A stretch of DNA of 64,000 nucleotides from a virus (lineage: Duplodnaviria; Caudoviricetes), in IMG/VR virus record IMGVR_UViG_3300017700_000537, positions 11,160 to 75,159 of that record; one strand, 5' to 3'. The notes beneath the pieces were generated by a model. The model had not been told where the DNA came from. It saw only the letters and a list, made by a program, of their open reading frames with translations, and searched no databases. Within the stretch, counting starts at the first letter, position 1. Every line of letters begins with the position of its first letter. The position numbers were made by a program, and so were the translations under genes. This document shows, piece by piece, positions 1-64,000 of this stretch.

Positions 1-102
1 CTGGCATCCTGGTAACGACCCCTACGGTTTGAAGGATAGGGAATGGGTGAACGGCTTTTTCGTGAAAAAATCTAACCAGCCGCAAGGCGAAACACCAACC
101 CA

Positions 103-300
103 ATGACAGAATCAAATCCAACCTGCCAATCCAATTGCATCCGTGATACAATGGAATCCGGCCTCTGTGATTGCTACAACAACGACGAACACCCAGCTTG
201 CAGGGAAGAAAAATGGTCAAACGGCAGATGCTTTCTGGTCATAGCTGGACTGGTTGGTGTAAGCTGGGGGATTATTTTCTGGCTTGCCGGGATTTTTTGA
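103..300 (+). CDS. small hypothetical membrane protein
   Basis: 65-aa ORF, Cys-rich N-terminus, hydrophobic C-terminal segment ending LAGIF, which is encoded by the dispersed motif. Confidence 0.5.
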   Translation: MTESNPTCQSNCIRDTMESGLCDCYNNDEHPACREEKWSNGRCFLVIAGLVGVSWGIIFWLAGIF

Positions 301-315
301 CTAAATGTAAAAGAA

Positions 316-545
316 ATGAGTAAATTCAAAATTGGGGACAAGGTGAAACATCCATGCGATTCAAGCGCTTTCGAGGTTGTTGGAGTCAGGGAAGCCGAAA
401 TTGAAATAAAGGGGATTGGTCCGGCGGGACACAACCGTGCAATCAGGCTGGATGGGTTCCGACCGAAACAGTGAAGCCTTACGATGAGACAAAGGTTGTT
501 TATTACATAAACGGGAAGCCTCACAAAAATGGAGTTCCGATTTAA
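316..545 (+). pseudogene. small phage protein with apparent 1-bp deletion
   Basis: MSKFKIGDKVKH...EIEIK continues as GDWSGGTQPCNQAGW...VPI* only if the G4 run near 411-414 is G5; the span is 230 nt, one short of a codon multiple. Confidence 0.45.
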
Positions 546-554
546 TCCACCACA

Positions 555-659
555 ATGGAACAGAAATTCTCAAACAGGGTGTGCGCAGCCATAATCGTGT
601 CGCTTGTTGTGGCCGTGGCCGCATGGGCTGCTATCTTCTTTTTTGCCGGGATTCTTTGA
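555..659 (+). CDS. 34-aa single-TM peptide
   Basis: MEQKFSNRVCAAIIVSLVVAVAAWAAIFFFAGIL*, A-rich context before ATG, fills the gap between neighbours. Confidence 0.45.
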   Translation: MEQKFSNRVCAAIIVSLVVAVAAWAAIFFFAGIL

Positions 660-662
660 CAA

Positions 663-827
663 ATGACCCGCCACCGCCCCATACCCCCTAAAAAATCAAA
701 GATAATGAAACCGTGCGCCGTCTGCGGGCTGGAATTTTCGATAGACGACCTTACTATCGACTGGAAAAACTTCCGCTTGGTGTGCAAAAAATGTAAACTA
801 CTGGCAGTTCAGGACGAAGAGGGCTGA
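663..827 (+). CDS. small Zn-ribbon-like protein
   Basis: 54 aa with CAVC...CKKC. Confidence 0.45.
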   Translation: MTRHRPIPPKKSKIMKPCAVCGLEFSIDDLTIDWKNFRLVCKKCKLLAVQDEEG

Positions 828-854
828 GTTTGCCGGGATTTTTTAAGAAATAAC

Positions 855-1154
855 ATGCGAAACGTATCGGAATTAACGACAAAAGAAGGTGCTGGCCTCT
901 GGAACGCCTGTATGCCGAAACGTTATTGCCCGTTCAACGGCAATTCCTTTCATCATCCGGCAAATGACAGGACGCCAGAAAGATTTTGCTTCATGTACGG
1001 CGTTGAGCGGCTTGGCGTACACTTTGACGGGTACATCTGGGCAGATTGCGACCTTACCAGTAGGATTGAGGTTGACGAACAGTCTGCGACGGACTACCTG
1101 ACCAGCATTGGTATTGAAAGGTTTTCACCAAAAAATCCAGGCAATGACAAATAA
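855..1154 (+). CDS. hypothetical protein
   Basis: 99-aa ORF in co-oriented, tightly packed gene run. Confidence 0.6.
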   Translation: MRNVSELTTKEGAGLWNACMPKRYCPFNGNSFHHPANDRTPERFCFMYGVERLGVHFDGYIWADCDLTSRIEVDEQSATDYLTSIGIERFSPKNPGNDK

Positions 1155-1536
1155 CCTCCACGGACGCAATTTCTCCGCAGAAATCTACGGCATACCAGTC
1201 CTTGGCACCATATCGGTGGGCAAGCTGGGCGGAATCTACCTCTGTCAGGATAGGCTTGCCGGCGGTGGCTTTAACTGTGACGATAAATTCGGCTACGAAT
1301 ACACTTGGTACGTCACGGAAGGCGGACTATGTGACGAAATCACCAACCTCAAAATCCTCCCATCCGCCCTAGAATACCACGCCCTGTTCACCAAAATCCT
1401 GTCCAATACCGGCACTGCCTGGCAGGACGACGGCAGTTACTGGGTGGTGCCGGACGAAGTGGCGGCAGAGATTACGGCTTTTATGGACAAAATAGAGGCT
1501 GTGGATGTTGAAAATCTTGGAGAATCTAAAAATTAA
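1144..1536 (+). CDS. hypothetical protein
   Basis: ORF from ATG 1144, overlapping the stop of the previous gene. Confidence 0.6.
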   Translation: MTNNLHGRNFSAEIYGIPVLGTISVGKLGGIYLCQDRLAGGGFNCDDKFGYEYTWYVTEGGLCDEITNLKILPSALEYHALFTKILSNTGTAWQDDGSYWVVPDEVAAEITAFMDKIEAVDVENLGESKN

Positions 1537-1541
1537 TAAAA

Positions 1542-1874
1542 ATGAACGCAGAAGAATTTATATCAAAGACACAGGAAGGGAGGCATGACACTGGAGCTGA
1601 CCCCAGCGGATTTTCGTATAGCCATAGCCTCGTTGTGAAATTATTGGACAACTATGCCGCCCACTGCGAGGAGTCTGCTTGGGTCGATGTGAATGATTCC
1701 TTGCCAGAACGCTGGGACGGCTATCCATTATCAAGGAATTGTTTTTTGTTTAATGGGAAGGAATATCTGATGGGATTTTACAGCTATGCGCATTCCCAGT
1801 GGGAGTCGGACGAGTACGCTCCGATTGAAGGAGTCACCCACTGGCGACCCCTCCCAAAAAATCCCGGCAAATGA
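1542..1874 (+). CDS. DUF551-like phage protein
   Basis: WVDVNDSLPE...VTHWRPLP matches the W-x-S-V-x-x-x-LP...VTHWMPLP pattern. Confidence 0.75.
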   Translation: MNAEEFISKTQEGRHDTGADPSGFSYSHSLVVKLLDNYAAHCEESAWVDVNDSLPERWDGYPLSRNCFLFNGKEYLMGFYSYAHSQWESDEYAPIEGVTHWRPLPKNPGK

Positions 1875-1974
1875 CCCTCCCCGAAGCCAGAACTATTTTC
1901 AAGAACATGCAGGCCCAGAACCCGTTGGTGAACGAACTCCACAAACGGTTCGAGCTTGCGCAACCAATTTCAGG

Positions 1975-2784
1975 ATGTCAGAACTTAGAATCAAGCTCCT
2001 CGAGCTCGCCATCCAGGGTGGCGCAACAATCGACAACGCCGAGCGTGTCGCAACCGACTGGGAAAACTGGGCAGCAGATGCTCACCCTTTGAAGCTGGGT
2101 ACGCCGAGCCCAAAACCCTGTGAGCATGAATTTGAATGGGATTGCCTGATGGTTGGCTGCGAGTGCGCTCCAAAGCCTGTTGAGCCCGAAATCGACTGGG
2201 ATTTCAAGGGCGACCAATACTTGACGCACACCCCATCTGGGATTACCTTCGCCTATGCTGGCAAGCATGAGGAAGGCGGATTTTACGGAACAAGGTTGGG
2301 GTCAGGGTGTTGGGGATGGGTATCGAAAAATGGATTCCGACGAGGGGCTGGCCTGCATGACGAATCAAAAAATCCCGGCAACTCTGAACGGGAAATCGAC
2401 TGGTCCCGCCCACAACTTGTGACTTGTAGTTCAGGAATGGTTGTGCAGACAACCGGCAAACACGCAGGGTGTAGTTTCGAGGGGGTAGTAGTTGGTAGTG
2501 GCCGTTTTCGTGAAGTCGGAGAATTTATTACTGGGCTTACGAAATTAAACTTTACCTACCACGGAGAAATCCCGGCAGAACCAAAGACCACCGGCCTGAA
2601 CTTCTTGGAGGCAATGGAGGCGACCCTAAATGGGTTTACAGTTAGAAGGCCCGACAATGCGTGGTACTTATTTGACCCCGAGCAATTGTGCGTCAAGATG
2701 TCAACTGGCCGGGGTGGGCTTATTTTTCCCGTAATCTATCAAGATGACATCCTCGCCACCGACTGGCAAATCATCCCAAAATGA
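1975..2784 (+). CDS. modular protein with two EIDW repeats and a C-terminal DUF2829/Tad2-like domain
   Basis: C-terminus LNFLEAMEATLNGFTVRR...DDILATDWQII resembles the DUF2829 consensus; the start may lie at 1871 if a base is missing near 1967. Confidence 0.55.
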   Translation: MSELRIKLLELAIQGGATIDNAERVATDWENWAADAHPLKLGTPSPKPCEHEFEWDCLMVGCECAPKPVEPEIDWDFKGDQYLTHTPSGITFAYAGKHEEGGFYGTRLGSGCWGWVSKNGFRRGAGLHDESKNPGNSEREIDWSRPQLVTCSSGMVVQTTGKHAGCSFEGVVVGSGRFREVGEFITGLTKLNFTYHGEIPAEPKTTGLNFLEAMEATLNGFTVRRPDNAWYLFDPEQLCVKMSTGRGGLIFPVIYQDDILATDWQIIPK

Positions 2785-3170
2785 AAATCCAAATCCTAAA
2801 GAAAACGAACAAAGCCCTCTTCGCAAGGCGCCAGAAGGGCTTCAACGGCAGGGCTTTCGTCCTTGGCCTCGACGACAGGTTCATCGTGCTCCAGAACGCC
2901 AAAAAGAAGGATAAATCCACCGCCGTCCTCACTCACTGCGACATCGGCCTGTTCGCTCCGGCCAACGGCACAGAGCTGGTGCTTGATGCTGTCCAGCGCC
3001 ATTATCTGAAAAAATACGGCAAGGAGTTGCTATTGATTAAATCTTTCGTATCTTTGCAAAGATTTACGGAGAACGGGAAAGTTTACGAACTGAATCTGGC
3101 TCCAATCAGCAAACAAAAAGAACTGGATTTAGATGAGAATACTGAGGATATTGAAGGCGAGAAGGGTTAG
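2781..3170 (+). CDS. hypothetical protein
   Basis: 129-aa ORF with ATGA overlap to the previous gene. Confidence 0.6.
   Translation: MKIQILKKTNKALFARRQKGFNGRAFVLGLDDRFIVLQNAKKKDKSTAVLTHCDIGLFAPANGTELVLDAVQRHYLKKYGKELLLIKSFVSLQRFTENGKVYELNLAPISKQKELDLDENTEDIEGEKG
3026..3056 (+). promoter_or_regulatory. Bacteroidota sigma-A type promoter for the HTH gene
   Basis: gTTG-N19-TATCTTTG. Confidence 0.55.
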
Positions 3171-3642
3171 GATGGGTTTCCTGCAAAAAGACCTTGCAAA
3201 AAAATGCGGTGTTTCAAAGCAGGTCATCTGCGAGATAGAGACCGGCAAGCAAAGGCCTTGGAGATACACATTGGTTCGCATCTGTGATGAGCTTTCGATG
3301 CCAGACATCGACAGGGCTTCATTGTTTCGTCACTTCAAGCATGAAGATGTTTCAGGCCTGAATGACCCTATCATCATCGTCCGGTCAATCCGTAAAAAGA
3401 TAGGAATGACGCAGGACGACCTGGCGGCAAGGGTCGGGTCAAATAGGGGTGTTATCAGTAAATTCGAGAAGGGGGAACTTATTAATTTGGAACTGGCCGA
3501 GCTGATATGCGATGCGCTTGGCATCAAGGGGAAAAAGAAATCCAAAATTCTAAAATCTCTCCATGAGGATAACGAACATCAAGAACCTGAGACAGGCGTT
3601 CACGCCGGGATGCCGTGTGAACCGGCACACGATACGAATTAA
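3133..3642 (+). CDS. transcriptional regulator with two XRE/Cro-C1 HTH domains
   Basis: LKARRVRMGFLQKDLAKKCGVSKQVICEIETG and IRKKIGMTQDDLAARVGSNRGVISKFEKG. Confidence 0.85.
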   Translation: MRILRILKARRVRMGFLQKDLAKKCGVSKQVICEIETGKQRPWRYTLVRICDELSMPDIDRASLFRHFKHEDVSGLNDPIIIVRSIRKKIGMTQDDLAARVGSNRGVISKFEKGELINLELAELICDALGIKGKKKSKILKSLHEDNEHQEPETGVHAGMPCEPAHDTN

Positions 3643-3901
3643 GGATAAGGATGTCGGAGTCTGCATTAAGGAAATCGACATCCCCACCGGAAAAGCCTTT
3701 CTTTGGTACGTTATCTGCATGGAGGTACAGACTTCCGGCTCCCTTCGGATAGGGGAGCGGATAAAAGTAGGTGATGCAGAGTTCGAAGTGTGTGCCATAA
3801 AGGATGGCTGGTACGAACTGAGCACATCCGAAATCAAGGCCGACAAGTTTGAAATGTGGGGCGTTGAAATGTTGATTCAAAAAATTAATTGTAGGATATG
3901 A
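3563..3901 (+). CDS. hypothetical protein
   Basis: 112-aa ORF, coupled to the downstream gene. Confidence 0.55.
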   Translation: MRITNIKNLRQAFTPGCRVNRHTIRIKDKDVGVCIKEIDIPTGKAFLWYVICMEVQTSGSLRIGERIKVGDAEFEVCAIKDGWYELSTSEIKADKFEMWGVEMLIQKINCRI

Positions 3902-4191
3902 CAAAAATCAATAAAAATAAAGAAGCAAGAAAGCCAATCGTCGCCAAGGTTGACCTGAAATTCATCAGGACTATCGGCAAGATGGCTGGAAAGCTCACCG
4001 CTGGCACGACCACAGCCTATTTGCTGCCGTTCATGTTCAGCCGGAACGTTGAAATGCCGGTCGGGATGTACCAAGTGACGGAACTACGGGACCTGCCCGA
4101 CAATGTGCTGGCCAGCTTTGGACTGCAAAGAATCCAAGTTCCAGTCCCCGCAGAAATTGTTGACCAAAAAATCCCGGCAAATGAGGAATAA
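3898..4191 (+). CDS. hypothetical protein
   Basis: 97-aa ORF with ATGA overlap. Confidence 0.55.
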   Translation: MTKINKNKEARKPIVAKVDLKFIRTIGKMAGKLTAGTTTAYLLPFMFSRNVEMPVGMYQVTELRDLPDNVLASFGLQRIQVPVPAEIVDQKIPANEE

Positions 4192-4771
4192 CAAATCCGG
4201 CACCTACGCCAAGGCCCCGCTTAACTACGAAGAGCTGCGCACCTTCATCGACACCATCATTAACCCAGAGTACCGCCTGATGGTAGCCATCATCACAGCG
4301 GGCTTCATGCGGGTAGGAGAGGTGGTGAAGATGCGGAAGGGCGACATCGCCAACGGCAAGATAATGGTCAGAAAGACCAAAGTCCGCCATGACAAGAACC
4401 ATCGCCCCATAAAACCCTACCGTGAGGTCCCTATGCCAGAATGGGTTCAGGAAATCGCCAACGAAGTATTGCCACTCCTAAAAAGGCAGAAGGACGAGCT
4501 GTTGTTTCAGAAACAACGTGGAGGTGGAGGGCTAACTGTGAACGGCGTGAATGACAGGCTTGACAGGATTTTCGCAAAGACCGAGACCACTCAAAAGGTC
4601 ACTTGCCACTCCCTGCGCCGCACGGCAGCCGTCAGGATTCACGACAACAGCGGGAACGACCTTCGCATGGTGCAGATAGCCTGCGACCACAAGTCCATCG
4701 CCACATCCGGCATCTACGTGATGAAGGGTAGGGCGGATTTCGAGGAAAAATACAAAGCAGCATTCGGATGA
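4181..4771 (+). CDS. tyrosine recombinase, catalytic domain only (196 aa)
   Basis: Catalytic set R (MRVGE), K (KTK), HxxR (HSLRR), H (CDH), Y (GIY); no N-terminal core-binding or arm-binding domain. Confidence 0.88.
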   Translation: MRNNKSGTYAKAPLNYEELRTFIDTIINPEYRLMVAIITAGFMRVGEVVKMRKGDIANGKIMVRKTKVRHDKNHRPIKPYREVPMPEWVQEIANEVLPLLKRQKDELLFQKQRGGGGLTVNGVNDRLDRIFAKTETTQKVTCHSLRRTAAVRIHDNSGNDLRMVQIACDHKSIATSGIYVMKGRADFEEKYKAAFG

Positions 4772-5337
4772 AGGCGAAAAGACACCAAGTATTGGTAAGC
4801 ATCGAATCTCGGATAAAGGAGACTGTCACCGCCCCGGGCGGCATGGAATTCTTCATCCAGACAGATGAACTGCATTCCACTGAGCAGGTCACACAGACCG
4901 GTGTTGCAGTGGCTGTTGGGGAGGATGTGAAGGGCGTGAACGTGGGGGATGAAGTGTTCTTCCGCTGGACCGTCACGCACGACACCGACTACAACATCCT
5001 GTACGGTGATGTCAATGTCTGGATAATCAACTGCATCATCAAGCACGGCATCCCAGACCTGTTCGCTGTCATCACTGGCGGGGAGATAAAACCGGTCTGC
5101 GGGTTCGCATTCGTGGAGCCGCAGGAAGATGAAGTCGGGTTTGGAGAATACAAGGAAACGAAGCTCAACGAGAAGTGGGGCATTATGCGGTTCATGGAAG
5201 AAGGCCATGGTCTATCTCCCGGCGACAAGGTGTTCTTCGGAACCAGAAACGACGACGATGCAGACCTAAACACGGTTCTCGGCAAAAAATACTACATCAT
5301 GGAGGCCAGCCGCATCCAAATGAAACTAGAAGCATGA
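4768..5337 (+). CDS. GroES/Cpn10-like co-chaperonin with two tandem domains
   Basis: QTGVAVAVGEDVKGVNVGDEVFF, then a second unit IKPVCGFAFVEP...LSPGDKVFF...KKYYIMEASRI. Confidence 0.65.
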   Translation: MKAKRHQVLVSIESRIKETVTAPGGMEFFIQTDELHSTEQVTQTGVAVAVGEDVKGVNVGDEVFFRWTVTHDTDYNILYGDVNVWIINCIIKHGIPDLFAVITGGEIKPVCGFAFVEPQEDEVGFGEYKETKLNEKWGIMRFMEEGHGLSPGDKVFFGTRNDDDADLNTVLGKKYYIMEASRIQMKLEA

Positions 5338-6026
5338 TATACGAAGGAAGGCCAGGCAGCAACAGGTTCGACAGGGACCAGTTCCGGCACATGAAGTGCT
5401 TTGACCTGATAAAGTGGACCGACCACAATGACGTGAGCAGGGAAATGCGGAAGTTCTACGACCGTCGCATCCCATCCGTGCTTGCCCTCATCAAGAAGAA
5501 CAAGCCCTATGGCCTAGCGCAGGCGAAGTACATCGCCCTCGTCTATGACAAGCAGAGCCCATTCATCCCCGAGCATCCCATCATCACCGACAGGAAGAAG
5601 GCCGTGGCATCATTTTTGGGGATGAACGAATCGAAGTACGAGACCGTAAAGCTGGCCTGCATCGACCTGTCGAACGAGGCGGTCGTCGATGCCCTATCTG
5701 ATTACCTGAAATGGCAGGACGACTACGTTTGGGCCATGATAGTGCAGAACGAGGAGGTGTTCTATGGCAATCAGCGCCAGATTTTGCAGGGCGTGAACAT
5801 CGAGGGCAAGGACACCGACCGCTTCAAGGCGGCAGAGTACCAGTCCAAGCTACTGTCCATCAACAACAGCATCCAGAAGACCGTGAAGGCGCTCTGGGCA
5901 GAGTTCACCGGCAACGACCCGTTCGCAGAGGCAAAACTAAAAGAGCGGAAGCCTGTTTCCCCGGAGACTATGGCGGAATACGATGTTGAAGGGGTGGTGT
6001 ACGAGCTGGGCGAAGAAGAAGAGTAA
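5334..6026 (+). CDS. hypothetical protein, possible small terminase or packaging accessory
   Basis: 230-aa helical ORF just upstream of the large terminase; function inferred from position only. Confidence 0.4.
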   Translation: MIYEGRPGSNRFDRDQFRHMKCFDLIKWTDHNDVSREMRKFYDRRIPSVLALIKKNKPYGLAQAKYIALVYDKQSPFIPEHPIITDRKKAVASFLGMNESKYETVKLACIDLSNEAVVDALSDYLKWQDDYVWAMIVQNEEVFYGNQRQILQGVNIEGKDTDRFKAAEYQSKLLSINNSIQKTVKALWAEFTGNDPFAEAKLKERKPVSPETMAEYDVEGVVYELGEEEE

Positions 6027-6046
6027 TCAATTAAAATTTCAATAAA

Positions 6047-6214
6047 ATGTACGAAAAACAAAGATTGGCTGAAATCGAATTGGAAAAGATTAGGTTCAAA
6101 GCGCAACTTAGGCAGTTTGCATTGGATGTAGTCAGGCAGAACTCAGGCGGTGTGCTATCAACTGAGGGAATGATAGCTGATGCAAAATTGGTAGTTGAGT
6201 TTTTGGAATCTTAA
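6047..6214 (+). CDS. 55-aa hypothetical protein
   Basis: ORF fills the gap before terL, A-rich pre-ATG context. Confidence 0.45.
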   Translation: MYEKQRLAEIELEKIRFKAQLRQFALDVVRQNSGGVLSTEGMIADAKLVVEFLES

Positions 6215-6223
6215 CAGCATAAT

Positions 6224-8215
6224 TTGTACTACCAACGAAGTAAGAAAGACACGAAAATGACAATCCAGGATGTGGTATGCTACGTACCGCCTCCTGGATT
6301 TGTATTTGACAGGTTCACCGGAGAAGTGGTGGAGGCCGAAATCTACCAGCGCTCACCAATCCAGAAAGAGCAGAAATGGGAAATCCCGCCTGCCCCAAAG
6401 GACTATGACGACAAAAGGCTGGAAGAGGAGGAGAAACAGGACTCCAACCCCAACTACGTTGACAATGAACTGGAATCCTACCGGAAACAGGAATGGTTCC
6501 GTAGGATGAACGGGTTCTGGTTTATGAACAACGGTGTGCCGACCTACATCACAGGTGCCCACTATTATTACCTCGCCCACTGGAAAATCGACATCGGCCC
6601 ACCGCACTTCTGGTATTCAGACCTTCAATCGTTCTATTTCTGGCAGTGCTGTGTGGAAGACCCGAGGTGTGGCGGAATGCTTGCGTTTGACCGAAGGCGT
6701 GCAGGCAAAAGCTGGAAGGCTTCATCCATACTCACAGAAGCCGTCAGTCGCCGCAAACGGGCCCTTGGCGGCATACAGTCCAAGAACTCCAATGACGCAA
6801 GGGACTTCTTTCAGTTGTTCGTCATAGAGGGGTTCCGGCAGCTCCCGCACTTCTTTAAGCCAGAGTACGACCGAAGCCAGGGTGACATTCCCAAGGCAGA
6901 GCTTCGTTTTTTCCCGACCACCGAGCGCGGCAGGCAAGCGAGGGGCAAGAAGAAGGTAGATGCCCTCAACTCCCGTATCAACTTCAAGGATGCCAGCGAA
7001 AGGGCCTATGATGGCAAGAAAATCCTGATAGGGGTGATGGACGAGTTCGGAAAGCTGGAGGATGCCGACCTTGAGGAAAGGCACAGGGTATTGAAGTTCT
7101 GTATCTCGGACGGCCCGGCCATTATCGGCAAGCTGCTGTACATCACCACAGTGGAGGACATCAAGAACTCCAACTGCCTTGCCAAGGCCCAGAAACTATT
7201 CCAGGAGTCCGACCCCACCAAGCGGGACGGCAACGGCAGGACAGAATCCTGGCTGTACCGCTTCAGGCTCCCGTTCTACGAATCCTACGAGATGGACGAG
7301 TACGGTATGCCAAAGCGTGAGGAATCCAAGCGCAAGGTGCAGAACACACTCGATGGCCTCATCGCAAAGGGTGACTTCGTTTCCATCGCCTCCGAGCGCC
7401 GCAAGAACCCGTGGAACGACGACGACATCTTCCGGGTGTCGGCCAACGCCCCTATCTTCGACATCATCAAGATTGCCGACCAGATTTCGCTCCTTTCGTG
7501 GAAGAAGCCGAGCGACCTCTACCGGCGTGGCAACTTCGTCTGGGAAGGTGGGCAGCGGGACACAAGGGTGAAGTTTGTTGAGATAGCCAACGGCAGGTTC
7601 CTACTAAGGACGAGAGAGATGGACGGGGTGCGCCAAAATTTGCAAAGACCAATAAATAAGCATAGATTTGCAATCGGTTGCGACCCTTTCGAGCACAGGG
7701 CGTCGTTCGAGCCGTCCAACGGGGCGGCGCACGTACTGAAGAAGTACGACCCGACCAGCCCGGACATGCAGAACGAGTACGTGATGGAATACTGCGCAAG
7801 GCCGCAACCAAACGTTTTCTTTGAGGACATGGTGCGGATGTGCGTGTACTTTGGCGCTCCGATGCTCTGTGAGGCGAACAGGATAGGCTTGATAAACTAT
7901 TTCTCCGACAGGGGATACCACAGCTTCCTCACCTGGCTACCGGGGCAAAAAAATCCCGGCATATTCGCAGGGGAGAAGTCGAAGCAGCACGGAGCGGAGC
8001 GGATGGACAACTACGTGCAGGACCACTGCCACACGATAATGTTCCCGCTGTTGCTCAAAGACCTCTCGATGTTCGACCTGTCCGACTCCACCAAGTACGA
8101 CCGGGCCATGTCGGCAATCTGGACGTTGGTGGCAGCAGGGGAGATAGCGCTGGAGGAGGAAACGCAGAAAGTAGAAGAAATAACTGACTTTTTTACGCCA
8201 CATAGGATAAGATGA
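6224..8215 (+). CDS. terL: terminase large subunit
   Basis: Walker A RRAGKS, Walker B VMDEFGK, RNase H-like nuclease IGCDPF...KYDRAMS; directly upstream of the portal; ATG start possibly 6257. Confidence 0.9.
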   Translation: MYYQRSKKDTKMTIQDVVCYVPPPGFVFDRFTGEVVEAEIYQRSPIQKEQKWEIPPAPKDYDDKRLEEEEKQDSNPNYVDNELESYRKQEWFRRMNGFWFMNNGVPTYITGAHYYYLAHWKIDIGPPHFWYSDLQSFYFWQCCVEDPRCGGMLAFDRRRAGKSWKASSILTEAVSRRKRALGGIQSKNSNDARDFFQLFVIEGFRQLPHFFKPEYDRSQGDIPKAELRFFPTTERGRQARGKKKVDALNSRINFKDASERAYDGKKILIGVMDEFGKLEDADLEERHRVLKFCISDGPAIIGKLLYITTVEDIKNSNCLAKAQKLFQESDPTKRDGNGRTESWLYRFRLPFYESYEMDEYGMPKREESKRKVQNTLDGLIAKGDFVSIASERRKNPWNDDDIFRVSANAPIFDIIKIADQISLLSWKKPSDLYRRGNFVWEGGQRDTRVKFVEIANGRFLLRTREMDGVRQNLQRPINKHRFAIGCDPFEHRASFEPSNGAAHVLKKYDPTSPDMQNEYVMEYCARPQPNVFFEDMVRMCVYFGAPMLCEANRIGLINYFSDRGYHSFLTWLPGQKNPGIFAGEKSKQHGAERMDNYVQDHCHTIMFPLLLKDLSMFDLSDSTKYDRAMSAIWTLVAAGEIALEEETQKVEEITDFFTPHRIR

Positions 8216-10470
8216 TAAACCAACATACATTTCCCGACGACTTTGAGCCTATAAAAGGAAAGGAATGGCACCTGAAATACGCCAAGGCCGCCTGGGACGA
8301 GTTCAATGCGAGCGACTTCACCTGTCTGCACAAGGGTACTACCACTGTCAGCACCGGGTACGGCAGCAGCGTCTATGATGTTATCGCCATGTACATGCAG
8401 GGCAGGCAGCGGATAGACCAGTACAAGCCGTTGATGGGCATTGATGCCAACGCCACGGACACATGGATGAACCTCGACTGGACCATCCTTCCCATTATGC
8501 CAAAGCAGCTCCGGGTCTGCAACGGTATCCTCAACAAGATAAAGTACAAGGTAGGGTTCCAGCCATTGGACCAGCTTGCCGTGGACGCCAAGAACAAGTT
8601 CTTTGCGGAACTGAAGGCAAGGATGGAGCTACGGGCGCAGATTACGGAGCAGGACCCACAGAACGCAGAGGCCATCATCAAGCAGCTCGGGCTGGAAAAG
8701 TCCACAGAGGAGCCGGGCGACATGGAAGAGCTGGAGATGATGTCCCGCTACACGTATAAGTTCTATGCAGCGGAGGAGATGGAAGAGGATGTATCAGCAG
8801 TGCTGTCGATGAACAAGATAGAGTGGCTAAGGAAGGAAATAAGGAAGAACCTGCTGTACTATGGTGTGGCAGGCTACAAGGACTACATAGACACGAATGG
8901 GGCCCTAAAGGTGCGCTCCGTTGACCCACGCTCACTGGTTATCTCTCCCTGCGAAAAATCCGACTTCTCGGACGCAAGGTACATAGGTGAGGTAGTTCAG
9001 ATGAACCTAACGGACTTCGCACAGTCCAACCAAGGAATCCCTGAAAGGACACTGATAGACATTGCCAACCAGTTCATAGGCAAGTATGGCAACCCAGCCG
9101 TGGCCTGCTCGGCATACAACGACATCAAGAAGTTCACCATCCCAGTGCTCGACCTCGAACTTTACACGATAGAGGACAGGAACTGGGAGGTATCAATGAC
9201 CAAGTACGGCGACAAGGCCGTAGTGCGGGCCCCAATCTCCAAGAGCGGGGAATCGTTCGTCAGGAACCGCATGAAGCTGCTGCACAAGCTGAAGTGGGTG
9301 ATAGGAACGGAAGAAATCTGGGAATACGGCCTTTCCACCGACATCAAGCGGGCGAAGGAGCAGCTTTCCGAGCTTATCCCGAACTATCATGTCATTGCGC
9401 CTATGATGAGCAACATGCGGGTGCAGAGCATCGGGCAGTTGGTGCAGCCGGTGCTTGACCAGATTCAGCTTTCTTGGCTTAAATACCAGAAGGCAAAAAG
9501 CGAGGCAAAGTCGCAGGGTCTCCATATCGAGATGGGGTCTTTAGAAGATGTTGGATACGGAAAGGGCGGAAAGACCATGAAGCCCAATGAGCTTGTTGAC
9601 CTGTTCGAGCAGAAGAACATCCTCCTCTGGAGGCGCAAGGGACGCTTCGGGGACGCCGACAACGGCAAGCCAATAGAAGTAGTGCCAGGCACGGGACTTG
9701 ACGACGTACTGAACTGGTTCCAGGCGCTTCAGAACGAGATACAGATACTGAAGGACATCATCGGCCTGAACGACTTCACGGACGCCTCCACACCGGATGC
9801 TAGGGCATTGGGAGCCACTGTCGCCACGGCACAGCAGTCCACCAACAACTCGCTGTTCGACATCATAGACACGGACGTAGAGCTGTTGAAGCGGCTCTCG
9901 GAGTCCATCGTCATCAGGTTGCAGGACATGGCCGAGCTTGGACTGTTGGACAGGTACGCTATGGCCATCGGGGACAACTCTGTGGACTTTATGAAGCGCA
10001 TGGAGCATGTGAGCAACCATGACTTCGCAATAGACATCAGGGAGCTGCCCACGGAGGACGAACGGATGCGGATGATGGAGGACGCCAAGGCCATGGCTGG
10101 GAATGACCTCATCTCCTACGAAGACCTTGTGCTCATCCGCAACACGGACGACATGAAGGAGGCGGAAAGGATACTGGCTTGGCGGATAAACCGCAGGAAG
10201 CGGGAGAAAATCAAGGAATCGCTCATGCTCCAGCAGCAGAACGGCGACGTGCAGGCACAGTCCGGCATTGCTGTCGAGAAGGAGCGGCAGGCAACGGTCA
10301 AGACAGAGGGCGATATTAAGATAGAGGTGGCAAGGATTCAGGCGGATGCCGCCATACAGGTGGCGAAGATAAACGCAGGTGCCACGACCATCTCAAAAGC
10401 GATGGCACACGAAGCTGCGGACGAGGAAGAAGATATGGCCGAAGAAGGCCAAATGGCGGAAGCTGCGTGA
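8212..10470 (+). CDS. portal protein
   Basis: 752 aa, follows terL with ATGA overlap; NLDWTILPIMPK motif and coiled-coil C-terminus typical of crAss/P22-type portals. Confidence 0.8.
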   Translation: MINQHTFPDDFEPIKGKEWHLKYAKAAWDEFNASDFTCLHKGTTTVSTGYGSSVYDVIAMYMQGRQRIDQYKPLMGIDANATDTWMNLDWTILPIMPKQLRVCNGILNKIKYKVGFQPLDQLAVDAKNKFFAELKARMELRAQITEQDPQNAEAIIKQLGLEKSTEEPGDMEELEMMSRYTYKFYAAEEMEEDVSAVLSMNKIEWLRKEIRKNLLYYGVAGYKDYIDTNGALKVRSVDPRSLVISPCEKSDFSDARYIGEVVQMNLTDFAQSNQGIPERTLIDIANQFIGKYGNPAVACSAYNDIKKFTIPVLDLELYTIEDRNWEVSMTKYGDKAVVRAPISKSGESFVRNRMKLLHKLKWVIGTEEIWEYGLSTDIKRAKEQLSELIPNYHVIAPMMSNMRVQSIGQLVQPVLDQIQLSWLKYQKAKSEAKSQGLHIEMGSLEDVGYGKGGKTMKPNELVDLFEQKNILLWRRKGRFGDADNGKPIEVVPGTGLDDVLNWFQALQNEIQILKDIIGLNDFTDASTPDARALGATVATAQQSTNNSLFDIIDTDVELLKRLSESIVIRLQDMAELGLLDRYAMAIGDNSVDFMKRMEHVSNHDFAIDIRELPTEDERMRMMEDAKAMAGNDLISYEDLVLIRNTDDMKEAERILAWRINRRKREKIKESLMLQQQNGDVQAQSGIAVEKERQATVKTEGDIKIEVARIQADAAIQVAKINAGATTISKAMAHEAADEEEDMAEEGQMAEAA

Positions 10471-10505
10471 CCAAAACTTTCAATTTTTTCTGAAAGTACG
10501 ATACA

Positions 10506-10537
10506 TTTGGAAGTTTCGGAAGTTTCCGTTAATTTTG
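10506..10537 (+). promoter_or_regulatory. host-type promoter of the capsid operon
   Basis: TTTG-N20-TAATTTTG, a perfect Bacteroidota consensus; spacer contains a tandem GGAAGTTTC repeat. Confidence 0.75.
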
Positions 10538-10560
10538 CGACAGCATCAATATAAATCAAT

Positions 10561-11592
10561 ATGCCAGAAGAAAATTTCAAGCTCTGGAAGGACGAAGACT
10601 TTCCAGAACCCCAGCCAACGGCTGAGATGACAACAGACGCTCCGGCTACCCCGGAAGCAGTCGAAATCCCGGCAGACCCCGCTCCAGTAGCAGAGGTGCC
10701 GGAAACTCAGCCAGAAGTGGCTGCCCCATCATTTGACATTGACAAGGAGATAGAGACTAGGTTCGGACGCCCGTTGTCCGAAGTGCAGAAGGACCTCGAA
10801 AGGGTGCAGGAGCTGGAACGGCTTTCCCTGCCGGATGACGAGATAAGGGAACTTATCAAGTCGGACGAGTTCCTTCAGAACTTCGCAAGGGCGTATGGAC
10901 GTGGCGGAAAGAAAGTAGCGGAGGAATACGTAGAGGCCCTGACGAAGGACTTCTCGAAGTTCACTGCCGAACAGCTAGTGGAACACAGCGTTCAGCGGAG
11001 GATGCCAGGCGCACCAAAGTCCGTCCTAGAGGCAGAGTTCAAGAAGGAACTTGCGAGCATGGGGCTTACGGAAGACCTAGAGCCTGGGACGCCAGAGCAC
11101 CAACGGTATTCCGAGTACCTTGCGTGGAAGGCCGGTGAGCTGAGGGAGAAGTTCTCGAAAGAGCAGGAATCCTTCAAAATCCCGGAAAGACAGAAGCAGG
11201 AGCCTTCGGCAGCACAGCCAATCGACCAAGAGGCGATCACGAAGTACGAACAGTCGTTGAAGTCAAGCCCTGACACATTGGGGCTTGTTGCATCAAAGAG
11301 TGTGTCGTTCGGGGATTTCACCCTTGCCGTCGAGCCCGAAGAACTTGTCAACCAGGCCATAGACACTACGGCCTTCTTCAAACAATTTTCAAAAAACGAC
11401 GGAACACCGGATTACAAGAAGTTTTACGAGATGGCAGCCATAGCCAAGGTGGGGCCGCAGAGGTTCGCAGAGATGGTCGCAAAGGCGGCAGAGGCGAAAG
11501 AGCGGTTGAAATGGGTGAAGGACATCAAGAACCCTTCGTCCGAACCAAAGGCGGCAATACCAGCGGCAGGCTTCACGGTAAGGGTCATGTAA
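10561..11592 (+). CDS. scaffold-like protein
   Basis: Acidic, Pro/Ala-rich N-terminus, helical body, lies between portal and major capsid genes. Confidence 0.55.
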   Translation: MPEENFKLWKDEDFPEPQPTAEMTTDAPATPEAVEIPADPAPVAEVPETQPEVAAPSFDIDKEIETRFGRPLSEVQKDLERVQELERLSLPDDEIRELIKSDEFLQNFARAYGRGGKKVAEEYVEALTKDFSKFTAEQLVEHSVQRRMPGAPKSVLEAEFKKELASMGLTEDLEPGTPEHQRYSEYLAWKAGELREKFSKEQESFKIPERQKQEPSAAQPIDQEAITKYEQSLKSSPDTLGLVASKSVSFGDFTLAVEPEELVNQAIDTTAFFKQFSKNDGTPDYKKFYEMAAIAKVGPQRFAEMVAKAAEAKERLKWVKDIKNPSSEPKAAIPAAGFTVRVM

Positions 11593-11619
11593 CCGGTTCC
11601 AGATTAAAGACTAATCAAA

Positions 11620-12975
11620 ATGGCCACATTCGGCGCAACTACCAAACGGAACGTCTCCGCTGTCGATTTCCTCGACAACCGTGAGATTTTCAAGCAAATC
11701 ATCGACATTACGAATGAGAAAGCCTCGTTCGCACGTATGATGAACATCTGGGGACGATACACTATCACTTCCCAGCCAAACTACCACAACTTCGTCAACA
11801 CGGAGCTGTTCAGCACAGAGACCATCTCGGACCCAGCAGTTACCGTTCACACTGCCAACACCGACATCACTGTCCGTGTTTCCAGCGCAGACGGAACCAG
11901 CTTCTTCCGTGAGAACGAAATCCTCCAGATTCCAGGCGCAAACCGCCGCACTGGCCGGGTAGTGTCAAAGACAGCGGATGCTGGCGGCGACCTTATCCGT
12001 ATCCAGTCAATCACCGGCCTTTCATTGGAACTTGCCAACGGCCAAGTGCTTTCCGTTACCGGCTCCACAGCGGGTGAAGGCGGTACGTTCGTTGAGCACC
12101 GCAAGCACTTCCCTACGAAGCGCGTGAACAACGTCCAGGAATTTGCCGAGAAGATTGCGAAAATCACCGACATCCAGAACGCTTCCAAGTTGGAGGTGTC
12201 CCCGGATTCCTACCTGTACTATGATGAGGCCCAGGGATTCTTGACAATGGAGAAGAACATCTCGAACCAGCTCCTTTTTGGAGAAGGAACAGGCGACAAC
12301 TTCATCATTGCCAACCCTACGCACACCGACAGTGCTGGCCGTGCGATTTCCACCACACGTGGCCTCAACAGCCACATTGCAGCAGAGGGCATCAACTTTG
12401 ACGGCGTTACGATGGGAGAGACAGTGCTGAACAGCCTGAAGCGCCAGTACGCTAAGAAGCGTGTACCGATGGAGTTTATGATGTTGGGCGGTGCTGAGAT
12501 GAGCATCCAGAACAGTCAATACTGGTTCAACCTTCCAGGTGGCGCAGGCGGCGTATCCGATTCTGCCCGCTGGATGACAGGCGACGATGTGAACATCGGC
12601 GTTGAAGGCTGGAAGTACAACGGCATGAAGTTCAAGGTAATGGAACTTGCTGCGTTCGACGAGCAGGCCATCACCAACTTCACAGGCTCGGCTGGCTACC
12701 AGAACATGGTGTACATCGTGCCTACTGCAAACGTGCCGCTTGTTGGCGGCGGAGCAGCCCCTGGCCTACGGGTACGCTACATGCAGGTGCCTGCCGGTAA
12801 CGGTGCAAATGCCTCTTCTAACGGTATCTACCGTACCACGAAACTTGGCAACCTTGCCGACACGCCGACCAGCGATGAGCGGGTGTTGGAGGTCAACTGC
12901 CACACAATCCAAGGCTTGGAGTGCCTGAATGCGCCTCACTGCGCACGATTGATTCTCCAGTCCAGCGGAAGCTAA
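11620..12975 (+). CDS. major capsid protein
   Basis: 451 aa, position after the scaffold, strongly biased codon use, followed by a strong terminator. Confidence 0.75.
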   Translation: MATFGATTKRNVSAVDFLDNREIFKQIIDITNEKASFARMMNIWGRYTITSQPNYHNFVNTELFSTETISDPAVTVHTANTDITVRVSSADGTSFFRENEILQIPGANRRTGRVVSKTADAGGDLIRIQSITGLSLELANGQVLSVTGSTAGEGGTFVEHRKHFPTKRVNNVQEFAEKIAKITDIQNASKLEVSPDSYLYYDEAQGFLTMEKNISNQLLFGEGTGDNFIIANPTHTDSAGRAISTTRGLNSHIAAEGINFDGVTMGETVLNSLKRQYAKKRVPMEFMMLGGAEMSIQNSQYWFNLPGGAGGVSDSARWMTGDDVNIGVEGWKYNGMKFKVMELAAFDEQAITNFTGSAGYQNMVYIVPTANVPLVGGGAAPGLRVRYMQVPAGNGANASSNGIYRTTKLGNLADTPTSDERVLEVNCHTIQGLECLNAPHCARLILQSSGS

Positions 12976-12986
12976 ACAAAACCACG

Positions 12987-13014
12987 GCATGGGGCTTCGG
13001 CCCTATGCTTTTTT
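12987..13014 (+). terminator. intrinsic terminator after the capsid gene
   Basis: GCATGGGGC-TTCG-GCCCTATGC-TTTTTT. Confidence 0.85.
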
Positions 13015-13040
13015 CTTTTTTCAGCACCAATCAATAAAAA

Positions 13041-13847
13041 ATGATAAAGACAAAACAGTTCAACAAACTGCCGGACGGCTTCGAAATGCCGAAGCTGGGC
13101 AGGGACGAAGTGGCGGTGTTCGTATCGCTACACAACAGTAAGGGGCCGGACCAGACCCCACTCTACCCGACCTACGGTATCTCCAACAAGGCAACCATCA
13201 TCACCGACGATGGTCCGGTCGAGATAGCCTACGTCACGCAGGATGCGCCAGATGGCAAGTCCCCGCAGCTTGGCGATGTCATCTTCGAGTCCTCGCAGAA
13301 GGGCACGATAATCTGCAAGGGTTCTTCGCCGTCCGACATCAGGAAGTTCGAATACCTCATGCTCCACCCGGCCAACGAGGCCAACGGGGGCAGCACGTAC
13401 CGCAGGGAAACGCCTGGCGCCAAGACAAAGAGCGAACTTGACAAACAGAAACTGGTGGCAGCAGCCGTAAACTTTGCCACAGATACCCCGCTTGATTCAC
13501 TGAAATCACTGCTCGCAGAGCGCAGTATTGACACAAAGGGCAAGACCGAGGACGATGTGCGCTTACTGGCCCTTGAAGAAGGGAAAAAGAAGGCATTTGA
13601 GGTAGCAGTATCGCTGATAAACGCAGCAGATGCCGCCCTGCTCCGGGAAATGTACGAGGCAGGGGCCCTGAAGTGGAACGGCCAGAAGAAAATGGTCGTC
13701 TCGGCATTGACCGATACGGAATTCGGCGCAGCGGGGGTCCGTCAGACAGACTCTGACAAGGTAGGCAAGCTGCTGGATGCCGCATCAAAGAACACAGAAC
13801 TGGCTTCACTGCTGCTTGCAGAGGTGGAACTGTTTAGAGAGCCATAA
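13041..13847 (+). CDS. putative virion-associated protein
   Basis: 268-aa ORF directly after the capsid gene, as in crAss-like capsid modules; position only. Confidence 0.5.
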   Translation: MIKTKQFNKLPDGFEMPKLGRDEVAVFVSLHNSKGPDQTPLYPTYGISNKATIITDDGPVEIAYVTQDAPDGKSPQLGDVIFESSQKGTIICKGSSPSDIRKFEYLMLHPANEANGGSTYRRETPGAKTKSELDKQKLVAAAVNFATDTPLDSLKSLLAERSIDTKGKTEDDVRLLALEEGKKKAFEVAVSLINAADAALLREMYEAGALKWNGQKKMVVSALTDTEFGAAGVRQTDSDKVGKLLDAASKNTELASLLLAEVELFREP

Positions 13848-13848
13848 T

Positions 13849-15216
13849 ATGAACAATCTCCGGGTAACATTCGACAAGACGGACACCCAACTGCTTCTCA
13901 GCGACTCGCTGGAGACCGGCGAATGCCGTGTTGTCATCACCTACCCGGATGGGATTGTCCAGGACTTGGGCAAGATACTGAAATTGAGCAATGACTGGGC
14001 GTATTCTCTCGCCAGTAGGACCGATTTGTTCGGCAACTACATGGAGGGTGAATACGCCTTTCTTTTTGAGAGGTACGATGTTGGCGGGACCACCCCGACA
14101 TCCACAGATTCCGGCACGTTCACGCTTTCCGTGGACGCAGTGACGCCCGAGGTCACAGTGACGAACGATTCGCTCACGCCATCATTGAGGCTCACAGATT
14201 CCACTGATTGGAATGCAGAGATTGACGGCGTGTGGACGATAGACACACTGTTGAGGATTTGGAACGCACAGAACGGGTTACACTACTTCGGGCCCAGCTC
14301 GCAGGCAACCTTGAGCCTGTTCGATTCCGGCTATTTTACCGGAACCTACACCTACACCATCACGGCGGACACCGCCTATAACCACGAAAACGGCTGGGTG
14401 AGCGTAAAGCTGTCCAGTGAAACAAGCGGAGAATTCATTGTAAAACAACCTGTTATGCTACCAGAAATATTGGCATTGCTTAATTGCCTATACGCAAAAA
14501 TCATCGCCAAGCAGTGCTGCAAGGATGCGACCTACGACGAGATGCAGTCCGACTACATCAAGGCGAGCGCCATGTTCAGCTCTTTTGTGCTGAACGGCCA
14601 GGCCGATATAACTTCGAGCCAGGCGTCACTGTTGTTCGGCTCAGACTGCGAGCTCGGCATCCTCGGCATCCTCAGGAAGTGGGGATGCTACGATGACACG
14701 CTCACCGAGGCGCAACTTGCTTCCTACGACTATTGTCTGTGCGATACAGGTGGTGGTGGCGGAACGGTAGCATCAAGAGAGGGGTATGATGCCGGAAACG
14801 GCTGCTTCCTAACCTCTGATGCCACAGATGACGATGACCGTTGGACATTCGCAGTAGCATCAGGTATCGGTTCGTTCACGCAGAACCTTGCTGGTAGCCG
14901 TATTTTCGGTGGCACCGTCCGTGGTGACGATTCAACTGCCACGCACACATCGAACTCTGCGACAAACAGCTTCAAGCTGAACGTTCCAGTCCCAGGTGAA
15001 CTCGCCAACCTCGGATACGCATCTGCATTGTTGGCCAGCACGAGCGTGTGGTCATCCCCAAACTCCGACCCAACAGCGGCAGCTCCTTGGGTGTTGGATG
15101 AGGGCAGTGTGCAGAAGCGCATTGTCGGCATAGCTTCCGGGGTAATTTCATTTGTCTTTGCCGGGATTGGGGCAACCTATCCAGACGGCTGGGCGATTAC
15201 ATTCGAAACACCATGA
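13849..15216 (+). CDS. putative structural protein (head/fibre attachment)
   Basis: 455 aa, Thr/Ser/Asp-rich beta-type regions, central Cys-containing helical part, GGGGG linker; no signal peptide. Confidence 0.5.
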   Translation: MNNLRVTFDKTDTQLLLSDSLETGECRVVITYPDGIVQDLGKILKLSNDWAYSLASRTDLFGNYMEGEYAFLFERYDVGGTTPTSTDSGTFTLSVDAVTPEVTVTNDSLTPSLRLTDSTDWNAEIDGVWTIDTLLRIWNAQNGLHYFGPSSQATLSLFDSGYFTGTYTYTITADTAYNHENGWVSVKLSSETSGEFIVKQPVMLPEILALLNCLYAKIIAKQCCKDATYDEMQSDYIKASAMFSSFVLNGQADITSSQASLLFGSDCELGILGILRKWGCYDDTLTEAQLASYDYCLCDTGGGGGTVASREGYDAGNGCFLTSDATDDDDRWTFAVASGIGSFTQNLAGSRIFGGTVRGDDSTATHTSNSATNSFKLNVPVPGELANLGYASALLASTSVWSSPNSDPTAAAPWVLDEGSVQKRIVGIASGVISFVFAGIGATYPDGWAITFETP

Positions 15217-18200
15217 TGAAAAGAGTATTTTTATTGATTTTTTTGGTGCTGTGGGGACTTGCTTCGTTTGGTCAAACAAATGAGCTTGTGGGTACGTTCT
15301 CTGTGGTTTCATCCACAGGCTCGGACCCTACTCCCACAGTAACGGGCAACTTCAACTCCACTGCTGGCTTTTTGCCACAAAATGTCGATACTGGCGATGT
15401 AATGCTGGTCAGGCAGGTATTTGCTGGCAACCACCGGCGCAAGCTGTACCGGATTACTGGAATCACCGGCAACAGCCCGCTGGTGCTCACGATGACACTG
15501 ATTGAAGGCACCACTGGCGGGCCATTTCCGGCAGGCACACAGGAAATCTTCCGCAGGACAGCCAAGGGCGCACTGCTCGACGTTCCGAACGTCTCTCAAG
15601 AGCTGGAATCCTACACCTATAACTACAATGTCCAGCATTTTGAGGATGCTGACGTTGATACTACGATAATCAGGAACGATAGCAGCTTTGTGCTTCTTAA
15701 CGACGGCACAGAGTTCTATCTAGGCCCAAGTACGGCAAACGGCATCTCAGACTCCTACCAGATTGGAGATTCCATTTATGTCGTCACTGGCATGGACACC
15801 ATTTTCACAGGGATCGCCTATGCGAACCCTGAAATTGATACAATCTACAACGACGGCACCAACTACTACATGGTGACTGTCGAGGGCGATACTATCGAAA
15901 TAGGGGCAGTGGCCCAGGTCGTGGCAAATGGGGCACACCCAACTAACCCACCAGCCTACTTAATCCATATCGACACGCTCGGAACGGATACAATCTATTT
16001 CGATAATGGAGGCGTGTGGGTAAGATTCAATGTGGGGGGGAGCTCAATCGGAGCTCCACTATTTACTGCGCTCAACGCTACCCTGACATCTTTCCATCCG
16101 GCAGGGGTGCCGCCAATCGGGGCCATCATCTGGAACCCATTCCGAGGGGTGCTTATGCGGAAGTATGGTCCGGTCGGGATATTCACCATTGGAGAGCCGA
16201 ACGGGAAGAACGTTTATGTCACCGAACGATACTACCAAGCAGATACATTGGATGGCTGGAACATCTCTACACATGCTTCAGCGACATTCGCCCTTGATGT
16301 GGTGAACGGCTACGCCGATGACCCGCTCGGGCTTTCTTCCTCGCAAAGAGGTGGTTCTCGGACAATGGTAGTCACCAACAGTTCCGGCAGCCCACTGACT
16401 GTGACGTTCAGCACCAAATATCGGAACACGCTCGGAACTACGCCATTATCACCAATCACCATAACCGAAAACTCGGAACTCACACTTGACTTCACGGTGG
16501 ATGTCAACGACACGGAGACGATAATGCGGCTCAGTGCGCCATTGTCGTCCGGCAGTTCATATGCGTTCCAGAACTTGGCAAACGGGATTGACCTACTTGA
16601 ATCAGGTGGAACAGTAACTGTCGCACCGAACATCACCGAGCTTGTGTACGCCGCAGTGGCTGCCGCAGACTCCGTAATGATTTGGGACAGTTCGTTGAAT
16701 GCCCACAGGCGGTCCAGTGTGGCCGAGATAGTGGCCCTTGCAAGTGCAGGCACGGTGACTGTAACGAACTTGGCCAATGGATTGGACATCTTTATGACCG
16801 GAAGCGACATCACAATCGCCCCGGACTTCGGAGAGCTACCAAACGCAGCCGTGGCAAATGCTGATAGCGTAATGGTGTACGACGTGAGCGCAGCGGCTTA
16901 CCGGCGGGTGTCGGCAGCCTCAATAGCCGCTCTTTTTGCTGGCAGTGGGCTTACTGGTGTCACAGACCAAGCGAATGGCCTTGACATCGCTGCTGGCGGT
17001 GGGTTGGTAACAATTGACTACGATTTCGATGAACTCCCAACCGATGTCACATACAACGGCACGGAGCAGTTCATCTTCAAGGACCTCATAGATGGGGTCT
17101 ATAAAAAAGCTACTACCTCTTTCCTTGCTGGCGGATACCTTGACCTCACAACCGACCAAACAGTAAGCGCAGGGGTGAAGAAATTCGCAGGTGGGCTACA
17201 ATGGGGTACGGGCACGATGCCTACTGGCATACCGTTCGGCTCTGCCACGCAGACAGTGTTCGGATTGAAGGGAGGTTCAACGCTACCGCTATCCGAATCA
17301 GCTTGGGCGAACTACGGCGGATTGGTTATCGAGAACAACTTGGTGCCAAATACCGTCACCACAAGGTTCATCGCAACCGGAGATGACTCTGGCACCCCAG
17401 ATAACTCCGTCATGTCGTTCTTCACGCGCCCAGCAGGGGCTTCACAGAACGTTGTTGAGAACTTCCGGCTGACATCGGCTGGCGCATTCTTTGGCAATTC
17501 TTCTGGGCTTTCATCTGGAACCGCTGGCGGGGTAGCGAACGTACCGATTCAAGGCATTGGATGGGATGGTGGGCAAAGTCTCTGGAGATTGGCTTCTGGC
17601 CAGCCAGGCGGGTTTCTTTTGCTGGAAAACGGCAACCTGAATATGCAGGTGCCAGTAGGCCAGCAGACATGGCAGCCAGCTTCGGACATCAGGCTGAAGC
17701 ACGACACAGTTCGGCTTGACATCACCCCGGCCAACATCCGGGACTTCAAGTCTTACACCTATAAATGGAATACCTCGGACAGTGCCACTATCGGCGTGAT
17801 AGCCCAGCAGATTGAGGCTGATTTCCCGGAAATCGTTCACTTGATGGCGGGGACTGTCGATACGATGGGTGTTGATTACTATGCGCTCGCGGCAATCGCC
17901 TACGCTGCCTGTGAAGAGCTTCAGCGACAGATTGATTCGTTGTCCACCGGCAGAGGCGTTGACACCACGGCATCGGCAGGAAATCTACTGATAGATATAG
18001 AAACCAATTTCGCAAACATAACCGGCAGTACCACAACAAATGCCATCTATACAACCGATAGAAGGGCAGGAAGCGAGGTGACACTGTTGTTTACCACAGG
18101 GACCCCAACAATCAAGCATAATACATCGGGTGGGGCAGGTACGGCAGCAATGCTGTTGGCCGGAGCTGTCGATTTCACACCAAGCGGGCCATCTACCTTG

Positions 18201-18257
18201 ACGCTCATTTATGACGGGTCAAGGTGGCATGAAAAATGTAGGTCAATCAATCATTAA
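15213..18257 (+). CDS. fibre-like protein with Sec signal peptide, three ~65-aa repeats and a peptidase S74 chaperone domain
   Basis: MKRVFLLIFLVLWGLASFG|Q; repeats NLANG(I/L)D at about 16563-17134; S74 signature ASDIRLKH...IGVIAQQIE...VDYYALAAIAYAACEELQRQIDSL. Confidence 0.8.
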   Translation: MMKRVFLLIFLVLWGLASFGQTNELVGTFSVVSSTGSDPTPTVTGNFNSTAGFLPQNVDTGDVMLVRQVFAGNHRRKLYRITGITGNSPLVLTMTLIEGTTGGPFPAGTQEIFRRTAKGALLDVPNVSQELESYTYNYNVQHFEDADVDTTIIRNDSSFVLLNDGTEFYLGPSTANGISDSYQIGDSIYVVTGMDTIFTGIAYANPEIDTIYNDGTNYYMVTVEGDTIEIGAVAQVVANGAHPTNPPAYLIHIDTLGTDTIYFDNGGVWVRFNVGGSSIGAPLFTALNATLTSFHPAGVPPIGAIIWNPFRGVLMRKYGPVGIFTIGEPNGKNVYVTERYYQADTLDGWNISTHASATFALDVVNGYADDPLGLSSSQRGGSRTMVVTNSSGSPLTVTFSTKYRNTLGTTPLSPITITENSELTLDFTVDVNDTETIMRLSAPLSSGSSYAFQNLANGIDLLESGGTVTVAPNITELVYAAVAAADSVMIWDSSLNAHRRSSVAEIVALASAGTVTVTNLANGLDIFMTGSDITIAPDFGELPNAAVANADSVMVYDVSAAAYRRVSAASIAALFAGSGLTGVTDQANGLDIAAGGGLVTIDYDFDELPTDVTYNGTEQFIFKDLIDGVYKKATTSFLAGGYLDLTTDQTVSAGVKKFAGGLQWGTGTMPTGIPFGSATQTVFGLKGGSTLPLSESAWANYGGLVIENNLVPNTVTTRFIATGDDSGTPDNSVMSFFTRPAGASQNVVENFRLTSAGAFFGNSSGLSSGTAGGVANVPIQGIGWDGGQSLWRLASGQPGGFLLLENGNLNMQVPVGQQTWQPASDIRLKHDTVRLDITPANIRDFKSYTYKWNTSDSATIGVIAQQIEADFPEIVHLMAGTVDTMGVDYYALAAIAYAACEELQRQIDSLSTGRGVDTTASAGNLLIDIETNFANITGSTTTNAIYTTDRRAGSEVTLLFTTGTPTIKHNTSGGAGTAAMLLAGAVDFTPSGPSTLTLIYDGSRWHEKCRSINH

Positions 18258-18258
18258 C

Positions 18259-19515
18259 ATGAAGAACATATTTTTAGCAATATTTTTGTTGGTTTCGGCT
18301 GTTGCTTTTGCGCAGCCAGTATCGAACACCATCACCTCCGATGGGAGTGTGGTCACAGTTGCAACTCCTGTCAACTCGAAATCTATCCCAGTTTGTAGCT
18401 TTAACTGGATAATCGTTGATGGATACTTGCGTATCTGGATAACAGGATCCAATGAGCAGGTCCCAGGCGGCAGACTAAAGTTCTTCACCATCAATGGGGT
18501 GACGGACAACAGTTTAAAGGCTGGTGCGCTTGGGGCTATCACGGATGAGTGCTCGGCAGGCGGCAGCGGTGGTGGACTTGACTCATTATATTATGGCACC
18601 TCGCTGCTTGCAAATGGTGATACGATTGCTGTGAGTGGTAACACCATTTACACTGCTTCGGATAGTGTGGCTAATAATGACCAGCAAGTTAAAATAAAAG
18701 ACGACAGCACGTTTTCAATAAGTTATGGATTGCCATACGAACAATTTTGGAATGATTACGCTAACAGCACTAGGTTTTCAGGTATGTTTAATTCGGAAGG
18801 TTATTGGGGAGCAAATGGTTTTGCGCTTTTGGAAAAAAATGGAGATTCACTAACAATTGAAAGCTACATTAATATTAAAAGTGATGGTGAGGTTTATATT
18901 TCCTCAAAAAAATCTGGAACAAATAAACAGGCGTCATTTGCATTATCAGAAAATGGGCCAAGTTTTTCAGGGTCTAATCCAACCTATACATATAAACTTC
19001 CATCTTCGTCCCCTTCCATCACAAACCTAGCAAAATCCATAATAACTTGGACGGGGGATGGTTCTACAACTACTCCGGCTTTTGAAGCATACTTATTTGG
19101 CACAACAACAAATGACAACGCTAGTGCTGGCTATATTGGCGAATACATTTCATCCACATTAGCTAGTGGCTCTGCCCTGTCTTTTACTACTGCCACCGCC
19201 AGGAATATTGATACGCTCGTTCTTGCGGCAGGAGATTGGGATGTTGACGCAAACTTGATATTTGGGGAGGGTTCCGCAACTGTCACTAGCCGCAGTGCTG
19301 CAATAACCACAACCAGTGCGACACTGCCTAGTAACGGAACAGAGTGCCCGCTTGATATTCCAACCACACTTACAAGCGGCAGGAATAGTATTTCAGTCAA
19401 GACGACTAGGATTTCTATTGCAAGCACGACGAATGTCTATTTAGTGGGCAGTGCAACATTTTCGGCTGGAACTGTTTCTGGCTATGGAAGTTTTTCCGCA
19501 AGGAGAGTAAGGTAG
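18259..19515 (+). CDS. second fibre/spike-like protein with Sec signal peptide
   Basis: MKNIFLAIFLLVSAVAFA|Q; C-terminus GTTTNDNASAGYIGEY...LAAGDWDV...SARRVR resembles phage tail-fibre tip domains. Confidence 0.65.
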   Translation: MKNIFLAIFLLVSAVAFAQPVSNTITSDGSVVTVATPVNSKSIPVCSFNWIIVDGYLRIWITGSNEQVPGGRLKFFTINGVTDNSLKAGALGAITDECSAGGSGGGLDSLYYGTSLLANGDTIAVSGNTIYTASDSVANNDQQVKIKDDSTFSISYGLPYEQFWNDYANSTRFSGMFNSEGYWGANGFALLEKNGDSLTIESYINIKSDGEVYISSKKSGTNKQASFALSENGPSFSGSNPTYTYKLPSSSPSITNLAKSIITWTGDGSTTTPAFEAYLFGTTTNDNASAGYIGEYISSTLASGSALSFTTATARNIDTLVLAAGDWDVDANLIFGEGSATVTSRSAAITTTSATLPSNGTECPLDIPTTLTSGRNSISVKTTRISIASTTNVYLVGSATFSAGTVSGYGSFSARRVR

Positions 19516-19552
19516 GTAATGGGACAGTATTTTAGAACAAATTTTATAACTA

Positions 19553-20152
19553 ATGAATTTAAGGCAAAAAATCGGACTGAATATTGTCAAGGCAAGTTTT
19601 TTGAGACTAGCCTTGTCATTAGTCTGGCCAGTATTGGTCGGCGCACGGGTTTTGGTTACTATTTTTTGTATTGGGATATTACTCCTCGTTCCGGGTAAGG
19701 TGGTAGCACAAGAACCTTATTTGCCTAAGACAGAAAAAGTGCAGTACGGCTTCACGCCTGGTAAGATTATTGGGTGGGCTTCATTGGCTATTGGCGGTTT
19801 CGCAGATGGGGCATTGGAGGGTTATCAATTTGATTCAAGGAAGTCCTTTGAGCGAAAATGGAACAGTGACCCGTATGGGTTTTGGGGCAGCCAAAGCTGG
19901 CGGATGATTTATAATGAGGGCAATCCGCAGATGGGGGTTAAATCTAAAATCCATAACTGGCTAGGGGCTGTTGATTTTTACCACGTAGCGGATGACACCC
20001 GAAAAATTGGGTACATCGGCGGTGGAATTACGCTTGGAATTTCTGGGTGTAAGGCAAACAAGAAGTGGTGGCACTGGGCGCTGGATATTGGAATATCGTC
20101 AATCATTTCATCTTCCGCCAAATCGCTTGGGATGAAATGGGTAAGGAGTTGA
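19553..20152 (+). CDS. membrane or secreted hypothetical protein
   Basis: Long hydrophobic N-terminus ending VVA|QEP and further hydrophobic segments. Confidence 0.55.
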   Translation: MNLRQKIGLNIVKASFLRLALSLVWPVLVGARVLVTIFCIGILLLVPGKVVAQEPYLPKTEKVQYGFTPGKIIGWASLAIGGFADGALEGYQFDSRKSFERKWNSDPYGFWGSQSWRMIYNEGNPQMGVKSKIHNWLGAVDFYHVADDTRKIGYIGGGITLGISGCKANKKWWHWALDIGISSIISSSAKSLGMKWVRS

Positions 20153-20175
20153 AACATTTTAAACAGCATCAAAAT

Positions 20176-20739
20176 ATGAAGAAGATTTTATTGTTCGCAT
20201 TCCTAGTCACCTTCCTGGCAAACCCGTTTGCGCAGACGAAGCCATTAGTTAAGAAATCAGCGCCACAGGCTGAAAGGCCAATCCAGATTGACACCACTGC
20301 TCCAGAAGTAGTATTCGCAGACCTCTGCATCCAGCTTGAAGGAGACAGCATCTGTGTGCCGACCAATGACGCCAAGGTAGCATCTGACATCATTATCGAG
20401 TTCTATCGGAAGCATGAAGGCAATCTGCCTACTTCTGCCGGTGGATGGGTATTATTAGTGTTCGGGTTCCTGACCAGCGCGGCAGGGACGGTATTCGTTG
20501 GGAGCACAAAGAAAATCGTTGCCTTCCTAAAGCTGTTCTTGAAGAAAAAGGCCAACGTGGTTGCTTTCGTTGCAGGCATCCTAGCCCTGTTCGTCACGCT
20601 GTTGATAGGTCAGTGGAAGTTTGACGGCACCACCTTTATAGGCATCTGGGGCGTACTCTCCGCTGCATCGTGGCTGGTGTACGAGAATGTTCTTGCGAAG
20701 AAAGATACTCCGAAGGTTGACCCAGTAGCTACTGCGTAA
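20176..20739 (+). CDS. membrane protein with signal peptide and ~3 C-terminal TM segments
   Basis: MKKILLFAFLVTFLANPFA|Q; hydrophobic stretches from GWVLLVFGFL onward. Confidence 0.6.
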   Translation: MKKILLFAFLVTFLANPFAQTKPLVKKSAPQAERPIQIDTTAPEVVFADLCIQLEGDSICVPTNDAKVASDIIIEFYRKHEGNLPTSAGGWVLLVFGFLTSAAGTVFVGSTKKIVAFLKLFLKKKANVVAFVAGILALFVTLLIGQWKFDGTTFIGIWGVLSAASWLVYENVLAKKDTPKVDPVATA

Positions 20740-20740
20740 T

Positions 20741-22258
20741 ATGCAGATTTCGTTCAGCAAGTTGGGGAACATGGGGAGATTGGCGAACCAATGCTTCCAA
20801 GTAGCATCTATGAAAGGGCTAGCTCGCAGCAAAGGTTGTGAGCTAGCCCTTCCTGCATGGAGGTACAGCAAATACTTCGTAGGGAAACACCCAGAAGGCC
20901 ATTGCCGTGGAATACAGGTAAGTGAACCAGCCTTCCACTACTGCGGTGACTTCATCCCGAACGACGAAAGAGGGGTTGACGTGGTGGGCTACCTTCAATC
21001 ACCCAAATACTGGCAGGCTATCGAACCGGAAATCAAAAAGCATTTTGAGTGGGAGCCAAATTTCTTGGCACAAATACGTCAAAAGTACGTCCACACACTT
21101 AGTAAGCCAACCGTGGCGATACACATCCGCCGTGGAGATTACGTTAACAACAAAGCATACGTCAACCTCCCACCACTCTACTACCTCCGGGCAATCATCG
21201 AAAAAATCCCGGACTGGCGCAACTGCCACCTGGTATTCTTCAGCGATGACCAATCGTATGCAAAAATGCACTTCGGGTGCTTTGAGAACGCACAGTTCCC
21301 GGACGGCGACGAGATGGACAACCTCTGTTTGATGACCCAGTGCGACCACTTTGTAATCGCAAACAGTAGCTACTCCTGGTGGGGAGCGTACTTAGGCGAG
21401 AAACCGCACAGTATTATCGTCCGCCCGGAACGGCACTTCTCCGGCAGCCTCGCAGGAACCTCGATAGCCGACCTATACCCTGAACATTGGACGAAGCTCA
21501 ATGAGCTGAACAGAAAAATAGACCTCAACGACATCACCTTTGTGGTGCCAATGAGCTATGACCACCCGGACAGGTTTGAAAACCTTACCTTGATGGTCGG
21601 TCTTTTGAAAGCCAACTTTGACACGAAGTTCTCATTCGTCGAACAAGGAGGGAGAAAGTTGGGCGCTTTTACGCCTTGGCGGTTCTTTGAAGGGAAGCAC
21701 TTTCACCGGACAAAGATGCTTAACGATGCCATCAGAGATGCCAAGACCCCGTTCGCAGCGAACTACGACAGTGATGTGGCATTGCCGCCTGCGCAGATAT
21801 TCGAGGCCGTGGAAAGGCTAAGAAATGGCGCAGACATAGTGTACCCCTACACTGGAGACTTCTGGCACGTCACAAGGAATCCCGGATATGAGAACCTTAA
21901 AAACAGCATGGATGTCGGGATATTCTCGCAGCTAAGTTTCAGGAAAACAGAAAACTCAAGGGGCGGGGCGGTGTTTATGAACATCAAGTCATTCTTCAAG
22001 GCAGGCGGGGAAAACGAGAACTTTATCTCCCACGGCCCAGAAGATGCAGAAAGGTGGATTCGGTTCACAAGACTTGGCCTGGTTGTTGATTTCATAAAGG
22101 GCTGCATCCTGCACATGGAACACTGGCGGGGGAACAACTCGCATTCAATGAAGCACCCGAATGGGCAGCGAAACCAGGATGAATATCACAAGGTGATGGC
22201 GATGGACAAGGAGCAGTTAAAAGCGTACATAAAAACGTGGTCATGGGCGGCAACGTGA
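20741..22258 (+). CDS. GT11 alpha-1,2-fucosyltransferase-like domain fused to a GT2/GT7C galactosyltransferase-like domain
   Basis: GT11 motifs GRLANQCFQ, HIRRGDY, FFSDD, CDHFVIANSSYSWWGAYL; C-terminal YDSDV, GGAVF, GGENENFISHGPED. Confidence 0.88.
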   Translation: MQISFSKLGNMGRLANQCFQVASMKGLARSKGCELALPAWRYSKYFVGKHPEGHCRGIQVSEPAFHYCGDFIPNDERGVDVVGYLQSPKYWQAIEPEIKKHFEWEPNFLAQIRQKYVHTLSKPTVAIHIRRGDYVNNKAYVNLPPLYYLRAIIEKIPDWRNCHLVFFSDDQSYAKMHFGCFENAQFPDGDEMDNLCLMTQCDHFVIANSSYSWWGAYLGEKPHSIIVRPERHFSGSLAGTSIADLYPEHWTKLNELNRKIDLNDITFVVPMSYDHPDRFENLTLMVGLLKANFDTKFSFVEQGGRKLGAFTPWRFFEGKHFHRTKMLNDAIRDAKTPFAANYDSDVALPPAQIFEAVERLRNGADIVYPYTGDFWHVTRNPGYENLKNSMDVGIFSQLSFRKTENSRGGAVFMNIKSFFKAGGENENFISHGPEDAERWIRFTRLGLVVDFIKGCILHMEHWRGNNSHSMKHPNGQRNQDEYHKVMAMDKEQLKAYIKTWSWAAT

Positions 22259-22751
22259 GGCTTGGACATAGGAGCTACGGGGAGCCGATAGTCCGTGGTG
22301 ACATCTCGGACGTGATTATCGGCAAGTATTGCTCGATAGCGCAGAACGTCATTGTTGACTGTGGCTGGCACCACAACGTTGATTGGGTGACTACCTATCC
22401 GTTGAATGCAATCCTGACCAGTCTGCGACACATCACCGGCCATCCAAAGTCAAACGGAAACATAGTCATCGGAAATGATGTTTGGATAGGTGAAGGTGCT
22501 GTCATAATGGGCGGGGTGACGATAGGGGATGGGGCTGTGGTCGGCAGCAACGCCGTGGTGACAAAGGATGTAGACCCATACGCCATAGTCGGCGGAATCC
22601 CGGCAAAAAGATAAGGATGAGGTTCGACAGCCAGACGATAGCCGAACTGATAGAAATAGCTTGGTGGGACTGGAGCGACGAGAAGGTTGTCGAAGCTGGT
22701 CCGCTTCTTCTTCAAAACGACATTAAAAAATTCATAGAAAAATATGGTTAA
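22237..22751 (+). pseudogene. CatB/Vat-type hexapeptide-repeat O-acetyltransferase, frameshifted
   Basis: IIGKYCSIAQNV, IVIGNDVWIGEGAVIMGGVTIGDGAVVGSNAVVTKDV; the typical tail KIRMRFDSQTIAELIEIAWWDW is out of frame after an A5 run at 22605-22609. Confidence 0.8.
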
Positions 22752-23313
22752 ACAGAAATACGCAGACATCGTGACTCCAGAGCTTCTGGAAGGCGCAATC
22801 GAGAATTTGGAATACGTTGGCTTCCGGGAAGACTACCATGTCCTCCATTGCCTGCTCAAGATTCACAAGCCGAAATCCCTATTGGAAATCGGCACGAACA
22901 TGGGCCGTGGCACGAAGATAATCAAGAATGCGCTTGGTCCAGAAAGTGATGTGTACAGCCTGGATTTACCAACAGACCTTGCACACATCAGCCTGCAACA
23001 TCCAATCAATGAAGGGCATGGAGATAGGGTTGGGCATCTTTGCAGCCTTCCGTTCACGCAGTTGAGGGGAGACAGCATGGAGTTTGATTTCAAGCAGTAT
23101 CCTTGCGAAGCCTACTATATTGATGGCGAGCACGACTTCAGTCACCCATACCGTGAAACATCTGAAATCGTAAAGAATAAGCCACATATTATAATTTGGC
23201 ACGATAGCGATATTGATGTCGTTTATAATGCAATCACCGCTGCGATGAAGGATAAGCCATACGAACTGTATCGGGTCGTTGATACTCGCATCGCATACGC
23301 AATCAGGAAATGA
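22744..23313 (+). CDS. class I SAM-dependent methyltransferase (Methyltransf_24-like)
   Basis: LLEIGTNMGRGT motif I; YYIDGEH motif. Confidence 0.8.
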   Translation: MVKQKYADIVTPELLEGAIENLEYVGFREDYHVLHCLLKIHKPKSLLEIGTNMGRGTKIIKNALGPESDVYSLDLPTDLAHISLQHPINEGHGDRVGHLCSLPFTQLRGDSMEFDFKQYPCEAYYIDGEHDFSHPYRETSEIVKNKPHIIIWHDSDIDVVYNAITAAMKDKPYELYRVVDTRIAYAIRK

Positions 23314-24068
23314 CGGGAATCGTAATCGTAACATACAATCGTGCCGACCTGCTCCCGCTACAACTGGAAGCGATAAGGCTGTTCTGTGCGGACAAGCATG
23401 AAGTTGTCATTATCGACAACTCAACGGATGAAGAATCTTCCGCCATGATAGCGTTCATTGCCTCCGATAACAGGGTGTACAGAACGTCGTCGAACAGCAG
23501 GAACAGCAGCGACAGTCATGCTTTTGCTGCCAATTTCGCTTTCAATAAGCTGAGGAACGACTACGAGCACTTCCTGTTCTTGGACCACGATATTTTCCCT
23601 ACTAAGCCATTCTCTGTGGCAGAAATGCTGCGGGACAGGTTTATTGGTGGCCTTGGGCAAATAAAGCACAAGACCTATCTTTGGCCGGGGTTTGTGTTCT
23701 GGCGGAACGACAAAATCGAATCACTTGACTTCTCCACATCACCGGGGCTTGACACCGGCGGTAACACATGGAAAGAGGTGGAGAGGATTGGCATCGAGGG
23801 GGTTGTCTGGCAGCCGGAAGTTTACCATGAAAACCCATACTTCAAGGAACCTCCGTACAATTTCTATTCGGTCATCGGGGATGGCTGGATGCACTTCATA
23901 AACTCGTCGAATTGGAACGGACAGCCCAACCACAACGAAAGGCTGGACTCCCTGACGACGATACTAAGAGAAAAAATCAATGAAAGTATCGCTTTGCATC
24001 ATAGCAACCAACAAGTACACGAAGTACCTCCCGAAACTCTTATCGTCACTGGCGACTTTCTTCCTTAA
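23310..24068 (+). CDS. GT-A fold glycosyltransferase (GT2-like)
   Basis: IVIVTYNR N-terminus, VVIIDNS, LFLDHD (DxD). Confidence 0.7.
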   Translation: MTGIVIVTYNRADLLPLQLEAIRLFCADKHEVVIIDNSTDEESSAMIAFIASDNRVYRTSSNSRNSSDSHAFAANFAFNKLRNDYEHFLFLDHDIFPTKPFSVAEMLRDRFIGGLGQIKHKTYLWPGFVFWRNDKIESLDFSTSPGLDTGGNTWKEVERIGIEGVVWQPEVYHENPYFKEPPYNFYSVIGDGWMHFINSSNWNGQPNHNERLDSLTTILREKINESIALHHSNQQVHEVPPETLIVTGDFLP

Positions 24069-24699
24069 CGGCCATGATGTGGAATACTGCATCTTCACGG
24101 ATAAAACAGCCGACGTGTTCAAAGAAAACAAGCGCCACAAGGACAAGCCGAAGATATTCAACGTCCCGCACTTGCCCTGGCCGAACTCTACCCTGAAACG
24201 GTTTCACTTTTTCAACGAAAATAAAGAATACATCACCGGAGACTACGTGTTCTACATAGATGCCGACACAAGGCTCGTGGACTACGTGGGCGACGAAATC
24301 CTTTCCGACTTGGTGGCAGTCCAGCACTGCGGGTATGTCGGCGAACGTGGCACCTACGAAACGAGAGAGCTTTCGATGGCCTATATAGCCCCGAATGAGG
24401 GTAAGATGTATTTCGGTGGCGGATTCCTTGGCGGGAAGGCAGAGAATTTCTGGCAGGCATCCGAGACGATGGCCAATTCGATAGACGTGGATGCCCACAA
24501 TGGCATTACTGCCATTTACCATGACGAAAGCCATTGGAACCGATACTTGGTTGACAATCCGCCAACAAAAGTGCTGTCGCCAAGCTACCACTTCCCGGAA
24601 AACCATCCGCACATTTATTCGAAATGGCAGAAGGCCGGGGTGTCCTACAAGCCAAAGATTCTTCTCTTGAAGAAGGACCACAAAGAAATGAGAAAATGA
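23980..24699 (+). CDS. GT6 family (ABO-type) alpha-1,3-Gal/GalNAc transferase
   Basis: IIATNKY, IFTD, YIDAD (DxD), YFGGGFLGG, HDESHWNRY, KVLSPSY. Confidence 0.88.
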   Translation: MKVSLCIIATNKYTKYLPKLLSSLATFFLNGHDVEYCIFTDKTADVFKENKRHKDKPKIFNVPHLPWPNSTLKRFHFFNENKEYITGDYVFYIDADTRLVDYVGDEILSDLVAVQHCGYVGERGTYETRELSMAYIAPNEGKMYFGGGFLGGKAENFWQASETMANSIDVDAHNGITAIYHDESHWNRYLVDNPPTKVLSPSYHFPENHPHIYSKWQKAGVSYKPKILLLKKDHKEMRK

Positions 24700-25400
24700 C
24701 AATAGCCTACATCCTCGGAGACGGGTCGAAGCACGACAACCTAGAGTTGCGGCTATCGCTGCGTTCCATCGAGAAGAACCTGAATCCATCGGAGGTCATT
24801 GTTTGCGGCCATGACCCTGGATTTCTGTCCGACAAGGTGAAGTATATCCCGAATTTCCCAGAAAAGAAAGAGAATGATGCTGCGTGGGGAATCAAGGAGA
24901 ACCTATTGGCACTGTGCAGACACCCAGATACGCCGGACGAGTTCACACTTTTTAACGACGATTATTTCATCCTCCAGCCAATGGCCAGCTTCCCGTACTA
25001 CCACAAAGGTGAGCTTCGAGAGGCTATGGAGCGCATTGGGTCAGGCATTTTCTACGGCCACCTTCTCGCAACTGTAACCGTTTTGGAGAAGCAAAAGCTG
25101 CCCACAAAGCACTTTGATTGTCATTGGCCAATCATCTACGACAAGAAAAAGCTCCAAAAAATCATAGAAGACCAAGACTGGGACGTCCCGCTTGGCCCGA
25201 CCATCCGAAGCCTCTACTGCAACACGCTTGGCATCGATGGAGAGTTCGCCGACGACACCAAGCTGAATAGGCCGATAAAAGACTGGGAGCTGCATTGTTT
25301 CGGCAGGAAAATGATTTCTGTGGGCGACGAGTCATTTGATGGCAATTGTCGAAAATACTGGCTATCTTTGTTTCCAAATAAGTCTAGGTACGAAAAATGA
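24696..25400 (+). CDS. glycosyltransferase/Stealth-like sugar transferase
   Basis: ELRLSLRSIEKN and LFNDDYFI motifs; located in the glycan cluster. Confidence 0.5.
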   Translation: MTIAYILGDGSKHDNLELRLSLRSIEKNLNPSEVIVCGHDPGFLSDKVKYIPNFPEKKENDAAWGIKENLLALCRHPDTPDEFTLFNDDYFILQPMASFPYYHKGELREAMERIGSGIFYGHLLATVTVLEKQKLPTKHFDCHWPIIYDKKKLQKIIEDQDWDVPLGPTIRSLYCNTLGIDGEFADDTKLNRPIKDWELHCFGRKMISVGDESFDGNCRKYWLSLFPNKSRYEK

Positions 25401-26158
25401 CAATACTTGATTTCCATCTACTTTACAAGCTGGTTTCGGACAAGAGCGGATCAGATTACACCTCCCATGAGGAGATAGACCGTCTTGCCAACATCGCACA
25501 GATGGAATATTTCGGCTTCCTGCTCGGCAACTACAAGCAGTACCAGCCAGGTCGCCCAGTGCCACCGGTAGTGGTAGGCCAGACTTCCCGGACAACAGAG
25601 GAGCTCAACCCGTTCAAGGTTACGATTGATTTTCTCACACTCCCATACGACCCTACGACAGCACCATACGGCGTCACGAACGGCATTCTCGCAATCCCGT
25701 TGGACTTCGAGCACATGAGTTCACTGAACTCCATGTTCATCCAAGCTGGAGAAATCCGATACCGGCCAATCCAAGAACTTGATGATGAAGAATGGGCGGC
25801 AAGGGTGGATAGCGAACTCATCCCCGTATCCAAGAAGGACGCAATCTACCGATTTATCGGAAAGGGCGGAACACTGAACAGCATCAGTATCGGCGAAAAA
25901 CAGAAGGTGGAATTCAGGCCAAAGGACATTTCCGGCCAGCTTGTTTATTACCGAACCCCAGCCAAGCCGAACTACGTTTACACGATAAACACAACGACAA
26001 GGGTGGAAACACACGACGCTGCTACTTCCACCGACCTAGAATGGGGCGAAGTGGCGACGATGAACATCTTGGTACGGACATTGCAGCTTGGCGGCATCAA
26101 GCAGGCTGACCAGATGCTGTACCAGGCAATGGGACAAAACAAAGCAACAGAGGAATAA
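25397..26158 (+). CDS. tail ring/adaptor protein (putative)
   Basis: First of three similar-sized genes before the stabilisation protein; EIDRLANIAQMEYF and YYRTP features; positional inference. Confidence 0.55.
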   Translation: MTILDFHLLYKLVSDKSGSDYTSHEEIDRLANIAQMEYFGFLLGNYKQYQPGRPVPPVVVGQTSRTTEELNPFKVTIDFLTLPYDPTTAPYGVTNGILAIPLDFEHMSSLNSMFIQAGEIRYRPIQELDDEEWAARVDSELIPVSKKDAIYRFIGKGGTLNSISIGEKQKVEFRPKDISGQLVYYRTPAKPNYVYTINTTTRVETHDAATSTDLEWGEVATMNILVRTLQLGGIKQADQMLYQAMGQNKATEE

Positions 26159-26787
26159 TGGCATCCAAGAAATACCTTACCGAATCCATACTCAGGATAC
26201 TGAAGGGGGGCAACATAAGGTCTTCCTCCAACATCCTTGAACAGGACATCCATGCGAGCATCGGACGCCACATCAATGCTTTGCTGAAAATGGAGGCCGT
26301 GAACCTGACATACCCGTTCGGGACTAGCATCCCCACCCACCACATGATTGCCACCTACGAGGATGTGCCGGTGGTGAATGGAGACTGCGACAGGTCTAGC
26401 GCAATACTCCCGGCAACTCCTGTCGCTCTGCCCATGCAGATTGGCGTCTGGAGGATAAGCAACTGTGACTGCGACTTCTTTATCCCGTTGGAGCCCGGAA
26501 TGCTCAACGTGGCGAGCGGGGTGAACCACACGGCAATGTCGGCGATGCTCGGCAGTGAGCTGATAGCCTACGAGGTATCCGGCAACAAAGTTACGTTCAA
26601 TAGGAACAGCGATGCGCTTGGTGGGACTGTAAAGATTCAGTTGTTGACCACGGACATCGCTTCGCTGGACGATTACGCACTACTGCCGATACCTCCCGAC
26701 ATGGAAGCGATGATAGTTAACCTTGTTGTCAGGGATTTTCAGCCAAGGCCGCATGACGACAGCAACAATTCACAAGACCAACCATGA
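26158..26787 (+). CDS. tail ring protein (putative)
   Basis: 209 aa, coupled; positional inference. Confidence 0.5.
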   Translation: MASKKYLTESILRILKGGNIRSSSNILEQDIHASIGRHINALLKMEAVNLTYPFGTSIPTHHMIATYEDVPVVNGDCDRSSAILPATPVALPMQIGVWRISNCDCDFFIPLEPGMLNVASGVNHTAMSAMLGSELIAYEVSGNKVTFNRNSDALGGTVKIQLLTTDIASLDDYALLPIPPDMEAMIVNLVVRDFQPRPHDDSNNSQDQP

Positions 26788-27527
26788 CGGCAAAGACTAA
26801 AATAGATTCGATAATCCGCCAGGTTCTCCTCGAGAAAGGGCTTCCGGTGCATTTCTATATCAGGCTCCTATCTTGGGGCCTTGACTGTTTGAGCGAACTT
26901 GAACTCGACCTCATTGGCCGGGTGAAGACGGCAGAGCTTACCGTGGACGAATTTTCCCGGATAAAACTGCCTTGTGACTACGTTGATTGGGTAAGGGTCG
27001 GCCAGACATACGGCCAGAACGTACTCAAGATGGGCGAGACGAACACTTTCGCCAGGAACCTCAACCAGAGCGACGGCATCTACACTCCCTACGGTGACGC
27101 AGAAGAAACTTCTTCTTACTACTGGGCGAGCTACTATGTACAGGACTGGCTGGACAAGAACGGGGAGTTCCGTGGCCGGGGCTTTGGCGGGAATGGCACA
27201 AGAACTGACACTTTCATGGTGTTGGACGATGTGATGCAGCTCAACAACAACTACGCATACGGCGACATCATCAACCTTGACTACATTGCCTTCGACAAGC
27301 ATTCTGCATCGAGCTATGTGGAGAGGTATGCGGTATCTACCATCCGTGCGTACATGGAATACAAGTACATCTGCTCCATGCCAAAGACTGCCCCATACGA
27401 CAAGAGTGTGGCTGCAAAGGCCTACGAGAACGAACAGCGGAAGCTGGCTGCCAGGATAAATCCATTGGACATCGAGGCGGTTGGTAGGATAAAACACAGG
27501 AGATTTTCACAAACACCGAAGTTCTAA
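26784..27527 (+). CDS. tail ring protein (putative)
   Basis: 247 aa, LPCDYVDWVRVG motif typical of tubular tail ring proteins. Confidence 0.55.
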   Translation: MTAKTKIDSIIRQVLLEKGLPVHFYIRLLSWGLDCLSELELDLIGRVKTAELTVDEFSRIKLPCDYVDWVRVGQTYGQNVLKMGETNTFARNLNQSDGIYTPYGDAEETSSYYWASYYVQDWLDKNGEFRGRGFGGNGTRTDTFMVLDDVMQLNNNYAYGDIINLDYIAFDKHSASSYVERYAVSTIRAYMEYKYICSMPKTAPYDKSVAAKAYENEQRKLAARINPLDIEAVGRIKHRRFSQTPKF

Positions 27528-27844
27528 TGGCGTACAAACTGTTTTTAGACGATACAAGGGAGCCGCCAGACCCATCATGGGAAGTGGTGAGGTCGTTTGG
27601 GGATTTCAAGAAAATAATATCCAGCAACGGGCTCCCATCGCTTGTTTCGTTTGATTACGACCTGACCAATGATTTTAGGGACAAGACGACAAAAACAGGC
27701 TTGGCGTGCGCTACATGGATGAAGGAATACATTGTGTCAAACAATTTTCGATGCCCGGATTTTAGGGTTCATTCCCAAAATACATCCGGGGCCAAGAAGT
27801 TGAGGGATTTTCTGGGCAATTTTATGAACCACTGGAATAGATGA
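27527..27844 (+). CDS. cyclic-phosphate-processing receiver-like domain protein
   Basis: LFLDDTREP, WEVVRSF, VSFDYDL, KTG, VHSQN pattern. Confidence 0.7.
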   Translation: MAYKLFLDDTREPPDPSWEVVRSFGDFKKIISSNGLPSLVSFDYDLTNDFRDKTTKTGLACATWMKEYIVSNNFRCPDFRVHSQNTSGAKKLRDFLGNFMNHWNR

Positions 27845-30800
27845 TAGAACGGAGAACCATAGACGGAGCGATAAACTGCGACGATGCAGCGGAATTTATC
27901 GGCAAGGGCGACTACCTGAATATGCACAACATGCGTGTGACAAGAGATAGTGCTGGCCGTGGCATGGCTGGAAAGCCCGTGGCTGGAACCCAACAGCGCA
28001 GTACGGATGCAGCCACTGGGACAAAACAGACGATAGGCAGTATCACGGACGAAGTAAAAGGCAGAATCTATCGGATAAACTACAACTCTCTCGGCACCCA
28101 TAAAATAATCGCTTGGGATAGAAAGACCAATACCACCTATACTATACTACAAGAATCCAACGTCACAGGCGGGCTCGGCCTGCTTTCTGCATACCAGATT
28201 ACAGGTATTGCGCTGATTGGGGATTACCTATATTTCACTGATAACCAGCGCCAACAGCGTCGCATTGACGTTGAGCGGGGAATCCGCACCAACCACCCAA
28301 CCTACGTCAGCCAAAACGGTGACGTACCAGTACCGTACACATTACCATTGGAGCAGTGGGACATCACGGTAGCCAGAAGGGTGCCAATGTACCCGCCAAA
28401 GGCCAGAAAGCTGATAAGTGCTGACGAATCCGACATCGAGGACCGCCAGACAAACCTCATCCAGTTCAATTCATTCCAATTTGCGTACAGGTATGTCTAT
28501 TCGACCGGAGAATATTCCACGGTCGGGCCGTACTCGCAAGTAGTGCCGCCAAACATAAGCAGGTATCTGTTTGCTTCCGGTTACAATGACGAGAGGGCAT
28601 ACGACACCATCCGAGTGGAACTGGACAAGGATGAACCAATCGACCCAGAAGTAAGGATAGTGGAAATACTCGTTCGCCGTGGGAACACTGGCCCGTGGAA
28701 CATCATAAAGACGTTCGATAGGACAGTGGATTCGGCGCTGTACGTTGACCACAACACCTATGGCAGCGACGCTCTCGGCATCTATTTCTTCAATGAGATT
28801 ACGGGGACAGCTATACCAGACTCCGAGTCATATCTGCCGTACTTTGATGTGCCATTGCTATCCAATGCCCTTGAAATTGCCGACAACCGGCTGTTCCTTG
28901 GCAACAACGAAAAAGGGTATGACTACATCTATAACTCGGACATCGAGCTTGAGCTTATCAACCTTGGGGCAGCAACCCCTGAACTCTGGCGGGTCACTGG
29001 CGCATACTACCTAATAGAGTGGCAGTGTGGCACAGGATTGGCTGAAGTGGTGGTAATGAGGATACGGGATGCCTTCGGGGCATTCGCTGGCTGGTACGAG
29101 ACGCCATATACATCGGCGGACTTCAACTCGAACTCTCTTGACTTGAATCCAGCGGCAGAGGCGTACACCAGGTATCCGATAATGGATTCCGATGAAATTC
29201 CAACAGAGCTAATACAATACCTAAACCCCACCTGTCAGACGTGGACGATAACGCCATACACAGCAGGGCCGGACAACGTGGTGATTGACGAGGACTGGGA
29301 GCACTTTGTTAATGCGGCAAGGGCTTTCAGGGAAGGCTACACCTACAAGGTGCAGACGATATTTTACGACTTTGCCGGACGAAACGCAGGCATGACGCAC
29401 GAGTCTGCCGAGGTAACAATCCCTGGGCCAAAGTACCAGCAGGATTTTTTTACCACAGGAATACGCTGGACGCTGGATTCATCCCCATCGGCAGTGCCGC
29501 TCTGGGCCCACAGCTATGCGATAGCCCGTAGCAGGGTGATAGAGCCATTCTTAGCAGGCTATGCGGATATTGTCCGCTACGGTGACAGACAGGCTGACGG
29601 GAGCTACGACCTGACGGAGACGGTGTATTCATCAGCATGGGAAGTGGTTGGCGTTGATTTTGAGAAAATGATTTCACTAGGGTTCGGCTACACGTTTTCC
29701 GAAGGCGATGTGATGATGCTCATAAATTCAGCGCAGGAGAAGTTCTATTTGGAGGTCGTTGGAACGCAGGGCAACTTCATCCTATTGCAGCCAGAGGACA
29801 TCGGAGATACATCCACTGCCACCTTTTACTTCGAGCTAAAGACTCCTACACAGGATAATGGAAAGACATATTGGGAAATTGGAAGGAACTACAAGATAAA
29901 CGACCCCGGAGAGCCAACAAGAACATTTTCGGTATTGACGGATGTCATCTACGGCGATACGTACTTCGGGAAAAGGCTGGTGTTCAATACGAACCAACCG
30001 GTTCAGTGCATGAACCCGAACAACAAGGTGTGGACAGAGTGGCCACAAGACACTGGCCGGCCATCGATGTTGTTATTTTCGAAAGAAAAGAGATTTGAAA
30101 CGGAAGTAGCGTGGTCATCCACCTACTTCCCCGGAACAGAAACCAACCAGCTAAACCAGTTCGTCTCCGGCGACATCAGGACATTGGATTCTGGCCTTGG
30201 CCAGATACAGATTCTGAAGCTCACATCCCGGACGCAGGATTATGGAACGGTGATGCTGGCAGTTGGTCAGACAGAGGTGGCGAGCATGTACCTTGGAAGG
30301 ACGGAGTTCTACAACGCAGCCGAAACACCTTCACTCATCAATACAGTGGATGTCATCGGCACCATCAACATCCTACGGGGAGGGTTCGGTACGCTGAACC
30401 CAGAATCCTTCGTGGAGAACGATGGAGATGCCTATTGGTTCTCGGCCATCAAGTCAGCGTTCACAAGATACTCAAAAGCAGGCGTGGAGCCTGTAAGTGA
30501 CAGGAAGTTCTCATCCTTCGCAGCTTGGCTCGGCAATGCAATCATGCTGGCAGCGAGTGATGTTCCGGGGATTTCTCCGATCAAGATACCAGCAGGATAC
30601 GATGAATTCAACAAGGAAGCAGTCTGGTCAATCCCACCAATCGGGACATGGCCGATAAGCTACCCAGTGCTGGATGTGGAAGAATCAGTCACGGCCACGG
30701 AATCAAGTCCGGTTGGGTCGGTGACAGCGGCATTGGTGGCTGGAAGCATTTACCGGTTCATGTTCACGGCCCCTGGTCCTACGCAGATTCAGGTGACTTG

Positions 30801-31512
30801 TGACGACCTTTTCCACGGCCCAAAGACATTTATTTCGGTCGGTACATTGGTATCGTTCGTCTTTGTGGCGGCAAGCACCGGCAACTACACGTTCAATGTG
30901 GTCACAGTGCCAACGCTGTCAACGGTAGTGCATACGTTCACCATCACAAAGCTCAGGATTAACCCCTACACGACCATCAATCTTTTCCCGAAAACAGTCG
31001 TGTTCTCCGAAGAAAAAGGACGGTTTTCTTGGTTTATGAACGCCGTACCTGAATGGTGGGGCAGGGCCGGGGACAAACTTTTCTGTATGAAGCTGGGCAA
31101 CCTTTTTTCATTGGATTCCGTGTCCACGAACAATTTCTTCGGCGTGCGGTTCCCTAGCTGGGCAGCGATGGCATTCAATCAAGCGCCGAGCGAAGTCAAG
31201 AGGCTGCAAGGTACTTCAATGGAGACCACTGGCGCTCCGGCATACGCCCATTTCCGTACAGAGGACGATTTTGTGCAGTCATCAGACCTTGTGGCGGCGG
31301 ACTTTCGGAAGCAGGAGGGTATCTGGTCGGCAAGTGCCTACCGTGACCGTCTTTCCCCTAACACCTCCGGCACGGTTGTTGACAAACTGCTGAAAGGGGA
31401 CGAGATGCGGGGACGCAGTTTCAAGGTCTTGTATGAATGGTCAAGTTTGACTACCTTTGTTGCAAAGATTTTGAATATCATCTACCGGAGTTCAACCGGT
31501 AACAAAACGTAA
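27841..31512 (+). CDS. tail stabilisation/nozzle protein (P22 gp10-like)
   Basis: 1223 aa, beta-rich; N-terminal GAINCDDA...DYLNMHNMR motif; precedes the ejection proteins. Confidence 0.7.
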   Translation: MIERRTIDGAINCDDAAEFIGKGDYLNMHNMRVTRDSAGRGMAGKPVAGTQQRSTDAATGTKQTIGSITDEVKGRIYRINYNSLGTHKIIAWDRKTNTTYTILQESNVTGGLGLLSAYQITGIALIGDYLYFTDNQRQQRRIDVERGIRTNHPTYVSQNGDVPVPYTLPLEQWDITVARRVPMYPPKARKLISADESDIEDRQTNLIQFNSFQFAYRYVYSTGEYSTVGPYSQVVPPNISRYLFASGYNDERAYDTIRVELDKDEPIDPEVRIVEILVRRGNTGPWNIIKTFDRTVDSALYVDHNTYGSDALGIYFFNEITGTAIPDSESYLPYFDVPLLSNALEIADNRLFLGNNEKGYDYIYNSDIELELINLGAATPELWRVTGAYYLIEWQCGTGLAEVVVMRIRDAFGAFAGWYETPYTSADFNSNSLDLNPAAEAYTRYPIMDSDEIPTELIQYLNPTCQTWTITPYTAGPDNVVIDEDWEHFVNAARAFREGYTYKVQTIFYDFAGRNAGMTHESAEVTIPGPKYQQDFFTTGIRWTLDSSPSAVPLWAHSYAIARSRVIEPFLAGYADIVRYGDRQADGSYDLTETVYSSAWEVVGVDFEKMISLGFGYTFSEGDVMMLINSAQEKFYLEVVGTQGNFILLQPEDIGDTSTATFYFELKTPTQDNGKTYWEIGRNYKINDPGEPTRTFSVLTDVIYGDTYFGKRLVFNTNQPVQCMNPNNKVWTEWPQDTGRPSMLLFSKEKRFETEVAWSSTYFPGTETNQLNQFVSGDIRTLDSGLGQIQILKLTSRTQDYGTVMLAVGQTEVASMYLGRTEFYNAAETPSLINTVDVIGTINILRGGFGTLNPESFVENDGDAYWFSAIKSAFTRYSKAGVEPVSDRKFSSFAAWLGNAIMLAASDVPGISPIKIPAGYDEFNKEAVWSIPPIGTWPISYPVLDVEESVTATESSPVGSVTAALVAGSIYRFMFTAPGPTQIQVTCDDLFHGPKTFISVGTLVSFVFVAASTGNYTFNVVTVPTLSTVVHTFTITKLRINPYTTINLFPKTVVFSEEKGRFSWFMNAVPEWWGRAGDKLFCMKLGNLFSLDSVSTNNFFGVRFPSWAAMAFNQAPSEVKRLQGTSMETTGAPAYAHFRTEDDFVQSSDLVAADFRKQEGIWSASAYRDRLSPNTSGTVVDKLLKGDEMRGRSFKVLYEWSSLTTFVAKILNIIYRSSTGNKT

Positions 31513-31517
31513 CCAAT

Positions 31518-32195
31518 ATGTTACCACTCGCAGCGATGGCAATTCCAGGAGTAATTCAAGGCGCATTGGGCCTTGGCCAGCTCATCGGAGGCATGGGAAT
31601 GAAACCCAAGCGCCCCGAATATGAAATACCAGAGGCTCAACAAGAAGCTATGGCCGCCGCCCGGATGCAGCAGAATGCCCGTATGCCTGGCATCAACTAC
31701 GCCAATGCCAGGGTTGACCAGAATGCGGCCAACTCACAATACCGTTTACAGAAAGGAGCAACGAACAGCTCGCAGCTTCTCTCTGGCTTGGCAGGCATCC
31801 AGATGAACAGCAACATCGCCGCCCGTGGCCTTATGGGAGCCGAAGCTGGCGACCAGATGCGCAGGGACGATATTTTCCGCCGCTCATTGGGCGTGATGGC
31901 TGGGTATCAGGACAAGAAATGGGAGCTGAACAAGATGCAGCCATACCAAGATGCAGCCCGGACAAAGGCAGCCCTGATTCAGGGTGGCCTCACAAACCTT
32001 GCTGGCGGGGTGAACCAATCATTGTCTGGCATCATGGCTGGACAGATGATGCAGGGTCCACAAGCTGGAGCGCCTATGGCTCCTGCGGCAAAAACAACCC
32101 CACAGGTCCCGATGTGGATGCGAATCCTGCAAATGGGGCAGTATCCCGGAATGCAACCGGAAGGCTATGGCTACGATAAAAGCATGATAGGATAA
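31518..32195 (+). CDS. ejection/internal virion protein 1
   Basis: Gly/Ala/Gln/Met-rich with hydrophobic N-terminal helix, typical of small pilot proteins. Confidence 0.65.
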   Translation: MLPLAAMAIPGVIQGALGLGQLIGGMGMKPKRPEYEIPEAQQEAMAAARMQQNARMPGINYANARVDQNAANSQYRLQKGATNSSQLLSGLAGIQMNSNIAARGLMGAEAGDQMRRDDIFRRSLGVMAGYQDKKWELNKMQPYQDAARTKAALIQGGLTNLAGGVNQSLSGIMAGQMMQGPQAGAPMAPAAKTTPQVPMWMRILQMGQYPGMQPEGYGYDKSMIG

Positions 32196-33709
32196 TGACA
32201 GCAGACGCCAAAGGCATATACAATTCCCCATCCGAAAAAGGCTGGGCGACCATCCTTCCGAGCGGTCCAAACTTCATGGGCCTTGCCATGCAGCAGGAGC
32301 AGATGAAGGCCCGTAGGGAGCAGCTTGCACTTGCCGCCCAACAGAAGGCCGATGCCGAACGGGAGAAACAGGTGGCGAAGATTGTCGGAGACCTCGGCAA
32401 GCCAGTTCCAACAGCCTTCCCATATCAGGAAGCTGTCACCGAAAAAAAGACCAAACTATTGGAAGAAGTGCAGAAGATGTACTTCGACAACGCCGATGCC
32501 TCTGAAATCCGTTTCAAAGCCGCTGCTGGCGTTCAAGAGTTGATGGCCTATGCCAATTCCGGCAAACAGGTGTATGAAGGGATTCTGTCGCAGACCAAGC
32601 AGCTTGACCAAAAGAAATACCGAATAGAAGAAATCAACCGTGGGCTCGCCGATAAAATCATCGGCACCGACGGCAAGCCTCTTGACCCAAGCAAGGTTGA
32701 CCCCAGAGACCTTTCAGCCACCGATTTGGTGTATGAATCCGATACCCCCTGGAAGTATCTCAACGAACCAGTGGTGGTGAAGGATTTTTTGAAGAACGAT
32801 GCCTTCAAACAGGTTGCTATGGAGGTGCAGAGAAACCTGGATTCTGGCAAATTAGGCAGGTTCACTAGGGTAGATTCTGGCACTACAATATCCAAGGCGG
32901 CAGGGAAGATTTACCACATCGACCCTGTTTCCGGCAAGATAACAATCAACGACCCAGATACGCTGATAGAGAATGGGGCCTTCCAATTGATGCTTGCCGA
33001 CCGGGACATGGCGGCAGTGGTCGAGGGCCACGTAGCGGAACTCACCGCTGACCGCTCCACTCCATTAAACGAGGAGGCCAAAGATTTGCTCAGGGCGAGC
33101 GTATTGCGGGATTTGTTGGTCAACAACACGCCTGGGCCACAGACCGTGGAACGGGTGAACTCTCGGTACATGCCGACCTACGCAAGCTCTGGTGGCGGAA
33201 TATCTATGGGCCGTCAAGCAATAGCCGAGTATGTCGCTGGCACCGATGAGTGGGTCGCTGATGCCACAAGCGGGGATATAAACAAAGTCAAGGAAGCATT
33301 TTTATTTGCCTCCAAGGCGAGAGGCATCGGGGAGAAATCCACAAGCGTCCTGTCGGAACTTGTCGGGGTTGACCCAGAGCTTGATTTCAGTGGTGTGAGC
33401 ACACAGCCGCCAGCCGATAAAAGGAAGATAGTTCCGTTCAGCAAAATGGACCCCACAAAGCCTTGGCCAGCCATGGAGGCCGACAATACGAGCGACATAA
33501 TCTGGGTGTCTTTTACAGATGGCGAAGAAACTACATGGGCTCCGGTTGACAGGGCCAAGCTCGACACCGAACTATCAAGGGGTGCGCTGTACGACGTACA
33601 GGACATGCTGAAGTATGGCTATAAGCAAAAAGGAGGCGGCAGAGGTGCAGCTATGCAGGCACCGTCCGCTTCCCCAACAGCTAAGGGATTCTCAATCAAG
33701 AAAAAATAA
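32195..33709 (+). CDS. ejection/internal virion protein 2
   Basis: 504-aa helical protein between the pilot protein and the giant cargo gene. Confidence 0.55.
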   Translation: MTADAKGIYNSPSEKGWATILPSGPNFMGLAMQQEQMKARREQLALAAQQKADAEREKQVAKIVGDLGKPVPTAFPYQEAVTEKKTKLLEEVQKMYFDNADASEIRFKAAAGVQELMAYANSGKQVYEGILSQTKQLDQKKYRIEEINRGLADKIIGTDGKPLDPSKVDPRDLSATDLVYESDTPWKYLNEPVVVKDFLKNDAFKQVAMEVQRNLDSGKLGRFTRVDSGTTISKAAGKIYHIDPVSGKITINDPDTLIENGAFQLMLADRDMAAVVEGHVAELTADRSTPLNEEAKDLLRASVLRDLLVNNTPGPQTVERVNSRYMPTYASSGGGISMGRQAIAEYVAGTDEWVADATSGDINKVKEAFLFASKARGIGEKSTSVLSELVGVDPELDFSGVSTQPPADKRKIVPFSKMDPTKPWPAMEADNTSDIIWVSFTDGEETTWAPVDRAKLDTELSRGALYDVQDMLKYGYKQKGGGRGAAMQAPSASPTAKGFSIKKK

Positions 33710-36700
33710 TGGACGAACAGAAAGTACAGGAACTCTGGGAAGCCTTCCGTGAAGGGAATGACCTTGGCACACTTGGCGAGTTCAAGTCGTGGATTGGCGA
33801 CCCCAACAACAGGGCCGAATTCCATAAGGCATTTCGGGATGGCAATGACCTGGGCACCATCCAGGAGTTTGACGCCTATCTCGGCGTAAAAAAAAAGCCT
33901 TCTTCAAAAGGTTCTGCATTCAATTGGTCAACTGGCGAAATCGACTCCAAAAAACTTTCTTCTACCCAACCTGCTGCCCCCACTGCGGGGAGAAAATCTG
34001 ATATAGTAACCAAGGATGGCGTTGAAATGAATTGGGGCACCGGCGAGGTGACTCCCAAATCTGCATTTGCAAAGAACGCAGATTCCATTTATCAACTTAC
34101 CGTTACCAATCAAGCCAATCAGCCATTTCAGGAAGAAACACAGCCAATAGATTCTGATGTCACTGACGTAACTATGGCGCAGGCCGGGATGCTTGGCGTG
34201 GAAGCCATGAACAGGGGTGTAATCGAGCAAGGGATAGCTGGTGGCCTCAAAGGTGCTGGCGAATTGATGTTGAAGGGCGTCAAGGTGTTTGATGAATCTG
34301 CAAAGCCGGAAGACATATACTTGTGGAAGCTCGGCAATGGGATAGAGAAAATGTTTGAAAAAGGAGGTATTGCAGAGTACACTTCGTCGCCCGAACTGCT
34401 AAATTCTACCGAGGGAGAAATAATCTCCGGCCTTGGGCAAGCAGTTGCCGGCATCCTCACCGGCGGAACAAGCAAGGCTGCCTCGGCGATGTCAGCCATT
34501 CCGAAATCCAAGGCCATGCTTGAGATGATGGGCAGGGGCCTGTTTTCAAGGGCATCAATGATGGCGACAATGAACATCGTCGGTGAGGGTTCCGAAAGAT
34601 TACGTGAGGAGAAATCCATGGTTGACCAGCTTCCGAGGGATGGCTATGTAAAACTTGGCATAGAGGCTGGGCTGGACGAGAAAGAGGTGGGGGCCAAGTA
34701 TGACAGGTTGAAATCTTCTAACGTGGATGACCTTATCTCTGAAATGTTGCCCACTTGGTTTATGGAGGGTAGCACAGAGGGCTTGATGGTCGGCGAATGG
34801 TTCAAGCGTTTCAACAAGGCCACTGATGGGTCGTTTGGCAAAGTGTTCATGGAGAAGGCCAAGGATGTCACCATTGGTACATTCGAGGGGGCTACGCAAG
34901 AAGCGTTACAACAATGGATGGAGAACGCCACGGCAAAAGAAGTCTATGACTACACACTGAAAACTACGGAAGGATTGGAGAAGTCGGCTGAAGTAGGCGG
35001 CGCTGTACAATTCATACTGGAAACGATGTCAGCCGCCCTTGGAGTAAAAAACCGTGGGACTACTGGCGAGGATAGCGATTTTATCAAAAAAGCGCAGGAA
35101 GAGATAGAAAGTAAGAAAGAGGTGCTTGCCAAAAACCTCGACAACGCCTTGGTTGAAAAAGTGGACATCAAGGATGTAAAGGCTGAACTGGACACTAAGG
35201 TGCAAGCTGGCGAAATTACACAAGAGCAGGCCGATGAACAGCTCAAAGAAATCGAGGTCAAGAAACTGGCCATCGAAAAAATCCCGGAAGACCTCAAGAT
35301 GAACCCTGACGTGGTGGATGCTACTACCGAAAAGACGAAAGTTGACAGCGAAACAGATGCGCTAAAGGAGTCCATCAAGGAAAAAGACCCAGCGTTCACA
35401 GCAAAAGAACAGGCGCAAATAAAAGAAAACGAACTGAAGTCTGCGGAGCTTTCCGTAAAGACCAGCGAGGCTGCCAATCTTCCGCCAGACCCGAAGGCCG
35501 TTAAGCTGATAGAGGCGAGCAAAGAAGAAACAGGAGAACCCGCAAAAACTACTGCTAAAGAGGATGTTAGCAGTGCCGAGCCGAAAGTTTCGACCCCTAC
35601 GGCCACCCCACTAAAGGAGCCGCAGGTTCAAGAGGAAAAACCACCTACTCCGGCCCAGGCAAAAAAACTGGCAGAAGAAAAGATTGACGAGTTCGCCGTA
35701 CAGCCAGAAGCCGACCTGTCCAACATGCCGGACGAGGATGTGACGAGAAAGATATTGGCAGATGGTAACACTGCACAAGTCGGCCAAGCATGGGCGGCGG
35801 AACCAGATGTTGTTCAGGGCGAGATATTCACTAAGGAATCAGCCATCGAGGATGCAGTGACGAACAGCACTTTTGATGTAATGGCCTTGGAAGGAATCCC
35901 TGACTTGTCCAGCAAGTATCTACCGAAAGGCGATGCAGGGCCAAATGTGTACAACTTACAAGAACTCGCAGAAGAGCTTTCTGACCAGACTGGCATGAAC
36001 ATCACGGAAGCGGACATTGCAGACTACATCAGCTCCAACCCAGAAAAAAAGAAACCAAAGAAGATTTCGGCCAATCCAAATAAAAGACTACTTGCTCAGA
36101 GGTTCAAGGAGCTTGCTGGCATTGCGCCAAACAAAGAGTATATCGACAAGCTATCGGAGCGCAGTTCGTTCCTAAAAGAGAAGCAGGCCGTGGAGCAGGA
36201 GTTCCCGGAAGCAGCTGTGGTGAAGCCGGTACAGCCCGCCAGCGACAGGATGAAGAAATCCTTGATGAACAGGGTGGCGGAAGACCCACTCGTGCCGCTT
36301 GAAGTCAGGGAATTGGCCAAGGCTGGGAAATTGGACTATGATTCGCTGAAGGATGAGCATGTAAACGCTGTTGCTGATTTTGAGATAGCCGAGAACATGA
36401 AATCACTTGATGCCAAGGATGGGCTTGACGCCTCTGTAAAAACAGCGAAGGACTTGCTGAAAGAGGCAGTGGACACGGACGATACGAATACTCGTGAAAC
36501 GAACGGCGCTATCGCTACAACTATCCTGCTAAAAACCGCCTACCATTACGCCGAACAGGGCATGATGGCTGAGGCATTGTCCGTTTACGACTTCTTGGAT
36601 TCATATAGTAGGGGTGCGGGCCGCCAGATAAGCTCGTTGCGGGGCAGTGCAAGCCCAGAAGGCATAGCTGGGTCCACAGCGGTGAAAGTATTTGAATCAC

Positions 36701-39700
36701 AGGTTAGGGAGCTTTCCAAGAAAGGGAAGAACGCCACCTTGGAGCAGATGCTGAGGGGATTGAAGGATGAGATTGAGAAAGCGAGGAGCAAGACCAATCT
36801 ACAAGAAGCCAAGGTAGCTGTGGCCAAATCCATGAAAGTGAAGGATGTGGCCAATAAAAAAGTGGAAGCTGCCAAGAAAGGGGTTGACGAAGCAAGGGCG
36901 AAGCTCGCCAGGGCTGTACAGGGGCAATTGAGCGCAGGTATAAACCCAGAGGTGCTGATAGCCCTCAAGGACTTGTTCGTGGCGTACAAGAACCTGTTTG
37001 GTGCCAACATGAGCCTTATCAAGGCTGCGTACATGCAATCGGCCAGCGACATGGGGTTGGATGCCGACGAGGCGTGGAATGCTGTTTCGGATGAAGCTGC
37101 TGCTGTAACGGAAGAGGAGCTACAAATCCCGGCAGACATCCCGATGGGTACGGCGCAGCCGCTTATTCAAGGCCAATCAGAAATCGACAAGATAGTTGAC
37201 GAGCATTACAAAAAGAACGATGGCATGTCGCTTTGGGCCAAGCTGAAAGAAGCTGGAATGAGCGAGAAGGATGCCAGGGCTTACGAGAACAAACTTGCCA
37301 GCGAACTTGAGAAGCGTGAAAAAGCGGCAATACTGCGGGCAATAAACAACTTCAAGAAGCAGATTCAGGAAGAGGAAATCGAGGGCATCATGGTCCACGA
37401 AAAGAAGTGGAACGGGTCGGTGGATAAGCTGGCCAATGCCGCATACCACGGACTGCTGAATGACCAGAACCTTGCGGCTGCCGTATCCGGCTACTTCGGA
37501 TACCAGTCATTGTCAGCGCAGGACGTGAAGGACATCAAGGATATTTCGTCCAAGATGATAAATGGACTGCAGTCGAATGCCGTGGTGAATACTGCAGGTC
37601 AAACGATAGGATACCAACCAATTGGCCAGCCAGCTCCTGCAGGAACAACGCTGCAGTTAGTGGACCAGAAAAGCCCAGAGCTGATGGCCCGTGCGCAGAA
37701 AGAAATGAAGAACAAGCTGCTGGAACTTGAAAAGCGTAATGTGGGCATCATGCCGATACTTGCCGACGAGCTGAATACGGCGATGCACATGGGAGCGCTT
37801 GCCAATACTGGTACTTGGCTCAATATCATCGTTGGAACAATCTCAAAATTAGCACCCGACCTAATCTCGATAGCTGCATCCAACCCTGTGGCAGCCGTCA
37901 GGGCCATGCAGAAGATAAGCGAATCCAAGGCCAACAACTGGAAGATGGGGTTCGGCGTGTTCAGGTCGGCGTTCAAGGACAACTTCAGCCATTTAGACAA
38001 CCCGAAGATACAATTGGATGGCCAGTACGTCACTGCCGCTTCATTGGTGGAAGTGGCTATGGTTCGTGGCATAGCCAAGTATTCCAAGATGTACGCCGAC
38101 GCCACGGGCATTGACAAGGCAAAATCATTCGGTAAACTGGTTGGCGCCATACTCTCGCAGGCATACAGGATAGCGATAGCACCAAAGGCCATCGACGCCC
38201 AGTTCACGCACCCGGTCACAGAGTTTGTACGGTTCATCGAGGCTTGGAACAAACTTGAGCAAGGCGTAAAGTTCAGTGAGCTTGTCACACCAGACTTTGC
38301 AAACAGGGTGGCAGAATACGGGATGTTCACCAAGAACGCATGGGACACCGCCAAGTCGCAGGCAAGCGCTGAGGTGGCTGGGATGAAGATGAATGGACAG
38401 GAAGTTCCGCTTGGCTTTGAGGACAGGCGGGCGAAGGAAATCATACAACAGCAGGTGCGTCGGAGTGAGATAGAGTCAGCGCAACTGTTTATGGACCAAG
38501 CATCGCTCAGGGGTGAGATGTCTGGCTTCCTTGGCGTGGCGTTCGATAAGTGGCAGAACAGTGGGCAAAAAGAAACCAAGGCAGCGCCTATCCTCCAATT
38601 GAGCAGAACTATTCTACGTGCAGCTCTTACGATGTTCATGCGGGTGGCGATACACGGTACGAACGTGGTGCAAAAAACAGTTCCACTGCTTGGGCCAACC
38701 ATGAACGCAGCGGCTCACATCGCAGTAAACAGGTCATTGGCCGGTGCGATGTCCAGCAAGTATGTTGGCGAGAAGGTGATGGAACAATATCCCGCCGATA
38801 GGCAGATTGGCAATGGCTACGTGAAGAAGTCAAAAACAGAGATGGCCAAGGACATGGGCGCTCAAGTAATGGCCACAACACTGTTCGCGGGGCTTTTCAT
38901 GGCCATGTTCGATAGGGACGATGAAGACAATCTCGTTCTTGACCCTGATCGCTGGATAGATATTTCTGCATCATTGGATAACGACCCGTTCACCAGCGAA
39001 GTGGGTGGAATGACAAGATATTCTGTCAGGTTCAAGCAGTCGGATGGTACTTGGGGCAAGCCCAAGAAGTTCTCGCTGTGGTTGCCGTTTTTAGCACCGC
39101 TGTCTATACTTGGGGGAGTGAGGGACGACATCATCTTCCGGGAGCAGGATTTTAGGAACAAGTCTATTTGGGCAAGGGGCGGGGCTGGCATTCAGGACAT
39201 CATAGGTGTGTTCAGCGAGGTCTCATTCAACAGCCTTGCGCAGACATGGGATAGATACCAGAAGGCCGGTGCAGCCGCTGCAAAGAGCGATACGCCTATG
39301 CCTTGGGTGGATGTCACCTTTCAGACAGCCCTGCGGCCCGCAAAAGCGGTCATGCCGGGGGTTTACCGGGATTTGTTGGTGAACGAGCTGGGTGTGATGC
39401 TGGACAAGCCTGCCACCAAGCCCGACAAATGGTACGAAAGGATAGCCAAGGACATCCCCTGGATAGACTACTATGTCAAGGGCGACAGGTATGATGAATA
39501 TGGGAACATCATTTATAGGGATTCAAGGACCGGAAAAATAGTTGAGCGTATCTCTATGGGATACCTTGATTTCGTGATGAAAAACGAGGAAACGAGAGAG
39601 AGGCCGGAGTGGATATTGTCATCTAAATTTGACGGGTTACTAACCCCTGGGCAGTTTTTCTCGGCAAAATCGTTGATTTCCAAGAAGGATTCCGACTGGG

Positions 39701-39903
39701 CGAAGAAGGGCGAAACAATCTCGGACGACGTTCGGGAAGAGATGTCAAAGCGTGTCGCTGAACGCAAGGGCTTGATAGTCAATAAGTATTACGAGCAGCT
39801 TGACAAGCTCAATAAGCAGGAACTTGAGCAAATGTTGTTAAAAGTACATAACTTTGCTTCGGATATAATAAAATACGAGATGGGATTCTCCTCGGACAAG
39901 TAA
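33709..39903 (+). CDS. giant ejection/internal virion protein (2064 aa)
   Basis: N-terminal tandem AFR(E/D)GNDLGT repeat, long helical body, C-terminal membrane-proximal region; no DxDxD polymerase motif seen. Confidence 0.7.
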   Translation: MDEQKVQELWEAFREGNDLGTLGEFKSWIGDPNNRAEFHKAFRDGNDLGTIQEFDAYLGVKKKPSSKGSAFNWSTGEIDSKKLSSTQPAAPTAGRKSDIVTKDGVEMNWGTGEVTPKSAFAKNADSIYQLTVTNQANQPFQEETQPIDSDVTDVTMAQAGMLGVEAMNRGVIEQGIAGGLKGAGELMLKGVKVFDESAKPEDIYLWKLGNGIEKMFEKGGIAEYTSSPELLNSTEGEIISGLGQAVAGILTGGTSKAASAMSAIPKSKAMLEMMGRGLFSRASMMATMNIVGEGSERLREEKSMVDQLPRDGYVKLGIEAGLDEKEVGAKYDRLKSSNVDDLISEMLPTWFMEGSTEGLMVGEWFKRFNKATDGSFGKVFMEKAKDVTIGTFEGATQEALQQWMENATAKEVYDYTLKTTEGLEKSAEVGGAVQFILETMSAALGVKNRGTTGEDSDFIKKAQEEIESKKEVLAKNLDNALVEKVDIKDVKAELDTKVQAGEITQEQADEQLKEIEVKKLAIEKIPEDLKMNPDVVDATTEKTKVDSETDALKESIKEKDPAFTAKEQAQIKENELKSAELSVKTSEAANLPPDPKAVKLIEASKEETGEPAKTTAKEDVSSAEPKVSTPTATPLKEPQVQEEKPPTPAQAKKLAEEKIDEFAVQPEADLSNMPDEDVTRKILADGNTAQVGQAWAAEPDVVQGEIFTKESAIEDAVTNSTFDVMALEGIPDLSSKYLPKGDAGPNVYNLQELAEELSDQTGMNITEADIADYISSNPEKKKPKKISANPNKRLLAQRFKELAGIAPNKEYIDKLSERSSFLKEKQAVEQEFPEAAVVKPVQPASDRMKKSLMNRVAEDPLVPLEVRELAKAGKLDYDSLKDEHVNAVADFEIAENMKSLDAKDGLDASVKTAKDLLKEAVDTDDTNTRETNGAIATTILLKTAYHYAEQGMMAEALSVYDFLDSYSRGAGRQISSLRGSASPEGIAGSTAVKVFESQVRELSKKGKNATLEQMLRGLKDEIEKARSKTNLQEAKVAVAKSMKVKDVANKKVEAAKKGVDEARAKLARAVQGQLSAGINPEVLIALKDLFVAYKNLFGANMSLIKAAYMQSASDMGLDADEAWNAVSDEAAAVTEEELQIPADIPMGTAQPLIQGQSEIDKIVDEHYKKNDGMSLWAKLKEAGMSEKDARAYENKLASELEKREKAAILRAINNFKKQIQEEEIEGIMVHEKKWNGSVDKLANAAYHGLLNDQNLAAAVSGYFGYQSLSAQDVKDIKDISSKMINGLQSNAVVNTAGQTIGYQPIGQPAPAGTTLQLVDQKSPELMARAQKEMKNKLLELEKRNVGIMPILADELNTAMHMGALANTGTWLNIIVGTISKLAPDLISIAASNPVAAVRAMQKISESKANNWKMGFGVFRSAFKDNFSHLDNPKIQLDGQYVTAASLVEVAMVRGIAKYSKMYADATGIDKAKSFGKLVGAILSQAYRIAIAPKAIDAQFTHPVTEFVRFIEAWNKLEQGVKFSELVTPDFANRVAEYGMFTKNAWDTAKSQASAEVAGMKMNGQEVPLGFEDRRAKEIIQQQVRRSEIESAQLFMDQASLRGEMSGFLGVAFDKWQNSGQKETKAAPILQLSRTILRAALTMFMRVAIHGTNVVQKTVPLLGPTMNAAAHIAVNRSLAGAMSSKYVGEKVMEQYPADRQIGNGYVKKSKTEMAKDMGAQVMATTLFAGLFMAMFDRDDEDNLVLDPDRWIDISASLDNDPFTSEVGGMTRYSVRFKQSDGTWGKPKKFSLWLPFLAPLSILGGVRDDIIFREQDFRNKSIWARGGAGIQDIIGVFSEVSFNSLAQTWDRYQKAGAAAAKSDTPMPWVDVTFQTALRPAKAVMPGVYRDLLVNELGVMLDKPATKPDKWYERIAKDIPWIDYYVKGDRYDEYGNIIYRDSRTGKIVERISMGYLDFVMKNEETRERPEWILSSKFDGLLTPGQFFSAKSLISKKDSDWAKKGETISDDVREEMSKRVAERKGLIVNKYYEQLDKLNKQELEQMLLKVHNFASDIIKYEMGFSSDK

Positions 39904-39965
39904 AAACCGGAATTTGATTTTGGTGACACGAAGAAATCCATCAAGGAAAAAATCAAAAAAGAAGA

Positions 39966-40631
39966 ATGAAAAAACTTCCAGCACTAATAACGATCGCAGC
40001 CTTGGCACTTATTGCAATACTGGCCATCCAGCGTTGTTCCTTTCACAAGCAGAAGGATAAGGATTCAACCGCCCTTCTCGACCTGAACGAGAAGAAATTC
40101 ACGCAGTTCAAAACTGAATCCGGCAAGAACGCAGGTATGGCCGATGCCCGCATCATGGACTTGCAGACGCTGCTTGCGCTAGAGAAGACAAAGGTCGCCA
40201 GGCTGGCCAAAGAACTGAACCTAACCGTGAAGGATATTAAACGGATAGTTGACGTACAGCTAGAGGGAAAGGACACCATCAAGTTGACGCAGGTGGATAC
40301 GATATATTACCCGGAAACAAAAGAGCCTGACGAACCACGGCCTTATTTTGCAGTAAGGCCGTATGTGTTTGAGGATCGCTGGAACTATTTCGAGGCATAC
40401 CTTAATGATGGTGAAATTGACATAAATTACTCCATCACTGATAGTATCCAAATAGTAGAGACAAAATCCGGCAATACAAGGACTTTCACGGCCTTCAACA
40501 GCAATCCTGCCATACGAATTAAAGGTATGCAGGCAATAGTAATTGAGGAGCCAAAGGCACGTAAAAAGAGATTATGGTGGACAATACCAGTGGCCGTTGC
40601 TGCTGGCGTAGTATTAGGTAGTAGATTATAG
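39966..40631 (+). CDS. spanin-like periplasmic protein
   Basis: N-terminal TM, coiled coil, C-terminal hydrophobic anchor WWTIPVAVAAGVVLG. Confidence 0.55.
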   Translation: MKKLPALITIAALALIAILAIQRCSFHKQKDKDSTALLDLNEKKFTQFKTESGKNAGMADARIMDLQTLLALEKTKVARLAKELNLTVKDIKRIVDVQLEGKDTIKLTQVDTIYYPETKEPDEPRPYFAVRPYVFEDRWNYFEAYLNDGEIDINYSITDSIQIVETKSGNTRTFTAFNSNPAIRIKGMQAIVIEEPKARKKRLWWTIPVAVAAGVVLGSRL

Positions 40632-40650
40632 GCAAGGTTTTTGGTATGAT

Positions 40651-41859
40651 GTGGCCATTATGGCCGACCCACACACGAACGCAAATTATAATCCAATGAC
40701 AATACATCCTCTGATTAGCTACTTGGTGGCTTCTGGAGGCTTTGATGGCACGGACGAGTCCTGGCCTGAGCTTGCAGCGAAATTTGATTTGGTGAGTGGG
40801 GAGGCCGCTTTTGGCAGATGGAAAAGATTTTTGGGCAGCGACCGCTCACTAGAGTTCAAGAAGGCGAACGTCAACCCCAAAACAGGAGAGCTTCTATCCG
40901 TCACTATGGGGCGGGCGATGGAGCCCAAAGAAATCCCGGATTTTGAAGGCAGCACCGTAAAGTTCATCACCACCACCCCAAACGGAGGGGCCTTTGTGAG
41001 GCGAGAGTTCAAGGATTCAGGTCCACCGCCTATCACCGACCAGCAACGTGCCGACATCGAGCGGAAGGTCTCGGAGAAACCAATTCAGAGACCTTCCGCA
41101 TCCTTCCACCAGAACATCCTCATCATCGGCTGTGTACACCGGCCATTCCACGACAAGAAAATCTGGGCCGCACTCCTTTCTTTCATCTACGACAACAGGG
41201 ATGGAATCCACGGCATTGTCATCAATGGGGACTACCTTGACATGAAATCCCTTTCAAGCCATGACGAGAAGAAGTTGTTGCCGTTCGGCATTGACCTCGG
41301 CGTGGAGTATCAGGATGGCTATGAAGGCATACAAGAGCTGAAGCAAGCGTTTGGTGTCAGGTGGAACATCATAAGCAAGGATTACACCTATGGGAACCAC
41401 GAGGCAAGGTATTTTAAGCACATCGGGCAGTTTGACCACTCGAAGTACGGAACAGCGCTAATGTCCCCGCACGAGGCCATGAAGCTGGAGGAGGAGGGGT
41501 TCAACCTGCAACTTGACTGGGAGAATGGCAGGGTGTTTATCGGGGATGACCTAGAAGCGTTCCACGGGTTCTATCTAGGGCCGAACGCTGTAAAAAAGCA
41601 CTTGGAGAAAAGCGACAGGAACATCTTGATGAACCACACCCACGCTGTTGCTGAATTTAAGCTGAACGGTCGTCGTGGCTACAACATAGGCTGGATGGGC
41701 GACGAGAACTCGCCTGGATTTACCTACGCCAACAGGTTCATGGTATCTGGCTGGGAGAAATGCTTTGCTATTGCCACCGTTCTGGAGACTGGGAAGACGA
41801 TAGTGAACAGGACAATCTGTGAAAACGGAGGGTTTATTTTTGGAAACAAGCGGTATTGA
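40651..41859 (+). CDS. calcineurin-like metallophosphoesterase
   Basis: GCVHRPFHD, NGDYLD, GNHE, NHTH metal-binding motifs. Confidence 0.85.
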   Translation: MAIMADPHTNANYNPMTIHPLISYLVASGGFDGTDESWPELAAKFDLVSGEAAFGRWKRFLGSDRSLEFKKANVNPKTGELLSVTMGRAMEPKEIPDFEGSTVKFITTTPNGGAFVRREFKDSGPPPITDQQRADIERKVSEKPIQRPSASFHQNILIIGCVHRPFHDKKIWAALLSFIYDNRDGIHGIVINGDYLDMKSLSSHDEKKLLPFGIDLGVEYQDGYEGIQELKQAFGVRWNIISKDYTYGNHEARYFKHIGQFDHSKYGTALMSPHEAMKLEEEGFNLQLDWENGRVFIGDDLEAFHGFYLGPNAVKKHLEKSDRNILMNHTHAVAEFKLNGRRGYNIGWMGDENSPGFTYANRFMVSGWEKCFAIATVLETGKTIVNRTICENGGFIFGNKRY

Positions 41860-41886
41860 CCAGTTAAACAATAATGCGTAACTTTG
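41855..41886 (+). promoter_or_regulatory. host-type promoter upstream of the holin candidate
   Basis: aTTG-N20-TAACTTTG. Confidence 0.6.
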
Positions 41887-41916
41887 CTATCCAACACACA
41901 AGTAAAACTTAGTGAG

Positions 41917-42219
41917 ATGGATGCAATAATAAGAGATGACAAGATGAGCCACTTCATATACCAGTTCTTAAATCAGTACGCTGGGCCAGGAATATTCGGG
42001 ACCATCATACTGACAATCACACTCCAGGACATTACACTGGCGGTGCCGATAATTTCGGCATTCTGCGTTCTTGCTGGCCAAGGGGTTGTATGGATACGCA
42101 CAGACAGGCGGAAACAGGCCCGTCACGAGCTGTTTATGAAGATTGGCCAGCAGATGGTTGACGGCAAGCGGGATTTCGACAAGGAGTTCATGGAAAAGTT
42201 GGACGAGACGGCTGACTAG
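41917..42219 (+). CDS. holin-like membrane protein
   Basis: 100 aa, two TM segments, charged C-terminus, last gene of the virion operon. Confidence 0.5.
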   Translation: MDAIIRDDKMSHFIYQFLNQYAGPGIFGTIILTITLQDITLAVPIISAFCVLAGQGVVWIRTDRRKQARHELFMKIGQQMVDGKRDFDKEFMEKLDETAD

Positions 42220-42452
42220 CCTTTGAACTTCCCGAAAAACATCTCAAAGATAGACGCCCCATCCATCTGCTTAATGTTCGACTGCCTCGCATCCGGCCTG
42301 ACAACAGGGCTTGGAGTCACCGACACAACCTTCAAACTGCGTTCCGCCCTTGTCTTGGCTTTTGTGCAGGCATCTTCCATTGTTTCGGCAGGGATGTCCT
42401 TGTAGAAAAACGTTTTGCCGTGGAGTTCTATTTTTACGTCAAATTTTGGCAT
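42216..42452 (-). CDS. hypothetical protein
   Basis: 78-aa ORF converging on the holin candidate. Confidence 0.55.
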   Translation of the reverse strand: MPKFDVKIELHGKTFFYKDIPAETMEDACTKAKTRAERSLKVVSVTPSPVVRPDARQSNIKQMDGASIFEMFFGKFKG

Positions 42453-42657
42453 TTTCGGGATTTTTTGCTTGCTGAATCTTAACGATAGACCGCTTCAAAT
42501 AATTTGCTTGATCAAGGCACTCCTCGTAGGCGTGTTGTAGCCAATCTTCAAGACTCAAGTCATTCCTATCCAGCGTAACACCGTATTTTATCGTGCCAAT
42601 CCTTGAACGCTCAAGAATGTCGTTTGCCACGGATTCTGCTATTGAACACTTTTCCAT
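42439..42657 (-). CDS. conserved small phage protein
   Basis: ERSRIGTIKYGVTLDRNDL...WLQHAYEECLDQANYL pattern seen in many phage genomes. Confidence 0.65.
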   Translation of the reverse strand: MEKCSIAESVANDILERSRIGTIKYGVTLDRNDLSLEDWLQHAYEECLDQANYLKRSIVKIQQAKNPENAKI

Positions 42658-42668
42658 TTTTGTTGATT

Positions 42669-43382
42669 TTATATCGAAATTCTCTTTTGCCTCATAGGTG
42701 TTGTAATTGCTCTTTCGATTGACCACCCTATCTTGAGCCTAGAACGAAGCGTTACTGGATTCATTCCAAGTTCTCGCTCCCACTGTGAAATTGTTTGCGT
42801 TTTCCCACCGTATGTCAAGTAAATATTATTTCGGCGGTTATTTGCTTGCTCAACGTCCGTCGCCCAGCGGCAGTTATCCTTGTAGTAGCCTAAGTTGTTT
42901 TCTATCCGGTCAATAGTATTCCCCTCTGGCCGCTCTCCCATATCTTCTAAAAAGTTTGAAAACTTTTTCCATCTTTCGCAGACGGTTATCCCTCTGCCGC
43001 CATAATTTTCAAAATTACTATCATTAGGGTTCTGACATCGAGATGACATGGACTGCCAAGTCTTGTAAGTTTTGGATGACTTCCCATCACTTTTGTGCCC
43101 ATGTGTGACATTGCATTTTTTCGCCTTGTCTATTTTGAAGCATCCACAAGAAGTAGTTTTACCACTTTTTAGGCCAGAAGAAGAAAAAATTGAAACATTC
43201 CCGCAATCACACTTGCAATACCAAAGCGACTTTTTGTTATGCGTTTGGCCCGCAAATCTGATTACCGCCAACCTGCTAAATTTTTGGCCAGTCAAATCCT
43301 TGAAATTTTTACATTTTGGATGCCCTAAAAAGATTATTTCACTTTCGTTGATAAATTTTTTCACGTCAAATAAAAAAGCCAT
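42669..43382 (-). CDS. HNH homing endonuclease
   Basis: DLTGQKFSRL, WYCKCDCG, SCGC, YGGRGITVCERW, TIDRIENNLGYYKDNCRWAT..EQANNRR; AT-rich; true start may be GTG 43364. Confidence 0.88.
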   Translation of the reverse strand: MAFLFDVKKFINESEIIFLGHPKCKNFKDLTGQKFSRLAVIRFAGQTHNKKSLWYCKCDCGNVSIFSSSGLKSGKTTSCGCFKIDKAKKCNVTHGHKSDGKSSKTYKTWQSMSSRCQNPNDSNFENYGGRGITVCERWKKFSNFLEDMGERPEGNTIDRIENNLGYYKDNCRWATDVEQANNRRNNIYLTYGGKTQTISQWERELGMNPVTLRSRLKIGWSIERAITTPMRQKRISI

Positions 43383-43487
43383 TGCTGGATGCCACCTTGG
43401 AACGTGCGAACGATTACTATCAAAAGTTATCCAAGAAGAACACCCAGCAATGGCCGATAGTAATTAAAAGTTCGCAATGCAAATATA
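43372..43487 (-). promoter_or_regulatory. promoter plus attenuator-like leader for the HNH gene
   Basis: TATATTTG at 43480-43487; interleaved inverted repeats 43456-43476/43405-43421 and 43441-43454/43378-43391, then U6. Confidence 0.6.
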
Positions 43488-43507
43488 CGACCATTTAATT
43501 AAAGTTT

Positions 43508-43879
43508 TCAGATTTTTGAAAAACACTCCAGCGGATTTGTAAAAAAGCCACAGTACGTCTTCATCGATGTCTGTGACCTCTTCACCCCATCCCTCCACCA
43601 GAATACCGTGCAGGCGATGTAATTGGTGCCGCCCATCTTGTACTCCACAGACCCGTTCAGCGGCAGGAAGTTGGACTCAAAAGCGCCCGTCTTGGGGCAG
43701 ATGACCGAAATCCTGATGGATACGCTGTCCGGCTTCGGATAGCTGTAATTGAACGGCTGCTGGTCAACGGAGAGCCGGTATCGGTCGCCGAGGTTCTGGA
43801 TTTTCAGCGTTCCTGCCGAGATTTGGGCCTCCATCGTTATAGTGGCCAGTAAAAGTGTGAAAAGGATTACAATTTTCAT
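43508..43879 (-). CDS. secreted protein
   Basis: MKIVILFTLLLATITMEA|Q signal peptide. Confidence 0.7.
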   Translation of the reverse strand: MKIVILFTLLLATITMEAQISAGTLKIQNLGDRYRLSVDQQPFNYSYPKPDSVSIRISVICPKTGAFESNFLPLNGSVEYKMGGTNYIACTVFWWRDGVKRSQTSMKTYCGFFTNPLECFSKI

Positions 43880-43941
43880 AAGTATGCTAGTTTAAAATGT
43901 GACTAGCGCTGTTCAGTGTTGTTTTTTGCTTCGTCCCGCAA

Positions 43942-44439
43942 TTAAAATGCCATAAAATACTTCCCATCCCTAGTTCTGAAAAGCATTGCCATGACGCCAA
44001 TGGTTCTTACCCCAATTTTAGAATATGCCGTGATAGTTCCGTCGTCAGATATAAAGCGATGCCCGCCGAACTCGCCGTACACATAGCCTGTGAGATTCCC
44101 AATTATTGAATCCATCTCATAAACAATCAACCCGTTATCGTATTCAATATCCGTGACAGTTCCTGTTTTTACCCCACTAACGGGGCCTACGTATTCAAGG
44201 GTTGTTTCTTTCCGCATCAATAGCTCATAGTCATCAATGATGGATTGAAGCGAATCAATCACATGGATGTAACCAGAACAGGCATCAGCAAGTGTTGTTT
44301 TTTTAATGCTTGATTGGCTATCCATCCATACAACAGGAGTTGTATCTACAACGCCTCCTATTGATTGAACCCCAATTTCTATTTGCCCGAAGGCGTTCGT
44401 CAGCGCAAACAGCGCCAGAATCGTCATTAATTTTTTCAT
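43942..44439 (-). CDS. secreted protein
   Basis: MKKLMTILALFALTNAFG|Q signal peptide. Confidence 0.7.
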   Translation of the reverse strand: MKKLMTILALFALTNAFGQIEIGVQSIGGVVDTTPVVWMDSQSSIKKTTLADACSGYIHVIDSLQSIIDDYELLMRKETTLEYVGPVSGVKTGTVTDIEYDNGLIVYEMDSIIGNLTGYVYGEFGGHRFISDDGTITAYSKIGVRTIGVMAMLFRTRDGKYFMAF

Positions 44440-44460
44440 GTTGAATTTATTGATTGAAAA

Positions 44461-44658
44461 TTATTGCTTCAGCGCCTCTGCCTCGATAGCAGCTTGTATC
44501 GCCTGCCATTTCTGCGCCTTGATGTACCACCTTTCAAAAAGATGTGCTTTCTTCGGGATTGCCTGGTACAGTGCGGCAGTGGCAAAACATGCTTCCGCTT
44601 TCTTGGATACCTCTGCAAGAAGCATTCCCATTTGTTCGTCCGTGAATGTAGGGTTCAT
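44461..44658 (-). CDS. 65-aa helical hypothetical protein
   Basis: ATG overlaps the stop of the 35-aa peptide ORF. Confidence 0.55.
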   Translation of the reverse strand: MNPTFTDEQMGMLLAEVSKKAEACFATAALYQAIPKKAHLFERWYIKAQKWQAIQAAIEAEALKQ

Positions 44659-44762
44659 TGTTTCTTTTTTAGATTTCTGTTCGCCTTCCAAATCAACAAC
44701 TCTAGCCTTATTTTACCGGCAATTGAGTCGAATATTTTGAAAAGAATTGAGAAGAATTTCAT
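44655..44762 (-). CDS. 35-aa amphipathic cationic peptide, copy 1
   Basis: MKFFSILFKIFDSIAGKIRLELLIWKANRNLKKKQ*; ATGA overlaps at both ends; duplicate at 45640-45747. Confidence 0.75.
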   Translation of the reverse strand: MKFFSILFKIFDSIAGKIRLELLIWKANRNLKKKQ

Positions 44763-45199
44763 TTATTTGCCGGGATTTTTACATAAGGGGTAAACAATAG
44801 CCACCAATCCATCCGCTCCAATTTGTATTGCATGAACCCGGCGAATGTCGGAGTTCGTCTTTCTGTCAATACTTCACTGCCTGTGTACCCTTGATAAAAT
44901 CCTGGGTCAATTCCCGGTAATTGGTATATTTCCTTGCCGCCTATCAAATAAACGGCATATTCAGTCTGGATAGAGTCAAGGTAGCATTCTATCTTATACC
45001 CACACCACTCCCCAAGTCCCCTGAATTTTGCCATTTCTGCCGGGGAGTAGTTAGCATCTGTGCGATAATAGTCCCACTGCTCCCACACGTAGTTGTATTG
45101 GCGATATAGTGAATCCCTGTCTTCAAATTGCCACTCCGAGTATTGAGCCTGGCAGGTTAATGTGAAAAACAGCGCAATGATTGTGAAAAGATTTTTCAT
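44759..45199 (-). CDS. secreted protein
   Basis: MKNLFTIIALFFTLTCQA|Q signal peptide. Confidence 0.7.
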   Translation of the reverse strand: MKNLFTIIALFFTLTCQAQYSEWQFEDRDSLYRQYNYVWEQWDYYRTDANYSPAEMAKFRGLGEWCGYKIECYLDSIQTEYAVYLIGGKEIYQLPGIDPGFYQGYTGSEVLTERRTPTFAGFMQYKLERMDWWLLFTPYVKIPANK

Positions 45200-45211
45200 T
45201 GTTGGAAATTA

Positions 45212-45643
45212 TTATTGTTTGATAAATTCAGAATCTTCCCATTCGTCGGCTTCGGTGACTACCTCGACCTTTCGTTCCTGCTTCTTCTTTTCGGTTTTCA
45301 ATACCAATGGTATCTGTTCGGCAGTACGCAGGTCATAAAGCCCAATCAATTCACCTTCATTTAGCCTCACTTTTTTCACCTTGTCGTCCGACATGCCCCA
45401 TTCTGGACTGTTCAGCCAATCGAAAGCAGCTTGTTCAGATTCAAAAAGTGCGGTCTTTGTTTCCCACCTCCTTGATGGTGAGGCAAGCCCGCCACTTATC
45501 CGTGTATAAGATTCTAATGTTTGGTAGATGACAAGATGTGTGTAGTGCCTTTCTGGTTTATCTGGTGATTCACCAAGCCAGATTTGCGCTGAAAGATTTA
45601 ACCCAAAAAACAGTAACGCCAAAATCGTCATTAATTTTTTCAT
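45212..45643 (-). CDS. secreted protein
   Basis: MKKLMTILALLFFGLNLSA|Q signal peptide. Confidence 0.7.
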   Translation of the reverse strand: MKKLMTILALLFFGLNLSAQIWLGESPDKPERHYTHLVIYQTLESYTRISGGLASPSRRWETKTALFESEQAAFDWLNSPEWGMSDDKVKKVRLNEGELIGLYDLRTAEQIPLVLKTEKKKQERKVEVVTEADEWEDSEFIKQ

Positions 45644-45747
45644 CGTTTCTTTTTTAGATTCCTGTTCGCCTTCCAAATTAACAACTCTAGCCGGATTTTA
45701 CCGGCAATCGAGTCGAATATTTTGAAAAGAATTGAGAAGAATTTCAT
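45640..45747 (-). CDS. 35-aa amphipathic cationic peptide, copy 2
   Basis: MKFFSILFKIFDSIAGKIRLELLIWKANRNLKKKR*; first gene after the leftward promoter. Confidence 0.75.
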   Translation of the reverse strand: MKFFSILFKIFDSIAGKIRLELLIWKANRNLKKKR

Positions 45748-45753
45748 TTTTAA

Positions 45754-45821
45754 TTTGTTTCTTTCATTTATTCAATTCATCTTTGTGCTGCAAATCTAAG
45801 GGAGTTATTTTTAACAAACAA
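45754..45821. promoter_or_regulatory. face-to-face promoter pair at the strand switch
   Basis: Plus: TTTG(45754)-N20-CATCTTTG(45778). Minus: cTTG-N20-TAGATTTG (45791-45798). Confidence 0.6.
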
Positions 45822-45844
45822 GTTTTTACTAAATAATTATTTTC

Positions 45845-46420
45845 ATGGCGTTGAAAAACTTTGATGAGATGTATAGATTGGACATCTCGGATTTGACCAA
45901 AAAGGTTGACGGGTTCGATTACCTGAGCTGGCTGGACTGCGAAATGTCATTGAGGGCGGCAGGTGCGGAACACATCTCCTATGATTGCAAGAAGGTAATT
46001 TGGACTCCCGGCGGCAAGTATGCGCTAGTGAAAGTCTGGGTGAAGATAGATGGCATCAAGCATTCCATCACGCATCCAGTGGCGAACGGTGACACAGCGA
46101 TAGAGAACCCAACTTCTAGCCAAATAGCATTTGCCATCCAGAGGGCATTTGTGAAGTGTGTGGCGATATTCTGGGGCCTTGGACTGTCACTGTGGAAGGG
46201 AGTTGATACGGATGTGGTGAGTTCACCAAAAGACACCAGCCTAGCTATCAAAATACCCATCGAGTTTGGCAAGGCAGTTCCGCACCTCGGGACTGCTGAC
46301 GAGGTACACGAAAGGATAGGCACTACGAAAGCCTCCCTCTCCAAGGTAATCTCGGAAGGAACAGACGCTGAGCGCCAAGAAATCCTGGCAAAAATCCTCG
46401 AAATCACCACTGCATTTTGA
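45845..46420 (+). CDS. DUF1071/Sak3-like single-strand annealing protein
   Basis: DISDLTKKVDGFDYLSW, QRAFVKCVAIFWGLGLSLW. Confidence 0.8.
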   Translation: MALKNFDEMYRLDISDLTKKVDGFDYLSWLDCEMSLRAAGAEHISYDCKKVIWTPGGKYALVKVWVKIDGIKHSITHPVANGDTAIENPTSSQIAFAIQRAFVKCVAIFWGLGLSLWKGVDTDVVSSPKDTSLAIKIPIEFGKAVPHLGTADEVHERIGTTKASLSKVISEGTDAERQEILAKILEITTAF

Positions 46421-47049
46421 TAGGCACCGAACGGGAAATACAAGGGTATATCGGAGGCAGCGATGCCGTCCGTGTCCACGGTTCGTGGGAGACTGCCACG
46501 TTCCAGAAGTTCTGGCGGGAGCGGCTGACAGGGTTTAGGGAGTCACAGAACTTCGACACCATCCACACGTCGGCGGGGAACATCATGGAAGCGGAGATAT
46601 TGAGGGCTGTCGGAATCCCGGAAATAAGCTGGAACGTGTACTTTAAGCCATCAAAGACAATCGCTGGCATCAACACGGATGCGTTCTATTCTGGGGTGTA
46701 CCACGAAATCAAGACAGTGCTGTGGGATACCGGCTCGAAGTGGATAATCGGCGGAGCAATCTCGGCAAACTACATCTACCAGATTCAGCACGGATTGCTC
46801 GTAACCGAGGCGGACGAAGCCAAGCTGCACATCTGCCTGATGACCGAGGAGGAGAAGTACAACCCGTTCTCTATAAACGACGTTTCTAGCCGTGTGCACA
46901 CGTTTTCGTTCAACAGGCCGTACTTCGACACCACTAAGACGACTATGGCGCAGTACGGCGCTCTCATAGAGCATCTGACGCAATGCTACCGCAATGGTGT
47001 GTTTCCGACAGATGCGAAAAGGAAGGAAATCATTAATTCATTTTCATAA
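46417..47049 (+). CDS. YqaJ/lambda-exonuclease-like nuclease
   Basis: IGGSDA, NTDA, HEIK, YQIQ motifs; follows the annealing protein. Confidence 0.75.
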   Translation: MIGTEREIQGYIGGSDAVRVHGSWETATFQKFWRERLTGFRESQNFDTIHTSAGNIMEAEILRAVGIPEISWNVYFKPSKTIAGINTDAFYSGVYHEIKTVLWDTGSKWIIGGAISANYIYQIQHGLLVTEADEAKLHICLMTEEEKYNPFSINDVSSRVHTFSFNRPYFDTTKTTMAQYGALIEHLTQCYRNGVFPTDAKRKEIINSFS

Positions 47050-47064
47050 TTAAACTTTAATTTT

Positions 47065-47793
47065 ATGGCCTTACGAGAAAGAGAGGATTCGATGACCTAC
47101 GTTGGCGTTTACGACGGCAAACTGGAGGTCAGGGTGGACAAAAAGACACCCGGCGCTATTGAGCGTGAAAAAACAAAAGCTGGCAAGGCGACAGGTGATG
47201 TCATCCATGTCAAGAACTATGGGTCACTGGAGGGGACCATCAAGGACATTAAAAAGGATGTCAAGGAATTCCCTGACGGCACAAAGTTCTCGTCGCTCAA
47301 GATTTTCATCGACGACATGGGCGACAAGTATGTACTGAACTGGCCGTACAACTCCGACCTGACCACGGCGTTCAATTCTATGGTCGAGAACATCGACCTG
47401 GATTCTCCGCTGGAGTTTTCGGTCGGGAAGGGAAAGAACAAGAAAGGCAAGGAGAAAACCTCACTATTCCTGAAGCAGAACGGCGCAAACATCAAGTGGA
47501 GGTACACAAGAGAGTACCAGTACGCCGATGGCGAGGAGAGGAAGCCGGAATGGGAACAGGTGATGCGGAAGGGCGAGCTTGAGTGGGACAACAGCAAGGA
47601 AATTATCTTCTTTGAGAAAATCTTGAAAGAGAAAATCATCCCGAAGCTACGCAACAAATCTGCCGCCACCTCACGGATGCCCGCCTCGCAAGAAAGCCTC
47701 GTGCAAGATGATGGCTGGATACCGGATGCAAGCCACATGCCTGCCGAGCCGGACGAAGTGAAGCCGCCGGATGATTCGGATTTGCCATTCTGA
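47065..47793 (+). CDS. single-stranded DNA-binding protein (putative)
   Basis: Third gene of the recombination module; acidic tail ending DDSDLPF. Confidence 0.6.
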   Translation: MALREREDSMTYVGVYDGKLEVRVDKKTPGAIEREKTKAGKATGDVIHVKNYGSLEGTIKDIKKDVKEFPDGTKFSSLKIFIDDMGDKYVLNWPYNSDLTTAFNSMVENIDLDSPLEFSVGKGKNKKGKEKTSLFLKQNGANIKWRYTREYQYADGEERKPEWEQVMRKGELEWDNSKEIIFFEKILKEKIIPKLRNKSAATSRMPASQESLVQDDGWIPDASHMPAEPDEVKPPDDSDLPF

Positions 47794-47826
47794 CATTGAT
47801 TTTACAGAAGTGTAGTTTTCATAGTG

Positions 47827-47856
47827 AGGGTCGAGGAGAAATCTTCGGCCTTTTTT
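47827..47856 (+). terminator. intrinsic terminator
   Basis: AGGGTCGAGGA-GAAA-TCTTCGGCCT-TTTTT. Confidence 0.75.
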
Positions 47857-47864
47857 ATTTTACA

Positions 47865-47978
47865 CTTGTTTTATTCATTTATTTAGTACATCTTTGCATC
47901 TCACAATGATAGTTGGACACGGTGCCACCGGCGTTGAAAATGGAGAACACTAGACTAGACGCCGGTGGAGCTTTTTTT
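47865..47978 (+). promoter_or_regulatory. promoter followed by a large-loop terminator hairpin
   Basis: cTTG-N20-CATCTTTG (47889); CCACCGGCGT...ACGCCGGTGG followed by a T7 run. Confidence 0.55.
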
Positions 47979-47988
47979 GAAGAAGATT

Positions 47989-48144
47989 ATGGAAAGTATC
48001 GAAGAAGCAAATCAAGAGCTTTCAGCCATGCACAATGCAGAGCTTGGATTCTTCATAATTGATGGTAAAATGACTTGGAGCGATTATTTTAGCTACTGGA
48101 CATTGCAAGATGAAATTGATTTTATAATTGACTCTTTTCTCTAA
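47989..48144 (+). CDS. 51-aa hypothetical protein
   Basis: ORF after the leader; its stop merges with the dispersed motif. Confidence 0.5.
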   Translation: MESIEEANQELSAMHNAELGFFIIDGKMTWSDYFSYWTLQDEIDFIIDSFL

Positions 48145-48168
48145 AAAATCTCGGCAAAAACGAATAAA

Positions 48169-48339
48169 ATGGCTAAAGTAAAGTGCATGAAATGCGGGAA
48201 GCGCCCCGCCACAATCAACAATATCTGCCTGACCTGCGACACCCTGTGGGACGTAAAAAAGGTTGAGATAAAGGAGAAGAAGGGCCGGAAGTGGAAATGG
48301 AAGGACTTCTACAAATGGGTGATGAAAAAAAGTTATTAA
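48169..48339 (+). CDS. 56-aa Zn-finger-like protein
   Basis: CMKC...CLTC, Lys-rich tail. Confidence 0.55.
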   Translation: MAKVKCMKCGKRPATINNICLTCDTLWDVKKVEIKEKKGRKWKWKDFYKWVMKKSY

Positions 48340-48342
48340 CAA

Positions 48343-48549
48343 TTGTTGAAAATGCACCAACCCAGCACATTCATCGACTCCTTCTGCCAGACGCTTCCCG
48401 ACAGGCACAACCTGCTGGCATGGAACGCAATCATGTACAGGGATGGAGAGGTGTTTTTGCACCCAGAAGGGCTGATGTACCAAATCCTGCTGTTCGACCA
48501 CGGGAGTGTTTTCCCGCAGCATCATGTGATGGTGATTGGGTTGAATTGA
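48343..48549 (+). CDS. hypothetical protein
   Basis: 68-aa ORF in a packed run. Confidence 0.45.
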   Translation: MLKMHQPSTFIDSFCQTLPDRHNLLAWNAIMYRDGEVFLHPEGLMYQILLFDHGSVFPQHHVMVIGLN

Positions 48550-48565
48550 GAAAAATAAACTAAGG

Positions 48566-48784
48566 ATGAAAATAAACCCAGCACTTATTTTGAACTCACT
48601 AAGATGGGATGTTGACTCATTGGTGTATTTATATGAGTATGACTCCTATGGGTGGCTCGGCCCGTGTTTTGATAAAAACGGCAATCGGAATGGAATCACT
48701 CGTTGCTGTGAGTATGATTACGAATGTCAACACCACAAAGAACTTAGGGGAAAACTTGAAGCGCAAAATACAATCAACAATTAA
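48566..48784 (+). CDS. hypothetical protein
   Basis: 72-aa ORF. Confidence 0.5.
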   Translation: MKINPALILNSLRWDVDSLVYLYEYDSYGWLGPCFDKNGNRNGITRCCEYDYECQHHKELRGKLEAQNTINN

Positions 48785-48796
48785 AAAAAAACAAAA

Positions 48797-49117
48797 ATGA
48801 CCTTAATCTGGATTTTGCTAATCATCAACGCCTATTACTTTGGCCGTGCATGGGACGAAATGCCAAGCAGACCATTCAAGAAGGACGACATCTTTTTCTT
48901 TCTCATCCCGTTCATCGGATTCCTGTTTATTTTCATCTTGGCATGGATCGCGCTTGACAAGAAGTTCCGCATAGTGACACACTTGCAGGCGTACACCACA
49001 AGGGTATCGCCAGAAGACCTCGAAAAACTGATAGCGAGATACAAGAGGGGCAAAAACAAGGATATTGCTATATTCTTGCGGGTGAATGGGGTGGATGTAA
49101 AAAATCTCGGCAGATAA
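48797..49117 (+). CDS. membrane protein
   Basis: Two hydrophobic segments. Confidence 0.55.
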   Translation: MTLIWILLIINAYYFGRAWDEMPSRPFKKDDIFFFLIPFIGFLFIFILAWIALDKKFRIVTHLQAYTTRVSPEDLEKLIARYKRGKNKDIAIFLRVNGVDVKNLGR

Positions 49118-49129
49118 AAATAAAATAAA

Positions 49130-49402
49130 ATGGGTATCAAAAAAGTAGCAAGTCCAGTAAACAAAGCCAAGAATCTGTTCTTAAAGTGGCTAAAGGACAG
49201 GGAAGCGACATACATTGAGGAGTTCGAAGGAGAGAATGACGGAGAATGGGATTATTACAGGCATGTGGATGGTTTTATAGGTGACAGGCTATACGTGGCC
49301 TGTTTTCACGTCTGGCGTGGCAAGGTTTCGATTGACTACTCTGATGAAGAAAATAGGTACAATGGCATGAGCGTAGAAGAATTCTTACAGTTGATTTCTT
49401 GA
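49130..49402 (+). CDS. hypothetical protein
   Basis: 90-aa ORF with A-rich pre-ATG context. Confidence 0.55.
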   Translation: MGIKKVASPVNKAKNLFLKWLKDREATYIEEFEGENDGEWDYYRHVDGFIGDRLYVACFHVWRGKVSIDYSDEENRYNGMSVEEFLQLIS

Positions 49403-49438
49403 AAAATCTCGGCAAACAATAAAGTTTTTCCGAGATTT

Positions 49439-49675
49439 TTTGGAATAACGGAAGAAGGTTGTAGATTTGTGAATCGTTAAGACGGTCGAAGGGGGTGACG
49501 CCCTGGGTGGAAATCTGAACAGAAAAGAAAATATTGATGTAAGTTTCATCGAAGAAGCCTCATCATTGAGTATCGGGAAGGTGTGTAGTGGTTTTCCATT
49601 TCATACTTTTCTGTTCAGCCCGGCTGCCTGTCACGCAGCCCACACCGCCTGATACTCAATGCTGAGGCTTTTTTT
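49439..49675 (+). promoter_or_regulatory. promoter and ~200-nt structured leader/attenuator
   Basis: TTTG-N19-TAGATTTG; 13-bp perfect IR 49515-49527/49606-49618 interleaved with a ~28-bp IR 49555-49585/49641-49670, then T7. Confidence 0.7.
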
Positions 49676-49688
49676 ATGTCCATGAACG

Positions 49689-50495
49689 ATGGCCAAGTCA
49701 AAGATTAATCAACTAAAACTTCTGCTGTCAAAAGACGGAAGAAGTTTTATAGACCCAACTACGAAGAAAGAAATACCTCATGTTCGGATGTTCCCACTCA
49801 ACACAAGGTATGCTGTAAATGTTAGCGGGATGATTTACGACTCATTCTCTAGTTATGAATTGGTGAATCAATACAAGGTGGATGGTCATTATTTTGTGGA
49901 CATAGAGTTTAAGGGTAAGCCGGGTGGAATCCCGTTTCTTGCCGGAGAGGTTGTATTGTCAACATTCAACGACAAGTATCTAGTAGGAGATAAATTCACT
50001 TACAATACTTCTTCGAGAAAATGCTGCCTAAAAAATCTAAAGCACCTCCCTGCTGGCAAGACCAAAAACTACTCTCAGGTAGAGCTATCTAACTGGGATT
50101 GCCAAAACAAGGCGAATTATGCGAACAATAGGGTTCTTGGCATTAGTGCGACTAATTTCTCAATAACACAGCACGATGTATTTGATTGTCTGCAAAGGGC
50201 TTCGTTCAGGTGTGCCTATTGTGGGGAATCACTTTTTGGCCAGAAATGGCACCTTGACCACATAAACCCAATAAGTAAAAGAGGTGCGAATGACAGGATG
50301 AACATAACGCCTGCCTGTGTAGATTGCAACCTGATGAAGCACAGCATGAATGTTGATAGCTTTTTTGCAAAAATACAGAAGATTGTAAAAAACATTAATT
50401 TAAGAAACACTGGCAGGTATGAACTCTTGAATTTGGATGGAGATGTAGATGCTTCATTCAACAGGGTGTATCTAATTCCTTCTGAAATACTATAA
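49689..50495 (+). CDS. HNH endonuclease
   Basis: RCAYCG...HLDHINPISKRGANDRMNITPACVDCN. Confidence 0.85.
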   Translation: MAKSKINQLKLLLSKDGRSFIDPTTKKEIPHVRMFPLNTRYAVNVSGMIYDSFSSYELVNQYKVDGHYFVDIEFKGKPGGIPFLAGEVVLSTFNDKYLVGDKFTYNTSSRKCCLKNLKHLPAGKTKNYSQVELSNWDCQNKANYANNRVLGISATNFSITQHDVFDCLQRASFRCAYCGESLFGQKWHLDHINPISKRGANDRMNITPACVDCNLMKHSMNVDSFFAKIQKIVKNINLRNTGRYELLNLDGDVDASFNRVYLIPSEIL

Positions 50496-50497
50496 CT

Positions 50498-50641
50498 ATG
50501 CAAGAACTTGATTTCTTCCGAGATTTTTCAGTCTCAAATCCCATCCTCATGCAGGGCGACTGCCTTGAGCTTATGAAATCCATCCCAGATGAAAATATGC
50601 TATCGGATATTTGTGTTGCATATCTCAATGTAATACCATAG
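50498..50641 (+). pseudogene. orphaned N-terminus of a DNA methyltransferase
   Basis: MQELDFF...ILMQGDCLELMKSIPDE is the typical N4/N6-MTase start; the match is lost after PDE and the frame stops 15 codons later. Confidence 0.65.
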
Positions 50642-50650
50642 ATTTGTGGC

Positions 50651-51172
50651 ATGAAAAATAAATTACGAGTTTTTACAAAGGAGCACAGAGAGAAGATAGG
50701 TAACTCAAGAAGGGCTTGGGTGGCTAATGGCGGTATTCCTTACAATAAGGGTTTAAAAACATCCGAAAGAACTGATGGGCGGCGGCTACTATTATTGAAC
50801 ATGAAGGCCCACTTAAAGTACGAAGTTACGTTAGAGTGGCTTAACCAGTTTGATAATATAGAAAAACTGAAGTACCTTAACAAGTCTATATCAAGGAAGC
50901 GAGACTACCTCGGTTTTGACACGGAAATTTATAAGGCATTTATCGAAAAGTTTTATTTTGATAAAAATTTCAATAGACTATTTGACGAATGGATTTCTAC
51001 TGGAGACAAATGGATAAAGCCATCACTTGATCATATTGTTCCAAAAAGTTCTGGCGGTGTACTAATGATTGAAAATTTAAGATTTATTAGTTGGCTGGAG
51101 AATAGGTCTAAATCCGATATTCCAGAAAACGAATGGGTCTTGATAAAAAATAGAATTAATGAATATTTTTAA
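50651..51172 (+). CDS. HNH homing endonuclease with NUMOD3-like N-terminus
   Basis: EHREKIGNSRR...PYNKG; KPSLDHIVPKSSGG...NLRFISWLENRSK; very AT-rich. Confidence 0.8.
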   Translation: MKNKLRVFTKEHREKIGNSRRAWVANGGIPYNKGLKTSERTDGRRLLLLNMKAHLKYEVTLEWLNQFDNIEKLKYLNKSISRKRDYLGFDTEIYKAFIEKFYFDKNFNRLFDEWISTGDKWIKPSLDHIVPKSSGGVLMIENLRFISWLENRSKSDIPENEWVLIKNRINEYF

Positions 51173-51947
51173 CAATTTAGACGAGGTTGCAAGCGTGGGG
51201 CTGCTTCCTGTAAATAGCCTAATCAATGCGGAATGCCTCGCTGCTATGAGTTTTATTGCAGACAACAGCATTGATATGATTTGTTGCGATCTCCCTTATG
51301 GCACGACAATTTGCAAGTGGGACGCAATAATCCCATTCGAGCCACTTTGGGAGCAATACGGAAGGATATGCAAACCAAATGCCGCAATAGTCCTGACCGC
51401 TTCACAGCCATTCACGTCAGCTTTGATTATGAGCAAGCCAAAATGGTTTAGGCACGAATGGATTTGGCAGAAAAACAGGGGCAGCAACTTTGCGCTCCTG
51501 AAATGGCAGCCATTCAAGGAGCATGAAAGTGTTTTGGTTTTTAGCAAGGATACGGCCAAGTATTACCCGATAAAAGAAGAAAGGAGTGAAAGTGGTAAAA
51601 GCCGATGCGCCTACACCTTCCATAACAAAGTCACAAGTGGGGTGATAAATAATGAAACATTCTACAATCAGGATGGAGACAGGAGGAAATTGGATGAAGG
51701 ATTAAGAAATCCAAGTAGCATACAAAAGTTCAATACAGAAGTCGGCCTACACCCCACCCAAAAGCCCGTCGCCCTCTGCGAGTACTTAATCAAAACCTAC
51801 ACCAATGAGGGCGAAACGGTCCTGGATAATTGCATGGGCAGCGGCACCACAGGTGTTGCAGCGAAAAATCTCGGCAGAAACTTCATCGGCATCGAAAAGG
51901 ACGAAACATATTTCAAAACAGCATCCGCGAGGGTGGCAAAAGCGTGA
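51159..51947 (+). CDS. N4/N6 DNA methyltransferase (beta class)
   Basis: CDLPYG motif IV, HPTQKP, VLDNCMGSGTTG motif I, FIGIEKD. Confidence 0.92.
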   Translation: MNIFNNLDEVASVGLLPVNSLINAECLAAMSFIADNSIDMICCDLPYGTTICKWDAIIPFEPLWEQYGRICKPNAAIVLTASQPFTSALIMSKPKWFRHEWIWQKNRGSNFALLKWQPFKEHESVLVFSKDTAKYYPIKEERSESGKSRCAYTFHNKVTSGVINNETFYNQDGDRRKLDEGLRNPSSIQKFNTEVGLHPTQKPVALCEYLIKTYTNEGETVLDNCMGSGTTGVAAKNLGRNFIGIEKDETYFKTASARVAKA

Positions 51948-51951
51948 GACC

Positions 51952-53121
51952 ATGAAAGAGTTTTCCTTTATCAAAACATCTCTTTGGTCGGATGAAACAT
52001 TCCGCCAAATGTCCCCAGAGCAAAAGTTGATAATGCTCTATCTCCTACAAGGCACTCAGACTAACTGGTGTGGCATCTTCAAGCTAAATGTATCTATGAT
52101 GGGGTTCTTCCTTGGGCTAAGGGAAGATAACGTCCAGAACGCATTTCAGGCTTTCTTGAAGCAGTTTTCGGATTTAGTTTCCTACGATGAAACCACCTCT
52201 GAAATTGCCATACTGAATTGGGGAGCCATGAACATTGCGAACATGAATGGCAAGTCGCTTGGAGTCGCAGAAAAAGAATTGAGGTCGGTCGAAAGTGACC
52301 AATTGATACTCAAAGTCATCACTCAAAGCAAGGCGTCTAGGATAGTAGAATTTTACACATCCGGCTTAAATTCAATCCGAGCTACACGTAGAAATTTAGC
52401 AAAAAAACGGGAGGCCATAATTTCACAGCACCCCGACTTAACTGACTGTGAATCAGATAGTTCTGGACAAATAGAAAATGAAATAGAAAATGAAATAGAA
52501 AAGATATATAGTCCAGCTATCGCTGAACAGCCCACATCCACGCAAGCAATTGCTACCCAAGAAAAAGAAAAGTGTACCGATGTCCCCCCGCCGCCCGGCT
52601 TCGACGAAATCTGGAACCTGTATGGCCATAAGCAGCAAAAGGCTGACGCTATCAAGGCGTACAGGGCTATGAAGTCTCAGCCTGATAGGGATGCCCTCGT
52701 TGAAGCGATACCGGCATACCTCACCTTCCTTTCACTTCCAGACAACTCTTTTCGGCAGAAGAAGCTGCTTGGCGCATTTATCAGGGGCCGGATGTGGGAG
52801 GATGATTTTAATGCCAGGAAGGTGGAGCAGCCCACCGGAATGAGCGCTGGTAACGAGTCACTGCATGGCTTTGTATCCAAGGAGTTCCCCAATGTCCAAA
52901 AACTAAAATGGCTAACCAATGAACAGTTCGACGTGTTCGATTCCCGTGGCGCAGAGATGTTTGGAGGGAACTACACCATTTACGCATCCCCAATTGCGAT
53001 GAAAAAGCACATAAGGGAGTCATTTTCTGAACTCAACTCCAACAGCTTCAAGCGGTCACAATACCAGGATGTGTATTCTTACCTATGCGAAGACCTCAAA
53101 AAAAGAATCTACCCAAAATGA
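51952..53121 (+). CDS. replication initiator/replisome organiser
   Basis: N-terminal wHTH-like region, ENEIENEIE linker, FDEIWNLY...KADAIKAY...GRMWEDD domain; precedes the primase-helicase. Confidence 0.65.
   Translation: MKEFSFIKTSLWSDETFRQMSPEQKLIMLYLLQGTQTNWCGIFKLNVSMMGFFLGLREDNVQNAFQAFLKQFSDLVSYDETTSEIAILNWGAMNIANMNGKSLGVAEKELRSVESDQLILKVITQSKASRIVEFYTSGLNSIRATRRNLAKKREAIISQHPDLTDCESDSSGQIENEIENEIEKIYSPAIAEQPTSTQAIATQEKEKCTDVPPPPGFDEIWNLYGHKQQKADAIKAYRAMKSQPDRDALVEAIPAYLTFLSLPDNSFRQKKLLGAFIRGRMWEDDFNARKVEQPTGMSAGNESLHGFVSKEFPNVQKLKWLTNEQFDVFDSRGAEMFGGNYTIYASPIAMKKHIRESFSELNSNSFKRSQYQDVYSYLCEDLKKRIYPK
52469..52503 (+). repeat. 12-bp tandem repeat (AAATAGAAAATG, about 3 units) in the initiator gene
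   Basis: Directly visible; AT-rich. Confidence 0.7.
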
Positions 53122-55067
53122 GGATAACACTATTCGAGAACGTCAATAACACCACCCCAATAGGGTACATGGATTTTGAAGACCTCCTCCCAAGGATGCT
53201 GACGGACGAGGCCAAAAAAGCTGCAGCTGAAATGGCTGCACTGCATCGCTCTGACAAGGATGCCTATGATGCGAGAAAAAGAAGGATGCCCGCATTTGCC
53301 ATCGGTGAGCACACGGCCAGAAATTCCAATAGCTGCACTCTTCTTGAGCAGTACATGGGACTTGATGTTGACCACGTTCCTCCTGACAAAATGAGGGAGG
53401 TGTTCGATAAAATAGCTGCATGGGAGTATTGCTGGTGCGTATTCCCTTCGGTATCGGAGCTTGGATTCCGTGTGATAGTCCCAGTCGAATGTACCGTTGG
53501 CACAAGGAAGCCGATGTATGAATTGCTGGTGCAGATGTTTTCCGCCTATTCAGGCATACCAATAGACTTGGAACTTCCAAAGGAGGATAGGAAGACCTCC
53601 TTTTGCATAAACGCCTCCACCAGCGACATTTGCCGGCTGTGGTTCTATGCTGGGGCGAGGGTTCATCACTTCAATCCATCTGCCAGTAAAATATCCCAGC
53701 CGATACAGATGGCTCCTGTAAATGTACCATCTCAGGTGAGGACATTGCGGGAGTCAGATGAGCTTATGGTTGCCATAATCGTCAGCGAGGCCGAAAGGAG
53801 GCGCATAGACCTCACTGTGGGCTATCAGGCATGGTTTGATGTCGGGATGTCGCTTGCGTCGCTTGGAGAGTCTGGTAGGGTCCCATTTCATAGACTTTCG
53901 GCAATCAGCCCACAGTACAAGGAGAAAGAGGCCGAGGCGAAGTACAACGATTTTGCAAAGAACGCATCCGGCAGGAAGACGATAAGGACGCTTGCCAAGA
54001 TTGCCAAGGACTCTGGGATACTTTACAAGGACAGTTCATTGTGGGGCAGTGTTCCAGAGGAGTCGAGGGTTAATTCGGTGAAGCTCCAATCCCTTGCGCC
54101 AGACGAAATAGATGATGGGTTTGATGAAGTTAAAAAAGAATCCATTCGTGATAGATTGAAAAGGGTGTCCTTTAAGTACGGCCAAAAGCCGAAGGACATT
54201 GATTTCATACTGAAAGCGAATGTTGATGGGAAGCTGTTTGACATAGGCGGGTTCGGTATGATAGGGCTTATAACCGGACTTGAGAAGTCAAGGAAGACCA
54301 CGCTACTGAGGGCCATAACGTCCAGCGCTATCTCTGGCGGCTCAAAGAAAATAAACTTTCAGATGGACTTGAAGGGCAAAAAGGCCATCTATGTCGATAC
54401 CGAACAGCCGGACTTCTTTTTCTACAATGGCCAGATGCAGGCGCACATGCTCGCTGGACTCGGAGATGCCGCTGAAAACTATGAAGCATACTCGCTAAGG
54501 AGTTTTTCGGCTGACGAACGGATAGAGGCTGTCGATGACTTGATAGATGAAAACGACAATCTTGGGCTCCTGATACTTGACGGCGTACTTGATTTTGTCA
54601 AAAACTTCAACAGTGAGGAGCAGTCGCAGGCGTTTGTCCAGAAAATGATGCAGTGGACAGACAAGAGTGGTGCCATGATACTTGCCGTCATACACGTCGC
54701 AAAGTCGTCAGGTGCCACCACTGGTCATCTCGGCTCTATGCTGAACAAGAAATGCGATTTTGCCTTTGAAATGAAGAACGATGCTGATACTGGATTTACT
54801 ACCGTTAGCAGCAAGTTGAGCAGGACTAGGCCGTTCACGAGCTTCGACTTCACGCAGGATGATAACGGATTGCCGGTACTCAACCACAATGAGGCGTATA
54901 TTATCCGTAACGGGGTGGCTATACCCAAATCAGAGGCGGTGTTCTATAAGGAGGAGCCAATAATGTCCGACACTCCCGACCAGTCCGACCCCTTCGCCAC
55001 CCCCTTCACCCCTCAAAAACTAACAGTCCCATCTAAGATGAATGACGATGAGGATATACCATTCTGA
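53118..55067 (+). CDS. primase-helicase (VirE-N/BT4734-like, PriCT-2, AAA ATPase)
   Basis: MGLDVDH, VFPSVSELGFRVI; YQAWFDVGMSLA (PriCT-2); GLEKSRKTT Walker A; LLILDG Walker B. Confidence 0.85.
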   Translation: MRITLFENVNNTTPIGYMDFEDLLPRMLTDEAKKAAAEMAALHRSDKDAYDARKRRMPAFAIGEHTARNSNSCTLLEQYMGLDVDHVPPDKMREVFDKIAAWEYCWCVFPSVSELGFRVIVPVECTVGTRKPMYELLVQMFSAYSGIPIDLELPKEDRKTSFCINASTSDICRLWFYAGARVHHFNPSASKISQPIQMAPVNVPSQVRTLRESDELMVAIIVSEAERRRIDLTVGYQAWFDVGMSLASLGESGRVPFHRLSAISPQYKEKEAEAKYNDFAKNASGRKTIRTLAKIAKDSGILYKDSSLWGSVPEESRVNSVKLQSLAPDEIDDGFDEVKKESIRDRLKRVSFKYGQKPKDIDFILKANVDGKLFDIGGFGMIGLITGLEKSRKTTLLRAITSSAISGGSKKINFQMDLKGKKAIYVDTEQPDFFFYNGQMQAHMLAGLGDAAENYEAYSLRSFSADERIEAVDDLIDENDNLGLLILDGVLDFVKNFNSEEQSQAFVQKMMQWTDKSGAMILAVIHVAKSSGATTGHLGSMLNKKCDFAFEMKNDADTGFTTVSSKLSRTRPFTSFDFTQDDNGLPVLNHNEAYIIRNGVAIPKSEAVFYKEEPIMSDTPDQSDPFATPFTPQKLTVPSKMNDDEDIPF

Positions 55068-55111
55068 TAATCAATGATTTGCCGAGATTTTTTAACTTAA
55101 AAACGATAAAA

Positions 55112-55516
55112 ATGACAAATATTTTATTCAGAGGTAGGCGACTGGACAACGGAGAGTGGGTCAATGGAGACTTCATCCTCGGCGTCGGCGCAAAGCATGG
55201 GCATTCGTTCATACTCCCAAGGTATCACATCATGCCTGACAAATGCGGGATTGATGGATGGGATGTTGACCCATCAACGGTAGGCAGAAAGAGGTGTCTG
55301 ACCGAAAGAAACGGAGATGACATTTTCTCTGGGGACTTGATGATGTACGACGGGAAGATTTACAAGGTGGTTGATGACGGCTGGAGATTTAGGCTTGAAA
55401 GAAATCTGGTGGAATTCGGCGACAACCATGATGTCGTATTGGACGAGGATACTGCTTTCGATTCCTTATTGTGGGGGAATTTCCATGATAATTCGAAAAA
55501 TTTCGGCAATGACTAG
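55112..55516 (+). CDS. YopX family protein
   Basis: ILFRGRRLDNGEWVNG, VDPSTVG, DIFSGD, WGNFHDN. Confidence 0.8.
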   Translation: MTNILFRGRRLDNGEWVNGDFILGVGAKHGHSFILPRYHIMPDKCGIDGWDVDPSTVGRKRCLTERNGDDIFSGDLMMYDGKIYKVVDDGWRFRLERNLVEFGDNHDVVLDEDTAFDSLLWGNFHDNSKNFGND

Positions 55517-56012
55517 GAAGCCCAAGTCACAGCCCAAACAAGTATCCCAAGCCGACCTCCTGGCCTTCTTCAACAAGCCCGAAGAACCGGCCACTCCATC
55601 CATTGCCAGAACCCAAAAAATCCCGGCAGCCGACGAAAAAAGGCAAAGGGAACTGTCAGAAATCGGCTGCACAAAAGTCCGCCTCTACACAAAAACGGTC
55701 ACAGTCCTCGGCTGGCGGGAGAAAAGAAAGCACGTTGAGGTCCAAACAGAGAACGGGATAGCTGCCTACGACTGGCCGTTCAAGGTTGTTTTCCCGTTCA
55801 TAAACCTCGAAATCATCGAAGACTGCGGCTATCTCGAAATGTTCTCAAACGGCGAGGAATACGTCATCGAGGGCAAAAGGTACGGCGTCAGGGATGATGT
55901 CGTCTGGGTTGGTGGGAAGCGGTATTTGAGCAGCAAGGAGAAGGTGGATTTTGGGTCTTTCCGGGATTTTTTGGCAGGCAAGGAATTTATTTTGAAGAAA
56001 ACGATAATTTAA
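55509..56012 (+). CDS. hypothetical protein
   Basis: ORF from ATG 55509, overlapping the YopX end. Confidence 0.55.
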   Translation: MTRKPKSQPKQVSQADLLAFFNKPEEPATPSIARTQKIPAADEKRQRELSEIGCTKVRLYTKTVTVLGWREKRKHVEVQTENGIAAYDWPFKVVFPFINLEIIEDCGYLEMFSNGEEYVIEGKRYGVRDDVVWVGGKRYLSSKEKVDFGSFRDFLAGKEFILKKTII

Positions 56013-56013
56013 T

Positions 56014-56133
56014 TTTGATAATTGAATTATTTAGTTCACCTTTGCATTATCGAAAGAGATAAAGACATCCCCGGCCACCACCAAGTCGAACATCTTTGAG
56101 AAAGCTGATTGTTAAAGGGTGGTTGGGGTTTTT
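56014..56133 (+). promoter_or_regulatory. promoter and leader with large-loop terminator before the helicase
   Basis: TTTG-N19-CACCTTTG; CCCCGGCCACC pairs with GGTGGTTGGGG (two G-U pairs), then T5. Confidence 0.55.
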
Positions 56134-56237
56134 CCCCACCAAAGAAAAGCGAAAAGTCGCCTATCCCGGCAGAGCTAATTGTATGCGATTGGGGTGCTTG
56201 CCGGGATTTTTTAACTTTCAAAATCAATAAAAATATC

Positions 56238-57890
56238 GTGTCATTCAAACTTAGGGACTATCAAGAACTCGCACATTCCGAGGCCGTATCCCATTTCAGG
56301 GGTGGCGGCAAGCGGATTGTGCTCACCGCACCACCACGGAGCGGGAAGGGTTCCATGATAGCCAATAAAGCTGCAAAAGCTGCCAAGAATGGCCATCAAG
56401 TTTTGGTCCACGTTCACAAGGCCGAGCTTGTGCTGGAAATCAAGAAAAGGCTGAACACGCAGTTCGGCATGGACTGCGGAATACTCATGCGTGGCCATCC
56501 TGTGGAAAAGAACAAACTGATACAAGTCGGGAGTGTGATGACCATGATACGCCGAAACCTCGACTGGCTGCACCCTCGCCTGTTTATGATAGACGAGTGC
56601 CACAGGCTTCCATCTCCAAGCCAGACCAAGCTATTTGATTATTTCAAAGATAAGTGCGACCCGTTCGTAGTGGGATTTACAGCCACATTGTACCGTGAAG
56701 ACAAGAAAAACTTTGTCCCATACTTCGACAAAGTGATTCAGGTAACGACCTGGCGGGCGCAGTTGGACAGAAAAGTGTTGGTCCCGACAGTAGTGAAGGC
56801 TCCAAAAAGCGTATCGGTTGATGACATCAAACTGAAGATGACGGCCAATGGCCTCGACTTTGACGAGGACGAGATGGCCGCAAGGTTCATGGAGGACAGG
56901 GTGATGACTGCGCTCTACTCAAAATGGATGGAATACACCGGTGGGCGGATGCAAAGTATAGCGTTCTCGGTCAATCAGAAGCACAACAAAGCGGCCTGCG
57001 AGTTCTTCCGGGCCAAGGGTGTAAATGCGCAGTTTGTTGACGACAAGACCCCACAGAAAGAGCGGGAGGCCATCATGGAGAAATTTTACAAAGGCCCGTT
57101 CTGTGAAAATCCTATTATGATTCTTTTTAATATCGGGATTTTCAGCGAGGGTATCGACTGCCCTACGGTGAAGTGTGTAGTCGGTAATATGGGCACAAAA
57201 TCCTTCGTAAAATACGTGCAGGCGTTTTCCAGGGGCGCAGGCGCTATGCTGGTTGACAAGTCGAACAGCAAGTGGATTTGCGACTTCTTTAAGGTCCCGC
57301 ACGGTTCGCTCGGGGAGATTGGTGAGTGGTTGATGCTCCCGAATGGCAAATACTACAAGGAACGGGTATTGGTGCTGGATTTTGGCGGGAACACAGAGCG
57401 GCACGGGATGCTTGAGGATTACGACATCATGCCGCCAGACCTCACCGGGAAACGGAAGGAAGATGGCGTCGCTCCGACACGAAGCTGCCCAGAATGCCTG
57501 ACGGTCTGCTACACCGTCCACAAAGCGTGTCCAAATTGTGGGTTCGTTTTCCCGCTGGCGAAGAAAGAAGAGAAGAAGCTACATGCCGACGAAGTGGAAT
57601 GGGACACGGTTGACAAGGACCAGTCCTTGGTCAAAAAAATTATCAACCTGAAGGCAAAACAGGCCCAGCAATCTGAAACGCAATGGCTCCGCATCGTAGC
57701 CCTGATAAAAGGCTACGATAAAGTATGGATTTGGAAACGTGTCGAAGAGCGTGGCGAATACCGCCAAGAGGGCGTGGAAGTCTGGGGCAACAAGCCCGGA
57801 ACCTTCGAGAACTATTTGGAGAACCTTGAGAAAGAGAAGGGGACGTTTTCTATTTTTGAACGGTTAAAATCAAAAAGAATATCAATATGA
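56238..57890 (+). CDS. SF2 DEAD/DEAH helicase (RadD-like) with C-terminal Zn finger
   Basis: LRDYQ, APPRSGKG, IDECH, GFTAT, FSEGIDCP, CPEC..CPNC; probable GTG start at 56238. Confidence 0.9.
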   Translation: MSFKLRDYQELAHSEAVSHFRGGGKRIVLTAPPRSGKGSMIANKAAKAAKNGHQVLVHVHKAELVLEIKKRLNTQFGMDCGILMRGHPVEKNKLIQVGSVMTMIRRNLDWLHPRLFMIDECHRLPSPSQTKLFDYFKDKCDPFVVGFTATLYREDKKNFVPYFDKVIQVTTWRAQLDRKVLVPTVVKAPKSVSVDDIKLKMTANGLDFDEDEMAARFMEDRVMTALYSKWMEYTGGRMQSIAFSVNQKHNKAACEFFRAKGVNAQFVDDKTPQKEREAIMEKFYKGPFCENPIMILFNIGIFSEGIDCPTVKCVVGNMGTKSFVKYVQAFSRGAGAMLVDKSNSKWICDFFKVPHGSLGEIGEWLMLPNGKYYKERVLVLDFGGNTERHGMLEDYDIMPPDLTGKRKEDGVAPTRSCPECLTVCYTVHKACPNCGFVFPLAKKEEKKLHADEVEWDTVDKDQSLVKKIINLKAKQAQQSETQWLRIVALIKGYDKVWIWKRVEERGEYRQEGVEVWGNKPGTFENYLENLEKEKGTFSIFERLKSKRISI

Positions 57891-58099
57891 AATCGGAAGA
57901 CAAAACTTTGTTGAAAAGAAAAATGGAACATCAGGCTGACTATAAAAAGAAGGCCGCATTGCTGGATGATATTGGCAAGCAGCAGCTTATTGATTTAATC
58001 TTGGGTGGAGCGGTATGCGAACTCCAACAGAAGCAAATTTTGGAAGGAGAACCAGAAGCTCAGACGTTAACTATTAAATTTTATTTCAACCCAACATAA
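57887..58099 (+). CDS. hypothetical protein
   Basis: 70-aa coupled ORF. Confidence 0.5.
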   Translation: MKSEDKTLLKRKMEHQADYKKKAALLDDIGKQQLIDLILGGAVCELQQKQILEGEPEAQTLTIKFYFNPT

Positions 58100-59328
58100 T
58101 GATAGCAGAATCAATCGAAATCGAAAACTTCGGAGGTATGCAGAAGTTCAAGGTCAACTTCGACCCTCGCATCACCTACGTCACCGGACCGAACATGGCC
58201 GGAAAATCGACCATCGCTAAAACCGCCTTCTTCTTCGGCCTAGAGGGCATTGCCGAAAAAGGCACCCACTACAAAGGCCGTGGCAACTTCGTCGGAGAAT
58301 GGGGGGATGAAGCCAAAACAATCATCAAGCTGCGAGACGAGCACGGCTCCTATACCGTCACCCGTGCCATGAACGACAAGAAGCAGACGCAGTTCTCCGT
58401 GGTGAGCGACACTGGCCGTAGCCTTGATCAGGCATGGCTTAATAAACTATTCCAGAGCTTAATGATAAGCCCGCTGGACTTCGCTAACATGCACGAGAAA
58501 GAACAGGCAAAACAGCTTGGAATCGACACGTCCGAGTATGACGAGCGGATACTTGCGCTGAAGATGGACTTCACCTTTATCAACGGCACCTTGCGGGATT
58601 TCGGAGAAATAATAATCCCTGAAAAAGTGGAATACGTTGATGTATCCGAGTTAAACCGGCAGAAGAACGAGGTGCTGGCGTTCAATCAGCAACAGCGGGT
58701 CAGGACGAATGAGCTTTCTAAGAAAAACGGGGAAATAGCTACCCTGGATATTCATATCTCAAAACTGCAACAAGAGCTTCAAATAGCATTGGTGTCTAGG
58801 GAGAACAGGGTAAAAGAGAAGAACGCACTTACATTGCCAGAGCCAGAGAAGGATACCAGTGGCTTCGACAAGGTAATGGAAGAGATGGATAAGACCAACA
58901 AAGATGCTATGTTCTATGGGATTGCCCTTGAAAAATCCCGGCAAAAGGCTGTAAAAGAAGAAGAACTTTCCGCCAACAAACTTGCCCAAAAACAACTCCA
59001 AGAAGAAAAAGTGGCCTACCTGCAAACACTCGACCTTCCGTTCAGCACCATGACCATTGACGACAACGGCGGGCTTATGATGGACGGGAAGTACATCCGG
59101 GAGCCGTTCTTCAGCTCTGGGGAGCTTTGGGCCGTGATACCGAGGATAATCGCCAAAATGCAGCCGGAATTCAAATACATATTTATTCAAGGCTGGAACA
59201 TGATGGACAAAAAGCACCAGAAGAACCTCGTGGAAGACATGCTCGGCCTTGGTTTCCAGCTCTGCATCGAAGTGGTGGACGAAACCGAGAATGGCGGGAT
59301 AATAGTTTTGACGGAGCTTGCTTCTTAA
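58099..59328 (+). CDS. SMC/Rad50-like ABC ATPase
   Basis: IEIENFGG, GPNMAGKST Walker A, coiled coil, FSSGE signature-like motif. Confidence 0.8.
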   Translation: MIAESIEIENFGGMQKFKVNFDPRITYVTGPNMAGKSTIAKTAFFFGLEGIAEKGTHYKGRGNFVGEWGDEAKTIIKLRDEHGSYTVTRAMNDKKQTQFSVVSDTGRSLDQAWLNKLFQSLMISPLDFANMHEKEQAKQLGIDTSEYDERILALKMDFTFINGTLRDFGEIIIPEKVEYVDVSELNRQKNEVLAFNQQQRVRTNELSKKNGEIATLDIHISKLQQELQIALVSRENRVKEKNALTLPEPEKDTSGFDKVMEEMDKTNKDAMFYGIALEKSRQKAVKEEELSANKLAQKQLQEEKVAYLQTLDLPFSTMTIDDNGGLMMDGKYIREPFFSSGELWAVIPRIIAKMQPEFKYIFIQGWNMMDKKHQKNLVEDMLGLGFQLCIEVVDETENGGIIVLTELAS

Positions 59329-59348
59329 TTGAATTAAGTATATCTTTG
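59317..59348 (+). promoter_or_regulatory. host-type promoter
   Basis: cTTG-N20-TATCTTTG. Confidence 0.6.
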
Positions 59349-59381
59349 CCGAACAAATTATAGTCTCGAAAAACAGAGGCT

Positions 59382-59989
59382 ATGGACAACATTTTAATCT
59401 TTGGCAATATGCTGCAAGCTGTAATCCTCAATCCGAAACTTCTTGAGCAAATCAAGAAAGAAGAGGCTAAGAACAGGGAGTTCGAGGCTGAGATGGACGC
59501 TAAAATAGCAATGGAATGTACTCAAAAGAAACCCAATCCGGCAGAAAGCCATCAAGCCCAGCGGCAAAGCTAAGGCCAGTCACGGCCAGACGCCAACAGT
59601 TCAACGTCGAAATGCACAAGGCATACGACAGGATTGACCAGGAGCGAGAGTTGTGCTGCCAAGCCTGTCTAGCGCCACAGTTTGACCATTCGCATTCGAT
59701 TCCGAAGAACTACAAGGACTACAAGTTCATCGCAGACGAGCGGAACATCTGGCTCCTATGTCGTGACTGTCACGTTTTATTCGAGGGAGGGTACCTATGG
59801 ATGCTCGACTGCGGCGAAGAAATCATGGCCAACATCCTGCTTTGCGACGAGGACTACTACAAGCAGAAGGTCATGCAGGTGGCGAAAAGGCTTGATGGGT
59901 ACAAGAAGAAAAACTGGCTTGCAATAAGCCAAAAGGCAATAATCATCCCGGATTGGGTGGAGGAACTTTGTTCTGACATTTCTTTCTGA
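59382..59989 (+). CDS. HNH-like nuclease, as two overlapping ORFs or one frameshifted gene
   Basis: CCQAC...DHSHSIP...NIWLLCRDCH in 59516-59989; one extra A near 59502-59505 would fuse it to ORF 59382. Confidence 0.55.
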
Positions 59990-60010
59990 ACTTTCAGTAA
60001 ATATTGAAAC

Positions 60011-60388
60011 ATGGAAAAACAACTAAGCCAAGTCAAGGAATTCCACAAGGCATTCGGGTCAAGGATAGGCAAACATCCTGGCCTGCCAGAAGACAAAGAA
60101 CTCGCGCTGAGGCAGAAACTCATAATCGAAGAAGCCTGCGAGGTCAGCGATGAGCTGATTGAGGGAAAAAGCATTGTCAGGACCGCAAAAGAACTTGCCG
60201 ACCTGATGTACGTGACACTTGGCACCGTCCTGTCGCTCGGCCTACAATCGGAGTTCGAGCGGTGTTTTGATGCCGTCCACGCTTCCAATATGTCGAAACT
60301 GGAGGACGGCAAGCCTGTCTATCGGGAGGACGGGAAAGTGTTGAAGTCATCCAGTTATAAACCTGCGGACTTATCTTTTTTGGAATGA
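60011..60388 (+). CDS. MazG-like/PRA-PH nucleotide pyrophosphohydrolase
   Basis: VKEFHKAF, LIIEEACE, KELADLMYV, VHASNMSKL, DGKVLK. Confidence 0.85.
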   Translation: MEKQLSQVKEFHKAFGSRIGKHPGLPEDKELALRQKLIIEEACEVSDELIEGKSIVRTAKELADLMYVTLGTVLSLGLQSEFERCFDAVHASNMSKLEDGKPVYREDGKVLKSSSYKPADLSFLE

Positions 60389-60849
60389 AATACGAATTCA
60401 CAGCCCACTGGAACCGTGACACAAAGGAATTGAAGATAGTGAATTTGCAGCTCCTAATCGAACGGCTTTCCGAGGAGCAGAACACCTGCTACCTTGACGG
60501 AACTCTGGAAGAAGAATTCCAATGGAAATCCGACGAACAGCGTGGGTATCTCTTTGCTGAGATTGGCGTAAAGGCTTTGCTTGGGTACAGGTCAAGGGGT
60601 ACAAACATCAAGTGCAAAGAAATGGCACTTGACTACTTGATGTTGGAGCCTGAGATTGACTGTGTGAACAGGATAATAAACGAAACGACAGGCGAAGTAT
60701 TGGCGAGGGTTCCGAAGAGCATAGCCAGCCTTTCCAAGCGGCAGACTAGGGACTTTATTTCGGATGCAGTACAGTTTATCGAAATAGACCTTGGGGTGCA
60801 GGTGGATTCACCGGAAACTTGGAAGGAGAGAAGATTGAGTAAAAAATAA
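60385..60849 (+). CDS. hypothetical protein, NinB-like (weak)
   Basis: KSDEQRGYLF...SIASLSKRQTRDFI resembles the NinB/Orf pattern. Confidence 0.45.
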   Translation: MKYEFTAHWNRDTKELKIVNLQLLIERLSEEQNTCYLDGTLEEEFQWKSDEQRGYLFAEIGVKALLGYRSRGTNIKCKEMALDYLMLEPEIDCVNRIINETTGEVLARVPKSIASLSKRQTRDFISDAVQFIEIDLGVQVDSPETWKERRLSKK

Positions 60850-60856
60850 AATCAAA

Positions 60857-61147
60857 ATGCTACCAACTAAAAAATCCCGGCAAAAGCCCCGAATCCTTCT
60901 CTCCGACATCACCAAGCAAATAGAGGAAGAGTTCGGAGGAATAGCCGTCAACGACAGGCAACAGCCGAACATCAAGGTAAAAAAGGTATTCTGCTGGCTA
61001 GCACTCGAACTCGGCCACAACCCTGTGCTCGTCGGCGCTCGATGCGGACTGAACAGGGCGTCGGTGATACACCATCACAAGGCGATGAAGGACTTGATTA
61101 AGTTTGTGGGGACGGCAAAAGAGATGATAGATGAAGCAAGTATTTGA
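60857..61147 (+). CDS. DnaA C-terminal-like HTH protein
   Basis: KKVFCWLALELG...VGARCGLNRASVIHH. Confidence 0.55.
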   Translation: MLPTKKSRQKPRILLSDITKQIEEEFGGIAVNDRQQPNIKVKKVFCWLALELGHNPVLVGARCGLNRASVIHHHKAMKDLIKFVGTAKEMIDEASI

Positions 61148-61478
61148 ATTTGATTTCGCCCTGGCTGGCCTGAACGGTTCCAAGGGGCTTATGCAGAAGC
61201 ATTGGTCAAAACACGCAAAGACCAAGGATTCGCTTTTGACGCAGGTATTGGAGAAGGAGCCAAGGTGCCACGATGGGCAGGTGAGGATAACTTACACAAG
61301 GAGGTCAAGTAAGATGATGGACTGGGACAATTGCATGGCGAGCCTCAAGCCAATTTTAGATGCCTTCGTGAAAGCGGGAACCATTAAGGACGATTCCCCT
61401 AAGTTCATCCCAGAGCAGCCGAAGCTGACACAAGAGATTGGGTCGGCATTTACACGCATCATCATCGAAGATTTGTAA
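61131..61478 (+). CDS. rusA: RusA-like Holliday junction resolvase
   Basis: DWDNCMASLKPILDAFVKAGTIKDDS matches the RusA DxDN...K...D...DD pattern. Confidence 0.75.
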   Translation: MKQVFEFDFALAGLNGSKGLMQKHWSKHAKTKDSLLTQVLEKEPRCHDGQVRITYTRRSSKMMDWDNCMASLKPILDAFVKAGTIKDDSPKFIPEQPKLTQEIGSAFTRIIIEDL

Positions 61479-61513
61479 AACACCTAATGCCTTGGGTTTA
61501 GTGTTTTTGCATG

Positions 61514-61540
61514 GGCAGGCTCTTCGGAGCTTGCCTTTTT
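61514..61540 (+). terminator. intrinsic terminator
   Basis: GGCAGGCTC-TTCG-GAGCTTGCC-TTTTT. Confidence 0.8.
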
Positions 61541-61600
61541 CATTTTAATCCCGTAGCTTTGGATAGTGTTAGTTTTAGGTTAATTAAAATTTGCATGGAC

Positions 61601-61628
61601 AGGGCGGCCAAAGGTCGTCCTTTTTTTT
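61601..61628 (+). terminator. intrinsic terminator immediately upstream of the hydrolase gene
   Basis: AGGGCGGCC-AAA-GGTCGTCCT followed by a T run. Confidence 0.7.
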
Positions 61629-61644
61629 CACGTAATTCAACGTT

Positions 61645-62079
61645 TTGAGTTTAAAAAATCTCAGCAGTGCAATGGCCCTGCTTTTGTTGCCAACCTATTT
61701 AGCAAGTGTTACTTCGGACGGGGCGTTTTCAGCCCCTGTGGCTTGTCAGGAAGCCTATTCGGAAGATGTGTATGCCCTGGCAGCGATTCTCTACTCAGAA
61801 TGCCGTGGGGAGCCAAGAGAAGGCAGAATGATGGTCGCCCATGCAGTGCGCAACCGGGCGAAATACAAAGGAATAAGTGTGGAGATGGCCACCCGTTCAG
61901 GGATGAAGGGCGGAAGGCTCGAACCGGAGCTGGTCGAGGAGGCAGCGATGTGGCTGCAAGGAGAGGTCTGTCACGGTTATCGTCATTGGCTGAACACGAA
62001 AACAGCGACAGACCTCAAGTGGAAGCGGTATGCGTTAACTAGGTGTGGAGTTGTCGTCGGAAGGCATTTCTTTTTCTGA
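61645..62079 (+). CDS. SleB/Hydrolase_2 cell-wall hydrolase (endolysin candidate)
   Basis: LAAILYSECRGEPREGRMMVAHAVRNR, GRHFFF; hydrophobic N-terminus. Confidence 0.8.
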   Translation: MSLKNLSSAMALLLLPTYLASVTSDGAFSAPVACQEAYSEDVYALAAILYSECRGEPREGRMMVAHAVRNRAKYKGISVEMATRSGMKGGRLEPELVEEAAMWLQGEVCHGYRHWLNTKTATDLKWKRYALTRCGVVVGRHFFF

Positions 62080-62093
62080 CTTGCTGGGATTTT

Positions 62094-62357
62094 TTAGTCA
62101 GTTAGGAGCGTAGCCAGGATTCGGTATCGACCAGTCAAGTCAATCTTGGCAAAATCTTCATCCAAATCTGATAACGCACCTATCAATCGGTATGGCTCAT
62201 CCCTTTCAACACAGTTTCTTGCCTTTCCAGTTATTGACATCGTAAGTTCAGTGCTAAACTCTGGGCAAATCTCTTTGATTGTCTTGTAGGTTTTATGAAC
62301 CCTGCTTGTCGGAACAGGATGACCCATTGCGTCAAATCCTGATAAAGTATTTTCCAT
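62094..62357 (-). CDS. hypothetical protein
   Basis: 87-aa ORF from ATG 62357. Confidence 0.5.
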   Translation of the reverse strand: MENTLSGFDAMGHPVPTSRVHKTYKTIKEICPEFSTELTMSITGKARNCVERDEPYRLIGALSDLDEDFAKIDLTGRYRILATLLTD

Positions 62358-62392
62358 TTTTATTGATTTGATTGTTAAAAAATCCCGGCCAA

Positions 62393-62635
62393 TCACCTGA
62401 CCCGCCGGTAGAGTTCCACTTTCTTCTTCGCTTTAAGTATCTCAGCCTCTGTCATCTCCTTCATCGGAAACATGGACTTGTTTATCCACACCTCCTTGTG
62501 TTCCGGGAAGCCGACGGCCCTTACTGTCCAGCAGCCGCCGACTTCTCCGGTTATCAAACATTTCCTTCCAAACAGCCAGTTTGTGGTGATGGCTGTGTAT
62601 GTGAATATGGTTCCTATCATTTCAAATTTCGACAA
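62393..62635 (-). CDS. hypothetical protein
   Basis: 80-aa ORF. Confidence 0.5.
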   Translation of the reverse strand: MSKFEMIGTIFTYTAITTNWLFGRKCLITGEVGGCWTVRAVGFPEHKEVWINKSMFPMKEMTEAEILKAKKKVELYRRVR

Positions 62636-62825
62636 TCTTGTGAGGTTGATTGTGTATCACATTTTCAAGTACAGTGCCGTCGTCAAGTTTTACGGAGAAG
62701 TCAGGCATTATCGTGCCATAGAAATGGCCAACGTACCTTACCCTATTCCCTTCCTTGAAGTTCCTGTCCCGACCTCTTATCTGGTCGAACACGGTGATAA
62801 TTCTTCTTTCAAATTCTCTTTTCAT
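62622..62825 (-). CDS. hypothetical protein
   Basis: 67-aa ORF whose ATG follows the dispersed motif. Confidence 0.5.
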   Translation of the reverse strand: MKREFERRIITVFDQIRGRDRNFKEGNRVRYVGHFYGTIMPDFSVKLDDGTVLENVIHNQPHKIVEI

Positions 62826-63048
62826 TGCCGGGATTTTTTAAGAAAGATTCCAAATCTTCCTCAGTTTCAAATTCAATTTCAGAATCAACGGATGGGTAGT
62901 ATTTTATTTTGCCCTTCCCGACGTACTTAGTCACTCTAAATGCTCCGGTGTTAGCACATTTGTACTGGGAGTTCCCTCCCGATATTCCAGCGCCATCATA
63001 CCTACCGCTAAAATGAGCTTGAAACTTCCAATCAAAAAAGGTATTCAT
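62809..63048 (-). CDS. hypothetical protein
   Basis: 79-aa ORF. Confidence 0.5.
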   Translation of the reverse strand: MNTFFDWKFQAHFSGRYDGAGISGGNSQYKCANTGAFRVTKYVGKGKIKYYPSVDSEIEFETEEDLESFLKNPGNEKRI

Positions 63049-63070
63049 GTTGTGGTACTTTTACGGCCAA

Positions 63071-63328
63071 TCAGCCAATCTGGTTCATGAAATCTTCATC
63101 GGTAGTCCCCCATCCCTTTCGGTACGGGTATTCATCCTTGGCCAGCAACGGCCTATTGCGCCTGCTTAGGAGTATCTGGGAGCAGACGTTGGCTGCGTCG
63201 TCCTCATTGTATTTCCTGAACTTGGATTCGAGGGAGTGGAGTTCTTCGTCCGTGTGCTTGGACAGTTTCTCGTTCAGTGTGGATTTGAATTTGTCGAACA
63301 GCATAGTTGTGGGTATTTGTGCCTTCAC
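63071..63328 (-). CDS. hypothetical protein
   Basis: 85-aa ORF. Confidence 0.5.
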   Translation of the reverse strand: MKAQIPTTMLFDKFKSTLNEKLSKHTDEELHSLESKFRKYNEDDAANVCSQILLSRRNRPLLAKDEYPYRKGWGTTDEDFMNQIG

Positions 63329-63406
63329 CTGAACAGCTCGTACAGAATTACTGCTTGGGCTGTGAGCAGGATGAGGCGGATTAGATTCTTCATTTTCCGG
63401 GATTTT

Positions 63407-63646
63407 TTAGTCGTTATTGTTGACAGCTTTTTCAAACTGCCTGTCCATCGAAACCTTGGCCCGAAGGAACTCGCTACGCTTTTTCTCTCCGATGCCCTCT
63501 ATGAGCCACGCAGCCGCATTGTGCAGGAAGGAGCCTTTCTCCATGTTGTCGTACATCCACTGAACGTAGTCCTTATCTTCCTTGAACACGTCCTTCAATT
63601 TCCGGCCTTTGTATTTTCCAAAATTCAGTTTAGTTTCCTTGGCCAT
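63407..63646 (-). CDS. DUF3820/ExoX-C-terminal-like small protein
   Basis: LNFGKYKGRKLKDV...DYVQWM. Confidence 0.65.
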   Translation of the reverse strand: MAKETKLNFGKYKGRKLKDVFKEDKDYVQWMYDNMEKGSFLHNAAAWLIEGIGEKKRSEFLRAKVSMDRQFEKAVNNND

Positions 63647-64000
63647 GATAAGTGGTTTCCAGCCGATGCTCCCCGATAAGTTCGTTCAGCATCCGCTCCA
63701 TGATTGATTTTATTTCTTCGGCTTCTGATTCTTTACAGATTATGCTGTCGTGCTTTGAGAAACACTTGTAGCCCATGATGAACAGTTCGTGAAGCACCCT
63801 GTCAATGACCACTGCGCTCTCGTGCTGCTGCATGGTGTCGGCAAGGAATGACTTTCCATGCTGCTTTTTAAGAGCATCCAGTTCCTCTATCAGGCCGGGG
63901 AACTCTTGGGTCAAGGCAGACTTCACCCTTGATTTTGCCCTGTGGCTGGAATACAATGCCCTGAACGTGGCAATCTTGGCCTCTGAACGGGTTTCAAGCC
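63630..64000 (-). CDS. family A polymerase-like palm domain, partial (runs off the window end)
   Basis: In-frame TRSEAKIATFRALYS (motif B-like), MQQHES, and FSKHDSII (motif C-like). Confidence 0.5.
   Translation of the reverse strand, partial: LETRSEAKIATFRALYSSHRAKSRVKSALTQEFPGLIEELDALKKQHGKSFLADTMQQHESAVVIDRVLHELFIMGYKCFSKHDSIICKESEAEEIKSIMERMLNELIGEHRLETTYHGQGN

Follow-up and report, generated by a model that had tools for sequence, protein, structure and literature searches.

What kind of signal is a short DNA word that recurs almost unchanged at the gene borders of a phage genome and is nearly missing from its virion genes? The word was found in a 75,159-bp record from an uncultured phage of Bacteroidota-type bacteria, and the window analysed here is the 64,000-nt stretch spanning bases 11160-75159 of that record. 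A first-pass annotation had listed 18 exact copies of AAAATCYCGGC, and all of them were found at the positions and on the strands given, against 0.10 expected from dinucleotide shuffles. With an order-5 Markov background, trained on the window itself with the motif copies left in, the expectation was 1.1 and the enrichment held (P about 3e-16, window). When one mismatch was allowed, the window contained 36 copies against 2.97 expected, including every one-mismatch site listed before, together with extra sites at 27753, 41158, 43815 and 61655. The 11 kb ahead of the window contained another 14 copies. The longer form AAAAATCYCGGCAA occurs 39 times over the full 75,159 bp, as 24 exact and 15 one-mismatch copies. 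The aligned copies share a conserved stretch of about 18 nt, YYA-AAAAATCYCGGCAA-A, and showed neither a dyad nor conserved flanks. No other word is strongly repeated in this phage genome.

The copies are concentrated in the non-structural arms, at 0.96 per kb versus 0.03 per kb in the virion block (34-fold), and indeed only one of the 18 exact copies lies in the virion block, at 7950 in TerL, as had been claimed. The median distance from a copy to a gene border is 20.5 nt, versus 103 nt for random positions, and 53% of the arm copies (random, 15%) lie within 25 nt of a border, which bears out the earlier statement that more than half are so placed around starts and stops. Furthermore, 50% of the arm copies are non-coding, versus 16% of random positions; for each of these three measures, 0 of 5000 permutations was as extreme. 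About 40% of the arm junctions have a copy, and 11 copies lie deep within genes, with every border over 40 nt away. The genic copies span three sense frames (KNPG/KNLG, KIPA, KSRQ) and two antisense frames (AGIF, FRDF), so that the reported use of several frames and both strands stands. Selection on the word acts at the DNA level. Orientation with respect to transcription is mixed yet patterned, with 20 antisense and 19 sense copies, which tells against the word being an RNA signal, part of a core promoter or a simple terminator, and copies along the phage genome show no consistent strand polarity. Individual copies in the window are as follows.

284..297 (-): exact, antisense to + genes; reverse-complement copy ends at the stop of ORF 151-300; hairpin before, T-run after, following ATG at 316
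643..656 (-): one-mismatch copy AAGAATCCCGGCAA, antisense, 3' end of small ORF 555-659
830..843 (-): exact, antisense, intergenic, in a hairpin and T-run context; 2 nt past the stop of ORF 705-827 and 11 nt ahead of the ATG at 855
1131..1144 (+): one-mismatch, sense; ATG of gene 1144-1536 at +13
1857..1870 (+): exact, sense; supplies the final codons (KNPGK*) of the DUF551 gene, 1542-1874 (Pfam E 6.5e-06), whose reported LPKNPGK ending was seen; ATG of gene 1871-2092 at +14; counterpart copy in the relative L293 at 340
2368..2381 (+): exact, sense, within gene 1975-2784 (KNPGN)
4167..4180 (+): exact, sense; final codons of gene 3898-4191 (QKIPAN); ATG of a small tyrosine recombinase at +14; motif also present at this junction in L293 (2768), in unalignable flanks
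7949..7962 (+): one-mismatch 14-mer (exact 11-mer) within the large terminase; its peptide QKNPGIF is family-conserved, and the copy may be a coding coincidence
44767..44780 (-): exact, sense in a leftward operon; 3' end of gene 44759-45199 (VKIPAN), 5 nt ahead of the ATG of the 35-aa ORF 44655-44762
48144..48157 (+): exact, TCTCGG variant, sense; first A residues overlapped by the TAA stop of ORF 47989-48144; next ATG at +25
49100..49113 (+): one-mismatch 14-mer (exact 11-mer), sense; 3' end of gene 48797-49117 (KNLGR); next ATG at +30
49402..49440: inverted pair, exact + copy at 49402 and one-mismatch - copy at 49427, 11-nt spacer, after the TGA stop of gene 49130-49402; hairpin with A-/T-runs, fold z about -4; the T-run of the - copy is the TTTG of a promoter-like TTTG-N20-TAGATTTG
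51864..51877 (+): one-mismatch 14-mer within a DNA methyltransferase gene (AAKNLGRNFIG), possibly a coding coincidence
55079..55092 (-): exact, TCTCGG variant, antisense, intergenic; 11 nt past the primase stop (55067), 19 nt ahead of the ATG at 55112
55496..55509 (+): one-mismatch, sense; ATG of gene 55509-56012 at +13
55616..55629 (+): one-mismatch 14-mer (exact 11-mer), sense, within gene 55509-56012 (QKIPAA)
55958..55971 (-): one-mismatch, antisense, within gene 55509-56012
56198..56211 (-): exact, antisense, in the 340-nt spacer ahead of the helicase gene; pairs with an upstream CCCGGCAG into a hairpin plus T-run
58931..58944 (+): exact, sense, within gene 58099-59328 (EKSRQ)
60870..60883 (+): exact, sense, codons 5-9 of gene 60857-61147 (KKSRQ), 20 nt past the stop of gene 60385-60849
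62081..62094 (-): one-mismatch; first A residues overlapped by the stop of a minus-strand 87-aa ORF (about 62097-62357), around which this copy and the next form an inverted pair
62378..62391 (+): one-mismatch 14-mer (exact 11-mer), antisense to the 87-aa ORF, 20 nt upstream of its ATG; hairpin plus T-run context
62825..62838 (-): exact, sense; within the final codons of gene 62809-63048 (KNPGN); ATG of gene 62622-62825 at +13
63394..63407 (-): one-mismatch, sense; first A residues overlapped by the stop of gene 63407-63646

The word is conserved in both close relatives compared, L309 and L293, the latter with a TerL 78% identical to that of this phage. L293 has two exact copies and one near copy in 4.7 kb of arm; 10 kb of structural genes contained none. 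Two of the L293 copies stand at junctions matching those of this phage, with diverged flanks. In distant TerL relatives, as well as in about 406 Bacteroidota genomes, the word is absent or at chance level.

Three interpretations had been offered at first: a site for a phage protein, a crossover site for a recombinase, or a host-recognised signal. The first fits best, because of the asymmetry, the length of about 18 bp, the DNA-level selection, the position at arm gene borders and the conservation in the closest relatives, whereas the crossover site is weak and the host signal unsupported. The reading preferred here, tentatively, is that the copies are operators or resemble stoperators, and that a DNA-binding protein of the phage occupies them; this may well be the case. 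The word, (Y)YAAAAAATCYCGGCAA(A), would serve as a double-stranded-DNA recognition site for a phage-made, sequence-specific protein, and about 40 such sites would let one protein reach nearly every transcription unit or junction of the early and middle genes, in a network of the operator or stoperator type. In the loose early arms, the copies lie 5-38 nt upstream of starts, past the preceding terminator hairpin, and would there overlap promoters or leaders; in the tight operons, they fill the stop-start junctions, where the bound protein could hinder read-through by RNA polymerase. Two encoded proteins are candidates for the binder.

3133..3642 (+): tandem-HTH protein, 169 aa, two Cro/C1-type HTH_3 domains in a single chain
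4181..4771 (+): tyrosine recombinase, 196 aa, catalytic domain only, second candidate

An asymmetric site of about 18 bp suits a monomer that reads DNA through two different heads, which makes the tandem-HTH protein the leading candidate. Its helices occupy residues 2-67 and 79-128, and the chain is predicted to fold as two XRE domains. Its gene has a Bacteroidota-type promoter (TTG-N-TAnnTTTG) 77 nt upstream; no copy of the word was found at this promoter, and thus nothing points to autoregulation, which counts against the operator reading. Orthologues with well-conserved recognition-helix regions are encoded in L293 and L309, and the co-occurrence of gene and motif in three syntenic relatives weakly suggests that this protein is the binder.

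Alternatively, and in our view unlikely, the host machinery itself might read the word as a cis-acting junction signal, without any dedicated phage protein. The antisense form of the word, UUGCCGGGAUUUUUU, would then weakly terminate or pause transcription between early genes, and its sense form, an A-run plus CAA ahead of ATG, would be a Bacteroidota-style A-rich (Kozak-like) start context. Indeed, the phage genes have A-rich leaders and no Shine-Dalgarno, an ATG lies at exactly +13 or +14 in five window copies and two L293 copies, and a stop codon lies at -2 in five or six copies. In unrelated phages, the same 14-mer forms one half of a bidirectional terminator; a distant relative, L218, has start codons abutted by a motif of its own, and the start-associated sequences (SAS) of Cluster K mycobacteriophages provide a precedent (PMC3203893). 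In addition, eight or nine copies in antisense orientation are part of a hairpin plus T-run structure, which could work without a protein, a point against the operator reading. However, most copies have no hairpin partner and fold z-scores average only -0.9 (antisense) and -0.3 (sense), only about 7 of the 39 copies abut an ATG, and the 11 deeply genic copies are far from borders. The same 18 letters would need selection by two unrelated functions, and the strict conservation of CYCGGC would be left unexplained; we know of no translation role in Bacteroidota for this GC-rich core. A promoter element of a phage-specific transcription class is improbable, whether as an activator site like the MotA box or as the sequence that a sigma factor or RNA polymerase of the phage recognises. 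It would suit the restriction to the non-structural arms, the antisense copies 5-38 nt upstream of starts and downstream of terminators, and the finding of only six canonical TTG-N-TAnnTTTG promoters in the phage, which leaves most genes without a recognisable host promoter. On the other hand, the orientation is mixed, the distance to ATG and to -7/-10-like boxes varies, and sense copies that abut or overlap starts leave no room for a promoter; Pfam and PHROGs detected no sigma factor or RNA polymerase in the phage, and a DxDGD-type motif is missing from the 2064-aa virion protein. An overlap between one copy and the -33 box of a Bacteroidota-type promoter speaks for the operator reading; no fixed spacing from the copies to any promoter box was found, which counts against it.

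A linker through which small gene cassettes are gained, lost or inverted appears rather less likely than a junction signal; the 196-aa tyrosine recombinase would act on the word, or the word would provide short homology to the Sak-type single-strand annealing protein and RecE-like exonuclease, both of which the phage also encodes. The recombinase has all seven catalytic residues (R44, E47, K67, H143, R146, H170, Y179), and a copy abuts its start codon both in this phage and in L293 (two of the three phages). A roughly 300-bp extra segment of L293 lies between two direct copies where the window has one, the DUF551 gene, missing in L293, sits between a degenerate and an exact copy, inverted copies bracket several genes (e.g. 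62081/62378 and 55079/55496), and the TCTCGG variant is restricted to one low-GC module. However, a tyrosine recombinase core site usually consists of inverted binding arms around a spacer, and the word has no such arms. Furthermore, with 39 active sites pointing both ways, an essential genome would be scrambled. Gene order is fully collinear in this phage, L293 and L309. Indels relative to these two phages have copies on both sides in 2/5 cases, on one side in 1/5 and on neither in 2/5, and the flanked fraction is close to chance, since about 40% of the arm junctions have copies anyway. Very improbable is a host-recognised signal, such as Chi, KOPS, a DNA-uptake sequence or a host transcription-factor site. 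In 401 genomes (about 1.5 Gb) from the order of Terrimonas rubra, presumably Chitinophagales, the word was about four times commoner than its reversed control. Nevertheless, the 109 matches, at most four per genome and never clustered, amount to about 0.07 per Mb in these candidate host genomes versus about 320 per Mb in the phage; together with the lack of strand polarity, this indirect test already weakly refutes a host signal.

As for the operator or stoperator reading, such dispersed-site layouts are known in a few other phages and apparently undescribed for this phage group. At the stoperators of L5 gp71 and the TipsytheTRex repressor, a monomer reads an asymmetric site with two domains (PMC9283540). 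The word resembles these sites of Cluster A mycobacteriophages in being short and asymmetric, with a 13-14 bp core and more than 20 near-identical dispersed copies in promoters and short intergenic spaces, often over stop or start codons (PMC9283540). The Cluster A binder is a two-domain monomer, comprising an HTH plus a Stoperator domain (PMC9283540); the candidate here likewise joins two domains in a single chain, but both are predicted XRE-type HTH domains. L5 sites point one way with respect to transcription, and reversal abolishes repression (PMC9283540), whereas the near-equal numbers of antisense and sense copies here, mirror-like around the control region, count against the operator reading. 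L5 sites also occur among virion genes (PMC9283540), whereas the virion block here is almost empty, and the Cluster A hosts and the host of this phage belong to different phyla. The copies in TerL and the methyltransferase gene may merely follow from conserved KN(P/L)G peptides, a further point against the operator reading.

The C1 repressor of P1 has 22 dispersed asymmetric 17-bp operators, similar to the word in site length (17-18 bp), asymmetry and dispersed copy number, but lying mainly at promoters (PMC8546580), whereas many copies here lie in stop-start junctions or within genes; no C1 homologue was found in this phage. The Cluster K SAS, whose function is still unknown, are likewise asymmetric repeats of the 13-bp class, confined to the non-structural half, a few nucleotides from ATG and sometimes holding the upstream stop, absent from the host and kept across subclusters (PMC3203893). 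Unlike the word, half of whose copies are antisense, with few abutting ATG and no Shine-Dalgarno use, almost all SAS share one orientation, 3-7 bp before the start, with a Shine-Dalgarno core (PMC3203893). Finally, the SPBRE of SPbeta are also intergenic elements that recur in a phage encoding a tyrosine-recombinase-fold protein; this protein, the repressor MrpR, binds the SPBRE and has lost most catalytic residues and kept its core-binding domain (PMC10516654), whereas the recombinase here has all catalytic residues without a core-binding domain.

The dispersed word is real: selection acts on it as DNA, and it is specific to this small phage lineage. Every one of the 18 exact AAAATCYCGGC copies was recovered at the positions listed in the first-pass annotation, against 0.10 expected from shuffles, and 36 matches were detected in the window when one mismatch was allowed, against 3 expected. 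Enrichment over a Markov model, which that annotation had proposed as a test of its own claim, was likewise confirmed: an order-5 model, trained on the window itself with the word copies included, expects 1.1 of the 18 copies (P about 3e-16). In the whole genome, the 14-mer AAAAATCYCGGCAA is the sole strongly repeated word, with 24 exact and 15 one-mismatch copies. A per-position count over these 39 copies showed conservation from -3 to +14, corresponding to Y-Y-A, AAAAATCYCGGCAA and A (about 18 nt; full 18-mer form TTAAAAAATCCCGGCAAA), and their logo contained neither two-fold symmetry nor conserved flanks beyond these positions. Since conservation stops at -3 and +14 and no other word is comparably repeated, a longer repeat or mobile element was rejected. 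In window 48144-55079, where the GC content goes down to 41-42%, all copies are of the TCTCGG variant, and almost all copies elsewhere carry TCCCGG; this confinement of TCTCGG suggests that the low-GC module derived from a relative carrying that variant.

Genes were called with a periodic Markov model and then corrected by hand. The density of the word is 0.96 copies/kb in the 39 kb of non-structural arms versus 0.03/kb in the 36-kb virion block, and a gene-border permutation test upheld the reported placement at gene junctions, with a median distance of 20.5 nt compared with 103 nt for random arm positions. Furthermore, 53% of the copies lie within 25 nt of a gene border (15% expected) and 50% are non-coding (16% expected); the border-distance, ≤25-nt and non-coding values were each reached by 0 of 5000 permutations. 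The copies that overlap genes are read as several peptides, namely KN(P/L)G, KIPA or KSRQ in sense and (F/L)AGIF or FRDF in antisense, and selection therefore acts on the nucleic acid and not on the protein, a conclusion of the annotation that the varied reading frames and the use of both strands bear out. The copies in the genes for the large terminase (TerL; family-conserved QKNPGIF) and a methyltransferase (AAKNLGRNFIG) may be by-products of the conserved peptides.

Relative to the local genes, 19 of the 39 copies are sense and 20 antisense. The sense copies sit in tightly packed operons in two arrangements, in which either the stop codon of the upstream gene begins at -2 (TAAAAAATC or TGAAAAATC) or the following ATG lies exactly at +13 or +14. 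The antisense copies are mostly located in 60-230-nt spacers, 5-38 nt upstream of the next ATG and usually 3' of a terminator-like hairpin that closes the previous gene, and 8-9 of them pair with a nearby CCGGC(A) to form a hairpin, followed by the T-run of the word itself.

Copies of the word by local arrangement
Window 48144, 49402, 62081 and 63394, and genome 3163: sense, upstream stop codon beginning at -2
Window 1131, 1857, 4167, 55496 and 62825: sense, following ATG at +13 or +14
Genome 5402, 7646 and 10206, window 284, 830, 56198 and 62378, and the inverted pair at window 49402/49427: hairpin followed by the T-run

The pair at 49402/49427 is the sole inverted pair among the copies. Most copies lack a pairing partner, and the mean fold z is -0.9 for the antisense and -0.3 for the sense copies. 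The word as a whole does not match an intrinsic terminator, as only 8-9 of 39 copies form a GC-rich hairpin immediately followed by a U-run and such a run is missing from the RNA of the sense copies; nor does it fit the conserved 3' half of terminators, given the same scarcity of partners and a fold z near zero for most copies. A core promoter element was also rejected, since the antisense copies lie at variable distances from the ATG and from any -7 or -10-like box, the orientation is mixed, and the canonical promoters lie elsewhere; the only copy overlapping a good promoter is that at window 49427 (TTTG-N20-TAGATTTG). A promoter for a phage RNA polymerase was discarded as well, because neither an RNA polymerase nor a sigma factor was found with Pfam and PHROGs and the 2064-aa virion protein contains no DxDGD-type motif.

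We then consider the distribution of the word among phages and hosts. A scan of IMG/VR and JGI metagenomes yielded only distant TerL relatives (identity ≤45%), all without the word, and searching IMG/VR with the helicase gave no relative. The TerL relatives P0002, P0009, P0010 and P0014 are 55-85% identical, and among P0008, P0009, P0019, P0038 and P0067 several terminases are about 1020-1060 aa long, with Hint and homing-endonuclease (intein) domains. Two closer relatives were present among species-representative genomes: L293, a 22.9-kb contig binned into a Saccharibacteria MAG (TerL 78% identical), and L309, a 3.7-kb contig (TerL N-terminus 59% identical). In L293, two exact copies and a near copy fall within 4.7 kb of arm, and its 10 kb of structural genes are free of the word; L309 carries one exact copy. 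The copies at L293:340 and L293:2768 occupy matching junctions, the former directly against the start codon (ATG) of the gene 1871-2092 orthologue and the latter directly against that of the small recombinase; at the latter, ACCAAAAAATCYCGGCAA is kept while the flanks are no longer alignable, and L309 has only a degenerate remnant. To judge from these alignments, the matching-junction copies represent a phylogenetic footprint, on very few genomes. Exact-word scans of IMG/VR gave single chance matches, plus a terminator hairpin in unrelated phages. Each of the IMG/VR records G012-G021 (21-110 kb; via L043, L074, L336, L027, L052, L390, L372, L363, L360 and L352) has exactly one AAAAATCCCGGCAA-N10-TTGTCGGGATTTTT, a bidirectional terminator-like hairpin shared by a family of large phages that are otherwise unrelated. 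Repeated k-mers in the distant relatives L132 and L196 proved to be collagen-like coding repeats and were set aside.

The annotation had also offered a host-recognised signal of the Chi, KOPS or uptake type, which found no support, as the word is not enriched in 406 Bacteroidota genomes taken as candidate hosts. In five of these, the density of its 12-mer is about 1 per Mb. Across the order of Terrimonas rubra (401 genomes, about 1.5 Gb), the 14-mer gave 109 matches, or about 0.07 per Mb, with at most 4 copies per genome and none clustered; the density in the phage is about 320 copies per Mb. The host is very probably a member of Bacteroidota, because the TerL relatives sit in Bacteroidota phages and genomes: the cultured ones are exclusively phages of Flavobacterium, Cellulophaga, Tenacibaculum and Maribacter (identity ≤31%), and further ones are encoded by prophages or contigs in the genomes of Chitinophagaceae, Saprospiraceae and Flavobacteriales. 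Bacteroidota have unusual promoters and no Shine-Dalgarno sequences, and to our knowledge gene regulation in their phages is almost unstudied. In this phage, a Shine-Dalgarno sequence precedes no gene, the leaders are A-rich, and the Bacteroidota-type promoter TTG-N17-23-TAnnTTTG occurs at a few operon starts. Only six matches to it lie within 120 nt upstream of a gene (window 3056, 10537, 39856, 41886, 45791(-) and 57858), including one that precedes the tandem-HTH gene and another from which the leftward operon starts.

That the copies are genome-wide docking sites through which a DNA-binding protein of the phage controls the non-structural genes is the reading that we tentatively prefer, at somewhat less than even probability. 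It was among the options listed in the annotation and emerged as the best-supported mechanism, although binding itself is something we infer. The first candidate binder is the product of window 3133-3642, which contains two HTH_3 domains. Its AlphaFold2 model (pLDDT 79) consists of two five-helix Cro/C1-type domains in one chain, each half matching controller proteins and the 434 and P22 repressors. Orthologues are encoded at the same position in L293 and L309 with only 36-43% overall identity, yet the recognition-helix regions are well conserved, and the canonical promoter that precedes the gene is 77 nt away. A chain with two unlike DNA-reading heads should recognise an asymmetric site of roughly 18 nt, as the two heads of the TipsytheTRex repressor, also in one chain, do at asymmetric stoperators (PMC9283540).

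The closest known systems are the L5-type stoperators (PMC9283540) and the 22 asymmetric C1 operators of phage P1 (PMC8546580). Like the word, the Cluster A stoperators are many near-identical, dispersed, asymmetric 13-14-bp sites, and they lie in promoters and short intergenic spaces as the word lies near gene borders. Their repressor is a monomer with two DNA-binding domains that stops elongation, a role for which the tandem-HTH protein is the candidate here, although it has no homology with L5 gp71. However, the orientation of stoperators strictly follows transcription, whereas the word is 20 antisense to 19 sense, with regional clustering. In placement the word also resembles the start-associated sequences (SAS) of Cluster K phages (PMC3203893), but these lie 3-7 bp upstream of starts in one orientation and have a Shine-Dalgarno-like core, whereas the word abuts an ATG in about 7 of 39 copies, is antisense in half and has no GGAG-like core. 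Because the one-way orientation that defines both stoperators and SAS fails, the word works like them at most and is a member of neither family. In the collection of papers searched, no motif of this type was described for phages of Flavobacterium or Cellulophaga. If the tandem-HTH protein binds, it would constitute a second, independently evolved L5-like solution, with a two-domain monomer on an asymmetric site. One 18-bp word marking nearly every non-structural transcription unit is a direct experimental handle: a single oligonucleotide could serve to capture the regulator, whose regulon is predicted by the map of sites. In L218:744-3703, from a distant marine relative (TerL 39% identical), a different word, ACCTAGAAATTATG, is present in eight copies, each abutting a start codon in a run of consecutive small genes on one strand, an SAS-like layout.

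That the copies instead serve as recombination linkers for the exchange of small gene cassettes, which would explain such exchange of small early genes in this phage group, is unlikely. A predicted recombinase is indeed encoded nearby: window 4181-4771 specifies a 196-aa tyrosine-recombinase catalytic domain without a core-binding domain, its nearest solved relatives being XerH and XerA, and R44, E47, K67, H143, R146, H170 and Y179 are invariant in the three orthologues, so that it appears catalytically competent by its residues. With these residues intact, the protein is therefore unlike MrpR of SPbeta, an inactive integrase-fold repressor (PMC10516654), and a role of that kind was ruled out. 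Genes for a Sak annealing protein and a RecE-like exonuclease are also present in the phage, an extra segment of about 300 bp in L293 lies between direct copies at 2461 and 2768, and the DUF551 gene, absent from L293, is located between a degenerate and an exact copy, again in direct orientation. Nevertheless, of five indels relative to L293 and L309, two are flanked by copies on both sides, a third has a copy on a single side and the remaining two have none, an association close to chance because about 40% of the arm junctions carry a copy regardless, and gene order is collinear across all three phages. Moreover, the Xer/dif, integron attC and shufflon sfx sites have inverted arms or an attC hairpin, whereas the word is asymmetric with unconserved flanks, showing neither inverted arms around a 6-8-bp crossover spacer nor a folded attC layout. 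The small recombinase, which may be an invertase, a resolvase or an integrase, is about the size of FimB/FimE, and all three phages keep it immediately 5' of the packaging genes; the Sak-type single-strand annealing protein and then the RecE-like exonuclease (window 45845-47049) form a recombination module that starts the rightward replication arm.

Patterned orientation is the one feature that could lift the word, read as protein-binding sites, beyond the known kinds of network. Two divergent arms leave an ORF-free control region at genome 7.9-9.1 kb, and on both arms the proximal copies are antisense (13 of 15) and the distal copies sense (9 of 10), a split with Fisher's exact p = 2e-4 for a boundary picked after seeing the data. 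Of the mechanisms known, a protein roadblock that works one way is the only one for which orientation would matter. It is conceivable, at long odds, that the copies are two-way polar barriers, at which a monomeric two-headed protein on an asymmetric site would stop RNA polymerase from one side; the antisense copies near genome 8-9 kb would then shield the switch region from read-in, and the outer sense copies would gate early-to-middle read-through. We know of no phage for which an orientation-coded temporal programme of this sort has been described, and the mixed but ordered orientation could reveal whether roadblock polarity is a general principle.

The phage record, from IMG/VR, is 75,159 bp long (the window covers bases 11160-75159) and has a 123-bp repeat at both ends, which is probably the overlap of a circular assembly, because an ORF of about 440-466 codons runs across it (window 63630-64000 into L292:1-1069 in whole-record coordinates, minus strand). 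This ORF holds the PolA-like strings IDIKNCQMKMLA and RSEAKIATFRALY and had no match in Pfam, PHROG or PDB sequences; known RNA families and tRNAs were likewise absent from the window. Just before the window, the control region (L292:7922-9071) comprises 1.1 kb without ORFs and adjoins an 83-aa XRE gene (9072-9323). It includes one copy of the word (8193) and G-rich runs, together with 240 nt rich in purines and two strong inverted repeats, of which one is CTGTGATTAATCACA...; it is probably an early or lysogeny switch and perhaps an origin. Among the minus-strand early genes at L292:1287-7441, most carry the box CACACTTAAAAT 20-25 nt upstream of an ATG that is itself immediately preceded by ACC, and each gene is followed by its own terminator-like hairpin, an arrangement that looks like one promoter per gene.

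Follow-up and report, generated by a model that had tools for sequence, protein, structure and literature searches.

Seroconverting phages carry glycan-modifying genes that change the surface glycan of the host, and the O-antigen pathway of Escherichia coli O86 includes the GT11 enzyme WbnK and the GT6 enzyme WbnI. Freeman and colleagues reportedly placed mycobacteriophage glycosyltransferase (GT) and methyltransferase genes in structural operons in 2023. We know of no tailed phage that adds periplasmic parts to its particles after lysis. SPI leaders in Bacteroidota follow a Q-rule (PMC5837995), and the MAT fibres of Bdellovibrio bacteriovorus, which resemble phage fibres, were described by Caulton et al. 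2024 (PMC10769870).

The locus studied here lies in a window of 64,000 nucleotides (the whole stretch of DNA that was analysed) from the complete 75-kb genome of a short-tailed Bacteroidota phage. Among cultured phages, its nearest kin are the Pachyviridae of Cellulophaga. Its portal (24% identity) and its p1223 link it to Pachyviridae and Elemovirus, and homologous p1223, p225 and p504-type genes are common to it and the Cellulophaga phages phi18:3 and phi46:3. Throughout, a sequon is the motif D-(S/T)-(A/I/L/V/M/T), and expected numbers come from composition-matched shuffles.

Leaders and fibre modules

The fibre genes and their neighbours are as follows.

13849–15216, plus strand: p455, no leader, Cys-rich, with two N-terminal FN3-like sandwiches
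15213–18257, plus strand: fibre 1 (1014 aa), with a predicted leader (aa 1–20), Gln21, an S74 Pfam domain and tail-fibre PHROGs
18259–19515, plus strand: fibre 2 (418 aa), with a predicted leader (aa 1–18), Gln19, a conserved N-terminal domain and a fibre-tip-like C-terminus (about aa 272–418)
19553–20152, plus strand: p199, a membrane or exported protein with an uncertain start codon and 0 sequons
20176–20739, plus strand: p187, with a predicted leader and Gln, a periplasmic segment and 2–3 C-terminal membrane segments

An earlier note on this DNA, whose gene coordinates proved correct on re-check, had claimed a leader followed by Gln on both fibres. Judged by n/h/c-region and −3/−1 rules, the N-termini of fibre 1 and fibre 2 do carry predicted Sec/SPI-type leaders and then Gln (MMKRVFLLIFLVLWGLASFG and MKNIFLAIFLLVSAVAFA, each followed by Q). 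The leader, the small residues at −3 and −1 and the Gln at +1 are kept in 17/17 near homologues of fibre 1, with this Gln immediately upstream of a conserved NELVGTFSV domain. HMMER, run exhaustively on 1.84 billion representatives, returned 20 proteins, with a leader and Gln on every complete N-terminus, and the fibre 2 family likewise keeps both. A true start further downstream, or homologues lacking the leader, had been named as grounds for rejecting export. In fibre 1, the next possible Met start in frame would be aa 64, already within the conserved domain, and no leaderless homologue with a complete N-terminus was found among the 17 near homologues or in the exhaustive search. This conservation suggests that the fibres are Sec/SPI substrates.

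Fibre 1 consists of a conserved anchor (aa 21 to ~330), a variable shaft, the S74 domain and a C-terminal sandwich. The S74 intramolecular chaperone proposed for one fibre is recovered as Peptidase_S74 at aa 824–875 (Pfam E 5.6e-9, passing the cut-off), with Ser824 and Lys829 within SDIRLK. Identity among relatives is ~70% at the N-terminus and <20% at the C-terminus, and the top Foldseek matches include tailspike N-terminal folds (24qj, 7rej). The tail-tip-like C-terminus ascribed to the other fibre also held. Fibre 2 matches phrog_11393, 'tail fiber', there (1.4e-17) and is 36–46% identical to the C-terminal fibre ends of Burkholderia, Klebsiella and Pectobacterium phages, a tip homologous to podovirus fibres. 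With conserved N-terminal anchors and variable tips, both proteins appear to be real phage-fibre modules.

Both fibre genes lie within the late operon and are translationally coupled to p455, whose stop overlaps the fibre 1 start (ATGA). A p455-like gene, sometimes in two pieces, is found immediately 5′ of a leader-bearing fibre in contigs L001–L004, L090, L091 and L092. For the AF2 model of p455 (pLDDT 64), the best Foldseek matches are FN3 domains of gpJ, the central tail fibre of phage lambda; the protein also has invariant Cys residues. A role as partner of fibre 1 on the virion side is probable. A leader and Gln had also been claimed for the next two genes; this stood for p187, where ANPFA precedes the Gln, but not as such for p199. 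There, 52 residues from the ATG precede VVA and Gln, and a normal leader would result only if translation began at the internal TTG that is codon 28, so the start codon is uncertain. Pfam/PHROG searches gave no family match for p199. p187 is conserved in place between the fibres and the GT11 gene, with homologues of 167–186 aa in L001–L004.

Could these leader-bearing, fibre-like proteins be secreted or surface-displayed rather than virion parts, acting in receptor masking, superinfection exclusion or lysogenic conversion, or as a free glycan-binding or -cutting release factor? We consider this unlikely. Their receptor-binding-protein architecture, with a conserved anchor and swappable tips, their late-operon position and their coupling to p455 speak for the virion, and the structural proteins examined included no fibre candidate without a leader. 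The genome also has direct terminal repeats, which are frequent in packaged linear phage DNA. The leader-bearing counterparts in phi18:3 also point to the virion: gp085–087, with leader and Gln, were detected in virion preparations and are annotated in GenBank as 'structural protein... experimental MS/MS proteomics', although they are non-homologous and such preparations can contain co-purifying secreted proteins. On the other side, the phage encodes at least four further small leader-plus-Gln proteins; it also has a tyrosine recombinase and may therefore have a non-lytic phase. Export of S74 fibre proteins to the cell surface does occur in bacteria, as in the MAT fibres (PMC10769870).

Sequon excess in the leader-bearing fibres

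The sequon counts given in the earlier note for the fibres, portal, terminase, 2064-aa protein and p455 were all exact, and the shuffling test that it had called for sets both fibres above chance. Fibre 1 has 15 sequons against 5.24±2.1 in shuffles (p≤0.0005), 7 of them between aa 149 and 259. The excess is weaker in fibre 2 (6 against 2.09, p=0.01), where 6/6 D-S/T dipeptides fit the sequon. The portal has 0, the terminase 1 and the 2064-aa protein 3. Family totals, in which homologues are non-independent counts, are 255 observed against 84.7 expected for fibre 1 and 34 against 17.6 for fibre 2; fibre 2 relatives are inconsistent, some having 3 against 4.0 or 4 against 3.5 expected. The signal-less p455, raised earlier as a caveat, has 7 against 3.08 (p=0.03). 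Its relatives have 2, 1 and 1 against about 2.7, 2.4 and 1.9, and the caveat is resolved because the excess is not kept.

The excess is also motif-specific. Asp is enriched 3.0-fold at position 1 (next best residue, 1.4-fold), S and T ~3-fold each at position 2, and I 7.1-fold, L 4.4-fold, M 4.3-fold and V 2.7-fold at position 3, preferences that agree with the published glycosylation motif (PMC12871550). As controls, non-leader proteins across 80 phage loci have 880 sequons against 882 expected, and large S/T-rich non-leader proteins stay at ≤1.1-fold. Leaderless Elemovirus fibres are at chance level, and gp079–083 of phi46:3 are depleted (3 against 15.4, p=0.0002). It is only in fibres with a leader that the motif frequency deviates from chance, upwards here and downwards in phi46:3, which we read as selection.

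The 7–10 best-conserved sequons lie inside a repeated xDTIy-type strand motif (D-T-I-aromatic) at aa 149–259 of fibre 1. The AF2 model of this repeat has pLDDT <50, so a structural cause may lie behind part of the excess. A reading in which repeats in the shaft structure explain the whole excess, and the hydrophobic N-termini are something other than cleaved signals for export, is in our view very improbable. Leader letters drift across >30 proteins that all keep the n/h/c features and a Gln at +1, and the motif preference follows the published logo residue by residue. Sequons occupy 43 distinct alignment columns, many as lineage-specific singletons outside the repeat, and p187 and p221 are enriched too (p187 family: 2, 3, 2 and 2 against 0.46, 0.51, 0.79 and 0.44 expected). 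Since the fibres carry a host-type secretion signal and have sequons at about threefold the chance level, they probably mature outside the cytoplasm, and their export and glycosylation by the host are likely.

The glycan cassette

The following genes form the cassette.

20741–22258, plus strand: GT11 fusion, with an N-terminal GT11 domain (alpha-1,2-fucosyltransferase type) and a C-terminal GT-A-like, galactosyltransferase-type domain
22237–22751, plus strand: hexapeptide-repeat acetyltransferase (Pfam Hexapep 1.2e-13, passing the cut-off)
22744–23313, plus strand: putative SAM-dependent methyltransferase (Methyltransf_24 3.9e-4; 21.7 bits, below the cut-off of 26.3)
23310–24068, plus strand: GT2 glycosyltransferase (PF00535 4e-7, passing the cut-off; DHD at aa 92)
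23980–24699, plus strand: GT6 glycosyltransferase of ABO type, alpha-1,3-Gal/GalNAc transferase family (PF03414 5.2e-42, passing the cut-off)
24693–25400, plus strand: Stealth-like conserved viral protein, the last cassette gene (PF11380, Stealth CR2, 2.9e-4; phrog_7999 1.9e-34)

Six glycan-modifying genes had been placed directly after the fibres. p199 and p187 intervene, and the six stood only in part: GT11, GT6, GT2 and Hexapep pass Pfam, whereas the methyltransferase and the Stealth-like protein (21.4 against 39.4) fall below their cut-offs and the acetyltransferase gene is frameshifted at an A5 run near 22605–22612. In tblastn, its intact 173-aa homologue from L058 matches over aa 1–124 in one frame and aa 122–170 in another. 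The catalytic motifs of the glycosyltransferases are intact: the GT11 fusion (PF01531 1.4e-19, passing the cut-off; phrog_2644, phrog_15655, phrog_1721) has HIRRGD at aa 128, and GT6, of DxD type, has DAD at aa 94 and HDESHWN at aa 181. For the methyltransferase, identity is 63% with a cassette gene of L019 and 50% with one of L058. The Stealth-like protein, whose Atlas clusters are virus-only, shares 53–73% identity in L002–L004. The cassette holds no initiating transferase, flippase or ligase.

The GT cluster had been proposed to alter the fibre glycan. Its enzymes would remodel the lipid-linked outer O-glycan in the cytoplasm, and the exported fibres would receive a phage-specified H/A/B-like, acetylated and methylated glycan. 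This is speculative and, to us, rather doubtful. Fibres, p187, GT11 fusion and Stealth-like gene do keep a constant order in 5/5 lineage contigs (MCP identity 50–86%), and in Bacteroidota soluble GTs assemble the outer glycan on Und-P; this glycan differs between species and often carries acetyl or methyl groups (PMC12871550). A large GT cluster also accompanies a 1348-aa leader-bearing protein (12 sequons against 5.9 expected) in L023, an unrelated contig of 82 kb. GT11 fusion identities (39% in L001, 50% in L003) do not follow MCP identities, which suggests that the module was swapped, like the fibre tips. Fibre and cassette adjoin, however, in no more than 5 contigs, all of them related. 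At least 551 viral contigs carry a relative of the GT11 fusion, and the co-occurrence of signal-peptide fibres and GT clusters that the earlier note had suggested checking was largely absent: of 76 loci sampled outside the lineage, almost none has a large protein with a leader less than 10 kb away. Nearly the whole cassette sits amid non-structural genes in L058, and right behind the capsid gene, in a long-tailed-phage layout, in L019. In the more distant relatives L090, L091 and L092, the fibres share the anchor domain and have ~2–2.5 times the expected sequons, with no GT gene within the flanks read. The frameshift and the missing initiating transferase, flippase and ligase also count against remodelling. 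The six-gene cassette is a separately mobile module.

That the cassette instead adds sugars to virion proteins while these are still in the cytoplasm, as in mycobacteriophages and unrelated to the exported fibres, is improbable. GT and methyltransferase genes inside structural operons are the mycobacteriophage pattern, as cited in PMC11256854, and the homologous L019 cassette adjoins the capsid gene downstream. Yet GT11 and GT6 extend glycans and depend on a sugar as acceptor, a transferase that could initiate on protein was not identified, and the capsid and neighbouring proteins are without Ser/Thr-rich C-terminal tails.

Proposed maturation route and comparison with known systems

We favour, at a probability of roughly 60%, a route of export, periplasmic folding, host O-glycosylation and attachment at lysis, with the cassette as a separate, mobile unit. 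Fibre 1, fibre 2 and p187 would be made as Sec/SPI pre-proteins, and cleavage would expose a Gln that probably becomes pyroglutamate. Folding and trimerisation would take place in the periplasm, aided in fibre 1 by the S74 chaperone domain, which would then cleave itself off. The host general O-glycosylation system would modify the three proteins at D-S/T-hydrophobic sequons. Only once lysis mixes the compartments would the fibres attach to tail-ready particles, docking through their conserved N-terminal anchor domains, probably on the signal-less p455. The soluble, Leloir-type cassette enzymes would most likely add an H/A/B-type cap to a host glycan carried on undecaprenyl phosphate; the candidate recipient polymers are protein O-glycan, capsule and LPS.

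Mycobacteriophage virion glycosylation resembles this locus in gene order, with GT and methyltransferase genes inside a structural operon. It differs in modifying capsid and tail-tube proteins directly in the cytoplasm, without an export signal. As in seroconverting phages and the O86 pathway, the combined action of GT11, GT6 and GT2 on a sugar unit attached to lipid would give an H/A/B-like cap, but the present cassette is without Gtr-type membrane components, initiating transferase or flippase. The MAT fibres (PMC10769870) are likewise trimeric and phage-fibre-like, have S74 chaperone domains and act outside the cytoplasm; they differ as cellular surface adhesins of a predator, outside any virion operon and without the Bacteroidota sequon or Q-rule.

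Nearer at hand are phi18:3 gp085–087 (KC821620.1) and phi46:3 gp079–083 (KC821622.1), from the same broad Bacteroidota podovirus clade. All are large late proteins that resemble fibres or pectate lyases and begin with an SPI leader followed by Gln; GenBank notes their detection in virions by MS/MS. They are non-homologous to the present fibres, lie elsewhere in the genome beside lysis genes and are sequon-depleted (3 against 15.4; 3 against 9.8) where the present fibres are enriched; no GT cluster is annotated within the 49 kb of phi46:3 read. Substrates of Bacteroidota general O-glycosylation (PMC12871550; PMC5837995) share with the present candidates a noncytoplasmic address, predicted here, Gln after the cleavage site and the same motif preferences. 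The difference is that the putative substrates described here are phage-encoded tail-fibre modules.

Late operon and fibre proteins

The window (record positions 11160-75159) belongs to a single virus record of 75,159 bp, which is rated as complete and flanked by direct terminal repeats. Among GenBank phages we found neither a nucleotide match to the window nor a match to its capsid protein, and cultured phages were reached by the portal and p1223 only. Matches to Flavobacterium Elemovirus and Cellulophaga Pachyviridae, both of which infect Bacteroidota, were given by the portal (24% identity, 87% of length) and by the p1223 N-terminus. The late genes are on the plus strand throughout.

Late operon, in order, window positions
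First block, plus strand: terminase, portal, scaffold-like protein, capsid protein, p268, p455 (13849-15216)
Second block, plus strand: fibre 1 (15213-18257, 1014 aa), fibre 2 (18259-19515, 418 aa), p199 (19553-20152), p187 (20176-20739), then six glycan genes (20741-25400)
Last block, plus strand: p253, p209, p247, p105, p1223, p225, p504, 2064-aa protein

Separately, a 222-aa ORF (4103-4771, plus strand) has a Phage_integrase (tyrosine recombinase) match above cut-off (E 3.3e-18). It is short for an integrase, and integration, dimer resolution and inversion are candidate roles in this genome with direct terminal repeats. The late operon of related contigs is broken by mobile-element genes (L002 1763-2845, minus strand, and 22755 onward; L001 18046-18816 and 20464-21198; L004 17832-18389). 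TnpB/Cas12f-like genes separate terminase from portal and also follow the p105 homologue, and HNH-type endonuclease genes lie within the glycan cluster.

The identities that the earlier note gave to the two fibres were borne out. Fibre 1 has an S74 chaperone (Peptidase_S74, 36.6 bits against a cut-off of 22), with Ser824 and Lys829 in SDIRLK (S-D-x-R-x-K). The C-terminus of fibre 2, described as tip-like, is 36-46% identical over its last ~140 residues to the C-termini of tail fibres in phages of Burkholderia, Klebsiella and Pectobacterium. PDB sequence searches with fibre 1, fibre 2, p455 and p1223 gave no meaningful match. An AF2 model of residues 1-450 of fibre 1 was mediocre (pLDDT 64), and the sequon-rich residues 145-280 came out unmodelled; the top structural matches of this model were the N-terminal regions of tailspikes, Acinetobacter phage Solidus gp83 and CBA120 TSP4. 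A beta-propeller lectin match in aa 145-280 was of low probability and was disregarded.

Among relatives, fibre 1 is ~70% identical over its N-terminal ~330 residues, while the remainder is less than 20% identical and the C-terminal modules differ. Receptor-binding proteins are typically built in this way, with a conserved anchor and a swappable tip, which argues that fibre 1 is a virion part. Fibre 1 has a conserved N-terminal anchor and a variable C-terminus and is homologous to known fibre modules, and we infer that both fibres are virion parts. Set against this anchor-and-tip design, a surface or secreted function outside the virion appears unlikely.

A leaderless p455-like gene lies directly before the fibre in every relative read, including the more distant L090 (capsid 41% identical), L091 and L092. 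p455 is predicted to contain two FN3-like sandwiches resembling the lambda central fibre, and has many invariant cysteines. In some distant relatives (L091 220-1622 and an SRR19514074 contig), the p455 homologue consists of two adjacent genes of ~230 aa each. These two genes correspond to the FN3-like N-terminal and the Cys-rich C-terminal halves of p455.

Predicted export signals and glycosylation motifs

Fibre 1, with an ATG that overlaps the stop of p455, starts with MMKRVFLLIFLVLWGLASFG, followed by QTNELVG. Fibre 2, whose start is one base past the fibre 1 stop, begins with MKNIFLAIFLLVSAVAFA, followed by QP. Leaders were called by rules only (basic n-region, h-region of ~10-15 hydrophobic residues, small residues at -3/-1, no lipobox Cys, Gln at +1), and the argument for them is comparative. 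By these rules, a Sec/SPase I leader with the Gln at +1 of the Bacteroidota Q-rule (PMC5837995) is present in fibre 1, fibre 2 and p187, as well as in 17/17 close and 13 distant fibre 1 homologues and five fibre 2 homologues. The 17 fibre 1 homologues from a word-based search all begin with basic residues and a hydrophobic core, and have small residues at -3/-1 and Gln at +1. Directly after this Gln the mature N-terminus is almost invariant (S/T-N/G-E-L/V-V-G-T-F), while the leader residues vary freely. We also performed an exhaustive HMMER search of 1.84 billion representatives with a profile of the fibre 1 anchor region. Just 20 proteins were returned, and each complete N-terminus, down to E=6e-4, is a leader followed by Gln. 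The fibre 2 family shows the same leader behaviour.

The earlier note had held that a true start downstream, or homologues without a signal peptide, would speak against export. Neither does so, since the next Met of fibre 1 is residue 64, within the conserved domain, and no leaderless homologue was found in these searches. The leader that had been proposed for p199 (VVA before Gln) holds only with an internal TTG start. Our literature search found no paper on signal peptides of Bacteroidota phage tail fibres; the Hankyphage paper describes phage DGR targets without signal peptides and takes this absence as a mark of phage origin.

Four tandem small genes of 123-165 aa at 43508-45643 (minus strand) also encode leaders (ending ...MEA, ...AFG, ...CQA and ...LSA), each followed by Gln, and none of the four has a Pfam match. 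A fifth small gene of this leader-plus-Gln type lies ahead of the window (genome 2785-3135, minus strand).

Counts in the earlier note, including those of the Bacteroidota O-glycosylation sequon D-(S/T)-(A/I/L/V/M/T), were all exact. The composition-matched shuffling that it had proposed as a check sets the 15 sequons of fibre 1 against 5.24±2.1 expected (p<=0.0005) and the six of fibre 2 against 2.09 (p=0.01); among controls treated in the same way, the portal has 0 against 2.1 expected and the 2064-aa protein 3 against 6.1. These 15 and 6 sites would be noncytoplasmic, judging from the leaders, and are predicted attachment sites. The fibre 1 family holds 255 sequons against 84.7 expected, counts that are not independent because the homologues share ancestry.

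The excess is specific to the motif. Among X-[ST]-[AILVMT] triplets, Asp alone stands out at position 1 (3.0x; next residue, 1.4x). S and T are on top at position 2 between Asp and a hydrophobic residue (~3x), and I (7.1x), L (4.4x), M (4.3x) and V (2.7x) are enriched after D-[ST]. These preferences agree with the published glycosylation logo, and Bacteroidota O-glycosylation sites are near-fully occupied, with engineered motifs becoming glycosylated (PMC12871550). As calibration, 1,379 leaderless proteins from 80 phage loci contain 880 sequons against 882 expected, and large S/T-rich leaderless proteins reach at most 1.1x. The earlier concern that amino-acid composition explains part of the enrichment, raised by the sequons of leaderless p455, was settled by p455 relatives, which have 2, 1 and 1 sequons against 2.7, 2.4 and 1.9 expected.

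A repeated D-T-I-aromatic strand motif (aa 149-259, 486 and 551) accounts for eight to ten conserved sequons of fibre 1. The other ~30 sequon columns of the family are lineage-specific, which indicates turnover and not one inherited repeat. With this turnover and with leaders kept throughout the family, it seems very improbable that the leaders are non-functional and the motif purely structural. The fibre 2 family is just ~1.9x enriched, with some members at chance, and the exported p187 family is also enriched (9 against 2.2 expected).

Elsewhere in the window, p221 (DUF6549; 39966-40631, plus strand) is bitopic, with hydrophobic segments at its N- and C-termini, and has four sequons where 0.7 would be expected (p=0.004). 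A spanin-like envelope protein is a possible identity.

The glycan cassette and its proposed link to the fibres

The glycan cassette is composed of a GT11 fusion, an acetyltransferase, a methyltransferase, GT2, GT6 and a Stealth-like gene. These six had been placed directly after the fibres; the cluster is there, but p199 and p187 lie between. GT11 matches the alpha-1,2-fucosyltransferase family (PF01531, 70.9 bits against 23.9) and has HIRRGD (HxRRxD) at aa 128. The ABO-type GT6 (PF03414, 144 bits) has DAD (DxD) at aa 94 and HDESHWN at aa 181, and GT2 has a DHD motif. From these motifs, GT11, GT6 and GT2 look active. All cassette enzymes are soluble and none has a leader. GT11 and GT6 together make H-type caps and then A/B-type caps, as they do on a lipid carrier in the E. 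coli O86 O-antigen. Direct glycosylation of virion proteins in the cytoplasm is an improbable alternative; Ser/Thr-rich C-terminal tails, a sign of such glycosylation, were sought on capsid-side proteins and none was found.

The remaining genes are less clear-cut. The methyltransferase call keeps a Pfam match, but below cut-off. The Stealth-like protein shows CR2 alone (21.4 bits against a cut-off of 39.4) and falls short of a Stealth hexose-1-phosphoryl transferase; its Atlas clusters are virus-only and mostly unnamed. The hexapeptide acetyltransferase gene is present, but its reading frame shifts at an A5 run, which puts the C-terminal ~50 residues in another frame. The context (22590-22620, ATCCCGGCAAAAAG) resembles an AAAATCYCGGC-type motif, and either an assembly error or true slippage on the A5 run could explain the frameshift. 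In 5/5 lineage contigs, a variable middle lies between the GT11 fusion and the Stealth-like gene.

At least 551 viral contigs have relatives of the GT11 fusion. Almost none of 76 sampled loci outside the lineage has a large leader-bearing protein within 10 kb, which is moderate evidence, as the host phylum is not set for most of the other contigs with the cassette. L058 (4016-9449) has nearly the entire cassette among non-structural neighbours (acetyltransferase 66%, methyltransferase 50%, GT2 44%, GT6 42%, as well as GT11 and Stealth-like genes). L019 (7022-11818), with a long-tailed-phage layout, has the GT11 fusion, GT6, methyltransferase (63%) and GT2 directly 3' of the capsid gene. Both are unrelated phage contigs with close copies of the cassette. 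L090-L092 have the same fibre anchor and tandem exported fibres with 2-2.5x sequons, and a GT gene is absent from the flanks read. A GT6 query against genome contigs found one spirochaete MAG (33% identity), a hit uninformative as to host or kind of locus.

With the cassette found without the fibres and the fibres without the cassette, the two modules are separable, and this is evidence that the cassette is an independent mobile module. A rule tying sequon-rich fibres to a phage GT cluster and sequon-poor ones to none was rejected, L090-L092 being rich with no GT in view. Exported fibres and a GT cluster co-occur in five related contigs and the unrelated L023 only. The earlier note had treated the two as one system; their co-occurrence does not go beyond mobility and chance. 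Its version, in which the cassette-extended lipid-linked glycan ends up on the fibres, gains from L023, in which a large GT cluster accompanies an exported, sequon-rich protein of 1348 aa. However, the fibre link is lost in the wider survey, and we consider this version doubtful.

Proposed assembly route and comparison with cultured phages

Tailed phages are conventionally described as assembling wholly in the cytoplasm. Our preferred reading, to which we assign a probability of about 0.6, is that the fibres would be exported by Sec/SPI, O-glycosylated by the host and trimerised in the periplasm, and that their anchor domain would dock, probably to p455, once lysis mixes the compartments. The cassette would most likely extend a lipid-linked host glycan. 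A fuller scheme, in which the GT11/GT6/GT2/acetyl/methyl cassette rewrites the lipid-linked outer O-glycan of the host, the host's machinery in the periplasm loads this phage-specified, blood-group-like glycan onto Sec-exported fibres, and these are joined via p455 to particles built in the cytoplasm at lysis only, is speculative and rather unlikely. If true, it would be a two-compartment assembly line yielding a tailed virion with a virus-designed glycan coat.

The only fibre proteins of the lineage have a conserved export signal that is predicted to be cleaved, which implies a periplasmic branch of virion assembly, as well as host-type glycosylation of receptor-binding proteins. This would affect views of host range, antibody recognition and fibre engineering for Bacteroidota phages, gut phages included. 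An ABO/H-type GT cassette moving between unrelated phages is relevant to phage-driven surface-glycan variation. This window adds the exhaustive search without a leaderless homologue, the conserved p455-fibre gene pair, the contrast of enriched, depleted and chance sequons, and the GT cassette as an independent mobile module.

The block of p455, fibres and glycan genes occupies the site of opposite-strand small genes in Pachyviridae, as seen against phi46:3, which has five leader-bearing genes in tandem. In phi18:3, gp085, gp086 and gp087 start with MKNKITIIMILMSISFGYS, MKKTIYILSILLLTISGVSA and MKHTFSIVLFFILSIGLNA, each followed by Gln, and are annotated in GenBank as 'structural protein, annotation based on experimental MS/MS proteomics analysis'. 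Such proteins have been detected by proteomics in virions of cultured relatives, and by analogy to phi18:3 the fibres would be present in the virion.

The same phages differ from the present lineage in their sequons. Leader-bearing gp079-083 of phi46:3 (L006 6344-14946) are depleted, with 3 against 15.4 expected (p=0.0002), as are the leader-bearing structural proteins of phi18:3 (L007 3001-8693), with 3 against 9.8 (p=0.01). The lineage studied here is enriched instead, and the Flavobacterium Elemovirus fibre candidates, which are leaderless, do not differ from chance. Only leader-bearing fibres deviate from chance in the motif, in either direction; this is the pattern expected of selection by periplasmic glycosylation machinery and suggests that selection acts on the glycosylation motif in exported fibres.
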